Translations under genes and position numbers: made by a program
Notes under the pieces: generated by a model
The model's input: only the letters and a program-made list of their open reading frames with translations
What the model was told of the DNA's origin: nothing
Databases searched by the model: none
In this document: piece by piece, positions 1 to 25,528 of the stretch
How positions within the stretch are numbered: the stretch's first letter is position 1
Layout of the letters: each line of letters starts with the position of its first letter
NCBI GenBank assembly: GCA_016840855.1
Contig: JAEORO010000036.1
Coordinates: 1-25,528, forward strand
Reading direction: 5' to 3'
Length of the DNA: 25,528 nucleotides
DNA from: Candidatus Thorarchaeota archaeon
Lineage (GTDB): Archaea; Asgardarchaeota; Thorarchaeia; Thorarchaeales; Thorarchaeaceae

Positions 1-179
1 CTAATGACCTCAAGACTGATTGGTCCTTTGACGAATGATGCAATCTCATCTATTACTGTCCTGAAGTCACGCCCCTCTTTGGCAACGAGTGATGGGTTTG
101 TAGTAACTCCATCAACCATTCCTCTCTCGTGTGCCTTCCGTATTGCTTCCACATTGGCGGTATCAATGAAGAATTTCAA
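1..179 (-). CDS. tal: Transaldolase / fructose-6-phosphate aldolase family protein, N-terminal part (runs off the window edge)
   Basis: Not in the ORF track. Hand translation from TTG at 179 gives [59 protein letters not shown], with the family motifs FIDTAN and GVTTNPS. An in-frame TGA two codons upstream fixes the start. It lies directly downstream of rpe. Tal and Fsa cannot be told apart from this fragment. Confidence 0.88.
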
Positions 180-266
180 ATCTCACTTGCTCCTGTGTTG
201 ACCAAATCATGGTCTGTAGTACCAAAGATAGGATTCTTGCTGAATTTAAAACGTGGGGTTTGTATC

Positions 267-923
267 TCATCGCATAGTTTCCTTCATTTCTCGAACTCTC
301 TGTTCAATATCTGGTGCTTTGAAGACTGCTGAACCTGCAATGAAAAAGTCCGCTCCAGCGTTGCGAAGGCTACCAATATTTTCGAGCGTAACACCACCAT
401 CGACTGCAATTCTGACTTCTGGTTTGTGTTCATTAAGAAGAGTCCGAAGGTCTGTAATTTTTCTAATAGTTGAAGGAATGAATTTCTGACCTCCAAATCC
501 CGGGCATACACTCATCAAAAGAACTGAATCAATGAGATCCAATACTCCCTCAACAGTGCTAATGGAAGTAGCTGGATTCAAAGTTATACCTGCTTTTGCA
601 CCATGATCAACGATGAGCTGGACTGTTCGGTATACATCATAAGAAGCTTCCATGTGTGGATAGATAATCTCCACCCCAGCATCAATGAACTTAGGGATGT
701 ACTCTCGTGGATTTGTAATCATCAAATGAGCGTCCAGAGGCACCTCAGTTATTGCCTTCATCTGTTTTGCAATCCATGGTCCAAACGAGATGTTTGGCAC
801 AAAATGGCCATCCATAATGTCAAGATGGAAATAGTCAGCTCCACCTTTCTCAGCTGCTCTGATATCCACCTCAAGGTTAGCAAAGTTTGCAGACAATATT
901 GATGGTGCAAGAAGAGGTTTCAT
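267..923 (-). CDS. rpe: Ribulose-phosphate 3-epimerase
   Basis: Motifs APSILSANF, HLDIMDGHFVPNISFG, DAHLM, LMSVxPGFGGQKF and VDGGV. ATG at 923 is preferred over GTG at 932 because AGGAG lies at 936-932. Confidence 0.96.
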   Translation of the reverse strand: MKPLLAPSILSANFANLEVDIRAAEKGGADYFHLDIMDGHFVPNISFGPWIAKQMKAITEVPLDAHLMITNPREYIPKFIDAGVEIIYPHMEASYDVYRTVQLIVDHGAKAGITLNPATSISTVEGVLDLIDSVLLMSVCPGFGGQKFIPSTIRKITDLRTLLNEHKPEVRIAVDGGVTLENIGSLRNAGADFFIAGSAVFKAPDIEQRVREMKETMR

Positions 924-951
924 GGCTAGCACTCCTATTAATCACTGGTTT

Positions 952-2340
952 TTAATCTTCGCTAATCTTAGATTCAATTAGATTTGGCGCATGCTTAACA
1001 TTCTCATGATTAGTTCGAACCAGAATTCCTCCTTCAATTGACGGACTATTACCCTTAATCAAACCAATCCATGCATTCTTGAAGGTGATGAGAATACTCT
1101 CAATAAAGCTATCATCTCTCGGTGATCTGAATGCGGTTAGCAAGAGCCACATGAAGAAGAGAAGTGTTGGTACTACTTTCGAGCTATGGTAAACAATTTG
1201 CCATATTGGACTCCAAGTAATAGGATGAACGCTAGGACCAGCGCCTGAGAGAAATGCAACAATAGGTATCATGGGCAAGCTCATCAATAGGGTAATCATG
1301 AGAGGAATCCACCGACCTTTGTCCTCAGGCTGACCCCGTATCCAAGCGAGTACCAAAAGTGGGAGAATAAAGGTATAATGATGCTCCCAAACATCTGTCA
1401 TTATGAAAAAATAGGATATTGAGAACAGACTTGCACATGTCCAAACATCACGTGAGTACAATGTAGCAATGCTCGCTAACATAATAAAAATCCCAATAAG
1501 TAGACCCGTTATAACACTGAAATCATTGGTTGATTCACCGAGCAAATAGTAAATCAGCATTTTTAATGAATGACTGCCTACATAACCGGAAAGGTAAATT
1601 GTACGGGCAGTATTGAATCCAAGAAAGAATTGGAGTGACTCCAAACCCGCTGGCACGGCAACAATAGCAATGACCGTTACTACAATTGCCATCAAGACAG
1701 ATCTAGCTTTTCCTGCACCTAAGAGTGCAGGGGTAATAAAGAAGGGAATCAATTTAGTAAGTGAACTTACTATCCAGAGGATTGTCATGGTCCATCTCGT
1801 ATTCTGCCCATTAACAAATGATGGAGTAGTAAGTGCAAAAAACATCAAAATCGCAGCAAAGAGAGTAACTTGTCCTAGAAAGAGCTCGATGTAAATTGGT
1901 GTGAACATAAACCACATCCCCATTGCGATGCGGCTTTCCCAACCAGGCCTATTCAGCTTCTTGGCGAGAGATCGCGTCCGCAATGCAGCCAACCATACTG
2001 AAACCGTTAGCACTCCAACCCAAAGCCAATATGCGAGGATTGGGGTTGTCAGATTAAGAAAGACCCCAAATGTGTACGCAAAATAGGGGAGGTATCTATA
2101 GGGATACAGATAGGGGACAACAAGAGGGTCTGGTATTGCATAACAGTCGAGACCATTCAAAACATTATTTCCTGCTTGATAGTAAGAGAAAAAATCAGCA
2201 CCTTGGCCAACCAAGTAATTCGTATCATAAAAGAGTGGATTTAACAGACCTGTCTGAAGCGAGGAGATGAAGGTTATATGAATAACAAGGGCAGTTATCA
2301 GAAACCCCCAACTAATCCAGCTTCGTATCCATCCTTCCAT
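952..2340 (-). CDS. Polytopic membrane glycosyltransferase of GT-C fold, GT87 (PimE-like) family
   Basis: About 11-12 hydrophobic segments, with motifs DFxxYY, YxYLP, GQV, KxxP and VWEHHY typical of GT87/DUF2029 proteins. Confidence 0.72.
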   Translation of the reverse strand: MEGWIRSWISWGFLITALVIHITFISSLQTGLLNPLFYDTNYLVGQGADFFSYYQAGNNVLNGLDCYAIPDPLVVPYLYPYRYLPYFAYTFGVFLNLTTPILAYWLWVGVLTVSVWLAALRTRSLAKKLNRPGWESRIAMGMWFMFTPIYIELFLGQVTLFAAILMFFALTTPSFVNGQNTRWTMTILWIVSSLTKLIPFFITPALLGAGKARSVLMAIVVTVIAIVAVPAGLESLQFFLGFNTARTIYLSGYVGSHSLKMLIYYLLGESTNDFSVITGLLIGIFIMLASIATLYSRDVWTCASLFSISYFFIMTDVWEHHYTFILPLLVLAWIRGQPEDKGRWIPLMITLLMSLPMIPIVAFLSGAGPSVHPITWSPIWQIVYHSSKVVPTLLFFMWLLLTAFRSPRDDSFIESILITFKNAWIGLIKGNSPSIEGGILVRTNHENVKHAPNLIESKISED

Positions 2341-2356
2341 GGGCAGCGCAGAGTCC

Positions 2357-2989
2357 TCATTTCTTAAGGGTTTTACTCCGCATCCTATGATATTTACTCA
2401 TTAAAAATACTGTAAATAAACAAAGAAAGATTGAACCAAAAATACTAGGTATTGTCCAATCTATTGTGAAATACCATGCTCTGATGATGTCGACAGGGAC
2501 CATCACAGCCATAGGAAATAATCGGACATTTAGATTCATTTCTGGTCCATTCCAATAAATGTATTCGAATGTGATAGTGACATAGATAATCTCTCCCCTT
2601 TTCACATCAAATGGAAATGGTTCCAGTAGTGAGTTACAAATTTTGAAAACTTTTGTAATGTTTGTATACCGTTCGCTCTCATCAATCGTGTGCTGCTTCA
2701 CCTCAATCCAAGAGAGATTGTCTAGAGATAATAAAAGTCCAATTATATTGTTAAGCTGCTCTGATTGAGGTAATTCTCCATACCAAGTATACTCGACCTT
2801 TAGGCAAACACCCAACAAATCAGGTTTTATTGTAGCATTATTCAGGCTGACATAATATCCAGCTTCTAATGGTGCTTGAGCAATGATTGTTTTATTTTCA
2901 GCCGTGCACTGAATGCTGCTACATAAAATCAATCCAATAATCAGACATGAAGTTAGAAATGCTGTACCACTTCGCATTGAATGCCCCAA
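2357..2989 (-). CDS. Hypothetical exported protein with a C-terminal membrane anchor
   Basis: 210-aa ORF filling the gap between mutS and the glycosyltransferase. It has an N-terminal hydrophobic signal-like stretch and a C-terminal TM followed by a basic tail (KYHRMRSKTLKK). The start may be ATG 2977. Confidence 0.65.
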   Translation of the reverse strand: MGHSMRSGTAFLTSCLIIGLILCSSIQCTAENKTIIAQAPLEAGYYVSLNNATIKPDLLGVCLKVEYTWYGELPQSEQLNNIIGLLLSLDNLSWIEVKQHTIDESERYTNITKVFKICNSLLEPFPFDVKRGEIIYVTITFEYIYWNGPEMNLNVRLFPMAVMVPVDIIRAWYFTIDWTIPSIFGSIFLCLFTVFLMSKYHRMRSKTLKK

Positions 2990-3039
2990 TCATTCTATAA
3001 CACTGTAACTATTGATTTATCGATTGTTAGGATAATGTA

Positions 3040-5640
3040 CTAATTCTTGCGACGTTTGATTTCATCCTGAATCTCTTTTAGCTCTGTGAGCGCGTCCAAG
3101 GGTGTTGTTCTGTCAAGATCCATATGCTTGATTCTCTCTACGACAGGATCGTCAATAACAAGAGCTTCAAGACTTGCCTGCTCAGTGTCTTCAAAGTCTG
3201 CATCAGATAGGTCAACTGCGCTGATATTTTCCTTCTCGAGTTTTACAAGTAACTCCTTCGCTCTTTTTACTACCTGATCTGGAACACCAGCAAGTGCTGC
3301 TACATGAACACCATAACTTCTGTCTGTACCGCCATCGACTATCTTATGGAGGAAGAGAATGGTGTCACCTGTTTCTTTCGCGAGGGTGTGCACATTCCTT
3401 ACTCCATGATATTGTTTGGCCATGTCAGTCAGTTGGTGAAAATGAGTCGCAAAAAGTGTGCGAGTTTTCATCTGAACTATCCGTTCCGCCACAGCCCATG
3501 CCAAGGCCATTCCATCGAAGGTAGATGTTCCTCTTCCAATCTCATCAAGAATGACTAGACTCTTCTCAGAGGCATTGTTTAAGATATTTGCAGTTTCCAC
3601 CATCTCGACCATGAATGTGCTTTGCCTTGCTGTGAGGTCGTCAAAAGCCCCTACTCGCGTAAATATCCTATCAACAAGACCTATCTCTGCACTCTTTGCT
3701 GGTACAAATGAGCCCATTTGCGCTAGCAGAACGATGAGTGCGCATTGACGCATATAGGTACTCTTCCCAGCCATATTTGGTCCTGTCACAATCATTAGAG
3801 TGGTCCCGCCATCACCTATCTCAATACTGTTTGGAACAAACTCATTGGGACCGAGCATGACCTCTAATGACGCATGTCTACCATCAGTGATCCTAATACG
3901 AGTGCCTTCAGTCACGTTTGGCCTAGAGTATCGTCTAGTGACTGCAACATCAGCTAGTGAAACTAGAACATCTGCAACAGCGACAGACTCTGAGTCTTGG
4001 CGAAGAATCGCAGTAACGTTTCTTACTTCTTCTAGAAGACTCTCGTAAATTTCGAACTCAACCTTATTGATACGTTCTTCACCTGCAAGAACGGTAGACT
4101 CTTTCTCCTTCAACTCTGGCGTGATATATCTCTCTGCATTTGCTAGTGTCTGTTTTCGTTCATATTCAGGAGGCACTATGTTGAGATTCGCCTTTGTCAC
4201 CTCAATATAGTACCCAAAGACCTTGTTGAAGCCAACCTTCAAAGTTTTGATGCCTGTCCTTCGTCGTTCGGATGCTTGAAGTGATGCAATCCATTTCTTA
4301 TCAGATGCAATGGTATCTTTCAACTCATCTAGTTCCTTACTGAAACCTTTGAGTATCATCCCTCCATCTCGTATCGATACAGGGGGATCATCAACAATGG
4401 CATCTTTGAGTATTTTATGAAGACTTGTCAAAGGATCAATAGAGTCAGCAGCGGTCTTCAACAACTCGCTCTTACAATCAACAAGAGATCTTTTGATCTT
4501 GGGAATTTTCGCCAATGCGTATCTTAACGCAAGAAGGTCTCTTGCATTTGCCGAGCCAAAAACAATCCTGCTTGTAATTCTTTCAAGATCTCCAACATCT
4601 TTTAGGCTCTCAGATATCTCCTTTCGATTGAGGGCATCTCTTGCTAGTTCTTCAATTGCATCCTGTCTTGACTCGATTTCTTTTACATCTTTTAATGGTC
4701 TCAGCATCCATTGTTTTAACTTTCTTTTTCCCATCGGAGTCACCGTCTTTGAAAGGACGGATAAGAGAGTCCCGCGACTGCTTCCATCTCTGGCGTTCTT
4801 TATTAGTTCTAGATTGCGTTGTGTTGTTGCATCGACAATCATGTGAGTTTCTACATTATATGTACGAATACCTGATACTGTGACCACTCCTGTTTTATGA
4901 ACCTCGTTTAGATAAGCAAGTATTGCACCTGCCGCACCAAGAGCAACACGTTTCTCACTTAATCCATATCCATCGAGTGTAGTGACTCCGAACTGATCTT
5001 TGATTCTCTCTTCTGCAATCCGTGCGGAATAATCTGTATCGTTTCTGAATGTGATTCTAATATTCAATTCTTCGAGTTTCTTTTTCAGTCTTGATTTCTT
5101 CGCCGAGTCAGGCAAGAGCACTTCTGATGGTGTGAACTTGCCAATCTCATTCAATGTCATTTCGCTCTCAAGGGTTGCCTTAAACTCAGATGCAAGAAAT
5201 TCTCCAGTTGACACATCAACAGCTGAAATTCCAATCAGGTCTTCGTGTTGAACCAAAGCGACAAGGTAGTTGTTGGTTGTGTCGTCTAGCATAGTTGTTT
5301 CGAGAACAGTACCTGGAGTGATCACACGAACAACATCTCGCTTGACTAATCCTTTAGCTTGAGAGGCATCTTCCATTTGTCTGGCAATAGCAACAGTATG
5401 ACCAGCATGAAGGAGCTTTGCAATATATGTGTCAACTGAATGATTTGGCACGCCGCACATAGGCCATTTTTCTACTCCCTCTCCCCTTGCTGTAAGTACA
5501 ATATCTAGAATTTTGCTTGCTATCTTAGCATCCTCGTTAAACATCTCATGAAAATCTCCTAGTTGATACATCAGTATACAGTCTGGATATTGCCTCTTCA
5601 ACTGGAGATATTGCCTTTGCATCGGGGTCTGTTTACTCAC
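3040..5640 (-). CDS. mutS: DNA mismatch repair protein MutS (MutS1)
   Basis: N-terminal TPMQRQY and GDFHE (Phe-X-Glu mismatch motif), Walker A GPNMAGKST, STFMVEM, Walker B DEIGRGTST, FATHFH and SYGVHVA. 866 aa, GTG start. Confidence 0.97.
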   Translation of the reverse strand: MSKQTPMQRQYLQLKRQYPDCILMYQLGDFHEMFNEDAKIASKILDIVLTARGEGVEKWPMCGVPNHSVDTYIAKLLHAGHTVAIARQMEDASQAKGLVKRDVVRVITPGTVLETTMLDDTTNNYLVALVQHEDLIGISAVDVSTGEFLASEFKATLESEMTLNEIGKFTPSEVLLPDSAKKSRLKKKLEELNIRITFRNDTDYSARIAEERIKDQFGVTTLDGYGLSEKRVALGAAGAILAYLNEVHKTGVVTVSGIRTYNVETHMIVDATTQRNLELIKNARDGSSRGTLLSVLSKTVTPMGKRKLKQWMLRPLKDVKEIESRQDAIEELARDALNRKEISESLKDVGDLERITSRIVFGSANARDLLALRYALAKIPKIKRSLVDCKSELLKTAADSIDPLTSLHKILKDAIVDDPPVSIRDGGMILKGFSKELDELKDTIASDKKWIASLQASERRRTGIKTLKVGFNKVFGYYIEVTKANLNIVPPEYERKQTLANAERYITPELKEKESTVLAGEERINKVEFEIYESLLEEVRNVTAILRQDSESVAVADVLVSLADVAVTRRYSRPNVTEGTRIRITDGRHASLEVMLGPNEFVPNSIEIGDGGTTLMIVTGPNMAGKSTYMRQCALIVLLAQMGSFVPAKSAEIGLVDRIFTRVGAFDDLTARQSTFMVEMVETANILNNASEKSLVILDEIGRGTSTFDGMALAWAVAERIVQMKTRTLFATHFHQLTDMAKQYHGVRNVHTLAKETGDTILFLHKIVDGGTDRSYGVHVAALAGVPDQVVKRAKELLVKLEKENISAVDLSDADFEDTEQASLEALVIDDPVVERIKHMDLDRTTPLDALTELKEIQDEIKRRKN

Positions 5641-5756
5641 TCTTACTCCCTGCTAATCATTTCAGCGCTTGACTCTCTAATAATCGCATCGACAAAATGG
5701 TTCCGGTTGACTTTTCATGAATCGAATAAAGAATGTCCCTAAATGGACAAATAACC

Positions 5757-5769
5757 TTTCAATTTGCAA
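5757..5769. promoter_or_regulatory. Candidate operator TTRCA-N3-TGYAA (one mismatch)
   Basis: TTTCA-ATT-TGCAA in the divergent mutS/flavoprotein intergenic region, matching the palindrome seen at four other intergenic sites. Confidence 0.4.
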
Positions 5770-5878
5770 CTTACAGTCCATGATTTAGTCCCTGAAGTTA
5801 CAAATCATTATCGGATAATATTTCTAGGTTAAAAGGAATAATTAATGTGGCTCTTTAAATCCAAAAAACAATGACTGG

Positions 5879-6514
5879 GTGCAACACTTGAGAACGAGAA
5901 TTCTAGGAATTTCTGGTAGTCCGAGGACTAGTAGTAATACAGCGATACTTGTAGAAACAGCACTCGAAGCAGCAGAACGAGAAGGTGCGATTATCGAGTT
6001 CATTGATCTCTCTTCTCTCAAAATCGGAGTTTGTGAACACTGCTGTGAATGTTCAAAAAATGGAAGATGTAAACTTGATGACGACTTGAACAAAGTTGCT
6101 GATACGATGAAGGCAGCTGATGGAATCATCATGGGGTCTCCTGACCATTTTGCATCTGTTGCCACACCAATGAAGAATCTAATGGATCGTACCGGAAGAT
6201 TTCTTCACCTAGAGGGAAAAGTTGCAGCAGGAATAGTTGTAGGCCGCCGATCAGGACTTGATCTTGCGCTATCTCATCTTCTGTTCTTTTTGTTGGTCAA
6301 GGAGATGATTGTCCCAGGTGCAATATACTGGCCAATTGGATTTGCACTAAATGCAGGTGATATTCGCGCAGATACTGAAGCGTTATCAATGGCTGCTCAA
6401 ATTGGACGGCGTGTCACAATTCTTGCAACAACCCTAGTTCGAAATCCAGTACCATGGGCTCATGAACCTCGTCCAACAGGTCAAAAAGTTCGTTTTGGAG
6501 ATGAGTGGAAGTAA
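5879..6514 (+). CDS. Iron-sulfur flavoprotein (Isf) / NADPH-dependent FMN reductase-like flavodoxin family protein
   Basis: ILGISGSPRxxSNT FMN phosphate loop, compact CX2CX2CX5C motif (CEHCCECSKNGRC), ADGIIMGSP and MKNLMDR. Confidence 0.88.
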   Translation: MQHLRTRILGISGSPRTSSNTAILVETALEAAEREGAIIEFIDLSSLKIGVCEHCCECSKNGRCKLDDDLNKVADTMKAADGIIMGSPDHFASVATPMKNLMDRTGRFLHLEGKVAAGIVVGRRSGLDLALSHLLFFLLVKEMIVPGAIYWPIGFALNAGDIRADTEALSMAAQIGRRVTILATTLVRNPVPWAHEPRPTGQKVRFGDEWK

Positions 6515-6519
6515 TCATC

Positions 6520-6912
6520 TCATGGCGTCACAGTGGAAGTAGTTTCATACTTGCTTGGGCATGATGTCAGAATCTCTGTGGCGTGAATAAGAGCTGCTGA
6601 TTGCAATGTACCAATTGCGACGATATCCTGACCATCTATCAAGTTGGGTGTTTCCCCAAGAATCAATACAGTTATTGTATGATTTTCCCCTTCCATTACC
6701 AGTGTTACATTTTCAACTGTCGTGCTGAGTGATCCTGAAAGGTAAGTGCCTTTCACCTGTATTGTTCGACCCATGTATGAGTTTGGGTCTTCGACGACTT
6801 GATCTACACTTAGATACGGATCAACAAAGAGATTCAACATAGCAAATGACACGAATCCTATAGTCGCAACCAAGATGATTGCTACAGCCGCCATTCGTGT
6901 TCTCTTGTTCAC
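6520..6912 (-). CDS. ccmE: Cytochrome c maturation heme chaperone CcmE, CxxxY (System I*) type
   Basis: N-terminal TM, an OB-fold-like body and C-terminal ATEILTSCPSKY. It is the last gene of the ccm cluster. Confidence 0.93.
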   Translation of the reverse strand: MNKRTRMAAVAIILVATIGFVSFAMLNLFVDPYLSVDQVVEDPNSYMGRTIQVKGTYLSGSLSTTVENVTLVMEGENHTITVLILGETPNLIDGQDIVAIGTLQSAALIHATEILTSCPSKYETTSTVTP

Positions 6913-6914
6913 TT

Positions 6915-7055
6915 TTAGTTATCTCCTTCGACTTGCGATTCCACAATCTTCAGTTGTTTTTCAATTCCCATCATTCTTAATAGGAGATACAATAGGAATG
7001 CGAAGATTCCACCCCAAAAGATTACGGCTACTACAAATAGTTCAACTTGCTGCAT
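6915..7055 (-). CDS. ccmD: CcmD-like small membrane protein (46 aa)
   Basis: Below the ORF-track cutoff. Hand translation gives MQQVELFVVAVIFWGGIFAFLLYLLLRMMGIEKQLKIVESQVEGDN*, a single TM plus a charged helical tail. GAGGAG lies 8 nt upstream, and the ORF fills the ccmC-ccmE gap with 4-nt and 2-nt spacings. Confidence 0.85.
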   Translation of the reverse strand: MQQVELFVVAVIFWGGIFAFLLYLLLRMMGIEKQLKIVESQVEGDN

Positions 7056-7059
7056 TTCA

Positions 7060-7734
7060 TTAACTCCTCGACATTCTTATTCTCATCAATTTTTCGTGCG
7101 CTGCATCAACCCTGTATGTCAAGTCTATCAAAATCAAAGCTATCATGGTAACGGCAATCATGGATACCATCAATGTCATAGCATGTTCGATTTCCATCTG
7201 AAGCCCTGTTGGCTCAATGACAATTGGGTGTAATGTTTCCCAGATTCGAATTGAAAGATAGCTCAATAATACCATCGGGAATGCTATGATTCCAAAGATG
7301 GAACCAAATTGAGCTTTGGACTCTCGGTCGCTGACAGAAGCTCGATATGCAAGAATACAGGCATATGCTATCCAAAGGATGAGAGTGGTTGTTTCACGTG
7401 GATCCCAATTCCATGGAGTTCCCCAAGCTGCATCCGCCCACATCATTCCTGTGAGGAGTGTAATTGTCGTGAACAATAGTCCTAGTTTGAGTGCTGCGGC
7501 TCCTAAAATGTCATATTTCAGATCTCCCCGCAACAAATACATAGCACCGCACACAAGTGTTCCACCAAAAGCTCCATAGGCAACAAGTGCTGGGGCAACA
7601 TGTTGAAAGAAAATCCGAATATATTCTAGGAGTTCTGCCTCTGGTGGTGCAAAGATCCATGTCATATAGACATATAGAAAGGATACTGCAGCAGTGATTC
7701 CAAGAAACATTATTCGGTTTCTGCTCAAGTTCAT
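7060..7734 (-). CDS. ccmC: Heme exporter / heme-handling protein CcmC
   Basis: WWD domain MWADAAWGTPWNWDPRET, flanking His ligands (FFQHVAPA, TLHP) and six TM segments. Confidence 0.95.
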   Translation of the reverse strand: MNLSRNRIMFLGITAAVSFLYVYMTWIFAPPEAELLEYIRIFFQHVAPALVAYGAFGGTLVCGAMYLLRGDLKYDILGAAALKLGLLFTTITLLTGMMWADAAWGTPWNWDPRETTTLILWIAYACILAYRASVSDRESKAQFGSIFGIIAFPMVLLSYLSIRIWETLHPIVIEPTGLQMEIEHAMTLMVSMIAVTMIALILIDLTYRVDAAHEKLMRIRMSRS

Positions 7735-7757
7735 TCAACTCGAATTGCTGGCCAATT

Positions 7758-7770
7758 TTGCAATTTGCAA
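7758..7770. promoter_or_regulatory. Candidate operator TTRCA-N3-TGYAA (exact)
   Basis: TTGCA-ATT-TGCAA in the 63-nt ccmB-ccmC gap, about 23 nt upstream of the ccmC start. Confidence 0.5.
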
Positions 7771-7797
7771 TATGAAGGTTGCGTTAATGACGAAGAT

Positions 7798-8478
7798 TCA
7801 TGGTGAAAGTGCAAAATGGAAGACTGATGCTGAAAGTGTCAACATAGCTATCAGATGGGCAAGAAGTATTTCAAAAATTAACACAACTGGAATTAGACCT
7901 GGTCCTAAAACAATAATTTTTGTTATCTCTATTAGCAGCATCAAACCAGATGTTGCTGTTGGAAAATATACAAGGGGAAACACAGTAGCTTTTGACTCTG
8001 ATGGCATTGTGAGAGCTGATGCCATCGAACCAACAGCTGCTAGATCTAGTGTTCCAACTAGAAATGTCGCAATAGCTAGGGGAAAGTCATTGATGATTGA
8101 GAAACCAAATAGAACGGATATAATTGGGACCAAGAAGATCTCTACTAATCCCATTAATAGAAATCCATAGATCACTTTTCCCAGATAAACAGACCATGCT
8201 GGTATTGGTGCTGTAGCTAAACCTCGCAATGTGCCAGTTTCAGACTCGGAGAGAAAAATTGGAGCAAATCCAAACATACCTGTAAAGAATATTATAACCC
8301 ACAGCAGAGCACTACCAATTTCCTCTGAAACTGAACCTCCCGTCACTACTGCAAAGGAAAATGCAAGTACTGCGATAAGGGCAAAAAGGAACATCGAGAA
8401 CGCTTCAAACTTTTTACGAAATTGTGTAATGATGTCTTTTTTCGCAATTGCCAATGCAGCGCTCAAGCCAGATGTCAT
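7798..8478 (-). CDS. ccmB: Heme exporter permease CcmB
   Basis: AIAKKD near the N-terminus, ALLW, FxxExExGTLxGL, and YLGK. Six TMs, positioned between ccmA and ccmC. Confidence 0.92.
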   Translation of the reverse strand: MTSGLSAALAIAKKDIITQFRKKFEAFSMFLFALIAVLAFSFAVVTGGSVSEEIGSALLWVIIFFTGMFGFAPIFLSESETGTLRGLATAPIPAWSVYLGKVIYGFLLMGLVEIFLVPIISVLFGFSIINDFPLAIATFLVGTLDLAAVGSMASALTMPSESKATVFPLVYFPTATSGLMLLIEITKIIVLGPGLIPVVLIFEILLAHLIAMLTLSASVFHFALSP

Positions 8479-8487
8479 TCACTCACC

Positions 8488-9177
8488 TCAGAGGGTCTGA
8501 TCAAATTCAGAGATTGGACCCTGGCCTACCACCACACCCTTTCTAAGTGTCACAAATTCATCACATAATGCTGCTCCAAGAGCTAGATTGTGTGTTGTTA
8601 CAATTGTTGTTCGCAAATTCCTAAACTCGTTTAGATAATTCCAAAAGTCTTCAGTTGTATCTTTATCAAGTCCACTAAAAGGCTCATCCAAAAGTAGCAA
8701 TTCTGGATTGTGTATCAAACTTCGGACTATATCGAGTCTCTTTTTGAGCCCTGTTGAGAGGTTCTTAACGGGTTCTTGAAGCCATGACTGAATACCAAAC
8801 CTTGGTGCTAAACCATCTAGCTGAGATTTGAAGAAATCAGATGACAGTCCGAATAATTTGGAGTAGAACCAAAGGTTCTCAAATCCAGTGAGTTCCTCAT
8901 AAAGAAGCGGCTTGTCACCAACCAAACCTATACGTTTCTTCACTTCCTCAGATTCTTCTTGAGGGTCAAAACCCATTACAGAAATCTTTCCTCCATGGGG
9001 CCGAAGCAGGGTCGATATTACGCGCATAAGTGTGGTCTTTCCTGCACCATTCGAGCCAAAAAGCCCTTGAATGCCATTCTTCGAAAAACTAAGCGATACT
9101 TCCCTTAGCGCTACTCTATAACCATACCGTCTTGTGAGTTCAAAAGTTTCAATGGCTTTTGACAATGGGAAGTTCAC
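8488..9177 (-). CDS. ccmA: Heme exporter ABC ATPase CcmA
   Basis: Walker A GSNGAGKTT, signature LSTG, Walker B LLLLDEP and H-loop TTHN. Adjacent to ccmB. Confidence 0.9.
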   Translation of the reverse strand: MNFPLSKAIETFELTRRYGYRVALREVSLSFSKNGIQGLFGSNGAGKTTLMRVISTLLRPHGGKISVMGFDPQEESEEVKKRIGLVGDKPLLYEELTGFENLWFYSKLFGLSSDFFKSQLDGLAPRFGIQSWLQEPVKNLSTGLKKRLDIVRSLIHNPELLLLDEPFSGLDKDTTEDFWNYLNEFRNLRTTIVTTHNLALGAALCDEFVTLRKGVVVGQGPISEFDQTL

Positions 9178-9278
9178 CTTTATGCTTAGCTCATCGCTCT
9201 TGCCACCCTATTTAATTTGATGGATGGGTTGTAAGGGTTTTTTCAGGGATATCTATTTCCAGTGAGTTGTTCACATTT

Positions 9279-10496
9279 TCAACCTAGTCCCATCAGACTG
9301 ATGAATAAATCTTCGATATTGAGAACTTTGATCTTGACTCCTCTTTTCTTGACTGCATCTAAGAAATTGAGCTTACAGAATACACATGATGAAACGATTG
9401 TTGTAGCGCCAGTTTCAAGTGCCTGATTCAGTCTTCGTGCAGCAACATTAACTGCATTTTCCCCAAATCCTGCTTTGAATCCTCCTCCAGCTCCACAACA
9501 GACAGAGTTTTGTCTATTCCTTTCCATCTCAACAAACTCGAGACCAGGAATGCTCTTCAAAATCTCTCGTGGAGCTTCGAACACTCCGACATGACGACCA
9601 AGATGGCAAGGATCGTGATATGTTACAGTCTCAGGATAACTTCCTTTCCATTCAAGTTCACCCTTCTTCAACTTTAGGGCTAGAAACTGAGTAAGATGCT
9701 GTGTGGAGAATGGTAAAATTCCATGTCGTTCTCTGTAGAAGCGAGGCCAATCGAGTGTCGTTGTTCTATAGCAGCCTGAACATGAGAAAATGACATGTTC
9801 AATACCTCGGGTCTTCATCTGTTCTACATTGTGGAGTATGAACTTTTCCGCCTCAAGAGTACCAATGTAATCCTTCTCTCCATCTTCAGACTCTTCATAT
9901 ACTGGTCGAGTCACTTGTCCTGTCCTAATCAACGGACTACAACAACAGTATTCATCAGCACCAAGAATCTGTGGCTCTATTCCGAAGTAATTTAGCATGC
10001 GCAATGTTGCATCTGCGATTTCAGGTCTCTTATATGATGCTGTGCAGCCAACAAAATAGCCCCACTCTGAATCATCTGAGATTCGTGTGTCAGGTTTGAC
10101 CCACGCACCTCGTTCTTTTGGGTCTTCTCCAAATACATTATTGCGCTTCAGCGCCAAATCTCCCATTACGTGAAGTTTTCCATAGGGTCCTTTCCCTAAT
10201 TGTACAAGTTTCTTTCTTACATCCTCTATTATTCTCACATATGGAACCTTGATAGGACAACGTTCTACACATTGCTCGCAGGTACTGCAGGCATAAACTG
10301 CTCTGACAAAACTTTCATCCACAGGAAGGTTCTTTTCAACATATGAACGCAAGAGGCGAAGTCTCCCACCGGCAAAAAATGCCTCAGATTGAAACTCCTC
10401 GTAGCTAGTACATGTCCATCTACAGGTTGAGCAATTACTACAAAGGACTATCTGATCAGGATCGACATCAAGTTCTGAAGTGAAAAATCTCTTCAT
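9279..10496 (-). CDS. GlcF/HdrD-like Fe-S protein (2x[4Fe-4S] plus two CCG domains)
   Basis: CSNCSTCRWTC and CSTCEQCVERCP; GC..YCCC..CSGC and HDPC..CCG..CVFC. The start overlaps the upstream stop (TAATG). Confidence 0.92.
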   Translation of the reverse strand: MKRFFTSELDVDPDQIVLCSNCSTCRWTCTSYEEFQSEAFFAGGRLRLLRSYVEKNLPVDESFVRAVYACSTCEQCVERCPIKVPYVRIIEDVRKKLVQLGKGPYGKLHVMGDLALKRNNVFGEDPKERGAWVKPDTRISDDSEWGYFVGCTASYKRPEIADATLRMLNYFGIEPQILGADEYCCCSPLIRTGQVTRPVYEESEDGEKDYIGTLEAEKFILHNVEQMKTRGIEHVIFSCSGCYRTTTLDWPRFYRERHGILPFSTQHLTQFLALKLKKGELEWKGSYPETVTYHDPCHLGRHVGVFEAPREILKSIPGLEFVEMERNRQNSVCCGAGGGFKAGFGENAVNVAARRLNQALETGATTIVSSCVFCKLNFLDAVKKRGVKIKVLNIEDLFISLMGLG

Positions 10497-11974
10497 TAGA
10501 TATTCCCCTCCTGATATGTGATTGGAATTTGGAGTATGTTCTTGGCTCGTCGTAATATTGCTTGCAATCTTCGAAAATGACCGTTCATTGTGAACATTAG
10601 ATTCAGCCGCGTATATGACATGTTACAATGAGTCAACTTGTCTGGGTTCATTATCCCTTTTGGATCCCATTTCTCTCTAAGTTTTATGTACCGTCTATAA
10701 TCCTCTGGCTGATATCGTTTAATATATACTGTGTTCTGGAGACCTAGTGTGTACAAAGTTCCTCCTAGTCGATACATCATCTTTACTAACTTATGCAGCA
10801 TTGACTTTCCAGCCATGAAGTGCATCCAATGTCTATGGTCTGAAGGAGCAAAAGCACAAAGTCTTGCTTTTGATGATCCACCAAGAACTAGATAAAAGCA
10901 CGAGTTAATTTTGAAGTTGTGTGCGATTTTATACATCCTTTTCACAATGGGCTCAACATACTCCAATGGAACCCAAAAGTTCTGCATTGATAATGTTGGG
11001 ACTTCTAATTTTAGTTTCATTTCAACAATATACCTATCATCCCAGTTTTTCTGATAATAGTCCTGCTGCATTTCATGACCACCAGCGACCTCGAAGATTC
11101 CCCGTGCGGTCTTTATTGATTCATTTACCTCATCAGCAGATCCACTATATGTAACCATGATAAAGAACAGACCTTTTGTGTTAGGGGGAAGGCCTCCCTG
11201 TATTCGCCACTCATATTCAAGATCAGTGAGTCGTAGATAGATAGGTTGTGTTTTGGTTTTACTAAGTCGAGTGAGAACATCTATTGCCTTTCCTAGCTCA
11301 TCAAATGCAAACATCAGTCCCTCTGTTGATTCTGGAATTGGAATTACTTTCAACTTGATTGTGGTGACAACTCCTGCAATTCCAGAAGTCCCATAAAAGG
11401 GCAGCATGTCTTCACCTGTCACAGTTTCAATTGTGCCATTAGGTCTCACCACTTCCATTTCCAGTATATTCTCAATCATTGAACCATATTTTGGAGTACC
11501 GATACCAGCCTTACCACCAATTGCTAACCATCCCGCAAGTGTGGACGCAACACTACTCTGCGGTGCTACTGGAGTTGTAAGTCCATGTTTTCTCAACTCA
11601 TTATTCAGAATCTCCCAAACTGCTCCTGCTTCAACTATTGTCCACCCTTTTTCTTTGTTAACTTCTTTTATTTTATCCATTCGTTTAGTATCAATCACAA
11701 CGCCGCCTCTGGTGGGGCTTGCTGAACCATAATAGCATGTACCTCCACCTCTTGGGATGGTTGGAATATTATTGTTTGAAGCGAAATTCATGATGGCTGA
11801 AACTTGATCATTAGTTTCTGGCCAAGCCACAAAATCAGCTAGCCATTTCTTTTTCCATCTATAGTGATAATAGGGAATGCCTGTTGTATCTCCACTTGCA
11901 GAAAGACGTTCTGCCATAAGATTGCTGACCCACGAAACCTCTGATAAATCTCTGATTGACTCTGTCGCATTCAA
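10496..11974 (-). CDS. FAD-binding oxidoreductase of VAO/PCMH (GlcD-like) fold, subtype A
   Basis: PRGGGT, STLAGWLAIGG, GTSGIAGVVT and C-terminal WDPKGIMNP. Paralog of 22351-23820 (shared YHYRWK motif). Confidence 0.9.
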   Translation of the reverse strand: MNATESIRDLSEVSWVSNLMAERLSASGDTTGIPYYHYRWKKKWLADFVAWPETNDQVSAIMNFASNNNIPTIPRGGGTCYYGSASPTRGGVVIDTKRMDKIKEVNKEKGWTIVEAGAVWEILNNELRKHGLTTPVAPQSSVASTLAGWLAIGGKAGIGTPKYGSMIENILEMEVVRPNGTIETVTGEDMLPFYGTSGIAGVVTTIKLKVIPIPESTEGLMFAFDELGKAIDVLTRLSKTKTQPIYLRLTDLEYEWRIQGGLPPNTKGLFFIMVTYSGSADEVNESIKTARGIFEVAGGHEMQQDYYQKNWDDRYIVEMKLKLEVPTLSMQNFWVPLEYVEPIVKRMYKIAHNFKINSCFYLVLGGSSKARLCAFAPSDHRHWMHFMAGKSMLHKLVKMMYRLGGTLYTLGLQNTVYIKRYQPEDYRRYIKLREKWDPKGIMNPDKLTHCNMSYTRLNLMFTMNGHFRRLQAILRRAKNILQIPITYQEGNI

Positions 11975-11986
11975 CCTTAATCACCT

Positions 11987-12397
11987 CTAAGCAATGTACT
12001 GAATGTATCCCATAGCAAAGACTATGGTCCAACATATCGCAGCTACTAATCCTGGAATATGTGTCCTTATGCCTGAGATTCCAGTTAGGAATGCACCAAT
12101 TCCAGAAATGTAACCTAACGTTCCCAAGCCAATATGAATCAAATGAAATAAGTCCGCTCCACCAGCACCGAGAAGTGTGCCAGTAAGAGGTAAAATAGTC
12201 ACAATATTGATTGTTGTTAGTAATAGTGATAGACCTGCACATAGACCATGGGCAAATGTGTACTTTTCCTTTGAAACATAGTATAATGCTGTCCCAATAT
12301 AGAGAAGTATTAGGGCTGGAAGTCCCAAGATCACAGTCATGTGTAAATTGTTAAACTGTAAAACTTGGAATTGATTGGTTGATAGATAGGATGTCAT
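11987..12397 (-). CDS. Four-TM membrane protein with conserved His, putative cytochrome b-like (DUF420/b561-like)
   Basis: Four hydrophobic helices with His in NLHMT, FAHGL and FHLIH. It aligns by eye with the C-terminal domain of 23831-25042. AGGAGG RBS. Confidence 0.65.
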   Translation of the reverse strand: MTSYLSTNQFQVLQFNNLHMTVILGLPALILLYIGTALYYVSKEKYTFAHGLCAGLSLLLTTINIVTILPLTGTLLGAGGADLFHLIHIGLGTLGYISGIGAFLTGISGIRTHIPGLVAAICWTIVFAMGYIQYIA

Positions 12398-12605
12398 CTA
12401 TTTTCCTCCTTGAACAGAATAAGTTGCTTTTGATGAACAAAGTTGAAACAAAGAATAATTTTGGTATTCTGAAAATGCAATGAACAATCTCGTAGATTGC
12501 ATGGAATTCGTAAGAAACTCTACTATCTCCTGATTAGTCTGGAAAAATCGACTTGTAGGTAGATGGGTCAAGCATTAACCAACTCCAGCAAATATCGTAC
12601 CTCCT

Positions 12606-14327
12606 TTAATGGAAGATTTTTCTAAAGAACCTCAGGAATGGTGTTCCTATTGAAAGCACAACCGTAATTGGTACCAGATTCGCAAATTCAGACACCACAA
12701 ATCCTGCAAATAGTCCTACTATGAACCAGACCAAAAAACTAGCCATATCGTTCACGAATATCCAAGGGACATATGCTTGAATTATCGATGGTACCAAAAT
12801 ACCTGCTAACCAAACCACAATTGGTGCCACTAATCCAGCTATGAGCATAATTAGTATGTTCAGTCGAACACTAAGAACCAATGGTCCTGGGAAGACTTTG
12901 TGTGAATTGAGAAATCCATTCTTGTCTGTTTTCCGTTTGAGATTAGACATTTTTGTGTAGTTCTCTTTTCCATAGAAACTTCTAGAGTGAGCAGCATTCC
13001 ACATGCCTATTGAATAGGCTCTACCACCATGTTTCAAACCAAGATTGATTACATCCAATGAGCGATACCAACCCATGAGGAAAGAAATTCTTCGTCGCTC
13101 ATCATCAGGGAACCATGTTAGGACAGCTACTTCACCTTTGTCCGTAATAGCTCCTTCAAGTGCGAAATCTTCCGATTTGAAGTGTTTGTTCATATGATTG
13201 ATATATTCATCCAAGTTTTCTAGCGGCACATAGACCTCTGAAGGAGCAAGACTGGGCCCAAGTCGTTTGATTCGCATTGGGTAGAAACGTTCACTCCATT
13301 CATGTTCCGCAACCTCATCGGATTCAAGAGATCCACTGTATCTACTCACGATATGTTTGAGCTTCTCAATTTCTGTAGCAATCTCATCTTCAGTTCCTTC
13401 GAATGCACATGATATGATGAATTCTCCTGTTGTTGGTGGTGCTTGATTCACTTCTTTCAACATCTTGTAGAAATTATCAGTGATGAAGTGCAAATAGAAT
13501 GGTCTTGTGGCTTCAAGGATATCCTGAAGTGCTCCAACCATTAGACTTTGGCTTCGAAAAGATGATGTGGTGGGTTTTATGTCTCTCAATGGTATTATTT
13601 TCAAGACAACTTTAGTAATAATCCCAAGAGCGCCATTGCTATCTACAAATAGTTGCGTTGAGTCAGGATTGTAAGTTATTCTATCACTAATTTCTCCGTA
13701 GAAGGAATCTCCGCCAATGAAATCATTTCTCTCTTTGTCAACCACGAATTTTTCTTCAGAAGTTTCCGTTGTTCGAATGATTTCACCATCTGGTAGAACA
13801 ACTTCCAGATCTACAACTTGTTCGGCAATTCCTCCATATTTAGTGCTACCAATGCCACTACCACCAGCAGCCACCCAGCCACCAACGGTGCTTGATGGAG
13901 CACTTGATGGATAGGCTGCAACAGTCAATCCCTCATCTTCAAGTTCTTCTATCAACTTCCCCCAAATTATACCCGAACCTACTTCTACAGTCATATTTTC
14001 TCTGTCAATGTGATGAATCTGATTTAATCTGGTCATCTCAAGAACAAGTCCGCCTCTTGTGGGCAGAGCACCTCCGTAACCACTCGTGCCATGTCCTCTA
14101 GGAACTACGGGGATGTGTTCCTGCTTGCAATATGTTAGAAGATTGGATACAACCTCAGTAGTTGATGGTTGCGCCACAGCTTCCGCATTCGGATTCAAAA
14201 CATCATTGACAATTCCGGGTAAAGCAGCAATATCATGAGAATATAGTTTGGTCATATATTCTTCTGAAGAGAAATAGTCTTCACCTGCTATATCTGCCAA
14301 TTTTTGCATATGCTTCTTCGCAATCAT
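12606..14327 (-). CDS. FAD-binding oxidoreductase of VAO/PCMH fold with a C-terminal membrane anchor, subtype B
   Basis: PRGHGTSGYGG, YPSSAPSSTVGGW and RFYPMRIKRLGPSL, plus a hydrophobic C-terminal extension of about 90 aa. Paralog of 16835-18556. Confidence 0.9.
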   Translation of the reverse strand: MIAKKHMQKLADIAGEDYFSSEEYMTKLYSHDIAALPGIVNDVLNPNAEAVAQPSTTEVVSNLLTYCKQEHIPVVPRGHGTSGYGGALPTRGGLVLEMTRLNQIHHIDRENMTVEVGSGIIWGKLIEELEDEGLTVAAYPSSAPSSTVGGWVAAGGSGIGSTKYGGIAEQVVDLEVVLPDGEIIRTTETSEEKFVVDKERNDFIGGDSFYGEISDRITYNPDSTQLFVDSNGALGIITKVVLKIIPLRDIKPTTSSFRSQSLMVGALQDILEATRPFYLHFITDNFYKMLKEVNQAPPTTGEFIISCAFEGTEDEIATEIEKLKHIVSRYSGSLESDEVAEHEWSERFYPMRIKRLGPSLAPSEVYVPLENLDEYINHMNKHFKSEDFALEGAITDKGEVAVLTWFPDDERRRISFLMGWYRSLDVINLGLKHGGRAYSIGMWNAAHSRSFYGKENYTKMSNLKRKTDKNGFLNSHKVFPGPLVLSVRLNILIMLIAGLVAPIVVWLAGILVPSIIQAYVPWIFVNDMASFLVWFIVGLFAGFVVSEFANLVPITVVLSIGTPFLRFFRKIFH

Positions 14328-14339
14328 TTACTGCACCAC

Positions 14340-15518
14340 CTAGAGATCCAATGCTTCAGCAACTATTTGTGACAAATCTTTGAATTGTATTTTTGACTGG
14401 CGATTTTCTATACCATCATTCAATGACATTGTACAAGATGGACATTCACTCGAAAGTATCGTGGCTCCTGTCTTCTCTGCTTCTTCAATACGTCTTGCTG
14501 ATACCCTCACAGATGCAACAGGATATGTGCCCTTCAAAAGCCCGCCGCCTCCACAGCAACGTGCTTTGTTACGGTTATGTTTCATCTCCTTCAGCTTAAG
14601 CCCTGGTATAGCTTTCAAGACCTCACGTGCTGGATTGTAGATGTTCTGATGTCTACCTAATTCACAAGGATCGTGCCATACTACTTCATGAGGGTATTCT
14701 TTCCTGAATTTGATCTTCCCATCCCTGAGTAATCTCAGGACAAACTCAGAGAATGGCAGGAATTCAAGACCCTCTACAACTTCCTTTCCGAGAAGGTGTG
14801 GATATTCCTCTGCAAAAGCCCGGTGACATCCTGGGCAGTTGAAGACAACTGTTTTGACACCAAGAGTCTTGAGAGCCTTAATATTATGCATGGCTAATTC
14901 TTTGCCCTTATCAAAGCCGCCTGCAACAAAGTATGGATTTCCACAACAGAATTCTTCGTCTCCAAGAACAGTGAAATCAATTCCTGCAGCGTTCATGACT
15001 TTGATTGTGTTTTCACCCATATGTGCTAAGGTTCCCTTGAAAGAGATATTACATCCAGCAAAATAAGCAACCTCTGCTTGAATACCAATCCTATCTTCAA
15101 CTAAATCATCAACCATATCTGTCCAGAGGGTTCTGTCAGCCTGATCCATCTCCATGATGTTCTGAGTTTGCTGAAGCGAGTCGTCAATGTAATTCACTAT
15201 CTCTGGCCATTGTTCGAGCTTACCAATTTCCTGTCGAGTAAGTTGCCAAAACCTAAGAAGAGGAATATTCGTTTGGCAAATCTCTTGGCAAGCTCCACAC
15301 AATGTGCAATAGAAGATTCTACTTGCAAAGTCACTTGGTATTGGCTTGTTTTCCTTTATGAGTGACTTGAGCTGGTATAATTTTCCTCTAGGTGACTGAG
15401 AGTCCCAAAGTGTATCTAGATATGCTGGGCAGACAAATGTGCAGAATCCACATCTAGCGCACACTGTTGGCTCAATATCGAGCCCTTCAAGTTTGAGGGA
15501 TTCGAATAGATTTGTCAT
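14340..15518 (-). CDS. GlcF/HdrD-like Fe-S protein (2x[4Fe-4S] plus two CCG domains)
   Basis: CARCGFCTFVCP, SPRGK and CTLCGACQEIC; GC..CCG..CPGC and HDPC..CCGGGG..CPSC. Confidence 0.93.
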   Translation of the reverse strand: MTNLFESLKLEGLDIEPTVCARCGFCTFVCPAYLDTLWDSQSPRGKLYQLKSLIKENKPIPSDFASRIFYCTLCGACQEICQTNIPLLRFWQLTRQEIGKLEQWPEIVNYIDDSLQQTQNIMEMDQADRTLWTDMVDDLVEDRIGIQAEVAYFAGCNISFKGTLAHMGENTIKVMNAAGIDFTVLGDEEFCCGNPYFVAGGFDKGKELAMHNIKALKTLGVKTVVFNCPGCHRAFAEEYPHLLGKEVVEGLEFLPFSEFVLRLLRDGKIKFRKEYPHEVVWHDPCELGRHQNIYNPAREVLKAIPGLKLKEMKHNRNKARCCGGGGLLKGTYPVASVRVSARRIEEAEKTGATILSSECPSCTMSLNDGIENRQSKIQFKDLSQIVAEALDL

Positions 15519-15533
15519 TGCTGCTTCTCCTTA

Positions 15534-16037
15534 TCATGGCCAAGGTATTCCAATCCAATCCAAGATTGGCGATAGGATGGATGTTTCATAAACAGCTATT
15601 CCACCTAAAGCACCCATTATCATCATCAAAACGCCACCAAAGATTACGAGTATGGCATAAGGGAAATAACTACTCGCTTTAACCCACACACCATCTCCAA
15701 GTTTCGCACGTACTATCATCAGATAGAGATAGATTTCAACTGAAACCACAGACCAAAGAATTTTGAAACGCATAATTGGCATCTGAACAAGAGTACTGAC
15801 TGGATACTCAGGCTCCATGAAACCTGTGACCATTCCTGCAATTAACCCCAGAAATCCAATGATACTGCCAATATAGATGAAGCCATCAAATTGATGGAAT
15901 AGACGTGCCAATCTTGTTCCAGGTGTATTGATGTTATCTCTAAAAAGAACCCGTAGAATAAGATTTACTAAAGCCACTGCAGCTGCTGCTGTCAAAATTC
16001 CTGTGTGGAAGTGCACAAATACGGGATGTATTGCCAT
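15534..16037 (-). CDS. Four-TM membrane protein, DUF2231-like (putative heme b binding)
   Basis: N-terminal HPVFVHF, C-terminal GALGGIAVY and four TMs. AGGTGA RBS. Confidence 0.65.
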   Translation of the reverse strand: MAIHPVFVHFHTGILTAAAAVALVNLILRVLFRDNINTPGTRLARLFHQFDGFIYIGSIIGFLGLIAGMVTGFMEPEYPVSTLVQMPIMRFKILWSVVSVEIYLYLMIVRAKLGDGVWVKASSYFPYAILVIFGGVLMMIMGALGGIAVYETSILSPILDWIGIPWP

Positions 16038-16055
16038 TTATCTCACCTATCCTTT

Positions 16056-16637
16056 CTATCTCCTCTTGATTGCCAAGTAACCAAGAACAACTAGAATGAG
16101 TCCTGTGGCGATAGGAACCCAAATTATCATCATGCTCCAAATCTCGTATAAATCGACTGTTGTTGGTGGTGGCGTTGTTGTTCCAGATTCGCCAGTTACA
16201 ACCACTGTCACATCAAATGATTGTGCAAGATCTCCACCTGCTGCTGTCCAAATTCGGATAGTAAATGTACCGTTCGTAAGTGGAGTGAAAGTGACGTCTA
16301 CTGATATCTCTCCATCAGCTGCATTAGTATCGTTCGTCGAATCATCTTGAACAAGAGGTTCAGAGATTGTGAAGTAATCATTATCTTCCCATCCACTTTT
16401 GATAGCGACATATTCTGCGCCATTCCCTGCATCAATCTGGAGAACAAAAGGCACTCCTGTCTCTGCATCTACTGATGAATTTGTAGTGAGTGTGAGTGTC
16501 GTAAATGTTTCATGACAACCAGCACTCCCACATTCACTTGAGAAATTTGGACTTGCGACAACTGAGCTTGCCGCAGCAACTAACAAAAGAAGAAAGCTCA
16601 TAATCACTAAGAGCTTAGTTGTATGGTTACGTTTCAT
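16056..16637 (-). CDS. Exported, C-terminally anchored beta-rich protein with a CX4CH motif (putative atypical monoheme cytochrome c)
   Basis: Signal peptide, then SPNFSSECGSAGCH, an acidic Thr-rich domain, a TTTPPPTT linker, and a C-terminal TM ending KRR. The motif cysteines are the only Cys in the protein. Confidence 0.68.
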   Translation of the reverse strand: MKRNHTTKLLVIMSFLLLLVAAASSVVASPNFSSECGSAGCHETFTTLTLTTNSSVDAETGVPFVLQIDAGNGAEYVAIKSGWEDNDYFTISEPLVQDDSTNDTNAADGEISVDVTFTPLTNGTFTIRIWTAAGGDLAQSFDVTVVVTGESGTTTPPPTTVDLYEIWSMMIIWVPIATGLILVVLGYLAIKRR

Positions 16638-16658
16638 AGCTTTGTCACCTAGATTTGG

Positions 16659-16671
16659 TTACATGTTGCAT
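16659..16671. promoter_or_regulatory. Candidate operator TTRCA-N3-TGYAA (one mismatch)
   Basis: TTACA-TGT-TGCAT about 21 nt upstream of the CX4CH gene start. A further half-site (TTGCA-AAT) sits inside the inverted repeat AACTTG-N6-CAAGTT at 16685-16702. Confidence 0.45.
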
Positions 16672-16834
16672 CTTTTGTTTCGATAACTTGCAAATTCAAG
16701 TTTCGTTTTGGAACATACGTCTCGTATAAGAGCATATTGGTTAACCATGTTATCTGCCTATATGCCCATTGTCAAGTAATTATATATTCTTGCATGCAAC
16801 GCCAAAGTTGTGGGCTATACTTTTACTTCAATCT

Positions 16835-18556
16835 TTACTTATGTAGAATTTTACTTAAGAGTCTCAGAACCGGGATGCCAATTAAGAGTGCAAGGTTTAA
16901 AGTCATCAAACTGATAACAATAATTCCAAAGATGCCGCCTCCAAGTGAAACAAAGAACCATATCGGGATTGGTATTGAATCAACCAAACTTGAGTTCAAT
17001 AAATGAGTTAGCCAATCTATGCCTAACAGCCTTGGTCCAATCCAACTCATTATTGATGCTACTACAAACCCAACAACAAATCCAAGGGCTTTTGATTCTC
17101 GTCCTGCAGTAACTCTTCCTCCAAAAACTTTTACTGGATTCATGAGGTTTTCTGGATCCAGTTTGTTCTTCATGACTTTTAGTGCTCTATAATTCTCGGA
17201 GCCATAGAATTTCTCAGCATGTCTACTATTCCAGAGCCCCACAGCATACGGAAGTCCGCCAAAACGCTCTGCTAGTGTAGCTATTCGGAAAGATCGTTGC
17301 CAGCCAATAGTGAAGGACATACTCCTCCGTTCGTCATCAAGAATCCAAACCATAAATGACGTATTTCCATCGTTACTCAGTGTACCTTCAATTGCAACTT
17401 TTGATTTCCGAAGTTCATCTTTTGTTTCATCAAGAATTTCGGGCAGCATTTTCAATGGAGCAAGCATTTCTGCAGGTACAAGACTTGGTCCAAGACGTTT
17501 GATTCTTAGTGGATAGAGCCGCTCATTCCAATAGAACCAAGCTCTTTCATCAGTCAGTCTTGTTCCTTTTTCCTCTCGTAGGATACTTTGAATCCTGTCA
17601 CTGTTTTCTTCATTTTGAAAAATCGTATTAAGAAGAGCTCCTGTGAGTATGTACTTACCATGCTCTAATTCATTAGCTTGGAGAGCTCTTAATTTAGATG
17701 TATAGTTGTCTGCTAGAAATCTCAAGTAGTACGGTTGAATTTCCGAGATTATTCTAGTTGACGCATTTACTAAATCTCCAATAGATTCGAAGGAACACGC
17801 AAAAGGGATAAGCTGTAAATTTGGTATTGTTTTTAGTGTTGCCTTTGTTATTATACCAAGGGTTCCATATGTACCAGTAATCAACTTGGTTTCTTGTTCT
17901 GGTGTTCCAAGTCCTGTTGCGAGTAGCTCATCTGCCAGCCATCGATTCCCCTTCTCCGCTCTCTCTTGAAGAACGTCCATGTTTGGATCTAAAAGGACTT
18001 TACCAAGCCTTACAATTTTCCCATTGGGAAGTACTGCTTCGATTCCAAGAACCTGTTTCAGAATATCACCATGACGCGTTGATCCAATACCCAGTCCTCC
18101 ACTCGCAATAAACCCACCAACAGTTGCCGCTATTGCACTTGATGGATAGACTGGTAGGGTGAAGCCAAGACGTTCAAGGAAAGACAATAAGTCTCTCCAA
18201 GTTATTCCAGTTTCCACCGTGACTGCTTGTTCATACTCGTTGAAGTATAAAATATTGGACATCCTTGATAAACTGACACAAATTCCGCCCTGTGTTGGAA
18301 TCGAGCCTCCCCACCCTGAAGTTCCATTCCCTCGAGGGACCATAGGTATCCGATTATCACGAGCGTACCAGACTAAATTTTGAAGCGATAAGACATCAAC
18401 AGGTTGAGTTACAACGTCGAATTTAGGACTCACAATTTGATATGCAATATCAGGCAGACTTGTGACATCTTTAGAGTATATCATACAAGTTTCATGAGTT
18501 GTAGATACGTTATCAGCTCCAACAATATCCCCGATACGCATCTCGTCAATCTTCAC
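16835..18556 (-). CDS. FAD-binding oxidoreductase of VAO/PCMH fold with a C-terminal membrane anchor, subtype B
   Basis: PRGNGTSGWGG, YPSSAIAATVGGF, RLYPLRIKRLGPSL and LDPENLMNP, followed by hydrophobic helices. The GTG start overlaps the upstream TGA. Confidence 0.9.
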   Translation of the reverse strand: MKIDEMRIGDIVGADNVSTTHETCMIYSKDVTSLPDIAYQIVSPKFDVVTQPVDVLSLQNLVWYARDNRIPMVPRGNGTSGWGGSIPTQGGICVSLSRMSNILYFNEYEQAVTVETGITWRDLLSFLERLGFTLPVYPSSAIAATVGGFIASGGLGIGSTRHGDILKQVLGIEAVLPNGKIVRLGKVLLDPNMDVLQERAEKGNRWLADELLATGLGTPEQETKLITGTYGTLGIITKATLKTIPNLQLIPFACSFESIGDLVNASTRIISEIQPYYLRFLADNYTSKLRALQANELEHGKYILTGALLNTIFQNEENSDRIQSILREEKGTRLTDERAWFYWNERLYPLRIKRLGPSLVPAEMLAPLKMLPEILDETKDELRKSKVAIEGTLSNDGNTSFMVWILDDERRSMSFTIGWQRSFRIATLAERFGGLPYAVGLWNSRHAEKFYGSENYRALKVMKNKLDPENLMNPVKVFGGRVTAGRESKALGFVVGFVVASIMSWIGPRLLGIDWLTHLLNSSLVDSIPIPIWFFVSLGGGIFGIIVISLMTLNLALLIGIPVLRLLSKILHK

Positions 18557-19746
18557 TGATCTCCTTCACCTCCTAAATCCTTAGGTAACAGAGAATCAGC
18601 TACAATCTCCGTGATATCTTGCACCTGCATTTCATATCCCGTAGTGAATTTTGCTAAGTCAAATGCAAGTATACAACGTGGGCATTCAGTGATTATTCGT
18701 GAGGCTGGAGTAACTGTTGCGTCTCTGAGACGCATCTCAGCTATCCTAGATGAGAGGAGTGGGTCAACAACATTTAACAAACCATGTGCTCCACAACACC
18801 TTGTACTCTGTCTAGAGGGGTTCATCTCAACATTATAGACTCCAGGGATATCCTCGATGACCTCTCTCGGTTCTTCAGTTGCCTTTAATACTCTCGCGGC
18901 TATGCAGGGGTCATGAAATGTTACAGTAACCATTGGCTGCTCTTCGAATTTGAGTCGTCCCTCTCGACTAAGACGGTTGATAAATTGAGACGCAGTCAAA
19001 AGTTCAATACTGTTCTCTTCTTTGAGATATTTACTATACTCTGACCAAGTCTGTATGCATGATGGACAGCTGAACACAACAGTTTCTACGCCAAGATCGC
19101 GTATAATACTTAGATTCTTTTCAGCCATTTCATTGATGCCCTCAAAATTACCCGCCCAGCCTAGAGGAGCACCACAACAAATTTCCTTGTCCGCTAGTAG
19201 TGTATAGTCAATGTTTGCATAATCCATTATCTTTACCATTGATTTCGCAACATTATGTAGCTGCGATTTGAGTGAAACATTGCAACCAAGAAAATAAGCT
19301 ACCTTAGCTGGTTTGAGGATATGATCCTTGACAGTTTCTTCTATTTCTTCCATCCAAAGGAGTCTATCTGCTGCTCCCATCCACATAATGTCACCCTTGG
19401 ATTTGAGGGAATCTAAGACGAATTTTGCAGGCTCGGGCAATAATCCTCGTTGTCTCACCTCCGCGCGTGTGATTTCCCAGAATCTATCAAGACTAATCCC
19501 AGTTGTACAGACCGAAGTGCAGTGTTCGCAAAGATTGCATAGAAAAATCTTATTCGCGAAATCTTCACCAAACTCGCCTTCGCCTTCAATGATTGATTTC
19601 ACAATGTGAAGCTTTCCTCTTGGACCGTAAGACTCCCATCTGAGGTCTCGAAATACTGGACAAACTAGAGTGCAGTTACCACAAGAGGCACAAACATACG
19701 GTTCATCTTCTTGTCTGTACCTTTCTAGAAAGTCCATTTTGGTCAT
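18553..19746 (-). CDS. GlcF/HdrD-like Fe-S protein (2x[4Fe-4S] plus two CCG domains)
   Basis: CASCGNCTLVCP, GPRGK and CNLCEHCTSVC; GC..CCG..CPSC and HDPC..CCG..CPRC. Start moved to ATG 19746 because GGTGA lies at 19758-19754. Confidence 0.92.
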   Translation of the reverse strand: MTKMDFLERYRQEDEPYVCASCGNCTLVCPVFRDLRWESYGPRGKLHIVKSIIEGEGEFGEDFANKIFLCNLCEHCTSVCTTGISLDRFWEITRAEVRQRGLLPEPAKFVLDSLKSKGDIMWMGAADRLLWMEEIEETVKDHILKPAKVAYFLGCNVSLKSQLHNVAKSMVKIMDYANIDYTLLADKEICCGAPLGWAGNFEGINEMAEKNLSIIRDLGVETVVFSCPSCIQTWSEYSKYLKEENSIELLTASQFINRLSREGRLKFEEQPMVTVTFHDPCIAARVLKATEEPREVIEDIPGVYNVEMNPSRQSTRCCGAHGLLNVVDPLLSSRIAEMRLRDATVTPASRIITECPRCILAFDLAKFTTGYEMQVQDITEIVADSLLPKDLGGEGDQ

Positions 19747-19783
19747 CGAGATTTCACCATGAAGTGATGACAATTAACGAAAT

Positions 19784-19852
19784 GTCTGATGTGAAGTTAA
19801 CAGTTATGCCAAGGGCAGTTTCACCCTTGACACAACTCATAGTTGATCAGAC
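19784..19852 (-). other. Intercistronic RNA stem-loop
   Basis: On the minus strand AGUUGUGUCAAGGG pairs with CCCUUGGCAUAACU (14 bp including two G-U pairs, 8-nt loop, 19802-19837). It is enclosed by a 7-bp outer stem GUCUGAU/AUCAGAC. Confidence 0.6.
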
Positions 19853-21196
19853 CTACTTCAAGTCTTCAATCATTTCACCAGCACATGCAATACCTGACTT
19901 CGAAGATGCTTCCATGGATGCATAGTACATGCCACAGTTTGCATATTCCCCTGCTACATAAAGCCCTTCGACTCCAGTACGGTTAGTTGTAAGACGCTGG
20001 TCCATTATTCCAGGTGGTTGTTTGAGGATTGATTTCCAAATCTTCCAGCTCTTTTTCCAGGTGACTTTATCTTTAACACCAGGAATAAGAATCTCAAGTT
20101 CGTCAAGAATTGCTTCTGTTGCCTCCTCATCACTCATCTTAAGGAGCTCCTTGTCGATACCTGTGACTGTTAGAAGAGACTCTCCAATGGGTGCCAGTAC
20201 TCCTGACACTCTCTTCGCTTCAGCAACAATATTGATCTTTCTTTCTGGTACAAATGCACCGACATTGAAATCTAAGACTCGTGATTTCAAACCAAAGTAT
20301 CCAACGGTGCTAGGTGTATACTCAAACTTGGATGTTTTTTCGGTGAATTCTTTTGGCAACTCACTCATTCTAACGAAGTTTGGCAGGAGATCGATTGGAG
20401 TAGACAGGACAACAGCATCCGTATCCATATGTTTGCTCTCTCCATCTTGTTCATAGTCAACCCCAACCACTTTTCCATCTTCAATGATTACCTGCTTTAC
20501 AGCACAGTTGACCTGTGGTTCAACTCCAAAGTTACGGGCTTGAAGCATGAGTGTATATGCGACACTGCCTAATCCACCTCTCTCAGGATACATAGCACTG
20601 AATCCATCTTCATATGCGAATCTAAGGTGTTCGGAATAGAGGTATTGTCCAGCAGACACCTCATCTGGATTCATGAATGTAACAGTCTTGATTAGTGGCT
20701 CATAGAACTCATTTTGGATGGATTCTGCGATTTTCTTATCCTCTGCATACTCTGTAAAGGTCATCTTATCTAGTTCTTTGAATTCTTCTTTGGATCTCTT
20801 GATGTTCTCTTGAACAAGCAATCCAAGCTTAGCTCTGTCAGCTGCAGGCAATAGACCAAACTTTGCCAACTCAATAGCTGATTTTCGGATAATATGCCTT
20901 TCACCATCTTTGAGCCAGACTGCACCTTCCCCGACAGTGGTCATTTTAACTCCACTCCTTTCTAGAATCGGAATTAGTGATTTGAATCCGCCAACGAAGA
21001 AGTGTAATCCTTGGTCAAAGACATAGCCTGATTCCGTGTATGACCTGGCACGACCACCAACAGTCTTTTCTTTCTCAAGAATTGTGCATCGGGCTTTGAG
21101 ACCCTTTAATTCAAGTGCACAGCTGAATCCAGCTATACCACCGCCAACAATGACAACACGTGTCCCTTTTTCTTTACTCATAAGTGATATCTCCAC
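19853..21196 (-). CDS. FAD-dependent oxidoreductase of the amine oxidase / phytoene desaturase / HpnE superfamily
   Basis: Rossmann motif VVIVGGGIAG, then E....VGGRARS, DQGLHFF and C-terminal GLYVAGEY...ASMEASSKSG. The start may be ATG 21181. Confidence 0.82.
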   Translation of the reverse strand: MEISLMSKEKGTRVVIVGGGIAGFSCALELKGLKARCTILEKEKTVGGRARSYTESGYVFDQGLHFFVGGFKSLIPILERSGVKMTTVGEGAVWLKDGERHIIRKSAIELAKFGLLPAADRAKLGLLVQENIKRSKEEFKELDKMTFTEYAEDKKIAESIQNEFYEPLIKTVTFMNPDEVSAGQYLYSEHLRFAYEDGFSAMYPERGGLGSVAYTLMLQARNFGVEPQVNCAVKQVIIEDGKVVGVDYEQDGESKHMDTDAVVLSTPIDLLPNFVRMSELPKEFTEKTSKFEYTPSTVGYFGLKSRVLDFNVGAFVPERKINIVAEAKRVSGVLAPIGESLLTVTGIDKELLKMSDEEATEAILDELEILIPGVKDKVTWKKSWKIWKSILKQPPGIMDQRLTTNRTGVEGLYVAGEYANCGMYYASMEASSKSGIACAGEMIEDLK

Positions 21197-21216
21197 TTTT
21201 CTCTTGTTAATTCTTC

Positions 21217-22341
21217 CTACTCCTCCACCTGAGACGGTCGAGCTTTATCAAGGATTAGCTCATCAAGCTGGATTACTTCCAGATTTGTTTCCCTAGCATT
21301 GTAACTCAGATTCTTATAACATGACACACAGGTCGTAATGATTCCGTCTACGCCTAGCTCCTCTGCTTCAGCAACGCGTCGTCGTCCAACAGACTCAGAA
21401 AGGTCTGGATCTAAAACCGTAAGAAAGCCACCACAACAGTTTGAGTTTTCACGATTGTTCTTCATCTCCACCAATTCAAGACCAGGAACTGCTTGAATTA
21501 TTTCACGTGGGGGCTCATAAATTCCAAGAGCTCTTCCCAAGTGACAGCTGTCGTGGAATGTGTATTTACCTTCTAGACCCTCAAAAGTTAGAACGCCATT
21601 TCGTACCATGTCAGCTAAAACTTCCACTGTGTGGAGTATCTTAATGTCGAACTCAGGGATAATATGCGGATAGTGTTCTGCTAACGTACCATAACATCCT
21701 CCACAACCAGTGACTATGTGATCCACACCTGCTTTCTTGAACATTTCATAGTTCTTTCGTACCACTTCTGCAAATCCTTCGTCGTCACCAGCCCAATAAT
21801 TGAACAAGCCACAACATACTTCCTTTGGAACATATCCTGCATTGACTTTCAATTTGTGGAGCATATCGACCACTGTTTCAGGTTGGTCCGGATACCAGAA
21901 TGAGCCCATGCATCCAGAGAAGATTGCTGTATTTGATTCAGGAGGGAGTTCCAAATCTTCAGCCCAAACAGTTCTATCTTCAGACTCGTATCCGATAAAT
22001 GGAGTCCCTTCCTTCTCAATCCAATCGAGAACTTTCTGAAGCGGCTCTGACATTTCTGCTCCTGTCTTTAGAAGCTGACCTTTTGCATCATGCCATATGT
22101 CTGTCACAGGAACTCCTGCAGGGCAGATTGCCTCACATCGTCTACAATCAGCACAATACAGCCGCTGTAGAAGCTCAACTGGTGGATTTCTCATCTTCGT
22201 AGCGTATGCTCGAAGAGCTCGAAGTTTTCCTCCAGGACTATCAAGCTCTGATTTTAGCTCAATATACATTGGACAAGTATCTCTACAGTAATTACAAGAA
22301 CCACAGTTGCGTAGTACTTCTGCTAGGTTATCTATATTCAT
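21217..22341 (-). CDS. GlcF/HdrD-like Fe-S protein (2x[4Fe-4S] plus two CCG domains)
   Basis: CGSCNYCRDTCP and CADCRRCEAICP; GC..CCG..CGGC and HDSC..CCGG..CVSC. Confidence 0.93.
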   Translation of the reverse strand: MNIDNLAEVLRNCGSCNYCRDTCPMYIELKSELDSPGGKLRALRAYATKMRNPPVELLQRLYCADCRRCEAICPAGVPVTDIWHDAKGQLLKTGAEMSEPLQKVLDWIEKEGTPFIGYESEDRTVWAEDLELPPESNTAIFSGCMGSFWYPDQPETVVDMLHKLKVNAGYVPKEVCCGLFNYWAGDDEGFAEVVRKNYEMFKKAGVDHIVTGCGGCYGTLAEHYPHIIPEFDIKILHTVEVLADMVRNGVLTFEGLEGKYTFHDSCHLGRALGIYEPPREIIQAVPGLELVEMKNNRENSNCCGGFLTVLDPDLSESVGRRRVAEAEELGVDGIITTCVSCYKNLSYNARETNLEVIQLDELILDKARPSQVEE

Positions 22342-22350
22342 TTTTACACC

Positions 22351-23820
22351 TCACTTACCCACATATCTTGATAGCCTCCGGAATGCGGCGGCTAATGCAA
22401 ATAGTAAATCTATCCTTCTGAAAGAAGTCAAACAAGTTGTTACTCTATCTGGATTCATGATTCCCTCAGGGTCCCACTTGGCTTTGGCTTCCTTCATTTC
22501 TACTAATCGATCTGGATATGCACGTGCCATATAGATTGAATTTTGAAGTCCAATCGTATATGGAACTCCTCCAGATTTGATAGCTTTTTTCATCATCTTA
22601 TGCAAGATTCCCTTGCTTGAAATGAACTTCAGGTATTGAGCAGCATCTATCATTGCCATTAGCTCAAGTCGCATGGCATCTGGTGTGCCCAGCATGCCAA
22701 ACCACAAAGCTGGAATTTTGTGAGATCTGCGGTATGACTCATATGCAGCGAGCATCTCATGCACTTTCTCTGTAGGCACCCACAGTTCTTGGAACATCAG
22801 AGTTTCAGTATGTTCCTTTGGATTGAATTCAGCATCGTATCTGAGTTCCCATTCTTTTTCAGAGAATTCCTCTCCGAGAAAGACTCCTGAATTGTCACCA
22901 GCAATGACATTGAGATCTTCAGATGGTATATCGGAGGGTGTGTCTATATAGGTCACAGTCAGAACATATTTCCCATCTTCAAGTGGATTGCTGTACTTTA
23001 GAAGTTCATCGTCTGCAATCTTTAGATAAATTGGTTTCTTCTCTAGCTCTGCTGTTGCTCTCATTGCATTGCAGAGTCCTTCCAATTCCCTGAATCCATA
23101 GCTGAATGTTTTGTATCCTTTGGGTTTCTCATGCACTCGAAGTGTAATCTCAAAAATGATTCCAAGTATGCCATACGAGTGCAAGAAAAGGTCAATCTCA
23201 TCATTCTCGATGGTATTTTTCGTTCCATCTCCTCCGATGACTGAGAGTGAGAGAGTGTGATCTCTGAGTGACCCATAATATGGAGTTCCTATACCTCCTC
23301 TACCCCCACATGCTATCCAGCCACCTATAACTGCTGACTTCGCACTTGACGGGTAGATTCCAAATGTCAACCCATGTTTCTCTAGTTCGTTCTCGAGTCT
23401 ATCGAAGGTGACTCCTGGCTCAACACGAACAAACATTGACTTTTTGTTGATCTCTAGGATTTTATTCATGGGTTTGATATCGAGTGATATTCCACCGCGA
23501 GTTGGACTAGATGAGCTCATGCAACTTGAAGCTCCACCACGAGGTACAACAGGTATTTTGTGCTGACGGGCAATCTTCAGTACCTCTTCTATCTCATTGA
23601 CATTCTCTACTCTGACTACATAATCCGCGAGGTATTTTGCTTTCCACCGATAGTGATATTGAGGAAGAACAGCAGGGTCACCACTATACACTACTCGTTC
23701 TAGTTCGGAATCTGAAACTCTCTCCTCACCAACAATCTCGACTAGCTTGTCAAGCACAGTTGCTTCGGTTTTCACGATTGGTTGTGGGTCAGGTACATTT
23801 CCTAAATCTGTTTCAGTCAT
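22351..23820 (-). CDS. FAD-binding oxidoreductase of VAO/PCMH (GlcD-like) fold, subtype A
   Basis: PRGGASS, YPSSAKSAVIGGW, SYGILGII and WDPEGIMNP. Shares YHYRWK with 10496-11974. Confidence 0.9.
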   Translation of the reverse strand: MTETDLGNVPDPQPIVKTEATVLDKLVEIVGEERVSDSELERVVYSGDPAVLPQYHYRWKAKYLADYVVRVENVNEIEEVLKIARQHKIPVVPRGGASSCMSSSSPTRGGISLDIKPMNKILEINKKSMFVRVEPGVTFDRLENELEKHGLTFGIYPSSAKSAVIGGWIACGGRGGIGTPYYGSLRDHTLSLSVIGGDGTKNTIENDEIDLFLHSYGILGIIFEITLRVHEKPKGYKTFSYGFRELEGLCNAMRATAELEKKPIYLKIADDELLKYSNPLEDGKYVLTVTYIDTPSDIPSEDLNVIAGDNSGVFLGEEFSEKEWELRYDAEFNPKEHTETLMFQELWVPTEKVHEMLAAYESYRRSHKIPALWFGMLGTPDAMRLELMAMIDAAQYLKFISSKGILHKMMKKAIKSGGVPYTIGLQNSIYMARAYPDRLVEMKEAKAKWDPEGIMNPDRVTTCLTSFRRIDLLFALAAAFRRLSRYVGK

Positions 23821-23830
23821 CTAAACCACC

Positions 23831-25042
23831 TCACGGAACAAAGACTTCTCCAAGATAGACTCCCATTATTCCAAGTATTGTCCACAAAACTACTGCAGGA
23901 AGACCAAGATTGCATGTTTTCCACCCACCAAGATGTGTCAAAAGCGCGAGGGAACCAAGAATCATGCTAATTATTCCAAGCCAAACATGCCATGCGTGCA
24001 TGAATAACAGCATGTTACTAATGTCTATCAGGAATGCAGGATTCATGACACTCCAGGTGCTGGCAGGCTCCATGAATAGGCTCAATACATTAATCGTCGT
24101 GAGAATGTACGCCAAACCAAGCATGATGCCATGGATTCTGGTGAACCTTTCTTCATCATAATACTCAAGAGCTGTTCCCAGATAAGCTAGAACAAGTGCT
24201 GGTGCTCCAAGTAACCAACCATAGTGAAATTGTGGTAGCTCTATAGGTTCGACGGGAATGTTTCCAACGATATATGATAATGTGGGGCTGATGCTCTCGG
24301 TCCCAGAGGCGTCCATTGCCACAATCCGCCAGAGAACTTCTTGATTATTCGCTAACCCTGGGATTGTTCCAGAATACACACCGACTTCAGTTGTTTCAGT
24401 CATACTGACATTTGTCCAAGTTGCACCATTATTGGTGCTATACTGAAGTCTGACATAGGTTATTGTTTCGGTGGAAGTGACAGAAACTGTGACTGTGAAC
24501 TCTTCATTTGCTCGTGGGACTTCTGGAGTAGTTGAAGGAGACCCAATTGATGGGCCAGGACCTGCTTGAACTACATCGACGGTTATTGATGAACTAATCG
24601 AATAGGGAGTATGCTGAGCAGCAAAAATTGTCAGTGTATAGGTTCCAGCAAATGCAGGAGCTGTGATGTTATAGAATGTATGAATTGCGTTATCGGCCAT
24701 GTCAAGATCTAGTGTGGGATCATTATCTGTAACTAGTCCTGGGTCATCTACATTCATTGGCACTTCTATTGTGAACTCATCATTATTGGCGACTTGACTG
24801 GGAATTCTTAGTACGAATACATCCTGTGAGAGACCAGCCGCAGTGACTTCAACCTGAAAGGTTTCTGATGGGGCCACCTCAATTGATGATATTGTACTTA
24901 TCGAAAGGCCTGTGGAATCGTTATGGCAGGTAGTTGAACAATTACTTTCGGCACTACTATTCGCGAGAACATTTCCAGCTGCAACCATGATGAGGATTAC
25001 TGAAGCAAAAACAACTAGTGCGACTTTGAACTTGTGCCTCAT
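23831..25042 (-). CDS. Exported CX3CH / beta-rich domains fused to a four-TM His-containing membrane domain (putative cytochrome c-cytochrome b fusion)
   Basis: Signal peptide, NSSAESNCSTTCH, two beta-rich domains (the second with LQYSTNNGATW), then four TMs with FHYG, RIHG and MHAWH. GGTGAT RBS. Confidence 0.7.
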   Translation of the reverse strand: MRHKFKVALVVFASVILIMVAAGNVLANSSAESNCSTTCHNDSTGLSISTISSIEVAPSETFQVEVTAAGLSQDVFVLRIPSQVANNDEFTIEVPMNVDDPGLVTDNDPTLDLDMADNAIHTFYNITAPAFAGTYTLTIFAAQHTPYSISSSITVDVVQAGPGPSIGSPSTTPEVPRANEEFTVTVSVTSTETITYVRLQYSTNNGATWTNVSMTETTEVGVYSGTIPGLANNQEVLWRIVAMDASGTESISPTLSYIVGNIPVEPIELPQFHYGWLLGAPALVLAYLGTALEYYDEERFTRIHGIMLGLAYILTTINVLSLFMEPASTWSVMNPAFLIDISNMLLFMHAWHVWLGIISMILGSLALLTHLGGWKTCNLGLPAVVLWTILGIMGVYLGEVFVP

Positions 25043-25132
25043 ATGACAATCACCGACTCTATATCATCGGAATTCTTCTGGATATATCTCCAGGATAATT
25101 GTGTCCGCCAGTAAACGACCCTGCTTAAAATC

Positions 25133-25145
25133 TTACGGAATGTAA
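25133..25145. promoter_or_regulatory. Candidate operator TTRCA-N3-TGYAA (one mismatch)
   Basis: TTACG-GAA-TGTAA, preceded by AAATC exactly as in the perfect copy at 25287. About 90 nt upstream of the first gene of the redox operon. Confidence 0.5.
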
Positions 25146-25286
25146 TAACTCAAACATTTATTACCATTCTGAAGGTTACAATTGTTGCCAATTTTGACGT
25201 ATTTTGACTTCATATGTAACTGAAACAATTGAGCCTCTCAACATATCTAATCCGTGATAGCACATTCATCAATCATCCGTAACCGA

Positions 25287-25307
25287 AATCTTACAAATTG
25301 TAAGATT
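25287..25307. promoter_or_regulatory. Perfect 10-bp inverted repeat, candidate high-affinity operator
   Basis: AATCTTACAA-A-TTGTAAGATT in the divergent intergenic region. It contains TTACA-AAT-TGTAA. Confidence 0.62.
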
Positions 25308-25403
25308 AAGCTAACTATAGTTGTGGTAAGAGGGGACATATTTTTATTGTCCTGCTTGTGAAAATTACAAACCCTAATCTACGGACAATGGTGAAAAAAA
25401 CCA

Positions 25404-25528
25404 ATGGTGTACTACACTGAAGAGACCTCTAGGGTCAATAAGCGCTTAGTAGCAGGGTACTACCTGTTCCTTTGCTTGATTGGTTTCGCCATTCTCCTAG
25501 GACCTACGGGATCTGGAATACCTATCAC
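25404..25528 (+). CDS. N-terminus of a divergently transcribed exported or membrane protein (runs off the window edge)
   Basis: Hand translation gives MVYYTEETSRVNKRLVAGYYLFLCLIGFAILLGPTGSGIPI, open to the edge. GGTGA at 25390-25394, and a basic then hydrophobic signal-like pattern. Confidence 0.6.
   Translation, partial: MVYYTEETSRVNKRLVAGYYLFLCLIGFAILLGPTGSGIPI

Follow-up and report, generated by a model that had tools for sequence, protein, structure and literature searches.

In sulfate reducers, the TmcABCD, HmcA-F, and DsrMKJOP systems join a CCG Fe-S protein to a NarI-like membrane haem protein and an outer-face cytochrome c (multihaem c3), while GlcDEF, GlpABC, and EtfD are quinone reductases. 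In the EtfD structure (9OJN), the CCG clusters, two cubanes, haem b, and menaquinone are described as spaced 4-9 Å apart (PMC13083937). Dld-HdrD pairs have been proposed as D-lactate:heterodisulfide oxidoreductases in Sif- and Jordarchaeia, in an account that reads Thor-type archaea as organic-matter fermenters short of electron sinks (PMC9723677). We analysed a window of 25,528 nt, the whole stretch of DNA at hand, from a Thorarchaeota MAG, an uncultured Thor-type Asgard archaeon. The 18 consecutive minus-strand genes listed in an earlier note on this DNA were all confirmed as intact ORFs, spanning 6520-25042 (Table 1). Besides ccmABC-(D-like)-E, they encoded five flavoproteins (four VAO-fold, one desaturase-like), four HdrD/GlcF-type CCG Fe-S proteins, two exported C(Xn)CH proteins, and three 4-TM domains bearing His. 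The earlier note knew of no characterised complex of this composition, and likewise no paper describing such a system was found in our literature search. We give about an even chance to the reading that the genes form the core of a membrane electron-transfer island specific to the Thor-type Asgard lineage, with modules passing electrons outward.

Table 1. Genes of the block and the adjoining cytochrome gene, with positions in the window.
Gene	Description	Positions	Strand	Evidence
g01	exported Ig-fold monohaem c-type cytochrome candidate + His-bearing 4-TM domain, 403 aa	23831..25042	-	CSTTCH at residue 35
g02	VAO-fold flavoprotein A, 489 aa, amphipathic C-terminus	22351..23820	-	PF01565 E 8.9e-34, PF02913 E 1.7e-09
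g03	HdrD/GlcF/EtfD-type Fe-S protein A, 2 x 4Fe-4S motif + 2 CCG	21217..22341	-	CCG E 1.2e-34, Fer4_8
g04	amine-oxidase/HpnE/phytoene-desaturase-like flavoprotein, 447 aa	19853..21196	-	PF01593 (Amino_oxidase) E 2.8e-36
g05	CCG Fe-S protein B, 4-nt overlap with g06	18553..19773	-	CCG E 2e-30, Fer4_8 E 1.1e-10
g06	VAO-fold flavoprotein B, 573 aa, C-terminal TM tail	16835..18556	-	PF01565 E 7e-34
g07	exported Ig-fold monohaem c-type cytochrome candidate, 193 aa	16056..16637	-	CGSAGCH at 36
g08	4-TM protein, weak DUF2231 likeness, N-terminal HPxFVHFH	15534..16037	-	DUF2231 22.2 bits, below cut-off 26.4
g09	CCG Fe-S protein C	14340..15518	-	CCG E 9.6e-34
g10	VAO-fold flavoprotein C, 573 aa, C-terminal TM tail	12606..14327	-	PF01565 E 2.9e-40
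g11	stand-alone 4-TM protein, paralogue of g01 C-terminal domain, 136 aa	11987..12397	-	38% identity to g01 C-terminus
g12	VAO-fold flavoprotein D, 492 aa, 1-nt overlap with g13	10496..11974	-	PF01565 E 4.3e-34
g13	CCG Fe-S protein D	9279..10496	-	CCG E 4.1e-28
ccmA-like	ABC ATPase	8488..9177	-	ABC_tran E 2.6e-27; named from position beside ccmB
ccmB		7798..8478	-	PF03379 73.2 bits, cut-off 24.9
ccmC	tryptophan-rich motif WGTPWNWDPRE	7060..7734	-	PF01578 97.1 bits, cut-off 29.9; ccmC model E 2.2e-27
ccmD-like	46-aa single-TM ORF	6915..7055	-	place and size only
ccmE	archaeal-type CPSKY (CXXXY) haem site	6520..6912	-	PF03100 46.7 bits, cut-off 24.6
OcwA/NrfA-like	multihaem cytochrome gene, first 41 codons, divergent	25404..25526	+	cut at contig end

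The spacing of 0-20 nt noted earlier for most genes applied to 12 of the 17 junctions, which were at most 20 nt; two of these (g05/g06 and g12/g13) were overlaps, indicating translational coupling and counting for linked function. Since the other five junctions measured 63, 79, 101, 197, and 208 nt, internal promoters are possible, and the two longest gaps may split transcription, which counts against a single unit. The order g01 to g10 was identical in all nine fetched loci of relatives from five genera, a recurrence far beyond chance, and co-conservation with Ccm was supported. Module D (g11-g13) adjoined the block in only four of these loci and was missing beside it in five. Below 5640, unrelated genes (MutS, GT87, Rpe) prolonged the minus-strand run, while the electron-transfer system extended past 25042 into the divergent multihaem cytochrome gene. 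We further surveyed 86 family genomes. Strong matches to the cytochrome domain were found in 41 genomes, the 4-TM family in 38 (own genome included), and CcmF in 37; all three were confined to the same five genera (numbered g1, g3, g6, g9, and g12) and occurred in none of the other eleven, with the cytochrome domain and CcmF together in 33 genomes.

Four proteins carried FAD_binding_4 and FAD-oxidase_C domains (Pfam; PF01565 E 2.9e-40 to 8.9e-34), a combination shared with GlcDEF/Dld/LDHD/YdiJ-type enzymes, where such a flavoprotein has a GlcF-type CCG protein as its partner or fusion half. They differed from GlcDEF, Dld, and LDHD in that the His/His/Glu-His metal site was replaced in all four, and likewise in a paralogue fused to NuoB, and in that two copies had TM tails (at 490-508 and 545-563 in g06), where no His was invariant across 10 orthologues. 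In an alignment with mouse LDHD (8jdc), g10 read A, V, and A-Y at the metal-site positions. Because the site was replaced, a GlcD/Dld-type (lactate/glycolate dehydrogenase) identity was rejected for all four, whose scores against the glcD model were 132-162 bits (131.9 for g02) with a cut-off of 567.9; this corrects the earlier note, which cited GlcDEF-type enzymes as a parallel. g04 scored 114.5 bits against the HpnE model (cut-off 283), and its place in the block was kept in nine of nine loci.

These features also bear on whether the flavoprotein/HdrD pairs are cytoplasmic D-lactate:heterodisulfide oxidoreductases with the cytochromes and Ccm as mere neighbours. As many as 9-13 Dld genes, mostly adjacent to HdrD, have been reported in a single MAG and the pairs read as lactate oxidation coupled to CoM-S-S-CoB reduction (PMC9723677), and our genome had further FAD/CCG pairs elsewhere (contigs C175 and C257). 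We nevertheless judge this very unlikely: the lactate dehydrogenase metal site was absent from all four flavoproteins, two of them were membrane-anchored, the flavoprotein/CCG order with the cytochrome and 4-TM genes was fixed in nine of nine loci, and the pairing with CNCH-4TM proteins recurred in other Asgard families. There, a 302-aa CNCH-4TM protein stood beside a 905-aa FAD+Fer4+CCG fusion, comparable to the fused GlcDEF/YdiJ-type arrangement; a 303-aa form had FAD and CCG neighbours encoded by separate genes, and a 371-aa form stood beside Fer4 + CCG proteins and ccmAB/CE. We count this recurring partnership for the outward electron-transfer reading.

The four Fe-S proteins each had Fer4_8 and two CCG stretches (Pfam; PF02754 E 4.1e-28 to 1.2e-34), with CCC-S instead of CCG in the first motif of g13; g03 was 74-95% identical among 10 orthologues. 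The best solved relative of g09 was EtfD (9ojn_A, E 9.7e-35, residues 68-391 on 409-746), matched over its whole Fe-S region. The block thus resembled EtfD of mycobacteria and HdrDE-type enzymes, in which a flavoprotein donor serves an HdrD-like protein (two CCG-type and two cubane clusters) on a membrane haem. EtfD, however, includes a five-helix haem b domain of its own, and its chain stops at menaquinone. Here the Fe-S protein was soluble and the membrane parts were separate 4-TM proteins of other families; a VAO-fold flavoprotein would replace ETF as donor, and haem c would be added on the outside. The Tmc, Hmc, and Dsr systems likewise combine cytoplasmic CCG Fe-S, membrane haem protein, and outer cytochrome c in one gene cluster, and g05, g09, and g13 hit the models for TmcB, HmcF, and DsrK with E-values from 1e-12 to 1e-31, but all scores were far below cut-offs (e.g. 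108.7 versus 735 for TmcB), the outer cytochrome was an Ig-fold monohaem candidate, the membrane part was not NarI-like, and a flavoprotein was added.

Among the best NCBIfam matches of g03, g09, and g13 were HdrB/HdrD-type models and TfrB, a thiol:fumarate reductase subunit (154-192 bits, 191.7 for g13, cut-off 385), and the disulfide-reducing site in Hdr is described as CCG clusters (PMC13083937). Electrons might then flow inward, from an outside donor or quinol through haem c and the 4-TM protein to the CCG clusters and flavin, which would reduce either a disulfide or an enoate in the cytoplasm, much as thiol:fumarate reductase does. We consider this unlikely, in that the TfrB and HdrB/HdrD-type scores were all far under cut-offs, the closest solved relative of the neighbouring multihaem protein is a terminal reductase, and Thor-type archaea are read as short of electron sinks (PMC9723677).

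Neither exported protein was assigned to a known family (no Pfam family above cut-off for g01, none in Pfam or NCBIfam for g07). In both, the CXnCH motif directly followed the N-terminal hydrophobic helix, with a Thr/Pro linker and a C-terminal TM anchor further along g07. C(X2-6)CH was kept in 111 of 120 g01 homologues and 90 of 92 g07 homologues; C35, C39, and H40 were invariant in 60 g01 sequences, as were C36, C41, and H42 in 34 g07 sequences. The g07 profile also matched the g01 N-terminus (E 2.4e-14), and the AF2 model of g01 (pLDDT 86.1) comprised a signal helix, two beta-sandwiches, and four helices. Because the motif was kept with a variable spacer, most commonly as canonical CXXCH, g01 and g07 very probably represent a new Ig-fold family of c-type cytochromes, in line with the atypical cytochromes proposed earlier. 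Against a wire, no invariant Met or second His as distal ligand was found in the 34 g07 sequences, and in paralogues of 776 and 1481 aa many Ig repeats separated the only haem domain from the membrane end, a distance that one haem cannot wire.

The Ccm genes would mature these cytochromes. The ccmA-like ATPase scored 101.2 bits against the ccmA model (cut-off 131.6), and ccmC was the only gene of its type detected in the assembly. The ccmD-like ORF did not match the Pfam CcmD model, but orthologous ORFs of 45-46 aa lay between ccmC and ccmE in five relatives' loci (L034, L035, L037, L040, and L046), with longer-called ORFs in this position in two more (L062 and L067). The set resembled archaeal Ccm (ccmABCEF, Methanosarcina acetivorans) in having CcmF in the lineage and a CXXXY CcmE, the form described for archaea (PMC9084895), and CcmH or CcmI were not seen here; the single-contig genome of relative G320 had the operon without CcmF. 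It differed in that ccmABC-E shared a single operon, where a small conserved TM ORF took the place of ccmD, whereas that account calls ccmD universally absent in archaea and the Ccm genes not operonic (PMC9084895). HemB was absent from our genome and from 85 of the 86 family genomes, HemC was not found in our genome, and apparent AhbD matches were generic radical-SAM proteins. The Thor lineage thus seems unable to make haem itself, and haem must therefore be scavenged.

The missing HemB, the graded stalk lengths (193, 403, 776, and 1481 aa) with the haem domain distal, and distant relatives retaining only xCH, HxxCH, or a lone His, compatible with non-covalent haem, could together indicate that the Ig-fold domains relay scavenged haem to the membrane on surface stalks, which we liken to NEAT domains of the Isd system. 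This is very improbable, given that both Cys were invariant in Thor families beside Ccm, whose product is fixed, covalent haem, and that four flavoprotein/Fe-S pairs would be left without a role.

The 4-TM domains (g01 C-terminus, g11, and g08) form two unrelated families, with g08 unrelated to g01C/g11 (hhalign probability 0.3%). H273, H304, H349, H352, and H370 of g01 were invariant in 60 homologues, and four of the five were kept across g11 (H19, H50, H85, and H88, conserved across the family) and distant forms. Predicted topology would place these His near both membrane faces, which we count for a membrane haem. In g08, whose orthologues matched DUF2231 in four of 10 cases at E<=0.01, H4, H9, H11, and H48 were invariant in 10 orthologues and lay on two helices only, counting against a haem role. 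Neither family had a detectable relation to NarI/HdrE-type or other known cytochromes b, so the cytochrome b-like anchors of the earlier note did not stand. g11 was modelled as a four-helix bundle (AF2, pLDDT 86.6), and structure comparison of the families returned generic four-helix bundles and no known haem protein, with a top Z of 11.6, below the tool's stated noise level for helical bundles. It is the conserved His that would point to haem b binding by the 4-TM proteins.

The block was a piece of a ~40-kb island, cut here by contig ends. In our contigs C228 and C207, as well as in four additional genera, this island carried genes for a fifth CCG protein, an OcwA-like multihaem cytochrome, CcmF, and two prenyl enzymes, a MenA-like prenyltransferase and a polyprenyl synthase. 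The cytochrome start in the window was 85% identical (tblastn) to residues 9-56 of a 463-aa protein of relative G355 with seven CXXCH and Pfam C554/C552, whose best solved relative was OcwA of Thermincola potens (6I5B, E 2.9e-10), described as a cell-surface terminal reductase and kin of NrfA/c554/MccA (PMC6703420). The match was distant and partial (residues 164-384), and the archaeal protein, of which only the start lies in the window, differed in having TM anchors at both ends. The MenA-like prenyltransferase exceeded its curated cut-off (129.2 versus 102.15 bits) and, with the polyprenyl synthase and a GGR-family reductase, occurred in the island of our genus and of relatives G372 and G317. 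Also in the island, the NuoB-fused flavoprotein preceded nuoA,J,K,C,D,H,I,L-like genes in a complex-I-like operon without NuoEFG.

With these genes in the island, a direct wire is no more likely than a step through a membrane quinone. Without any direct wire, the flavoprotein/Fe-S modules would be quinone reductases, the 4-TM proteins quinone-site anchors, and the cytochromes, with the multihaem protein, a separate quinol-oxidising branch. Adding the complex-I-like pump with its flavoprotein-NuoB fusion, the whole would be an anaerobic respiratory chain of ordinary style but unusual parts. This fuller alternative is possible but doubtful. It gains from the prenyltransferase set, the NuoB fusion, the end of EtfD in haem b and menaquinone (PMC13083937), and the lack of a full His set in g08 and the flavoprotein TM tails. 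It loses in that no quinone head-group pathway was found in our 92%-complete genome (MqnA, MqnC, and MenB), so that the head group would probably come from outside the cell, and that the stretches examined showed no quinol oxidase of the NapC/NrfH/CymA or bc type. The fusion of a haem c domain to the 4-TM domain in g01 and 300-aa relatives argues instead for a direct haem-to-haem step.

Under the outward electron-transfer reading, four paralogous modules would each consist of a cytoplasmic metal-free VAO-fold flavoprotein and an HdrD/EtfD-type Fe-S protein carrying two cubanes and two clusters of the CCG type. The flavoprotein TM tail (g06 and g10) would tether the pair to the membrane, or the pair would sit beside a His-bearing 4-TM protein (g01 C-terminus, g08, and g11). 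As dehydrogenase units, the modules would pass electrons from a cytoplasmic donor to FAD and along the Fe-S chain, as in EtfD, then to a membrane haem and/or prenylquinone, the outer haem c of the g01 N-terminus and g07 (matured by the adjacent streamlined Ccm), the OcwA-like multihaem cytochrome, and an external acceptor. Several observations weigh against this reading: the missing haem and quinone head-group genes, the lack of a known haem-protein relative for the 4-TM families, the replaced catalytic metal site of the flavoproteins and the want of invariant His in their TM tails, the absence of module D beside the block in five of nine loci, and the G320 operon without CcmF. We infer this transmembrane wire, with its haem b binding, all subunit contacts, outward direction, donor, and acceptor, from the observed gene set, from how it is conserved and linked, and from the haem c motifs and His residues kept across homologues. 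In an Asgard group usually read as fermenters, the block would link cytoplasmic flavin and Fe-S enzymes, by way of small membrane proteins, to surface haem proteins.

The stretch is one contig of a metagenome-assembled genome (MAG) of 3.36 Mb in 259 contigs, 92% complete. Two lineage-specific proteins had best matches labelled Candidatus Thorarchaeota, which identifies the source as a Thor-type Asgard archaeon. Its 18 consecutive genes (g01-g13 and the ccm set, numbered in transcription order) were assigned with Pfam and NCBIfam models, and the domain matches bore out every item in the list of parts given in the earlier note. Twelve of the 17 junctions were no longer than 20 nt, the five remaining gaps measured 63-208 nt, and two gene pairs overlapped (g05/g06 and g12/g13). 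TATA-like and oligo-T elements were sought in the five larger gaps, where nothing decisive was found. Twenty runs were listed as containing this DNA, none of them RNA.

Table. Features of the operon, its flanks, and the related contigs; locations refer to the window unless another contig or locus is named.
Feature	Location	Strand	Description
Operon, g01 to ccmE	6520-25042	minus	18 intact ORFs, from 25042 down to 6520
g01		minus	exported CSTTCH protein with 4-TM domain (g01C) at the C-terminus
g02		minus	FAD_binding_4 flavoprotein
g03		minus	Fe-S protein, Fer4 and 2 x CCG
g04		minus	flavoprotein, amine-oxidase/HpnE-like
g05		minus	CCG protein
g06		minus	flavoprotein with TM tail
g07		minus	exported CGSAGCH protein, anchor at the C-terminus
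g08		minus	4-TM protein
g09		minus	CCG protein
g10		minus	flavoprotein with TM tail
g11		minus	4-TM protein
g12		minus	flavoprotein
g13	9279-10496	minus	CCG protein
ccmA, ccmB, ccmC		minus	first three of the last five genes
Small ORF	6915-7055	minus	46-aa single-TM ORF, fourth of the last five genes
ccmE		minus	last gene
Multihaem cytochrome start	25404-25526	plus	first 41 codons, OcwA/NrfA-like, divergent from g01
FMN_red-type flavin reductase	5879-6514	plus	faces ccmE
Other flank genes	within 267-6514		ribulose-phosphate 3-epimerase; GT87-like membrane glycosyltransferase; 210-aa exported protein; bacterial-type MutS (866 aa, all five domains)
Island part	C228:1-8552		contig of the source genome
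Island part	C207:47-11097		contig of the source genome
776-aa Ig-repeat paralogue	C207:47-2377		source genome
1481-aa Ig-repeat paralogue	L058:13358-17803		locus fetched from a relative

A profile of g07 homologues was run on 400 genomes of the phylum, and the ORFs in the 20-kb stretches around its matches were compared with the window by phmmer. In this synteny check, which the earlier note had proposed, g01 to g10 were co-conserved, in identical order in all nine Thor loci from five genera (g1, g3, g6, g9, and g12). Module D (g11-g13) came next after g10 in four of these loci and was missing at that place in the other five; it is an optional part of the operon. A complete ccmABC-small ORF-ccmE set directly followed the operon in 5 of the 9 loci. 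The set was cut by the end of the stretch or contig in two loci (L033 and L038), and in genome G372 three isoprenoid genes stood between the operon and the ccm set. Among the 86 genomes of the Thor family, the source genome included, strong matches to the candidate cytochrome domain were found in 41, the 4-TM family in 38 (the source genome among them), and full-length CcmF in 37. All three occurred in the same five genera only and in none of the other eleven, and the cytochrome domain and CcmF were found together in 33 genomes; since these genomes are kin and incomplete, the co-occurrence counts are to be read as descriptive. The distribution pattern is that of a single co-inherited system.

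The two exported proteins, g01 and g07, matched no Pfam or NCBIfam family, and no described cytochrome c family or fold was found for them; Foldseek returned only generic tandem Ig/FN3 chains, a result that for g01 excludes no family. A C(X2-6)CH motif was present in the first 90 residues of 111 of 120 g01 homologues and 90 of 92 g07 homologues, the commonest forms being the canonical CXXCH (CSTCH 18, CSSCH 14). Both cysteines and the histidine were invariant in the 60 aligned g01 and 34 aligned g07 sequences, and the length of the spacer varied. Export was predicted from an N-terminal hydrophobic helix (hydropathy 2.58 in g01 and 2.73 in g07). The AF2 model of g01 (pLDDT 86.1) consisted of a signal helix (3-23) preceding the haem motif, an unstructured segment bearing that motif, two beta-sandwiches, and four TM helices. 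The operon itself encodes a haem attachment system, ccmABC(D-like)E. Because the conserved motif, with its free spacer, lies just after the export signal and beside Ccm genes, covalent haem on g01 and g07 is very probable, judging from sequence. The g07 profile matched the N-terminus of g01 (E 2.4e-14) as well as larger paralogues, and therefore all of them belong to one domain family. As to a distal ligand, the 34 aligned g07 sequences had no invariant Met and no second invariant His; g01 homologues kept M214 and Y201 (60 aligned). Two of the paralogues, of 1481 and 776 aa, are long surface proteins in which one N-terminal g07-type CXXCH domain precedes numerous Ig-like repeats, and a Thr/Pro linker then leads to the anchor at the C-terminus. 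They carry 35 and 14 N-glycosylation sequons respectively, and their single haem would lie far from the membrane.

The components of a streamlined archaeal System I, a form of Ccm already in print (PMC9084895), were all found, namely CcmA, B, C, E, and F, with CXXXY in CcmE and a tryptophan-rich motif in CcmC. CcmA was named by context, as its model scored 101.2 bits, under the cut-off of 131.6. The source genome at first gave no CcmF match, and a CcmF-less system was considered; it was rejected on the basis of CcmF beside the operon in relatives and of a fragment in the source genome, where contig C228 opens with the final 50 codons of the gene. In relatives, CcmF had 690-710 aa and was encoded about 4 kb upstream of g01 (same genus) or just past ccmE (others). 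The single-contig, 3.16-Mb genome G320 had g01-g13 and ccmABC-small ORF-ccmE, yet no CcmF match anywhere, and represents either a CcmF-independent state or a loss in progress. No multihaem gene was found within 20 kb in this genome (G320:C1; L033, L066, and L067). Between ccmC and ccmE, the place of ccmD in bacteria, a conserved single-TM ORF of 45-46 aa was present. Its likeness to CcmD lies in place, size, and single TM only, and the CcmD model matched 0 of 5 orthologues, even at E up to 10. One paper calls ccmD universally absent in archaea (PMC9084895); the small ORF may encode a divergent or analogous CcmD. The novel ccm-linked family of the FESNov paper belongs to class HRBIN17, not Thorarchaeia.

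The four-TM proteins had been described as cytochrome b-like anchors. For g01C and g11, with their invariant His, this stood as a fair hypothesis in which haem binding is predicted; for g08, which belongs to a separate 4-TM family, it was a weak one. g01C and g11 are paralogues (38% identity). Five His (H273, H304, H349, H352, and H370) were invariant in 60 g01 homologues, as were YYDEE (294-298) and WKTCN (374-378), and four of these His were kept across g11 and distant forms. The topology of g01C, drawn from hydropathy and the AF2 model rather than from measured coordinates, would put H273, H349, and H352 near the outer face, H304 and H370 near the inner face, and the loops with YYDEE and WKTCN on the cytoplasmic side. 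Such a modelled layout is as expected for a two-haem transmembrane bundle, but no link to a known bundle was found. The g01C/g11 family comprised only 59 clusters in a profile search of 1.84 billion representative proteins, none of them linked to any named family, and neither g01C nor g11 has a Pfam family. Structure comparison of g11 (VIA-align) gave generic four-helix bundles with a top Z of 11.6, which excludes no family. A DUF420-bearing cluster from the ESM Atlas (best score 0.80) was dropped as a g01C relative, the score being at chance level. Prediction of a complex of g03 and residues 262-403 of g01 with two haems and two 4Fe-4S clusters scored 0.00 and gave no answer either way. g08 showed a weak likeness to DUF2231 (22.2 bits, under the cut-off of 26.4), was separate from the g01C/g11 family (hhalign probability 0.3%), and had H4, H9, H11, and H48 as its only invariant His. 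Neither g06 nor g10 had an invariant His in its TM tail.

The 4-TM family was detected in 83 of the 400 phylum genomes: 37 of 85 in the Thor family plus the source genome, 7/14 in family f21, 37/135 in f22, 1/4 in f23, and none in the others. Three arrangements were seen among these relatives. A 302-aa protein with a CNCH ectodomain and the 4-TM domain adjoined a 905-aa fusion of FAD_binding_4, Fer4, and CCG; a 303-aa form adjoined separate FAD and CCG genes; and a 371-aa form containing one 'CH' lay next to ccmAB/CE and to genes for one Fer4 and one CCG protein. This recurring adjacency, together with the flavoprotein/Fe-S fusion, independently supports a functional triad of ecto-haem/4-TM protein, Fe-S protein, and flavin. 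In distant forms (P0216-P0269; loci L041, L043, and L044) the motif was cut down to xCH, CxCH, HxxCH, or a lone His, its first Cys often missing or replaced, and these reduced motifs leave room for non-covalent haem. The single-Cys form stands beside ccm genes in family f22.

Four flavoproteins (g02, g06, g10, and g12) shared FAD_binding_4 and FAD-oxidase_C domains (Pfam) at pairwise identities of 26-34%. D-lactate dehydrogenase has two His and a Glu-His that we take to be its metal-binding site. When g10 was aligned to the mouse enzyme (8jdc) by HMMER, these positions read A, V, and A-Y, and the second metal site read GGxxY[ST]xG in every paralogue. Scores with the glcD equivalog TIGR00387 were 131.9-162.2 bits, far below the cut-off of 567.9. 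Because the metal-site residues are absent and the glcD scores are low, lactate or glycolate dehydrogenase in the known sense was ruled out for all four. The CCG proteins g03, g05, g09, and g13 each had Fer4_8 and two CCG stretches and kept both ferredoxin motifs; the first CCG motif of g13 is CCC-S, and the other three keep CCG twice. g09 matched mycobacterial EtfD (9ojn_A, E 9.7e-35), in whose structure haem b and menaquinone follow two CCG clusters and two cubanes in a flavoprotein-fed chain with gaps of 4-9 A (PMC13083937). Among solved structures, EtfD offers the best analogy for the possible function of one module. The CCG proteins differed from those of Tmc (TmcB model, 61.8-108.7 bits, cut-off 735), Hmc (HmcF, 43.5-78.3 bits, cut-off 750), and Dsr (DsrK, 46.2-67.1 bits, cut-off 400), and Pfam found no multihaem c3-type or NarI-type protein in the operon, as those complexes have. 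These scores and the literature, mostly as titles and starts of abstracts, agree with the earlier view that no characterised complex of such a composition is known. More flavoprotein and CCG paralogues, some of them adjacent, occur outside the island on contigs C175, C257, C248, and C104 of the source genome. A genome-wide expansion of the pair family is in line with the Dld-HdrD pairs of Sif-/Jordarchaeia, for which cytoplasmic lactate:heterodisulfide chemistry has been proposed (PMC9723677). Chemistry of this kind is a lesser alternative for the operon, whose own flavoproteins have the metal ligands replaced and are encoded in a fixed order with the exported candidate cytochromes in all nine loci.

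The operon is part of an island of about 40 kb. Upstream of g01, genome G355 encodes a 463-aa multihaem cytochrome (7 CXXCH, Pfam C554/C552), a 723-aa anchored protein without assignment, CcmF, a GGR-family reductase, a polyprenyl synthase, a fifth CCG protein, two PNPOx-like proteins, a flavoprotein-NuoB fusion, and a protein of 1481 aa made of Ig repeats, whose N-terminus bears one CXXCH; also encoded there is a MenA-like prenyltransferase (129.2 bits, cut-off 102.15). In the source genome, the island is split by contig ends across the window and two further contigs. C228 continues from the CcmF tail with genes as in G355. On C207 the flavoprotein-NuoB fusion accompanies the Ig-repeat cytochrome of 776 aa, and downstream lie nuoA, J, K, C, D, H, I, and L-like genes, with nuoEFG missing. 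Together the two contigs supply the GGR-like, MenA-like, PNPOx-like, polyprenyl synthase, and fifth CCG genes. A comparable set in shuffled order surrounds the operon in genomes G372, G317, G329, and G320. The best solved relative of the multihaem protein was 6I5B (E 2.9e-10), which is OcwA, the protein that serves Thermincola potens as a terminal reductase on the cell surface (PMC6703420).

Neither HemB nor HemC was found in the source genome, and across the 86 genomes of the family HemB turned up in one, an 80%-complete MAG in which it sits on a small contig. AhbD-like matches were rejected as evidence of haem synthesis, being generic radical-SAM/SPASM proteins. MqnA, MqnC, and MenB-level matches were likewise absent from the source genome. 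Judged by its gene content, the lineage seems to lack tetrapyrrole synthesis, yet keeps cytochromes and Ccm; Haemophilus influenzae is also a haem auxotroph with ccm genes. If the cytochromes are real, the cells have to import their haem, and perhaps the naphthoquinone ring as well. Haem capture would itself be another role for the exported haem domains, and a lesser one in our assessment: the missing synthesis genes are compatible with it, but it would leave the operon's four flavoprotein/Fe-S pairs without a function.

From these parts, their conserved motifs, and their linkage we infer a path for the electrons. A cytoplasmic donor would reduce the FAD of a metal-free VAO-fold enzyme, from which electrons would pass through the CCG and cubane clusters of the partner to the haem of the 4-TM protein and/or prenylquinone, and then, by way of the Ig-fold haem c on the outer side and the OcwA-like multihaem protein, to an acceptor outside the cell. 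To judge from the paralogue fused to NuoB, the flavoprotein/Fe-S unit may serve membrane complexes of this lineage quite generally as a plug for electron input. We give an even chance to electrons crossing the membrane between the flavin/Fe-S pairs and outer haem c. Its main rival keeps the same parts and routes everything via the quinone pool; the MenA-like gene and the menaquinone of EtfD fit such routing, the fusion of the haem c domain to the 4-TM domain in g01 speaks for a direct step, and we consider the rival unlikely. If transmembrane transfer does take place, the electrons more probably move outward than inward. Inward flow, a lesser alternative, would run the same carriers from outer haem c to the flavin/Fe-S pairs; against it, the best solved relative of the multihaem protein is a terminal reductase. 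A more specific form of outward transfer, which we put forward tentatively and hold to be rather unlikely, is a Thor-type surface respiration dependent on others for its cofactors, where a chain of new families exports electrons to outside acceptors or partners using haem, and probably the quinone head group, from neighbours. The new families in that chain would be Ig-fold monohaem cytochromes and a private 4-TM haem family, with VAO flavoproteins that lack the metal coupled to Fe-S proteins of the HdrD type or even to NuoB.

In most models, Asgard archaea of the Thor and Loki types are fermenters or acetogens and dispose of their electrons as hydrogen or formate. Cytochromes go unmentioned for them in the available portion of one study (PMC9723677), and for the sister group Helarchaeota, another states that cytochromes for direct transfer are lacking (PMC6478937). 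A literature search, which consisted mostly of titles and starts of abstracts and left subscription journals outside its coverage, returned no paper that joins these parts in Thorarchaeota or treats the two new families; Dld-like genes beside HdrD in Asgard MAGs (PMC9723677), EtfD (PMC13083937), and OcwA (PMC6703420) are already in print. The system is real, conserved, and unpublished as far as searched, with a known principle and largely new parts. It adds two families new to haem biochemistry, namely a candidate cytochrome c of Ig fold, with a motif spacer of 2 to 6 residues, and a His-rich 4-TM family of small size with predicted haem binding; it also adds a natural case of a Ccm system at work in a haem auxotroph. 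A cytochrome-based island in five Thor genera, with kin in three other Asgard families, would change the fermenter picture and would offer a definite path, open to experiment, by which electrons could be exported or respiration could depend on partners. If surface respiration with borrowed cofactors is true, a relative of the eukaryotic host lineage would have a built-in metabolic dependence on other cells, and a direct route for handing off electrons, as called for by syntrophy models of eukaryote origins.

Follow-up and report, generated by a model that had tools for sequence, protein, structure and literature searches.

Two exported Thorarchaeota proteins as probable members of a family of membrane-anchored monoheme c-type cytochromes with a putative heme-attachment motif of variable length

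The window analysed here, which is the whole of a 25,528-base contig, belongs to a 92% complete assembly of a Thorarchaeota (Asgard) archaeon and carries, among the genes of table 1, those of two membrane-anchored surface proteins without annotation, P0001 and P0002. P0001 consists of a signal peptide, a CX4CH site, an Ig-like β-sandwich (approx. residues 49–148), a Thr/Pro linker and a C-terminal transmembrane (TM) anchor; in P0002 the signal peptide and a CX3CH site are followed by an Ig-like domain (47–157), an Ig/FN3-like domain (170–258) and four TM helices (275–401). A previous sequence-only reading had located both motifs on the minus strand, and translation of the two genes confirmed the coordinates and the strand; the motifs also lie, as proposed there, just after the signal peptide, starting at residue 36 in P0001 and 35 in P0002. 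The sequence blocks quoted in support of alignable domains do match up, the two proteins being paralogues with 31% identity over 173 columns (BLASTP, E 1e-12) and a one-residue gap in the motif. The genome encodes a third paralogue on a different contig, with CGECH as a canonical motif. Both N-termini are basic and then hydrophobic, as in signal-type segments, which end approximately 7–10 residues ahead of the motif and appear as a helix (residues 3–26) in both AF2 models (mean pLDDT, 81.1 for P0001 and 83.8 for P0002; only 47–61, i.e. low confidence, in the motif segment of both). From this N-terminal segment, the motif would be exported to the extracytoplasmic side.

Table 1. Genes and motifs of the window (positions counted from its first base).
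Feature	Position	Strand	Details
ccmE, archaeal type	6520..6912	-	PF03100, 46.7 bits; Cys-x-x-x-Tyr = C-P-S-K-Y, read from translation
ccmC	7060..7734	-	PF01578, 97.1 bits
ccmB	7798..8478	-	PF03379, 73.2 bits (cutoff 24.9)
ccmA-type ABC ATPase	8488..9177	-	PF00005; place beside ccmB and ccmC conserved in relative
CCG Fe-S protein (4 of 4)	9279..10496	-	Pfam
GlcD-like FAD oxidoreductase (4 of 4)	10496..11974	-	Pfam
Stand-alone paralogue of P0002 4-TM module	11987..12397	-	136 aa; BLASTP 36% identity, E 1e-19
GlcD-like FAD oxidoreductase (3 of 4)	12606..14327	-	Pfam; hydrophobic C-terminal extension read by eye
CCG Fe-S protein (3 of 4)	14340..15518	-	Pfam
DUF2231-like membrane protein	15534..16037	-	directly downstream of P0001; PF09990 sub-cutoff
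P0001 gene	16056..16637	-	193 aa by translation
CGSAGCH, CX4CH motif of P0001, putative site of covalent heme	16512..16532	-	residues 36–42
GlcD-like FAD oxidoreductase (2 of 4)	16835..18556	-	Pfam; hydrophobic C-terminal extension read by eye
CCG Fe-S protein (2 of 4)	18553..19773	-	Pfam; under NCBIfam cutoffs
Amine-oxidase/phytoene-desaturase-type flavoprotein	19853..21196	-	PF01593, E 3e-36; HpnE-like, sub-cutoff
HdrD/GlpC-like Fe-S protein, two CCG domains (1 of 4)	21217..22341	-	PF02754, E 1e-34, and 4Fe-4S dicluster
GlcD-like FAD-linked oxidoreductase (1 of 4)	22351..23820	-	PF01565, PF02913; under NCBIfam cutoff
P0002 gene	23831..25042	-	403 aa by translation
His-rich 4-TM module of P0002, candidate b-heme membrane module	23831..24241	-	residues 268–403
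CSTTCH, CX3CH motif of P0002, putative site of covalent heme	24923..24940	-	residues 35–40
Multiheme cytochrome c gene, first 41 codons	25404..25528	+	rest cut by contig end; resembles N-terminus of a protein of relative G002

Every gene from 6520 to 25042 lies on the minus strand, forming one 19-kb cluster that ends in ccmA, B, C and E. The CCG proteins match PF02754 with E-values from 1e-28 to 1e-34, and both they and the FAD proteins remain under every NCBIfam equivalog cutoff: the first CCG protein is matched by the TfrB, LdhH, GlpC, GlcF, DsrK, TmcB and HmcF models, always below cutoff, and the CCG proteins reach 43–83 bits with the TmcB, HmcF and DsrK models, the cutoffs of which are 400–750. 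The complex encoded by the cluster may work like Tmc, Hmc or DsrMKJOP without being a member of these groups. In the syntenic relative G002 the gene order is identical and continues, after the P0002 orthologue, with a 463-aa cytochrome with eight motifs (7 CXXCH and 1 CX4CH), the N-terminus of which matches the fragment at the end of our window, and then with a 685-aa ccmF. P0001 and P0002 had been taken for the only plausible Ccm substrates in the window, which, given this multiheme cytochrome fragment, is not strictly so. Homologues of 288–371 aa in a second Asgard family (f9) sit in ccm loci with a different layout; in three of the five loci that were read the homologue adjoins ccmF and a GlcD-like gene, with a CCG-type gene following in the one of the three that was read far enough. 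In some paralogues the domain that would carry the heme is placed at the far end of a repeat stalk of 776–1481 aa, anchored by a C-terminal TM helix, an arrangement that fits poorly with the idea of a simple wire leading to the membrane.

P0002 and its f9 homologues combine the putative heme domain with a fused His-rich 4-TM module. Five His residues of this module (H273, H304, H349, H352 and H370) do not vary across the alignment of 49 P0002 orthologues (98–100% in the 50-row alignment). H273, H304 and H352 are common to the stand-alone paralogue and to four of five aligned f9 homologues, the fifth being without the H273 position, so that all three are present in 11 out of 12 aligned sequences from the different subfamilies; H370 is restricted to the P0002 clade. 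Fold searches with the module returned only generic 4-helix bundles: cytochrome b561 was matched with Z 9.8 and an rmsd of 3.6 over 122 residues, values such as generic helical bundles also give, and a lead to DUF420 (Atlas) scored 0.83, below the level to be trusted. The protein encoded directly downstream of P0001 scores 22.2 bits with PF09990, under the gathering cutoff of 26.4, but it is probably a divergent DUF2231 member, since several of its orthologues carry PF09990 in precomputed annotation. Across 46 sequences its H4, H9, H11 and H48 do not vary. A complex prediction for P0001 and this protein gave a median of 0.60 against 0.00 for the best of three controls, with a partner pLDDT of at least 77 and at least 52% of the contacts shared between runs, which lends weak support to the DUF2231-like protein as a possible membrane partner of P0001.

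The residues of the motif are conserved to a degree well above the average of the alignments. C36, C41 and H42 of P0001 are invariant in 87 aligned orthologues (mean column identity, 49%) and so are C35, C39 and H40 of P0002 in 49 (68%); across 188 ectodomains of all subfamilies the first Cys is present in 96% and the other two motif residues in 100%, with the Asp-rich loop (D98, D103) and the N86/F89 block at 99–100%. Of the sequons seen beside the motif in the sequence-only reading, the one following it has been retained in the P0001 family (N53, 94%; T55, 91%). Both Cys and the His are found in every full-length orthologue, with the Cys-His pair fixed and a spacer of 2 to 5 residues. Among the 92 P0001-type sequences (P0001 and 91 others), 19 are CX2CH, 52 CX4CH and 19 CX5CH, two being truncated at the N-terminus; the P0002 family of 50 (P0002 and 49 homologues) has 33 CX2CH, 4 CX3CH, 9 CX4CH and 4 CX5CH; and 59 representatives at 50% identity include 32 CX2CH, 15 CX4CH, 2 CX3CH, 1 CX5CH, 1 CX1CH and 8 without a two-Cys motif. 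More than half of the P0002 family and of the representatives thus have the canonical CXXCH, as do both G002 orthologues (CGNCH and CSDCH). A CXXCH search, as had been pointed out, does miss the two proteins of this genome, but it would not miss the family. Between close relatives the putative heme-attachment motif changes in length with unusual frequency. The spacer switches among 2, 3, 4 and 5 residues even between orthologues that are approximately 90% identical, and on the gene tree its length is distributed almost at random (13 changes, compared with 13–16 with shuffled labels). The spacer tabulation that had been suggested as a check, with Cys/Cys-His retained and CXXCH variants abundant, favours heme binding. 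Loss of Cys/His conservation, which was to count against it, is not seen in the full-length orthologues; it is found, for the first Cys only, in the distant f9 homologues, where this residue is absent or replaced by His.

P0001 matched no Pfam or NCBIfam family; P0002 had no NCBIfam match, and Pfam gave only weak, sub-threshold CBM_56 and Reelin matches in domain 2. Foldseek and VIA-align returned generic Ig-like domains (SbsC, PapD-like, complement MG) with Z at most 9.1, and no cytochrome was found among the fold matches listed. In the orthologue alignment the P0001 ectodomain has no second conserved His or Met, and H144 of P0002 is clade-specific (46/49). No paper describing the family was found in a literature search.

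The cytochrome c maturation genes of the cluster, ccmA, B, C and E, all exceed the Pfam cutoffs. A five-gene set (CcmABCEF) suffices for maturation in archaea, as reported for Methanosarcina acetivorans, with a Cys-x-x-x-Tyr heme motif replacing His-x-x-x-Tyr in archaeal CcmE (PMC9084895). A ccmF gene was not found in this assembly, in which only ccmC matches PF01578. Relatives have a second, ccmF-type, PF01578 match 19–22 kb from ccmC on the same contig, and in G002 this closes the cluster just beyond the P0002 orthologue; ccmF is therefore placed just past the end of our contig, which is the equivalent position. Among 41 relatives, the 19 genomes positive for PF01578 are the same 19 that are positive with the P0001-family model (A1), one further genome (G034) has a marginal A1 match, and all six genomes of the same genus without PF01578 are also without the family. 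Extension to 301 sampled Asgard genomes gave 44 A1-positive and 80 PF01578-positive genomes, with 43 positive for both; the sole A1-only genome (G224) has a marginal C-terminal match (E 8.5e-6, model positions 118–194 only). Paralogues located outside the cluster were found in no PF01578-negative genome, save for the marginal G034 and G224. Part of this co-occurrence is accounted for by the physical linkage of the genes in one cluster and by common descent.

With these data, P0001 and P0002 most likely represent a new family of electron-transfer proteins that carry heme. More specifically, the conserved motif, the surrounding genes and the joint occurrence with Ccm make it probable that the family comprises exported, membrane-anchored monoheme c-type cytochromes of Asgard archaea, centred on Thorarchaeota, with covalently bound heme. 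The 'hidden family of c-type cytochromes' of the sequence-only reading is thus supported by spacer table, Ccm linkage and co-occurrence, heme attachment being putative. The heme would be bound through thioether bonds at the Cys-Xn-Cys-His behind the signal peptide, the His serving as proximal ligand of the iron; the Ig-like β-sandwich that follows holds the other invariant residues, namely the N-x-x-F block and the Asp-rich loop. Attachment would take place outside the cell by a streamlined archaeal CcmABCEF system, the genes of which bracket the cluster.

That the motif arose by chance in two fast-evolving surface proteins that bind no cofactor is hardly credible: besides the low complexity of the Ser/Thr/Gly-rich spacer nothing speaks for it, and it is contradicted by the invariance of C, C and H in the 87 and 49 aligned orthologues at the mean column identities given above. 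An alternative that we regard as improbable, rather than untenable, is that Cys-Xn-Cys-His forms, at the N-terminal end of an Ig-like surface domain, a metal (Cu, Zn, Fe) site or a disulfide-plus-His site, the link with ccm being due to a shared accessory cluster. The unusually free spacer length, the generic Ig-like fold, the dispensability of the first Cys in the f9 homologues and a co-occurrence confounded by linkage would all agree with such a site. However, an invariant Cys-His dipeptide, most often in the form CXXCH, is what characterizes heme c sites, the known Cys/His metal sites of Ig-like cupredoxins are in C-terminal loops, the family adjoins ccmF also in the second Asgard family, where the locus layout is another, and the distribution of the paralogues located elsewhere follows that of PF01578 but for the two marginal cases.

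With regard to the role of the putative heme proteins, the chances appear balanced that P0001 and P0002 are the outer heme or redox centre of membrane complexes. In these, a GlcD-like flavoprotein and an HdrD-like CCG Fe-S protein would oxidize or reduce a cytoplasmic substrate, possibly of the 2-hydroxy-acid type, the His-rich 4-TM module (fused in P0002, a separate DUF2231-like protein in the case of P0001) would take electrons across the membrane, perhaps through b-hemes, and the heme c domain would hand them to the multiheme cytochrome encoded nearby or exchange them with an acceptor or donor outside. It is also conceivable, if unlikely, that the family has covalent heme c but is no electron relay, the heme being five-coordinate and displayed at the surface for ligand sensing, catalysis or detoxification of small molecules, or contact with a partner or a mineral, and the dehydrogenase genes being uncoupled neighbours. 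The lack of a family-wide conserved distal His or Met, the single heme per domain and the display of the domain at the tip of long TM-anchored stalks in some paralogues are in keeping with this option; the fusion to the His-rich 4-TM module in P0002 and the f9 homologues, the recurrence of the flavoprotein neighbourhood in two Asgard families (for f9, in three of the five loci read, with the CCG-type gene following in the one read far enough) and the multiheme cytochrome encoded next door argue against it.

Returning to the electron-transfer role, a bolder version of it, which is rather less likely than not to hold in full and is offered tentatively, is that the Thorarchaeota group has a self-contained electron conduit across the membrane together with a fast-evolving heme loop, CX1-5CH (HXnCH or a single Cys in f9). 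A GlcD-like flavoprotein and a CCG protein on the inside would deliver electrons to one polypeptide combining the heme b module with the Ig-like heme c domain, and this outer domain would feed the multiheme cytochrome and the stalk-mounted heme domains for direct exchange with minerals or syntrophic partners. If so, archaeal CcmF would be much less strict about its substrates than the textbook CXXCH suggests, and heme properties may be tuned from strain to strain through the length of the spacer.

Several known systems share part of these features. Cytochrome f is mostly β-sheet and membrane-anchored, with the heme near the mature N-terminus, a C-terminal TM anchor and a distal ligand that is neither His nor Met; P0001 and P0002 would likewise be β-rich, membrane-anchored c-type proteins with the motif near the N-terminus, but cytochrome f gives no sequence or fold match among the matches listed, and organism, domain size and conserved residues differ. 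Cyc2 of iron oxidizers is a fused monoheme cytochrome-porin, the heme motif of which lies directly behind the signal peptide of a Gram-negative outer-membrane β-barrel. A single heme motif, putative in P0001 and P0002, followed by a β-rich non-cytochrome fold is common to both, whereas P0001 and P0002 have an Ig-like sandwich and an anchor in the cytoplasmic membrane of an archaeon.

The gene cluster would follow the three-layer logic of Tmc, Hmc and DsrMKJOP of sulfate reducers and of HdrDE of Methanosarcina, i.e. an outer cytochrome c, a His-ligated membrane module and a cytoplasmic CCG subunit, and its CCG proteins resemble DsrK, TmcB, HmcF and GlpC, the cytoplasmic subunits of membrane redox complexes. 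With respect to Tmc, Hmc and Dsr, the scores are far below the equivalog cutoffs, the outer cytochrome would be monoheme and Ig-like, P0002 would combine cytochrome and membrane module in one polypeptide, and GlcD-like flavoproteins are added on the cytoplasmic side.

Cytochromes with non-canonical motifs, such as tetraheme cytochrome c3 and many multiheme proteins, have the same Cys/Cys-His with an extended spacer. To our knowledge, in CX3CH and CX4CH cytochromes the spacing is fixed within a family, whereas the P0001/P0002 family has spacings of 2, 3, 4 and 5, a single putative heme per protein, an Ig-like fold and no family match. CX3CH and CX4CH are described heme c motifs (PMC11492766); CX5CH is absent from the motif list in the available part of that source, and our search found no literature on CX5CH/CXXXXXCH. 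The maturation genes resemble archaeal CcmABCEF (PMC9084895) in ccmA, B, C and E and the Cys-x-x-x-Tyr CcmE, with ccmF in relatives; compared with Methanosarcina acetivorans, the genes of the presumed substrates, which have variable spacers, here lie in one cluster between the ccm genes. Finally, the large S-layer multiheme cytochromes of ANME (bioRxiv 10.1101/2021.09.25.461819) are encoded beside dedicated CcmF paralogues and have extra residues between cysteines. They are, as the family described here would be, archaeal surface cytochromes fused to non-cytochrome extracellular domains, with ccmF nearby, but they carry many hemes and belong to methane-oxidizing Halobacterota, whereas P0001 and P0002 would carry one heme on an Ig-like domain in an Asgard archaeon.

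P0001 and P0002 are probably c-type cytochromes. This reading, initially made from the sequence alone, is supported by the spacer lengths of the heme-type motif among homologues, by linkage to the cytochrome c maturation (Ccm) genes and by co-occurrence with them across genomes. Translation confirmed the positions of both motifs, and the two domains are alignable over the blocks originally quoted (BLASTP, 31% identity, E 1e-12), where the motifs line up bar a one-residue gap. A third family member found in the same genome (contig C207) carries a canonical CGECH heme-type domain at its N-terminus, followed by approximately six Ig-like repeat units, as judged by eye, and a C-terminal TM anchor; its versions in relatives are 1415-1483 aa long. 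The syntenic relative G002 also encodes a 1481-aa protein with a heme-type domain at the tip of a long repeat stalk and a C-terminal anchor. Nearly all homologues come from Candidatus Thorarchaeota, a few sources being named Sifarchaeia, Promethearchaeota or Odinarchaeota.

Positions of the two proteins, their motifs and other features discussed in the text
Feature	Position	Strand	Description or basis
P0001 ORF	16056-16637	(-)	193 aa; basic and hydrophobic N-terminus, folded domain, Thr/Pro linker, C-terminal TM helix
CGSAGCH, P0001 residues 36-42	16512-16532	(-)	translation
P0002 ORF	23831-25042	(-)	403 aa; N-terminus of the P0001 kind, two beta domains, four TM helices
CSTTCH, P0002 residues 35-40	24923-24940	(-)	translation
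Four paralogous GlcD-like flavoprotein and CCG Fe-S pairs	9279-23820	(-)	in one cluster
FMN-reductase-like gene	5879-6514	(+)
Start of 463-aa-type multiheme cytochrome	25404-25528	(+)	last 125 bases of the window; first 41 residues
Third family member	C207:47-2377	(-)	776 aa

Both cysteines and the histidine are invariant in the curated alignments of the P0001 type (87 rows, mean column identity 49%) and of the P0002 type (49 rows, 68%); across the subfamilies as a whole (188 ectodomains), conservation is 100% for the second Cys and the His and 96% for the first Cys. A tabulation of spacer lengths, in which CXXCH variants were expected to speak for heme binding, did reveal them, and they are the commonest form in the P0002 type and among representatives. 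A fixed Cys-His pair at a variable distance from an upstream Cys, with CXXCH as the commonest form, is the pattern predicted by a heme c site. The representatives stem from an exhaustive search of 1.84 billion representatives (E <= 0.001) that returned only 60 matches in all, so that the family is rare; 59 were tabulated, P0054 being already present in the family count. The eight without a two-Cys motif are fragments, matches to repeat regions only, or P0189 and P0195, in which the N-termini are complete and a single Cys-His is found. CX3CH and CX4CH figure as accepted heme c motif variants in the excerpted text of PMC11492766, in whose list CX5CH is absent, and no mention of a CX5CH heme motif was found in the literature searched.

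Spacer lengths of the heme-type motif (number of sequences)
Set	n	CX1CH	CX2CH	CX3CH	CX4CH	CX5CH	Other
P0002 type, including the query	50	0	33	4	9	4	0
P0001 type, including the query	92	0	19	0	52	19	2 (N-terminally truncated)
50%-identity representatives	59	1	32	2	15	1	8 (without two-Cys motif)

Spacer length is hypervariable. On a tree of 49 P0002-type proteins built with the motif columns left out it changes at least 13 times, against a mean of 15.1 changes (range 13-16) with shuffled labels, and thus carries almost no phylogenetic signal. P0002 itself (n=3) is sister to P0003 (n=5), to which it is 88% identical over residues 1-170, and the branches just outside this pair carry n=2, 3 and 4. 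The P0001 tree (87 sequences) requires at least 11 changes. At the codon level, 12 + 12 orthologous genes display clean in-frame indels of Gly/Ser/Thr-rich codons at the spacer, and no other cytochrome family is known to vary so much in spacing between near-identical orthologues. In the P0001 orthologues viewed in this way the residue following the His tracks the spacer form, being Thr after all four CX2CH forms, and Asp or Glu in seven and Thr in one of the eight CX4CH forms; this pairing suggests two allele classes, maybe exchanged, rather than simple repeated indels. Two contigs of one public metagenome (run X10) agree with the window as far as 24928, within the spacer codons; the divergent sequence beyond looks, by eye, like a longer-spacer allele of a co-occurring strain. 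Contigs from four public runs showed no indels at either motif with respect to the window, and one contig join in run X2 skips 16050-16695. The 21 public runs listed include none of RNA.

The distribution of the family follows that of PF01578, the Ccm heme-handling family of ccmC and ccmF. Among 41 relatives, the 19 genomes that match PF01578 are the identical 19 that match the P0001-family profile, one more (G034) giving only a marginal profile match (E 6.6e-5), and six same-genus genomes, 85-97% complete, match neither. Of the 301 Asgard genomes sampled, 44 have a profile match (E <= 1e-5), 80 a PF01578 match and 43 both; in the sole profile-only genome, G224, the match (E 8.5e-6) covers model positions 118-194 only, outside the heme region. 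Within the window's own family (77 genomes, this one included) 38 match both and 36 neither; one matches the profile alone, and PF01578 alone is matched in two, of 84% and 77% completeness. Paralogues of 200-1480 aa elsewhere in the genomes were matched only where PF01578 was matched too, bar the marginal cases of G034 and G224. Homologues common in genomes devoid of Ccm, which would have spoken against the sequence-only reading, were not found, 43 of the 44 profile-positive genomes also matching PF01578, with the proviso that related genomes and physically linked genes do not make an independent statistical test. Within the genus the whole Ccm and cytochrome set behaves as an accessory trait: some species have it, and in others, among them genomes 97% and 93% complete, it was not found (noted for G001, G003, G008, G012, G014, G016, G275 and G280).

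All large ORFs between 267 and 25042 lie on the (-) strand, except for the FMN-reductase-like gene. From 25042 downward, Pfam and NCBIfam matches give the order P0002, GlcD-like FAD oxidoreductase, CCG (HdrD-like) Fe-S protein, amine-oxidase-type flavoprotein, CCG, GlcD-like, P0001, DUF2231-like membrane protein, CCG, GlcD-like, a 136-aa 4-TM protein paralogous to the membrane module of P0002 (36% identity, E 1e-19), GlcD-like, CCG, and finally ccmA, ccmB, ccmC and ccmE. The second and third GlcD-like flavoproteins, 573 aa each, have C-termini with hydrophobic extensions (by eye), which are unusual in this enzyme family. The flavoproteins resemble GlcD and the CCG proteins TfrB, LdhH, GlpC, GlcF, DsrK, TmcB and HmcF, in all cases below the NCBIfam equivalog cutoffs. 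An apparent ccmB-ccmC read-through fusion was rejected, as two in-frame stops separate the genes, and a scan of the window for bacterial-type promoters and terminators gave signals at or below shuffle expectation. The window CcmE carries the archaeal Cys-x-x-x-Tyr motif, which, according to an excerpt of PMC9084895, is required for heme binding, CcmABCEF being enough in an archaeon. CcmC is the only PF01578 match in the assembly (3.36 Mb, 92% complete), where no ccmF was found; relatives of the same genus have a second match, of the ccmF type, on the ccmC contig at a distance of 19-22 kb. Gene order in G002 is identical throughout, with canonical CGNCH and CSDCH in the P0001 and P0002 orthologues, and past the latter, on the other strand, are found a 463-aa cytochrome with seven CXXCH and one CX4CH, a 723-aa protein and a 685-aa ccmF. 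From this synteny and from the multiheme cytochrome start at the end of the window, itself one entire contig of 25,528 bases, the cluster is probably ccm-bracketed, the contig breaking before ccmF.

A second Asgard family (f9) offers an independent neighbourhood: homologues of 288-371 aa comprising a signal peptide, an Ig-like domain and a P0002-type 4-TM module also sit in its ccm loci (L005-L009, from genomes G151, G090, G251, G233 and G239), where they adjoin ccmF and a GlcD-like gene in three of the five loci read (L005, L006 and L007), a CCG-type gene coming next as well in L005. The first-Cys column of these homologues is occupied by His (HX2CH or HX4CH) or is empty (..GCH or ..SCH), which weakens the notion that both Cys are essential while keeping the link between Cys-His and Ccm. 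The CcmE of these loci ends in ...Q-C-S and so lacks the Tyr found in the CXXXY motif of archaea. H-x(2-3)-C-H recurs in further exported proteins encoded there, and the f9 sites may be served by an unusual kind of heme attachment.

In the AF2 models (mean pLDDT 81.1 for P0001 and 83.8 for P0002) an Ig-like sandwich follows the motif in both proteins; in P0002 it is succeeded by a second domain, Ig/FN3-like, and by four TM helices. The motif segment is of low confidence (block means 47-61), as would be expected for models made without the cofactor. No cytochrome was found among the Foldseek (PDB) and VIA-align matches listed for either model (Z <= 9.1), which are S-layer SbsC, PapD-like, complement MG and similar generic Ig-like domains. 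Besides the motif, F64, N86, F89, D98, D103 and P119 are invariant in the 188 ectodomains, and the family-wide invariance of the Asp-rich loop indicates that it is functional, Ca2+ being a candidate ligand. The family alignment revealed no second conserved His or Met in the P0001 ectodomain; H144 of P0002 is His in 46 of 49 sequences, and the other subfamilies lack it. The heme could be five-coordinate or take its distal ligand from some other group or from a partner.

The P0002 TM module has five His invariant in the 49-row alignment: H273 at the outer end of TM1, H304 in the inner part of TM2, H349 and H352 in the outer part of TM3, and H370 at its inner end. H273, H304 and H352 are kept in the stand-alone paralogue and in four of five aligned f9 homologues, the fifth lacking H273 (all three in 11 of 12 sequences). 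Their topology would accommodate one or more bis-His hemes close to the outer face, the P0002 clade having room for a second. Fold searches of the module (VIA-align wide) returned generic helical bundles only and no identification, a cytochrome b561 match (VIA-align, Z 9.8) being within noise for such bundles; Pfam, up to E 10, gave nothing usable for the TM modules. DUF420 (Atlas 0.83) fell below a trustworthy score, and homology of the module to the DUF2231-like ORF was unsupported, with no similarity (BLASTP E 5.8). The DUF2231-like protein beside P0001 has four invariant His. Complex prediction for this pair gave 0.80, 0.60 and 0.58 (median 0.60), with 0.00 for the best of three controls, a partner pLDDT of at least 77 and agreement between runs in at least 52% of contacts, which faintly hints that the two may pair; by the calibration of the tool, most passes of this sort are wrong where the pair was not already likely.

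Heme c attached at CXnCH with the help of archaeal Ccm belongs to a known kind; the family combines an Ig-like fold with an N-terminal heme peptide, a hypervariable spacer and, in some members, a fused TM module. Pfam and NCBIfam hold no curated model for the family, and all source-given names among the homologues listed are 'hypothetical protein'. A contig scan with one narrow peptide pattern, which says little on range, gave 13 loci, only in Thorarchaeota or Promethearchaeota. No published description of the family or of Thorarchaeota c-type cytochromes was found in a search of literature with few subscription journals; a transporter survey (PMC7997004), as excerpted, reports heme-handling proteins as absent from Thorarchaeota. 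Orthologues approximately 90% identical with CX2CH, CX3CH, CX4CH or CX5CH form a natural series with which the substrate range of the archaeal heme lyase, and the effect of spacer length on heme properties, could be explored. Asgard archaea are the nearest known relatives of eukaryotes, and models of their lifestyle rest on syntrophy via hydrogen, formate or electrons. A conserved cluster in which Ccm genes and a multiheme cytochrome accompany a private family of surface monoheme proteins, linked to dehydrogenases of the cytoplasm, would endow some Thorarchaeota with respiration or electron exchange, an ability that would be undercounted in motif-based surveys.

In the proposed mechanism, Ccm would attach one heme c at the exported Cys-Xn-Cys-His of the Ig-like domain. 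This domain would form the outer redox centre of a complex in three layers, the flavoprotein and CCG protein lying inside the cell, the His-rich TM module spanning the membrane and heme c facing outward, and it would exchange electrons with the multiheme cytochrome encoded nearby. As a family call, the complete statement with an electron-transfer role is likely, while the chances of the electron-conduit mechanism are evenly balanced. The heme-type domain at the tip of long stalks (in proteins of 776 aa in C207 and 1481 aa in G002) argues against a simple wire, and the stalk-mounted paralogues suggest a display, contact or shuttling arm. For the proposed complex, the three-layer logic would be analogous to that of Tmc, Hmc, DsrMKJOP or HdrDE.

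Follow-up and report, generated by a model that had tools for sequence, protein, structure and literature searches.

A candidate membrane-anchored monohaem cytochrome c with a variable attachment loop, encoded in a redox gene set of a Thorarchaeota archaeon

Fermentation or acetogenesis without cytochromes c is the lifestyle commonly assigned to Thorarchaeota and to most other Asgard archaea. A contig of a Candidatus Thorarchaeota archaeon (JAEORO010000036.1; the window, meaning the whole stretch of 25,528 nucleotides that was analysed) carries a small gene whose product has a CX4CH motif close behind a predicted signal peptide. The locus raises the question of whether this motif attaches haem and, if so, what completes the haem on its other side. 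Literature searches found no description of Thorarchaeota c-type cytochromes of this kind. Comparison of homologues, gene neighbourhoods and structure models suggests that its product is most likely a small haem protein on the outer face of the membrane, belonging to a conserved electron-carrying gene set. Our fuller reading, to which we assign a probability of roughly 0.7, is a Sec-exported, probably N-glycosylated monohaem c-type cytochrome that forms part of a four-gene transmembrane electron module.

The gene and its candidate haem-attachment motif

The gene and the regions of its predicted product are as follows.
16056..16637, minus strand: gene for a membrane-anchored candidate monohaem cytochrome c, 193 aa (ORF call and homologues)
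16554..16637, minus strand: predicted signal peptide, residues 1-28, with a putative cut after V-V-A (sequence reading)
16533..16553, minus strand: predicted 7-residue mature N-terminal segment SPNFSSE, preceding the first cysteine (Cys1) of the motif (alignment counts)
16512..16532, minus strand: candidate CX4CH haem-attachment motif, Cys36/Cys41/His42 (invariant in 53 orthologues)
16188..16502, minus strand: predicted Ig-like beta-sandwich ectodomain, residues 46-150 (AlphaFold2 model, fold searches, conservation)
16152..16187, minus strand: Thr/Pro-rich stalk, residues 151-162 (sequence reading; lower pLDDT)
16059..16151, minus strand: C-terminal membrane helix and K-R-R tail (AlphaFold2 helix 163-192)

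The original prediction, made from the DNA letters and their open reading frames, described a CX4CH protein at 16056..16637 with its motif at nucleotides 16512-16532. The frame encodes 193 residues on the minus strand, and CGSAGCH at residues 36-42 corresponds to these nucleotides. It also held that the external domain contains no further His, Met or Cys, and the composition of predicted ectodomain residues 29-162 agrees (one His, two Cys, no Met, one Lys and two Tyr). The signal peptide has a hydrophobic core followed by V-V-A at positions -3 to -1; Ala28 is invariant across the 53 aligned orthologues, and Ala occupies this position in 158 of 189 family sequences. From this pattern we infer cleavage after Ala28 and a mature start of SPNF at Ser29. 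A regular-expression cleavage rule gave alternative sites, e.g., a cut between V-A-S and P; because signal peptidase disfavours Pro at +1, these sites were rejected and the rule was dropped for alignment-based counting. With a hydrophobic signal and V-x-A ahead of the motif and a C-terminal helix that ends in K-R-R, the motif would be exported to the membrane's outer face. The membrane helix itself has an invariant Trp167, a Met patch (family residues 169-171, represented here by Met169 and Met170 at the helix's outer start), Pro175 and the K-R-R tail, and a Met lies within residues 168-171 in 53/53 orthologues.

A C-Xn-C-H motif stands at the same place in 90 of 92 homologues; the other two (136 and 150 aa) are sequences whose N-terminal part is missing. 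Cys36, Cys41 and His42 are invariant in the 53 aligned orthologues, which answers the doubt, raised with the original prediction, that the His might not be conserved; on these comparisons the motif is no chance match. Its inner loop is variable. Of 89 full-length orthologues, 18 have a Cys-Cys spacer of 2 (CXXCH), 52 one of 4 and 19 one of 5, and in distant relatives the spacer ranges from 1 to 6. On a tree of the orthologues (n = 89), built from the sequence downstream of the motif, the spacer changed at least 12 times, with at least five changes forced by well-supported branches. CX4CH can therefore be regarded as a lineage variant of CXXCH, since orthologues switch between spacers 2, 4 and 5. 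Some distant relatives have a single Cys, often in the form H-x-x-C-H.

Cytochrome c3 has a CX4CH haem site. Known CX4CH sites, such as this one and that of haem 3 in hydrazine dehydrogenase, are like the candidate in having a four-residue loop between the thioether cysteines and then the proximal His, but they are fixed and lie in multihaem proteins, whereas the candidate's one site is CXXCH, CX4CH or CX5CH depending on the orthologue. Excerpts of two papers document CX4CH haem binding in solved or known cytochromes (PMC6469936, PMC11492766), including the haem 3 site of hydrazine dehydrogenase (PMC6469936), while CX5CH, which is carried by 19 orthologues of the candidate, is missing from the haem motifs given in the excerpt of PMC11492766.

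The window encodes one paralogue, and a third family member of 776 aa elsewhere in the genome has the same candidate haem domain ahead of long further beta-rich sequence.
23831..25042, minus strand: paralogue, 403 aa, with the same N-terminal domain carrying CX3CH, a second beta domain and a fused membrane domain (match to the orthologue-alignment profile, 4.2e-14)

Signal-peptide proteins with CXnCH close behind the signal comprise, in this genome, only the three family members (spacers 4, 3 and 2) and a truncated multihaem gene (below). All 92 homologues are unnamed or "hypothetical," and their named taxa are Thorarchaeota, Sifarchaeia or Promethearchaeota. A profile search with an alignment of diverse members returned mostly the same 92 homologues and no named taxon beyond Thorarchaeota-type labels, and of 10 distant members looked up by cluster, the two that had an organism name were both Thorarchaeota.

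Haem attachment and haem supply

Four genes for cytochrome c maturation (Ccm) lie in one block of the window (ccmABCE, 6520..9177, minus strand).
8488-9177, minus strand: ccmA (Pfam ABC_tran)
7798-8478, minus strand: ccmB (Pfam CcmB)
7060-7734, minus strand: ccmC (Pfam Cytochrom_C_asm)
6520-6912, minus strand: ccmE, Cys-type, with CPSKY at residues 118-122 (Pfam CcmE)

The CcmE is of the CxxxY type. A frame that seemed to read through from ccmB into ccmC resolves into two genes, with stop codons in between. The start of another contig of the same genome (C228) encodes the final 50 residues of CcmF, and the genes that come next are those found there in a relative (G140); ccmF would lie in the adjoining assembly gap. 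Neither ccmD nor ccmH was noticed while reading the window's ORFs, which was not a dedicated search. According to the excerpt of PMC9084895, CcmABCEF are sufficient in Methanosarcina. The streamlined System I of Methanosarcina acetivorans, as described in that excerpt (CcmABCEF; PMC9084895), is like the set seen here, with its ccmABCE, Cys-type CcmE and ccmF tail on the adjoining contig. It differs in that the clients here would be an unmodelled family with spacers of 2-5 (1-6 in distant relatives) and in that the host is apparently unable to make haem.

The distribution of the family follows that of Ccm. Among 77 genomes of the taxonomic family, 38 contain both the protein family and PF01578, none contains the protein family only, two contain PF01578 only and 37 contain neither. 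The presence of the family thus matches that of Ccm in 75/77 genomes, although the two-by-two table overstates independence because genomes of one family are related. Seven genomes of the candidate's own genus are without the protein family, and these also lack PF01578. Identity as a c-type cytochrome is well supported because the motif is conserved, some orthologues carry plain CXXCH, the family co-occurs with Ccm and ccmABCE lies in the window. The same comparisons lend strong support to the original reading of a haem c protein.

Alternatively, the product may not be a cytochrome: its Cys pair could form a disulfide or a site for another metal, or the protein could be a surface receptor that captures external haem. 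Beta-sandwich haem receptors exist, e.g., NEAT domains and HmuY, and haem capture would be useful to a lineage that lacks HemB and HemC; the single-Cys distant relatives with H-x-x-C-H also fit such a role. A disulfide, however, has no need for an invariant His beside the second Cys, and it would rarely tolerate loops of such lengths (1-6 residues) between fixed ends. Moreover, the family tracks a machine for covalent attachment across those 75 of 77 genomes, and its operon is shared with redox enzymes. We consider this alternative very improbable and retain the c-type cytochrome reading.

The source of the haem is a separate matter. HemB (PF00490) and HemC (PF01379) were not found in the candidate's own genome (92% complete). 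Across the taxonomic family, 1 of 86 genomes contained them, both on one contig, and controls matched in 11/14. Given a single occurrence among 86 related genomes, the host probably imports or scavenges its haem. This is consistent with the haem auxotrophy predicted for Asgard archaea in the excerpt of a preprint (10.1101/2021.01.11.426183). Haem import is an extra step required by the c-type cytochrome reading, and we counted it against that reading. That these sediment archaea retain Ccm but lack HemB and HemC implies that they scavenge haem, a point to consider in efforts to culture them.

The neighbourhood and a predicted electron module

The candidate gene is the first of four closely spaced genes, separated by gaps of 18, 15 and 12 bp. 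These and two further genes of the same island are listed here.
15534..16037, minus strand: DUF2231-like four-helix membrane protein, 167 aa (Pfam DUF2231 E 1.6e-4, below cut-off, at 22.2 bits against 26.4)
14340..15518, minus strand: CCG-domain / 4Fe-4S protein of the HdrD/GlcF/TmcB type, 392 aa, third operon gene (Pfam CCG 9.6e-34, Fer4_8)
12606..14327, minus strand: GlcD-like FAD dehydrogenase with C-terminal membrane helices, 573 aa, fourth operon gene (Pfam FAD_binding_4 2.9e-40)
11987..12397, minus strand: His-bearing membrane protein, 136 aa (BLASTP E 4e-18 to the membrane domain of the 403-aa paralogue)
25404..25526, plus strand: membrane-anchored multihaem cytochrome c gene, first 41 codons, cut by the contig end (open-ended ORF)

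The DUF2231-like gene directly follows the cytochrome gene in 12/12 genomes, and two other genomes, G140 and, from another genus, G239, preserve the block that runs from the 403-aa paralogue to ccmE. The CCG protein has NCBIfam matches to LdhH, TfrB, TmcB (2.5e-31) and HmcF (8.5e-19), all below the cut-offs. The 136-aa protein, which belongs to no Pfam or NCBIfam family, is 35% identical to the membrane domain of the 403-aa paralogue. A tblastn comparison of the multihaem fragment (25383-25526) found 85% identity over 48 residues to a 463-aa protein of G140 that has seven CXXCH motifs and a Pfam C554/C552 match. Among 21 RNA runs, none was listed as containing this stretch.

A model of the complex between the cytochrome and the DUF2231-like protein scored 0.75 (runs 0.75, 0.72 and 0.77), and the best of three controls scored 0.18. 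In a benchmark, 116 of 157 solved complexes reached this mark, as did 2 of 215 mismatched pairs, counts that hold only roughly here because our own alignments were used and haem was included. The runs agreed in at least 93% of contacts, with a partner pLDDT of at least 84, and the modelled interface joins cytochrome residues 163-192 to partner residues 84-127 and 166-167. The model thus predicts that the cytochrome's membrane helix docks on helices 3 and 4 of the DUF2231-like protein; it says nothing on haem, because small molecules are not scored. In the partner, His4, His9, His11 and His48 are invariant in the alignment. Foldseek gave no match for its model at E<=0.001, the weak top rows being STEAP2 (E 0.21), STEAP1, the NOX5 membrane domain and CcsBA, and VIA-align returned generic four-helix bundles only (Z up to 12.5). 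A haem b in this protein is therefore a guess.

A CCG-domain Fe-S gene encoded with a membrane subunit and an outer candidate cytochrome c recalls the Tmc-, Hmc- and Dsr-type complexes. TmcABCD, HmcABCDEF and DsrMKJOP of sulfate reducers, and HdrDE of Methanosarcina, follow the same logic, in which an outer cytochrome c, an integral membrane protein and a cytoplasmic CCG Fe-S protein are combined. Their outer component is a cytochrome c3, in contrast to the monohaem Ig-like protein with its own membrane anchor found here; their membrane part is NarI- or HdrE-like rather than DUF2231-like; and the input here would be a membrane-anchored GlcD-like flavoprotein. A NarI/HdrE/DsrM-type dihaem b subunit was not found, the membrane protein matching only DUF2231 at a sub-cut-off score. 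A multihaem c3-type subunit was likewise not found, the outer protein having a single motif and no cytochrome c3 match in Pfam.

The comparisons themselves establish the motif and its conservation, the synteny and the pairing with Ccm; the biochemical mechanism that we propose beyond these runs as follows. Once the signal peptide is removed, a streamlined archaeal System I would attach one haem through covalent bonds to Cys36 and Cys41, and His42 would serve as its proximal ligand. The haem would sit at the N-terminal tip of the Ig-like sandwich, and the Thr/Pro stalk and single membrane helix would hold this domain on the membrane's outer face, with the helix docked, as modelled, on helices 3 and 4 of the His-rich DUF2231-like protein. 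Together with the CCG/Fe-S protein and the membrane-anchored FAD dehydrogenase, this four-gene module could link a cytoplasmic flavoprotein to the cell surface by passing electrons through the membrane. We favour export of the electrons, to the island's multihaem cytochrome or to external acceptors. If this is true, cytoplasmic flavin and Fe-S enzymes would be wired to surface haem proteins, and external or interspecies electron transfer would become open to these relatives of eukaryotes.

Ectodomain fold and the sixth ligand

The AlphaFold2 model (53-row alignment; mean pLDDT 76.9) has its beta strands within residues 49-148 and a single helix spanning 163-192, bearing out the earlier view of a beta-strand-like external domain followed by one terminal transmembrane helix. 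The motif region, residues 21-45, has a pLDDT below 50. Near-invariant residues of the ectodomain are Asn86, Phe89, Asp98, Asp103, Pro119 and Gly123. Additionally, an N-x-S/T sequon is present at Asn53 in 51/53 orthologues, and the protein is probably N-glycosylated.

Sequence and fold searches placed the domain in no described family. Pfam gave no match at E<=0.01, and NCBIfam likewise gave none; at E<=10, Pfam returned five weak unrelated rows, with no cytochrome f (Apocytochr_F_N / Apocytochr_F_C, which we take to be its Pfam families), P460, c'-beta or cytochrome c3 among them. When 20 diverse relatives were searched, no Pfam model covered the N-terminal domain in any (20/20), and PDB sequence searches with profiles of the cytochrome and DUF2231-like alignments found nothing below E 0.6. 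The best ESM Atlas score, 0.85, came from archaeal clusters with the automatic names hypothetical, Big_7 or Reelin domain; it is under the 0.9 level and serves as a lead only. Among the rows shown by Foldseek and VIA-align there were generic Ig-like domains only (best match Z 9.3, rmsd 3.7 Å, 95 residues aligned) and no cytochrome f. The Foldseek check proposed with the original prediction thus upheld the beta fold but brought up no cytochrome f among the rows shown.

The comparison with cytochrome f was architectural from the outset. Both proteins have a motif near the mature N-terminus, a beta-rich ectodomain, one C-terminal membrane helix and no side-chain sixth ligand, so that the likeness in layout stands. 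However, cytochrome f has some 20 residues before Cys1, against seven here, and the candidate is a single generic Ig-like sandwich without a Pfam or PDB sequence relation to it. Furthermore, the candidate's spacer of 4 is variable among orthologues, and its partners would be the DUF2231-like protein and the CCG/FAD enzymes, in place of cytochrome b6 and the Rieske protein. Homology to cytochrome f is not supported, given its absence from the Pfam rows at E<=10 and from the fold rows shown; the original prediction, too, did not claim it.

The original prediction saw no obvious distal His or Met, and alignments of 53 orthologues, 189 sequences and 46 rows extend this to any conserved side-chain ligand: none has a conserved second His, Met, Lys, Tyr or Cys. 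Our order of preference for the sixth ligand is the N-terminal alpha-amine, then nothing or water (possibly with Asn86 nearby), then a group from another protein. In cytochrome f, the mature chain starts with Tyr-Pro and its N-terminal alpha-amine is a haem ligand. In the candidate's family, the predicted mature N-terminus lies exactly seven residues before Cys1 in 156 of 169 two-Cys sequences; those single-Cys relatives that were read by eye also have seven, counted to the position of Cys1. Among the 89 orthologues, 84 have the 7-residue segment. Six family sequences, five of them among these orthologues, have 11-12 residues. Of 188 sequences, 124 have Pro at +2 and none has Gln at +1; an N-terminal Gln can cyclise, which blocks the amine.

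This constancy gives circumstantial support to a c-type cytochrome in which the alpha-amine of the mature N-terminal residue became the sixth ligand independently of cytochrome f. The segment's length is far steadier than the spacer (at least three changes on the tree, against at least 12), the three paralogues of the genome keep seven residues despite spacers of 4, 3 and 2, the Pro at +2 recalls the Tyr-Pro start of cytochrome f, the missing Gln at +1 suits a free amine, and the alignments offer no side-chain alternative. Nonetheless, the cleavage site is a prediction, the segment is not placed by the structure model, six sequences depart from the rule, and a steady length may merely reflect packing of the segment. 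Moreover, the precedents for N-terminal ligation known to us are only cytochrome f and the Pro2 ligand of CooA. Amine ligation is therefore tentative and, taken alone, somewhat unlikely. A five-coordinate or weakly ligated haem c, with water or the Asn86 amide on the open side, is a possibility that we rate as a little less doubtful, and it would point to small-ligand binding, catalysis or sensing rather than a plain carrier. Asn86 and Phe89 are conserved about as often as the motif (185/189 and 182/189) and are the only invariant columns besides it in the 46-row alignment of diverse members, and the want of any conserved His, Met, Lys, Tyr or Cys fits equally. The SHP protein of Rhodobacter has an Asn-ligated haem c, and c'-beta and P460 are five-coordinate beta-sheet cytochromes. 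In these last two, however, the motif is near the C-terminus, whereas the candidate's is near its mature N-terminus, and Pfam at E<=10 shows no sequence relation to either. The operon, with its Fe-S protein, flavoprotein and membrane partner, also fits electron transfer, which usually employs six-coordinate low-spin haem.

A sixth ligand from another chain, either His4, His9 or His11 of the DUF2231-like partner or a Met at the start of the protein's own membrane helix, appears much less probable. Those three His are invariant and, by the positive-inside rule as read from the sequence, face outward, consistent with the orientation of the modelled interface, and the helix-start Met recurs in all 53 orthologues. 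On the other hand, the confident interface involves helix 163-192 and partner helices 3 and 4 only, and the Trp/Met/Pro patch is already explained as a docking surface. The N-terminal end of an Ig-like domain is usually opposite the end that leads to a stalk. In the 776-aa paralogue the haem domain is far from the membrane, which means that the family as a whole cannot depend on a ligand from the membrane. The motif region was not found among the confidently placed contacts of the complex model, which speaks neither for nor against ligation by a partner His.

Returning to the amine, which we prefer, a bolder synthesis would make this protein the type member of an unmodelled archaeal family of Ig-fold monohaem cytochromes c and a second, independent arrival at the cytochrome f solution, with the alpha-amine of an exactly cleaved N-terminus as ligand seven residues before Cys1, a thioether loop whose length may be anything from 1 to 6 residues, and haem scavenged by hosts unable to make it. 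We regard that combination as speculative and rather unlikely. Within the family, one and the same site occurs with thioether loops of differing length (2, 4 and 5 residues, or 1-6 in distant relatives) and has no side-chain sixth ligand, which makes it a natural test of both the tolerance of archaeal Ccm and the way in which the haem is completed.

Layout and conservation of the motif-bearing family

The candidate cytochrome gene and its motif fall exactly where the original prediction had placed a CX4CH reading frame:

16056-16637, minus strand: cytochrome-like gene, an ORF of 193 residues
16512-16532, minus strand: motif Cys36-Gly-Ser-Ala-Gly-Cys41-His42, read from the sequence

The protein begins with a hydrophobic signal whose last residues are V-V-A, continues after the motif with a beta-rich region and a Thr/Pro-rich stalk, and ends in a hydrophobic helix followed by Lys-Arg-Arg. 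An external domain with no other His, Met or Cys had been proposed, and the predicted ectodomain (residues 29-162) indeed holds 1 His, 2 Cys, 0 Met, 1 Lys and 2 Tyr; Met169 and Met170 are found where the membrane helix starts. The proposed beta-rich ectodomain and single C-terminal transmembrane helix were recovered by AlphaFold2 from 53 orthologues (mean pLDDT 76.9) as a beta sandwich within residues 49-148 and a helix at residues 163-192, with residues 21-45, the motif region, left unplaced. Of 53 orthologues, 51 have an N-x-S/T sequon at residues 53-55 (16473-16481, minus strand), 11 residues past the motif His. Both Asn53 and Thr55 are common throughout the family too, and Asn53 probably carries a conserved N-glycan beside the haem site.

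Among 5.8 billion proteins searched, 92 homologues with 41-100% identity turned up. They are without exception unnamed or "hypothetical", and the labels, where given, read Thorarchaeota, Sifarchaeia or Promethearchaeota. C-Xn-C-H stands at the same position in 90 of them, and the other two are N-terminally incomplete (136 and 150 aa). Every one of the 53 aligned orthologues has Cys36, Cys41 and His42, and no other conserved column of His, Met, Lys, Tyr or Cys was found. The Cys-Cys spacer is variable: among 89 full-length orthologues (three rows shorter than 170 aa were left out) it is 4 in 52, 5 in 19 and 2, the canonical CXXCH, in 18. On a tree built solely from sequence C-terminal to the motif, its length changed at least 12 times, with at least 5 changes forced by well-supported branches. 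With a profile, 134 proteins at E<=0.001 were found among 1.84 billion representatives, and 133 of these were not among the earlier homologues.

Cys-Cys spacer of the first motif within the first 110 residues, in 133 proteins
Spacer 2: 57
Spacer 4: 23
Spacer 1: 6
Spacer 3: 2
Spacer 5: 2
Spacer 6: 1
No two-Cys motif: 42

The last group consists partly of single-Cys relatives, often with H-x-x-C-H, and partly of matches via Ig-like repeats only. Some distant members (P0144-P0220) carry CX1CH, e.g., C-Y-C-H, while the distant single-Cys members often have His at the place of the first Cys, still 7 residues from the predicted N-terminus. Pfam searches on 20 diverse members placed no model over the N-terminal domain in any. 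The attachment loop is very probably a variant, evolutionarily flexible one, in an archaeal family without an existing model.

Probable covalent haem and its supply

The genes ccmA, ccmB, ccmC and ccmE, for haem c maturation by System I, all lie within the window, and CcmE is of the Cys type (CPSKY), a type found in archaea (PMC9084895). The last 50 residues of a CcmF open another contig of the same genome (C228:1-177, L019); after them come a geranylgeranyl-reductase-like gene and one of 351 aa, an order also seen in the related genome G140. A membrane-anchored multihaem cytochrome gene is cut off by the end of the window, which contains its first 41 codons (25404-25526, plus strand); the G140 orthologue of this gene encodes 463 aa with 7 CXXCH motifs and a Pfam C554/C552 match. 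Together, the ccmF tail and the multihaem gene start place the rest of the island in an assembly gap. In the same genome, a signal peptide with CXnCH close behind was found only in three family members (spacers 4, 3 and 2) and the truncated multihaem gene.

Co-occurrence was assessed in 77 genomes of the same taxonomic family with the family profile and Pfam PF01578 (CcmC/CcmF). Because the genomes are related, the counts are to be read as descriptive and do not amount to a statistical test.

Co-occurrence of the protein family and PF01578
Family present, PF01578 present: 38 genomes
Family present, PF01578 absent: 0 genomes
Family absent, PF01578 present: 2 genomes
Family absent, PF01578 absent: 37 genomes

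Within the genus, all 7 genomes that lack the family also lack PF01578. CX4CH is a rare yet established haem-binding motif (PMC6469936, PMC11492766). These four lines (Ccm genes, co-occurrence, motif-bearing proteins of the genome and known CX4CH) point the same way, toward haem c. The Cys pair could instead form a disulfide or another metal site, but this would not account for the His being invariant, for the range of loop lengths tolerated or for the link to Ccm. Judged from sequence, the gene is real and conserved, and its product is very probably a monohaem c-type cytochrome.

HemB (PF00490) and HemC (PF01379) were not found in the genome, which is 92% complete. Of 86 genomes in the taxonomic family, 45 have PF01578, yet only one (listed completeness about 80%, contamination 5%) has HemB and HemC, which share a single contig there. 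The same searches matched 11 of 14 control genomes. If the proteins are cytochromes and HemB and HemC are missing, haem must be taken up; the pattern suggests a haem-auxotrophic lineage in which cytochromes c are nevertheless made. Asgardarchaeota are reported in a preprint (10.1101/2021.01.11.426183) to include substantial proportions of predicted haem auxotrophs.

The sixth ligand and cytochrome f

To examine the iron position opposite His42, 189 family sequences were aligned to the orthologue profile. Only sequences with "CH" or "CK" among their first 110 residues were taken, which makes Cys41 and His42 conserved by choice; the ranking below covers the best-kept columns free of that selection.

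Best-kept columns among 189 family sequences
Asn86: 185
Phe89: 182
Pro119: 181
Gly123: 178
Asp103: 172
Phe64: 171
Asp98: 170
Cys36: 169

Beyond the motif, this alignment contains no conserved His, Met, Lys, Tyr or additional Cys column, and in 46 diverse two-Cys members only Cys36, Cys41, His42, Asn86 and Phe89 are invariant. Given haem c, we place somewhat short of even odds on a sixth position that is empty or filled by water or Asn86. In cytochrome f the position of the free N-terminus matters; here the N-terminal amine is a possible but rather unlikely ligand. The aligned segment from the -1 Ala to the first Cys spans 7 residues in 156 of 169 two-Cys sequences, and in single-Cys relatives, read by eye, the residue replacing the first Cys is likewise 7 residues in; +2 is Pro in 124 of 188 sequences and +1 is never Gln. 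Among the 89 orthologues the segment changed length on at least 3 occasions; for the inter-Cys loop the figure is at least 12. Such constancy would be expected if the N-terminus had to be positioned, but a purely structural role is equally compatible with it, and six sequences, five of them among the 89 orthologues, have 11-12 residues. A ligand from another chain seems improbable, and some other ligand takes the remaining probability.

The likeness to cytochrome f holds for layout and does not extend to family membership: neither a cytochrome f match in Pfam at E<=10 nor a relative in a PDB sequence search was found. Fold searches, including the proposed one with Foldseek, were dominated by Ig-like domains of a generic kind, and cytochrome f is not among the matches listed: these comprise S-layer SbsC, MG domains of complement and pilus chaperones (Foldseek E around 5e-5, VIA Z up to 9.3). 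The resemblance may be convergence.

Operon, predicted docking partner and paralogues

The cytochrome gene, with a 197-bp spacer upstream of it, is the first of four closely packed genes whose intervals are 18, 15 and 12 bp.

Genes of the operon
Gene 1: candidate cytochrome
Gene 2: DUF2231-like four-helix membrane protein
Gene 3: CCG/4Fe-4S protein of HdrD, GlcF or TmcB type
Gene 4: GlcD-like FAD enzyme with C-terminal membrane helices

The DUF2231-like gene lies directly downstream in 12 of 12 genomes examined, and the block from the 403-aa paralogue to ccmE is conserved in G140 and in G239, a genome of another genus. The partner has four invariant His, three of them predicted by the positive-inside rule to face outward. 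Complex prediction, supplied with alignments of both proteins and two haems, scored 0.75 (runs 0.75, 0.72 and 0.77) versus 0.18 for the best of 3 controls, with at least 93% contact agreement between runs and partner pLDDT of at least 84. Of 157 solved complexes, 116 attained this mark, as did 2 of 215 mismatched pairs; here the counts apply only approximately, because the alignments were our own and a small molecule was included. In the confident interface, the cytochrome membrane helix (163-192) contacts the partner at its helices 3 and 4 and its C-terminus. It would explain as a docking surface the invariant Trp167, the Met patch (Met within residues 168-171 in 53 of 53 orthologues) and Pro175. 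In the model the candidate cytochrome thus sits on a His-rich membrane protein, as part of a putative module of flavin, Fe-S and haem proteins. Electrons would cross the membrane, in one direction or the other, along flavoprotein, Fe-S protein, membrane protein and surface haem. Tmc, Hmc, Dsr and HdrDE follow the same logic, whereas the membrane and haem parts differ. In literature outside subscription journals on Thorarchaeota and Asgard cytochrome c, Ccm, multiheme electron transfer and DUF2231, we found no description of these proteins.

In the 403-aa paralogue (23831-25042, minus strand) the family's haem domain, here with CX3CH, is joined by a second beta domain and a His-bearing membrane domain fused to them. 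This membrane domain is unrelated to the DUF2231-like protein and shares 35% identity with a free-standing 136-aa ORF (11987-12397, minus strand). A third paralogue of 776 aa, on contig C207 of the same genome (L018, 47-10129), has CGECH, a long beta-rich repeat-like run and a membrane anchor. Next to it, in divergent orientation, lies the gene for a GlcD-like FAD protein with a fused NuoB-like domain, downstream of which are NuoA/J/C/D/H-like genes; this cluster appears to be a complex-I-like module headed by a flavoprotein. At 9279-23820 (minus strand) the island is filled by four paralogous pairs, each made up of a GlcD-like FAD protein and a CCG/Fe-S protein, together with one amine-oxidase-like flavoprotein (19853-21196, minus strand); two of the FAD proteins carry C-terminal membrane helices.
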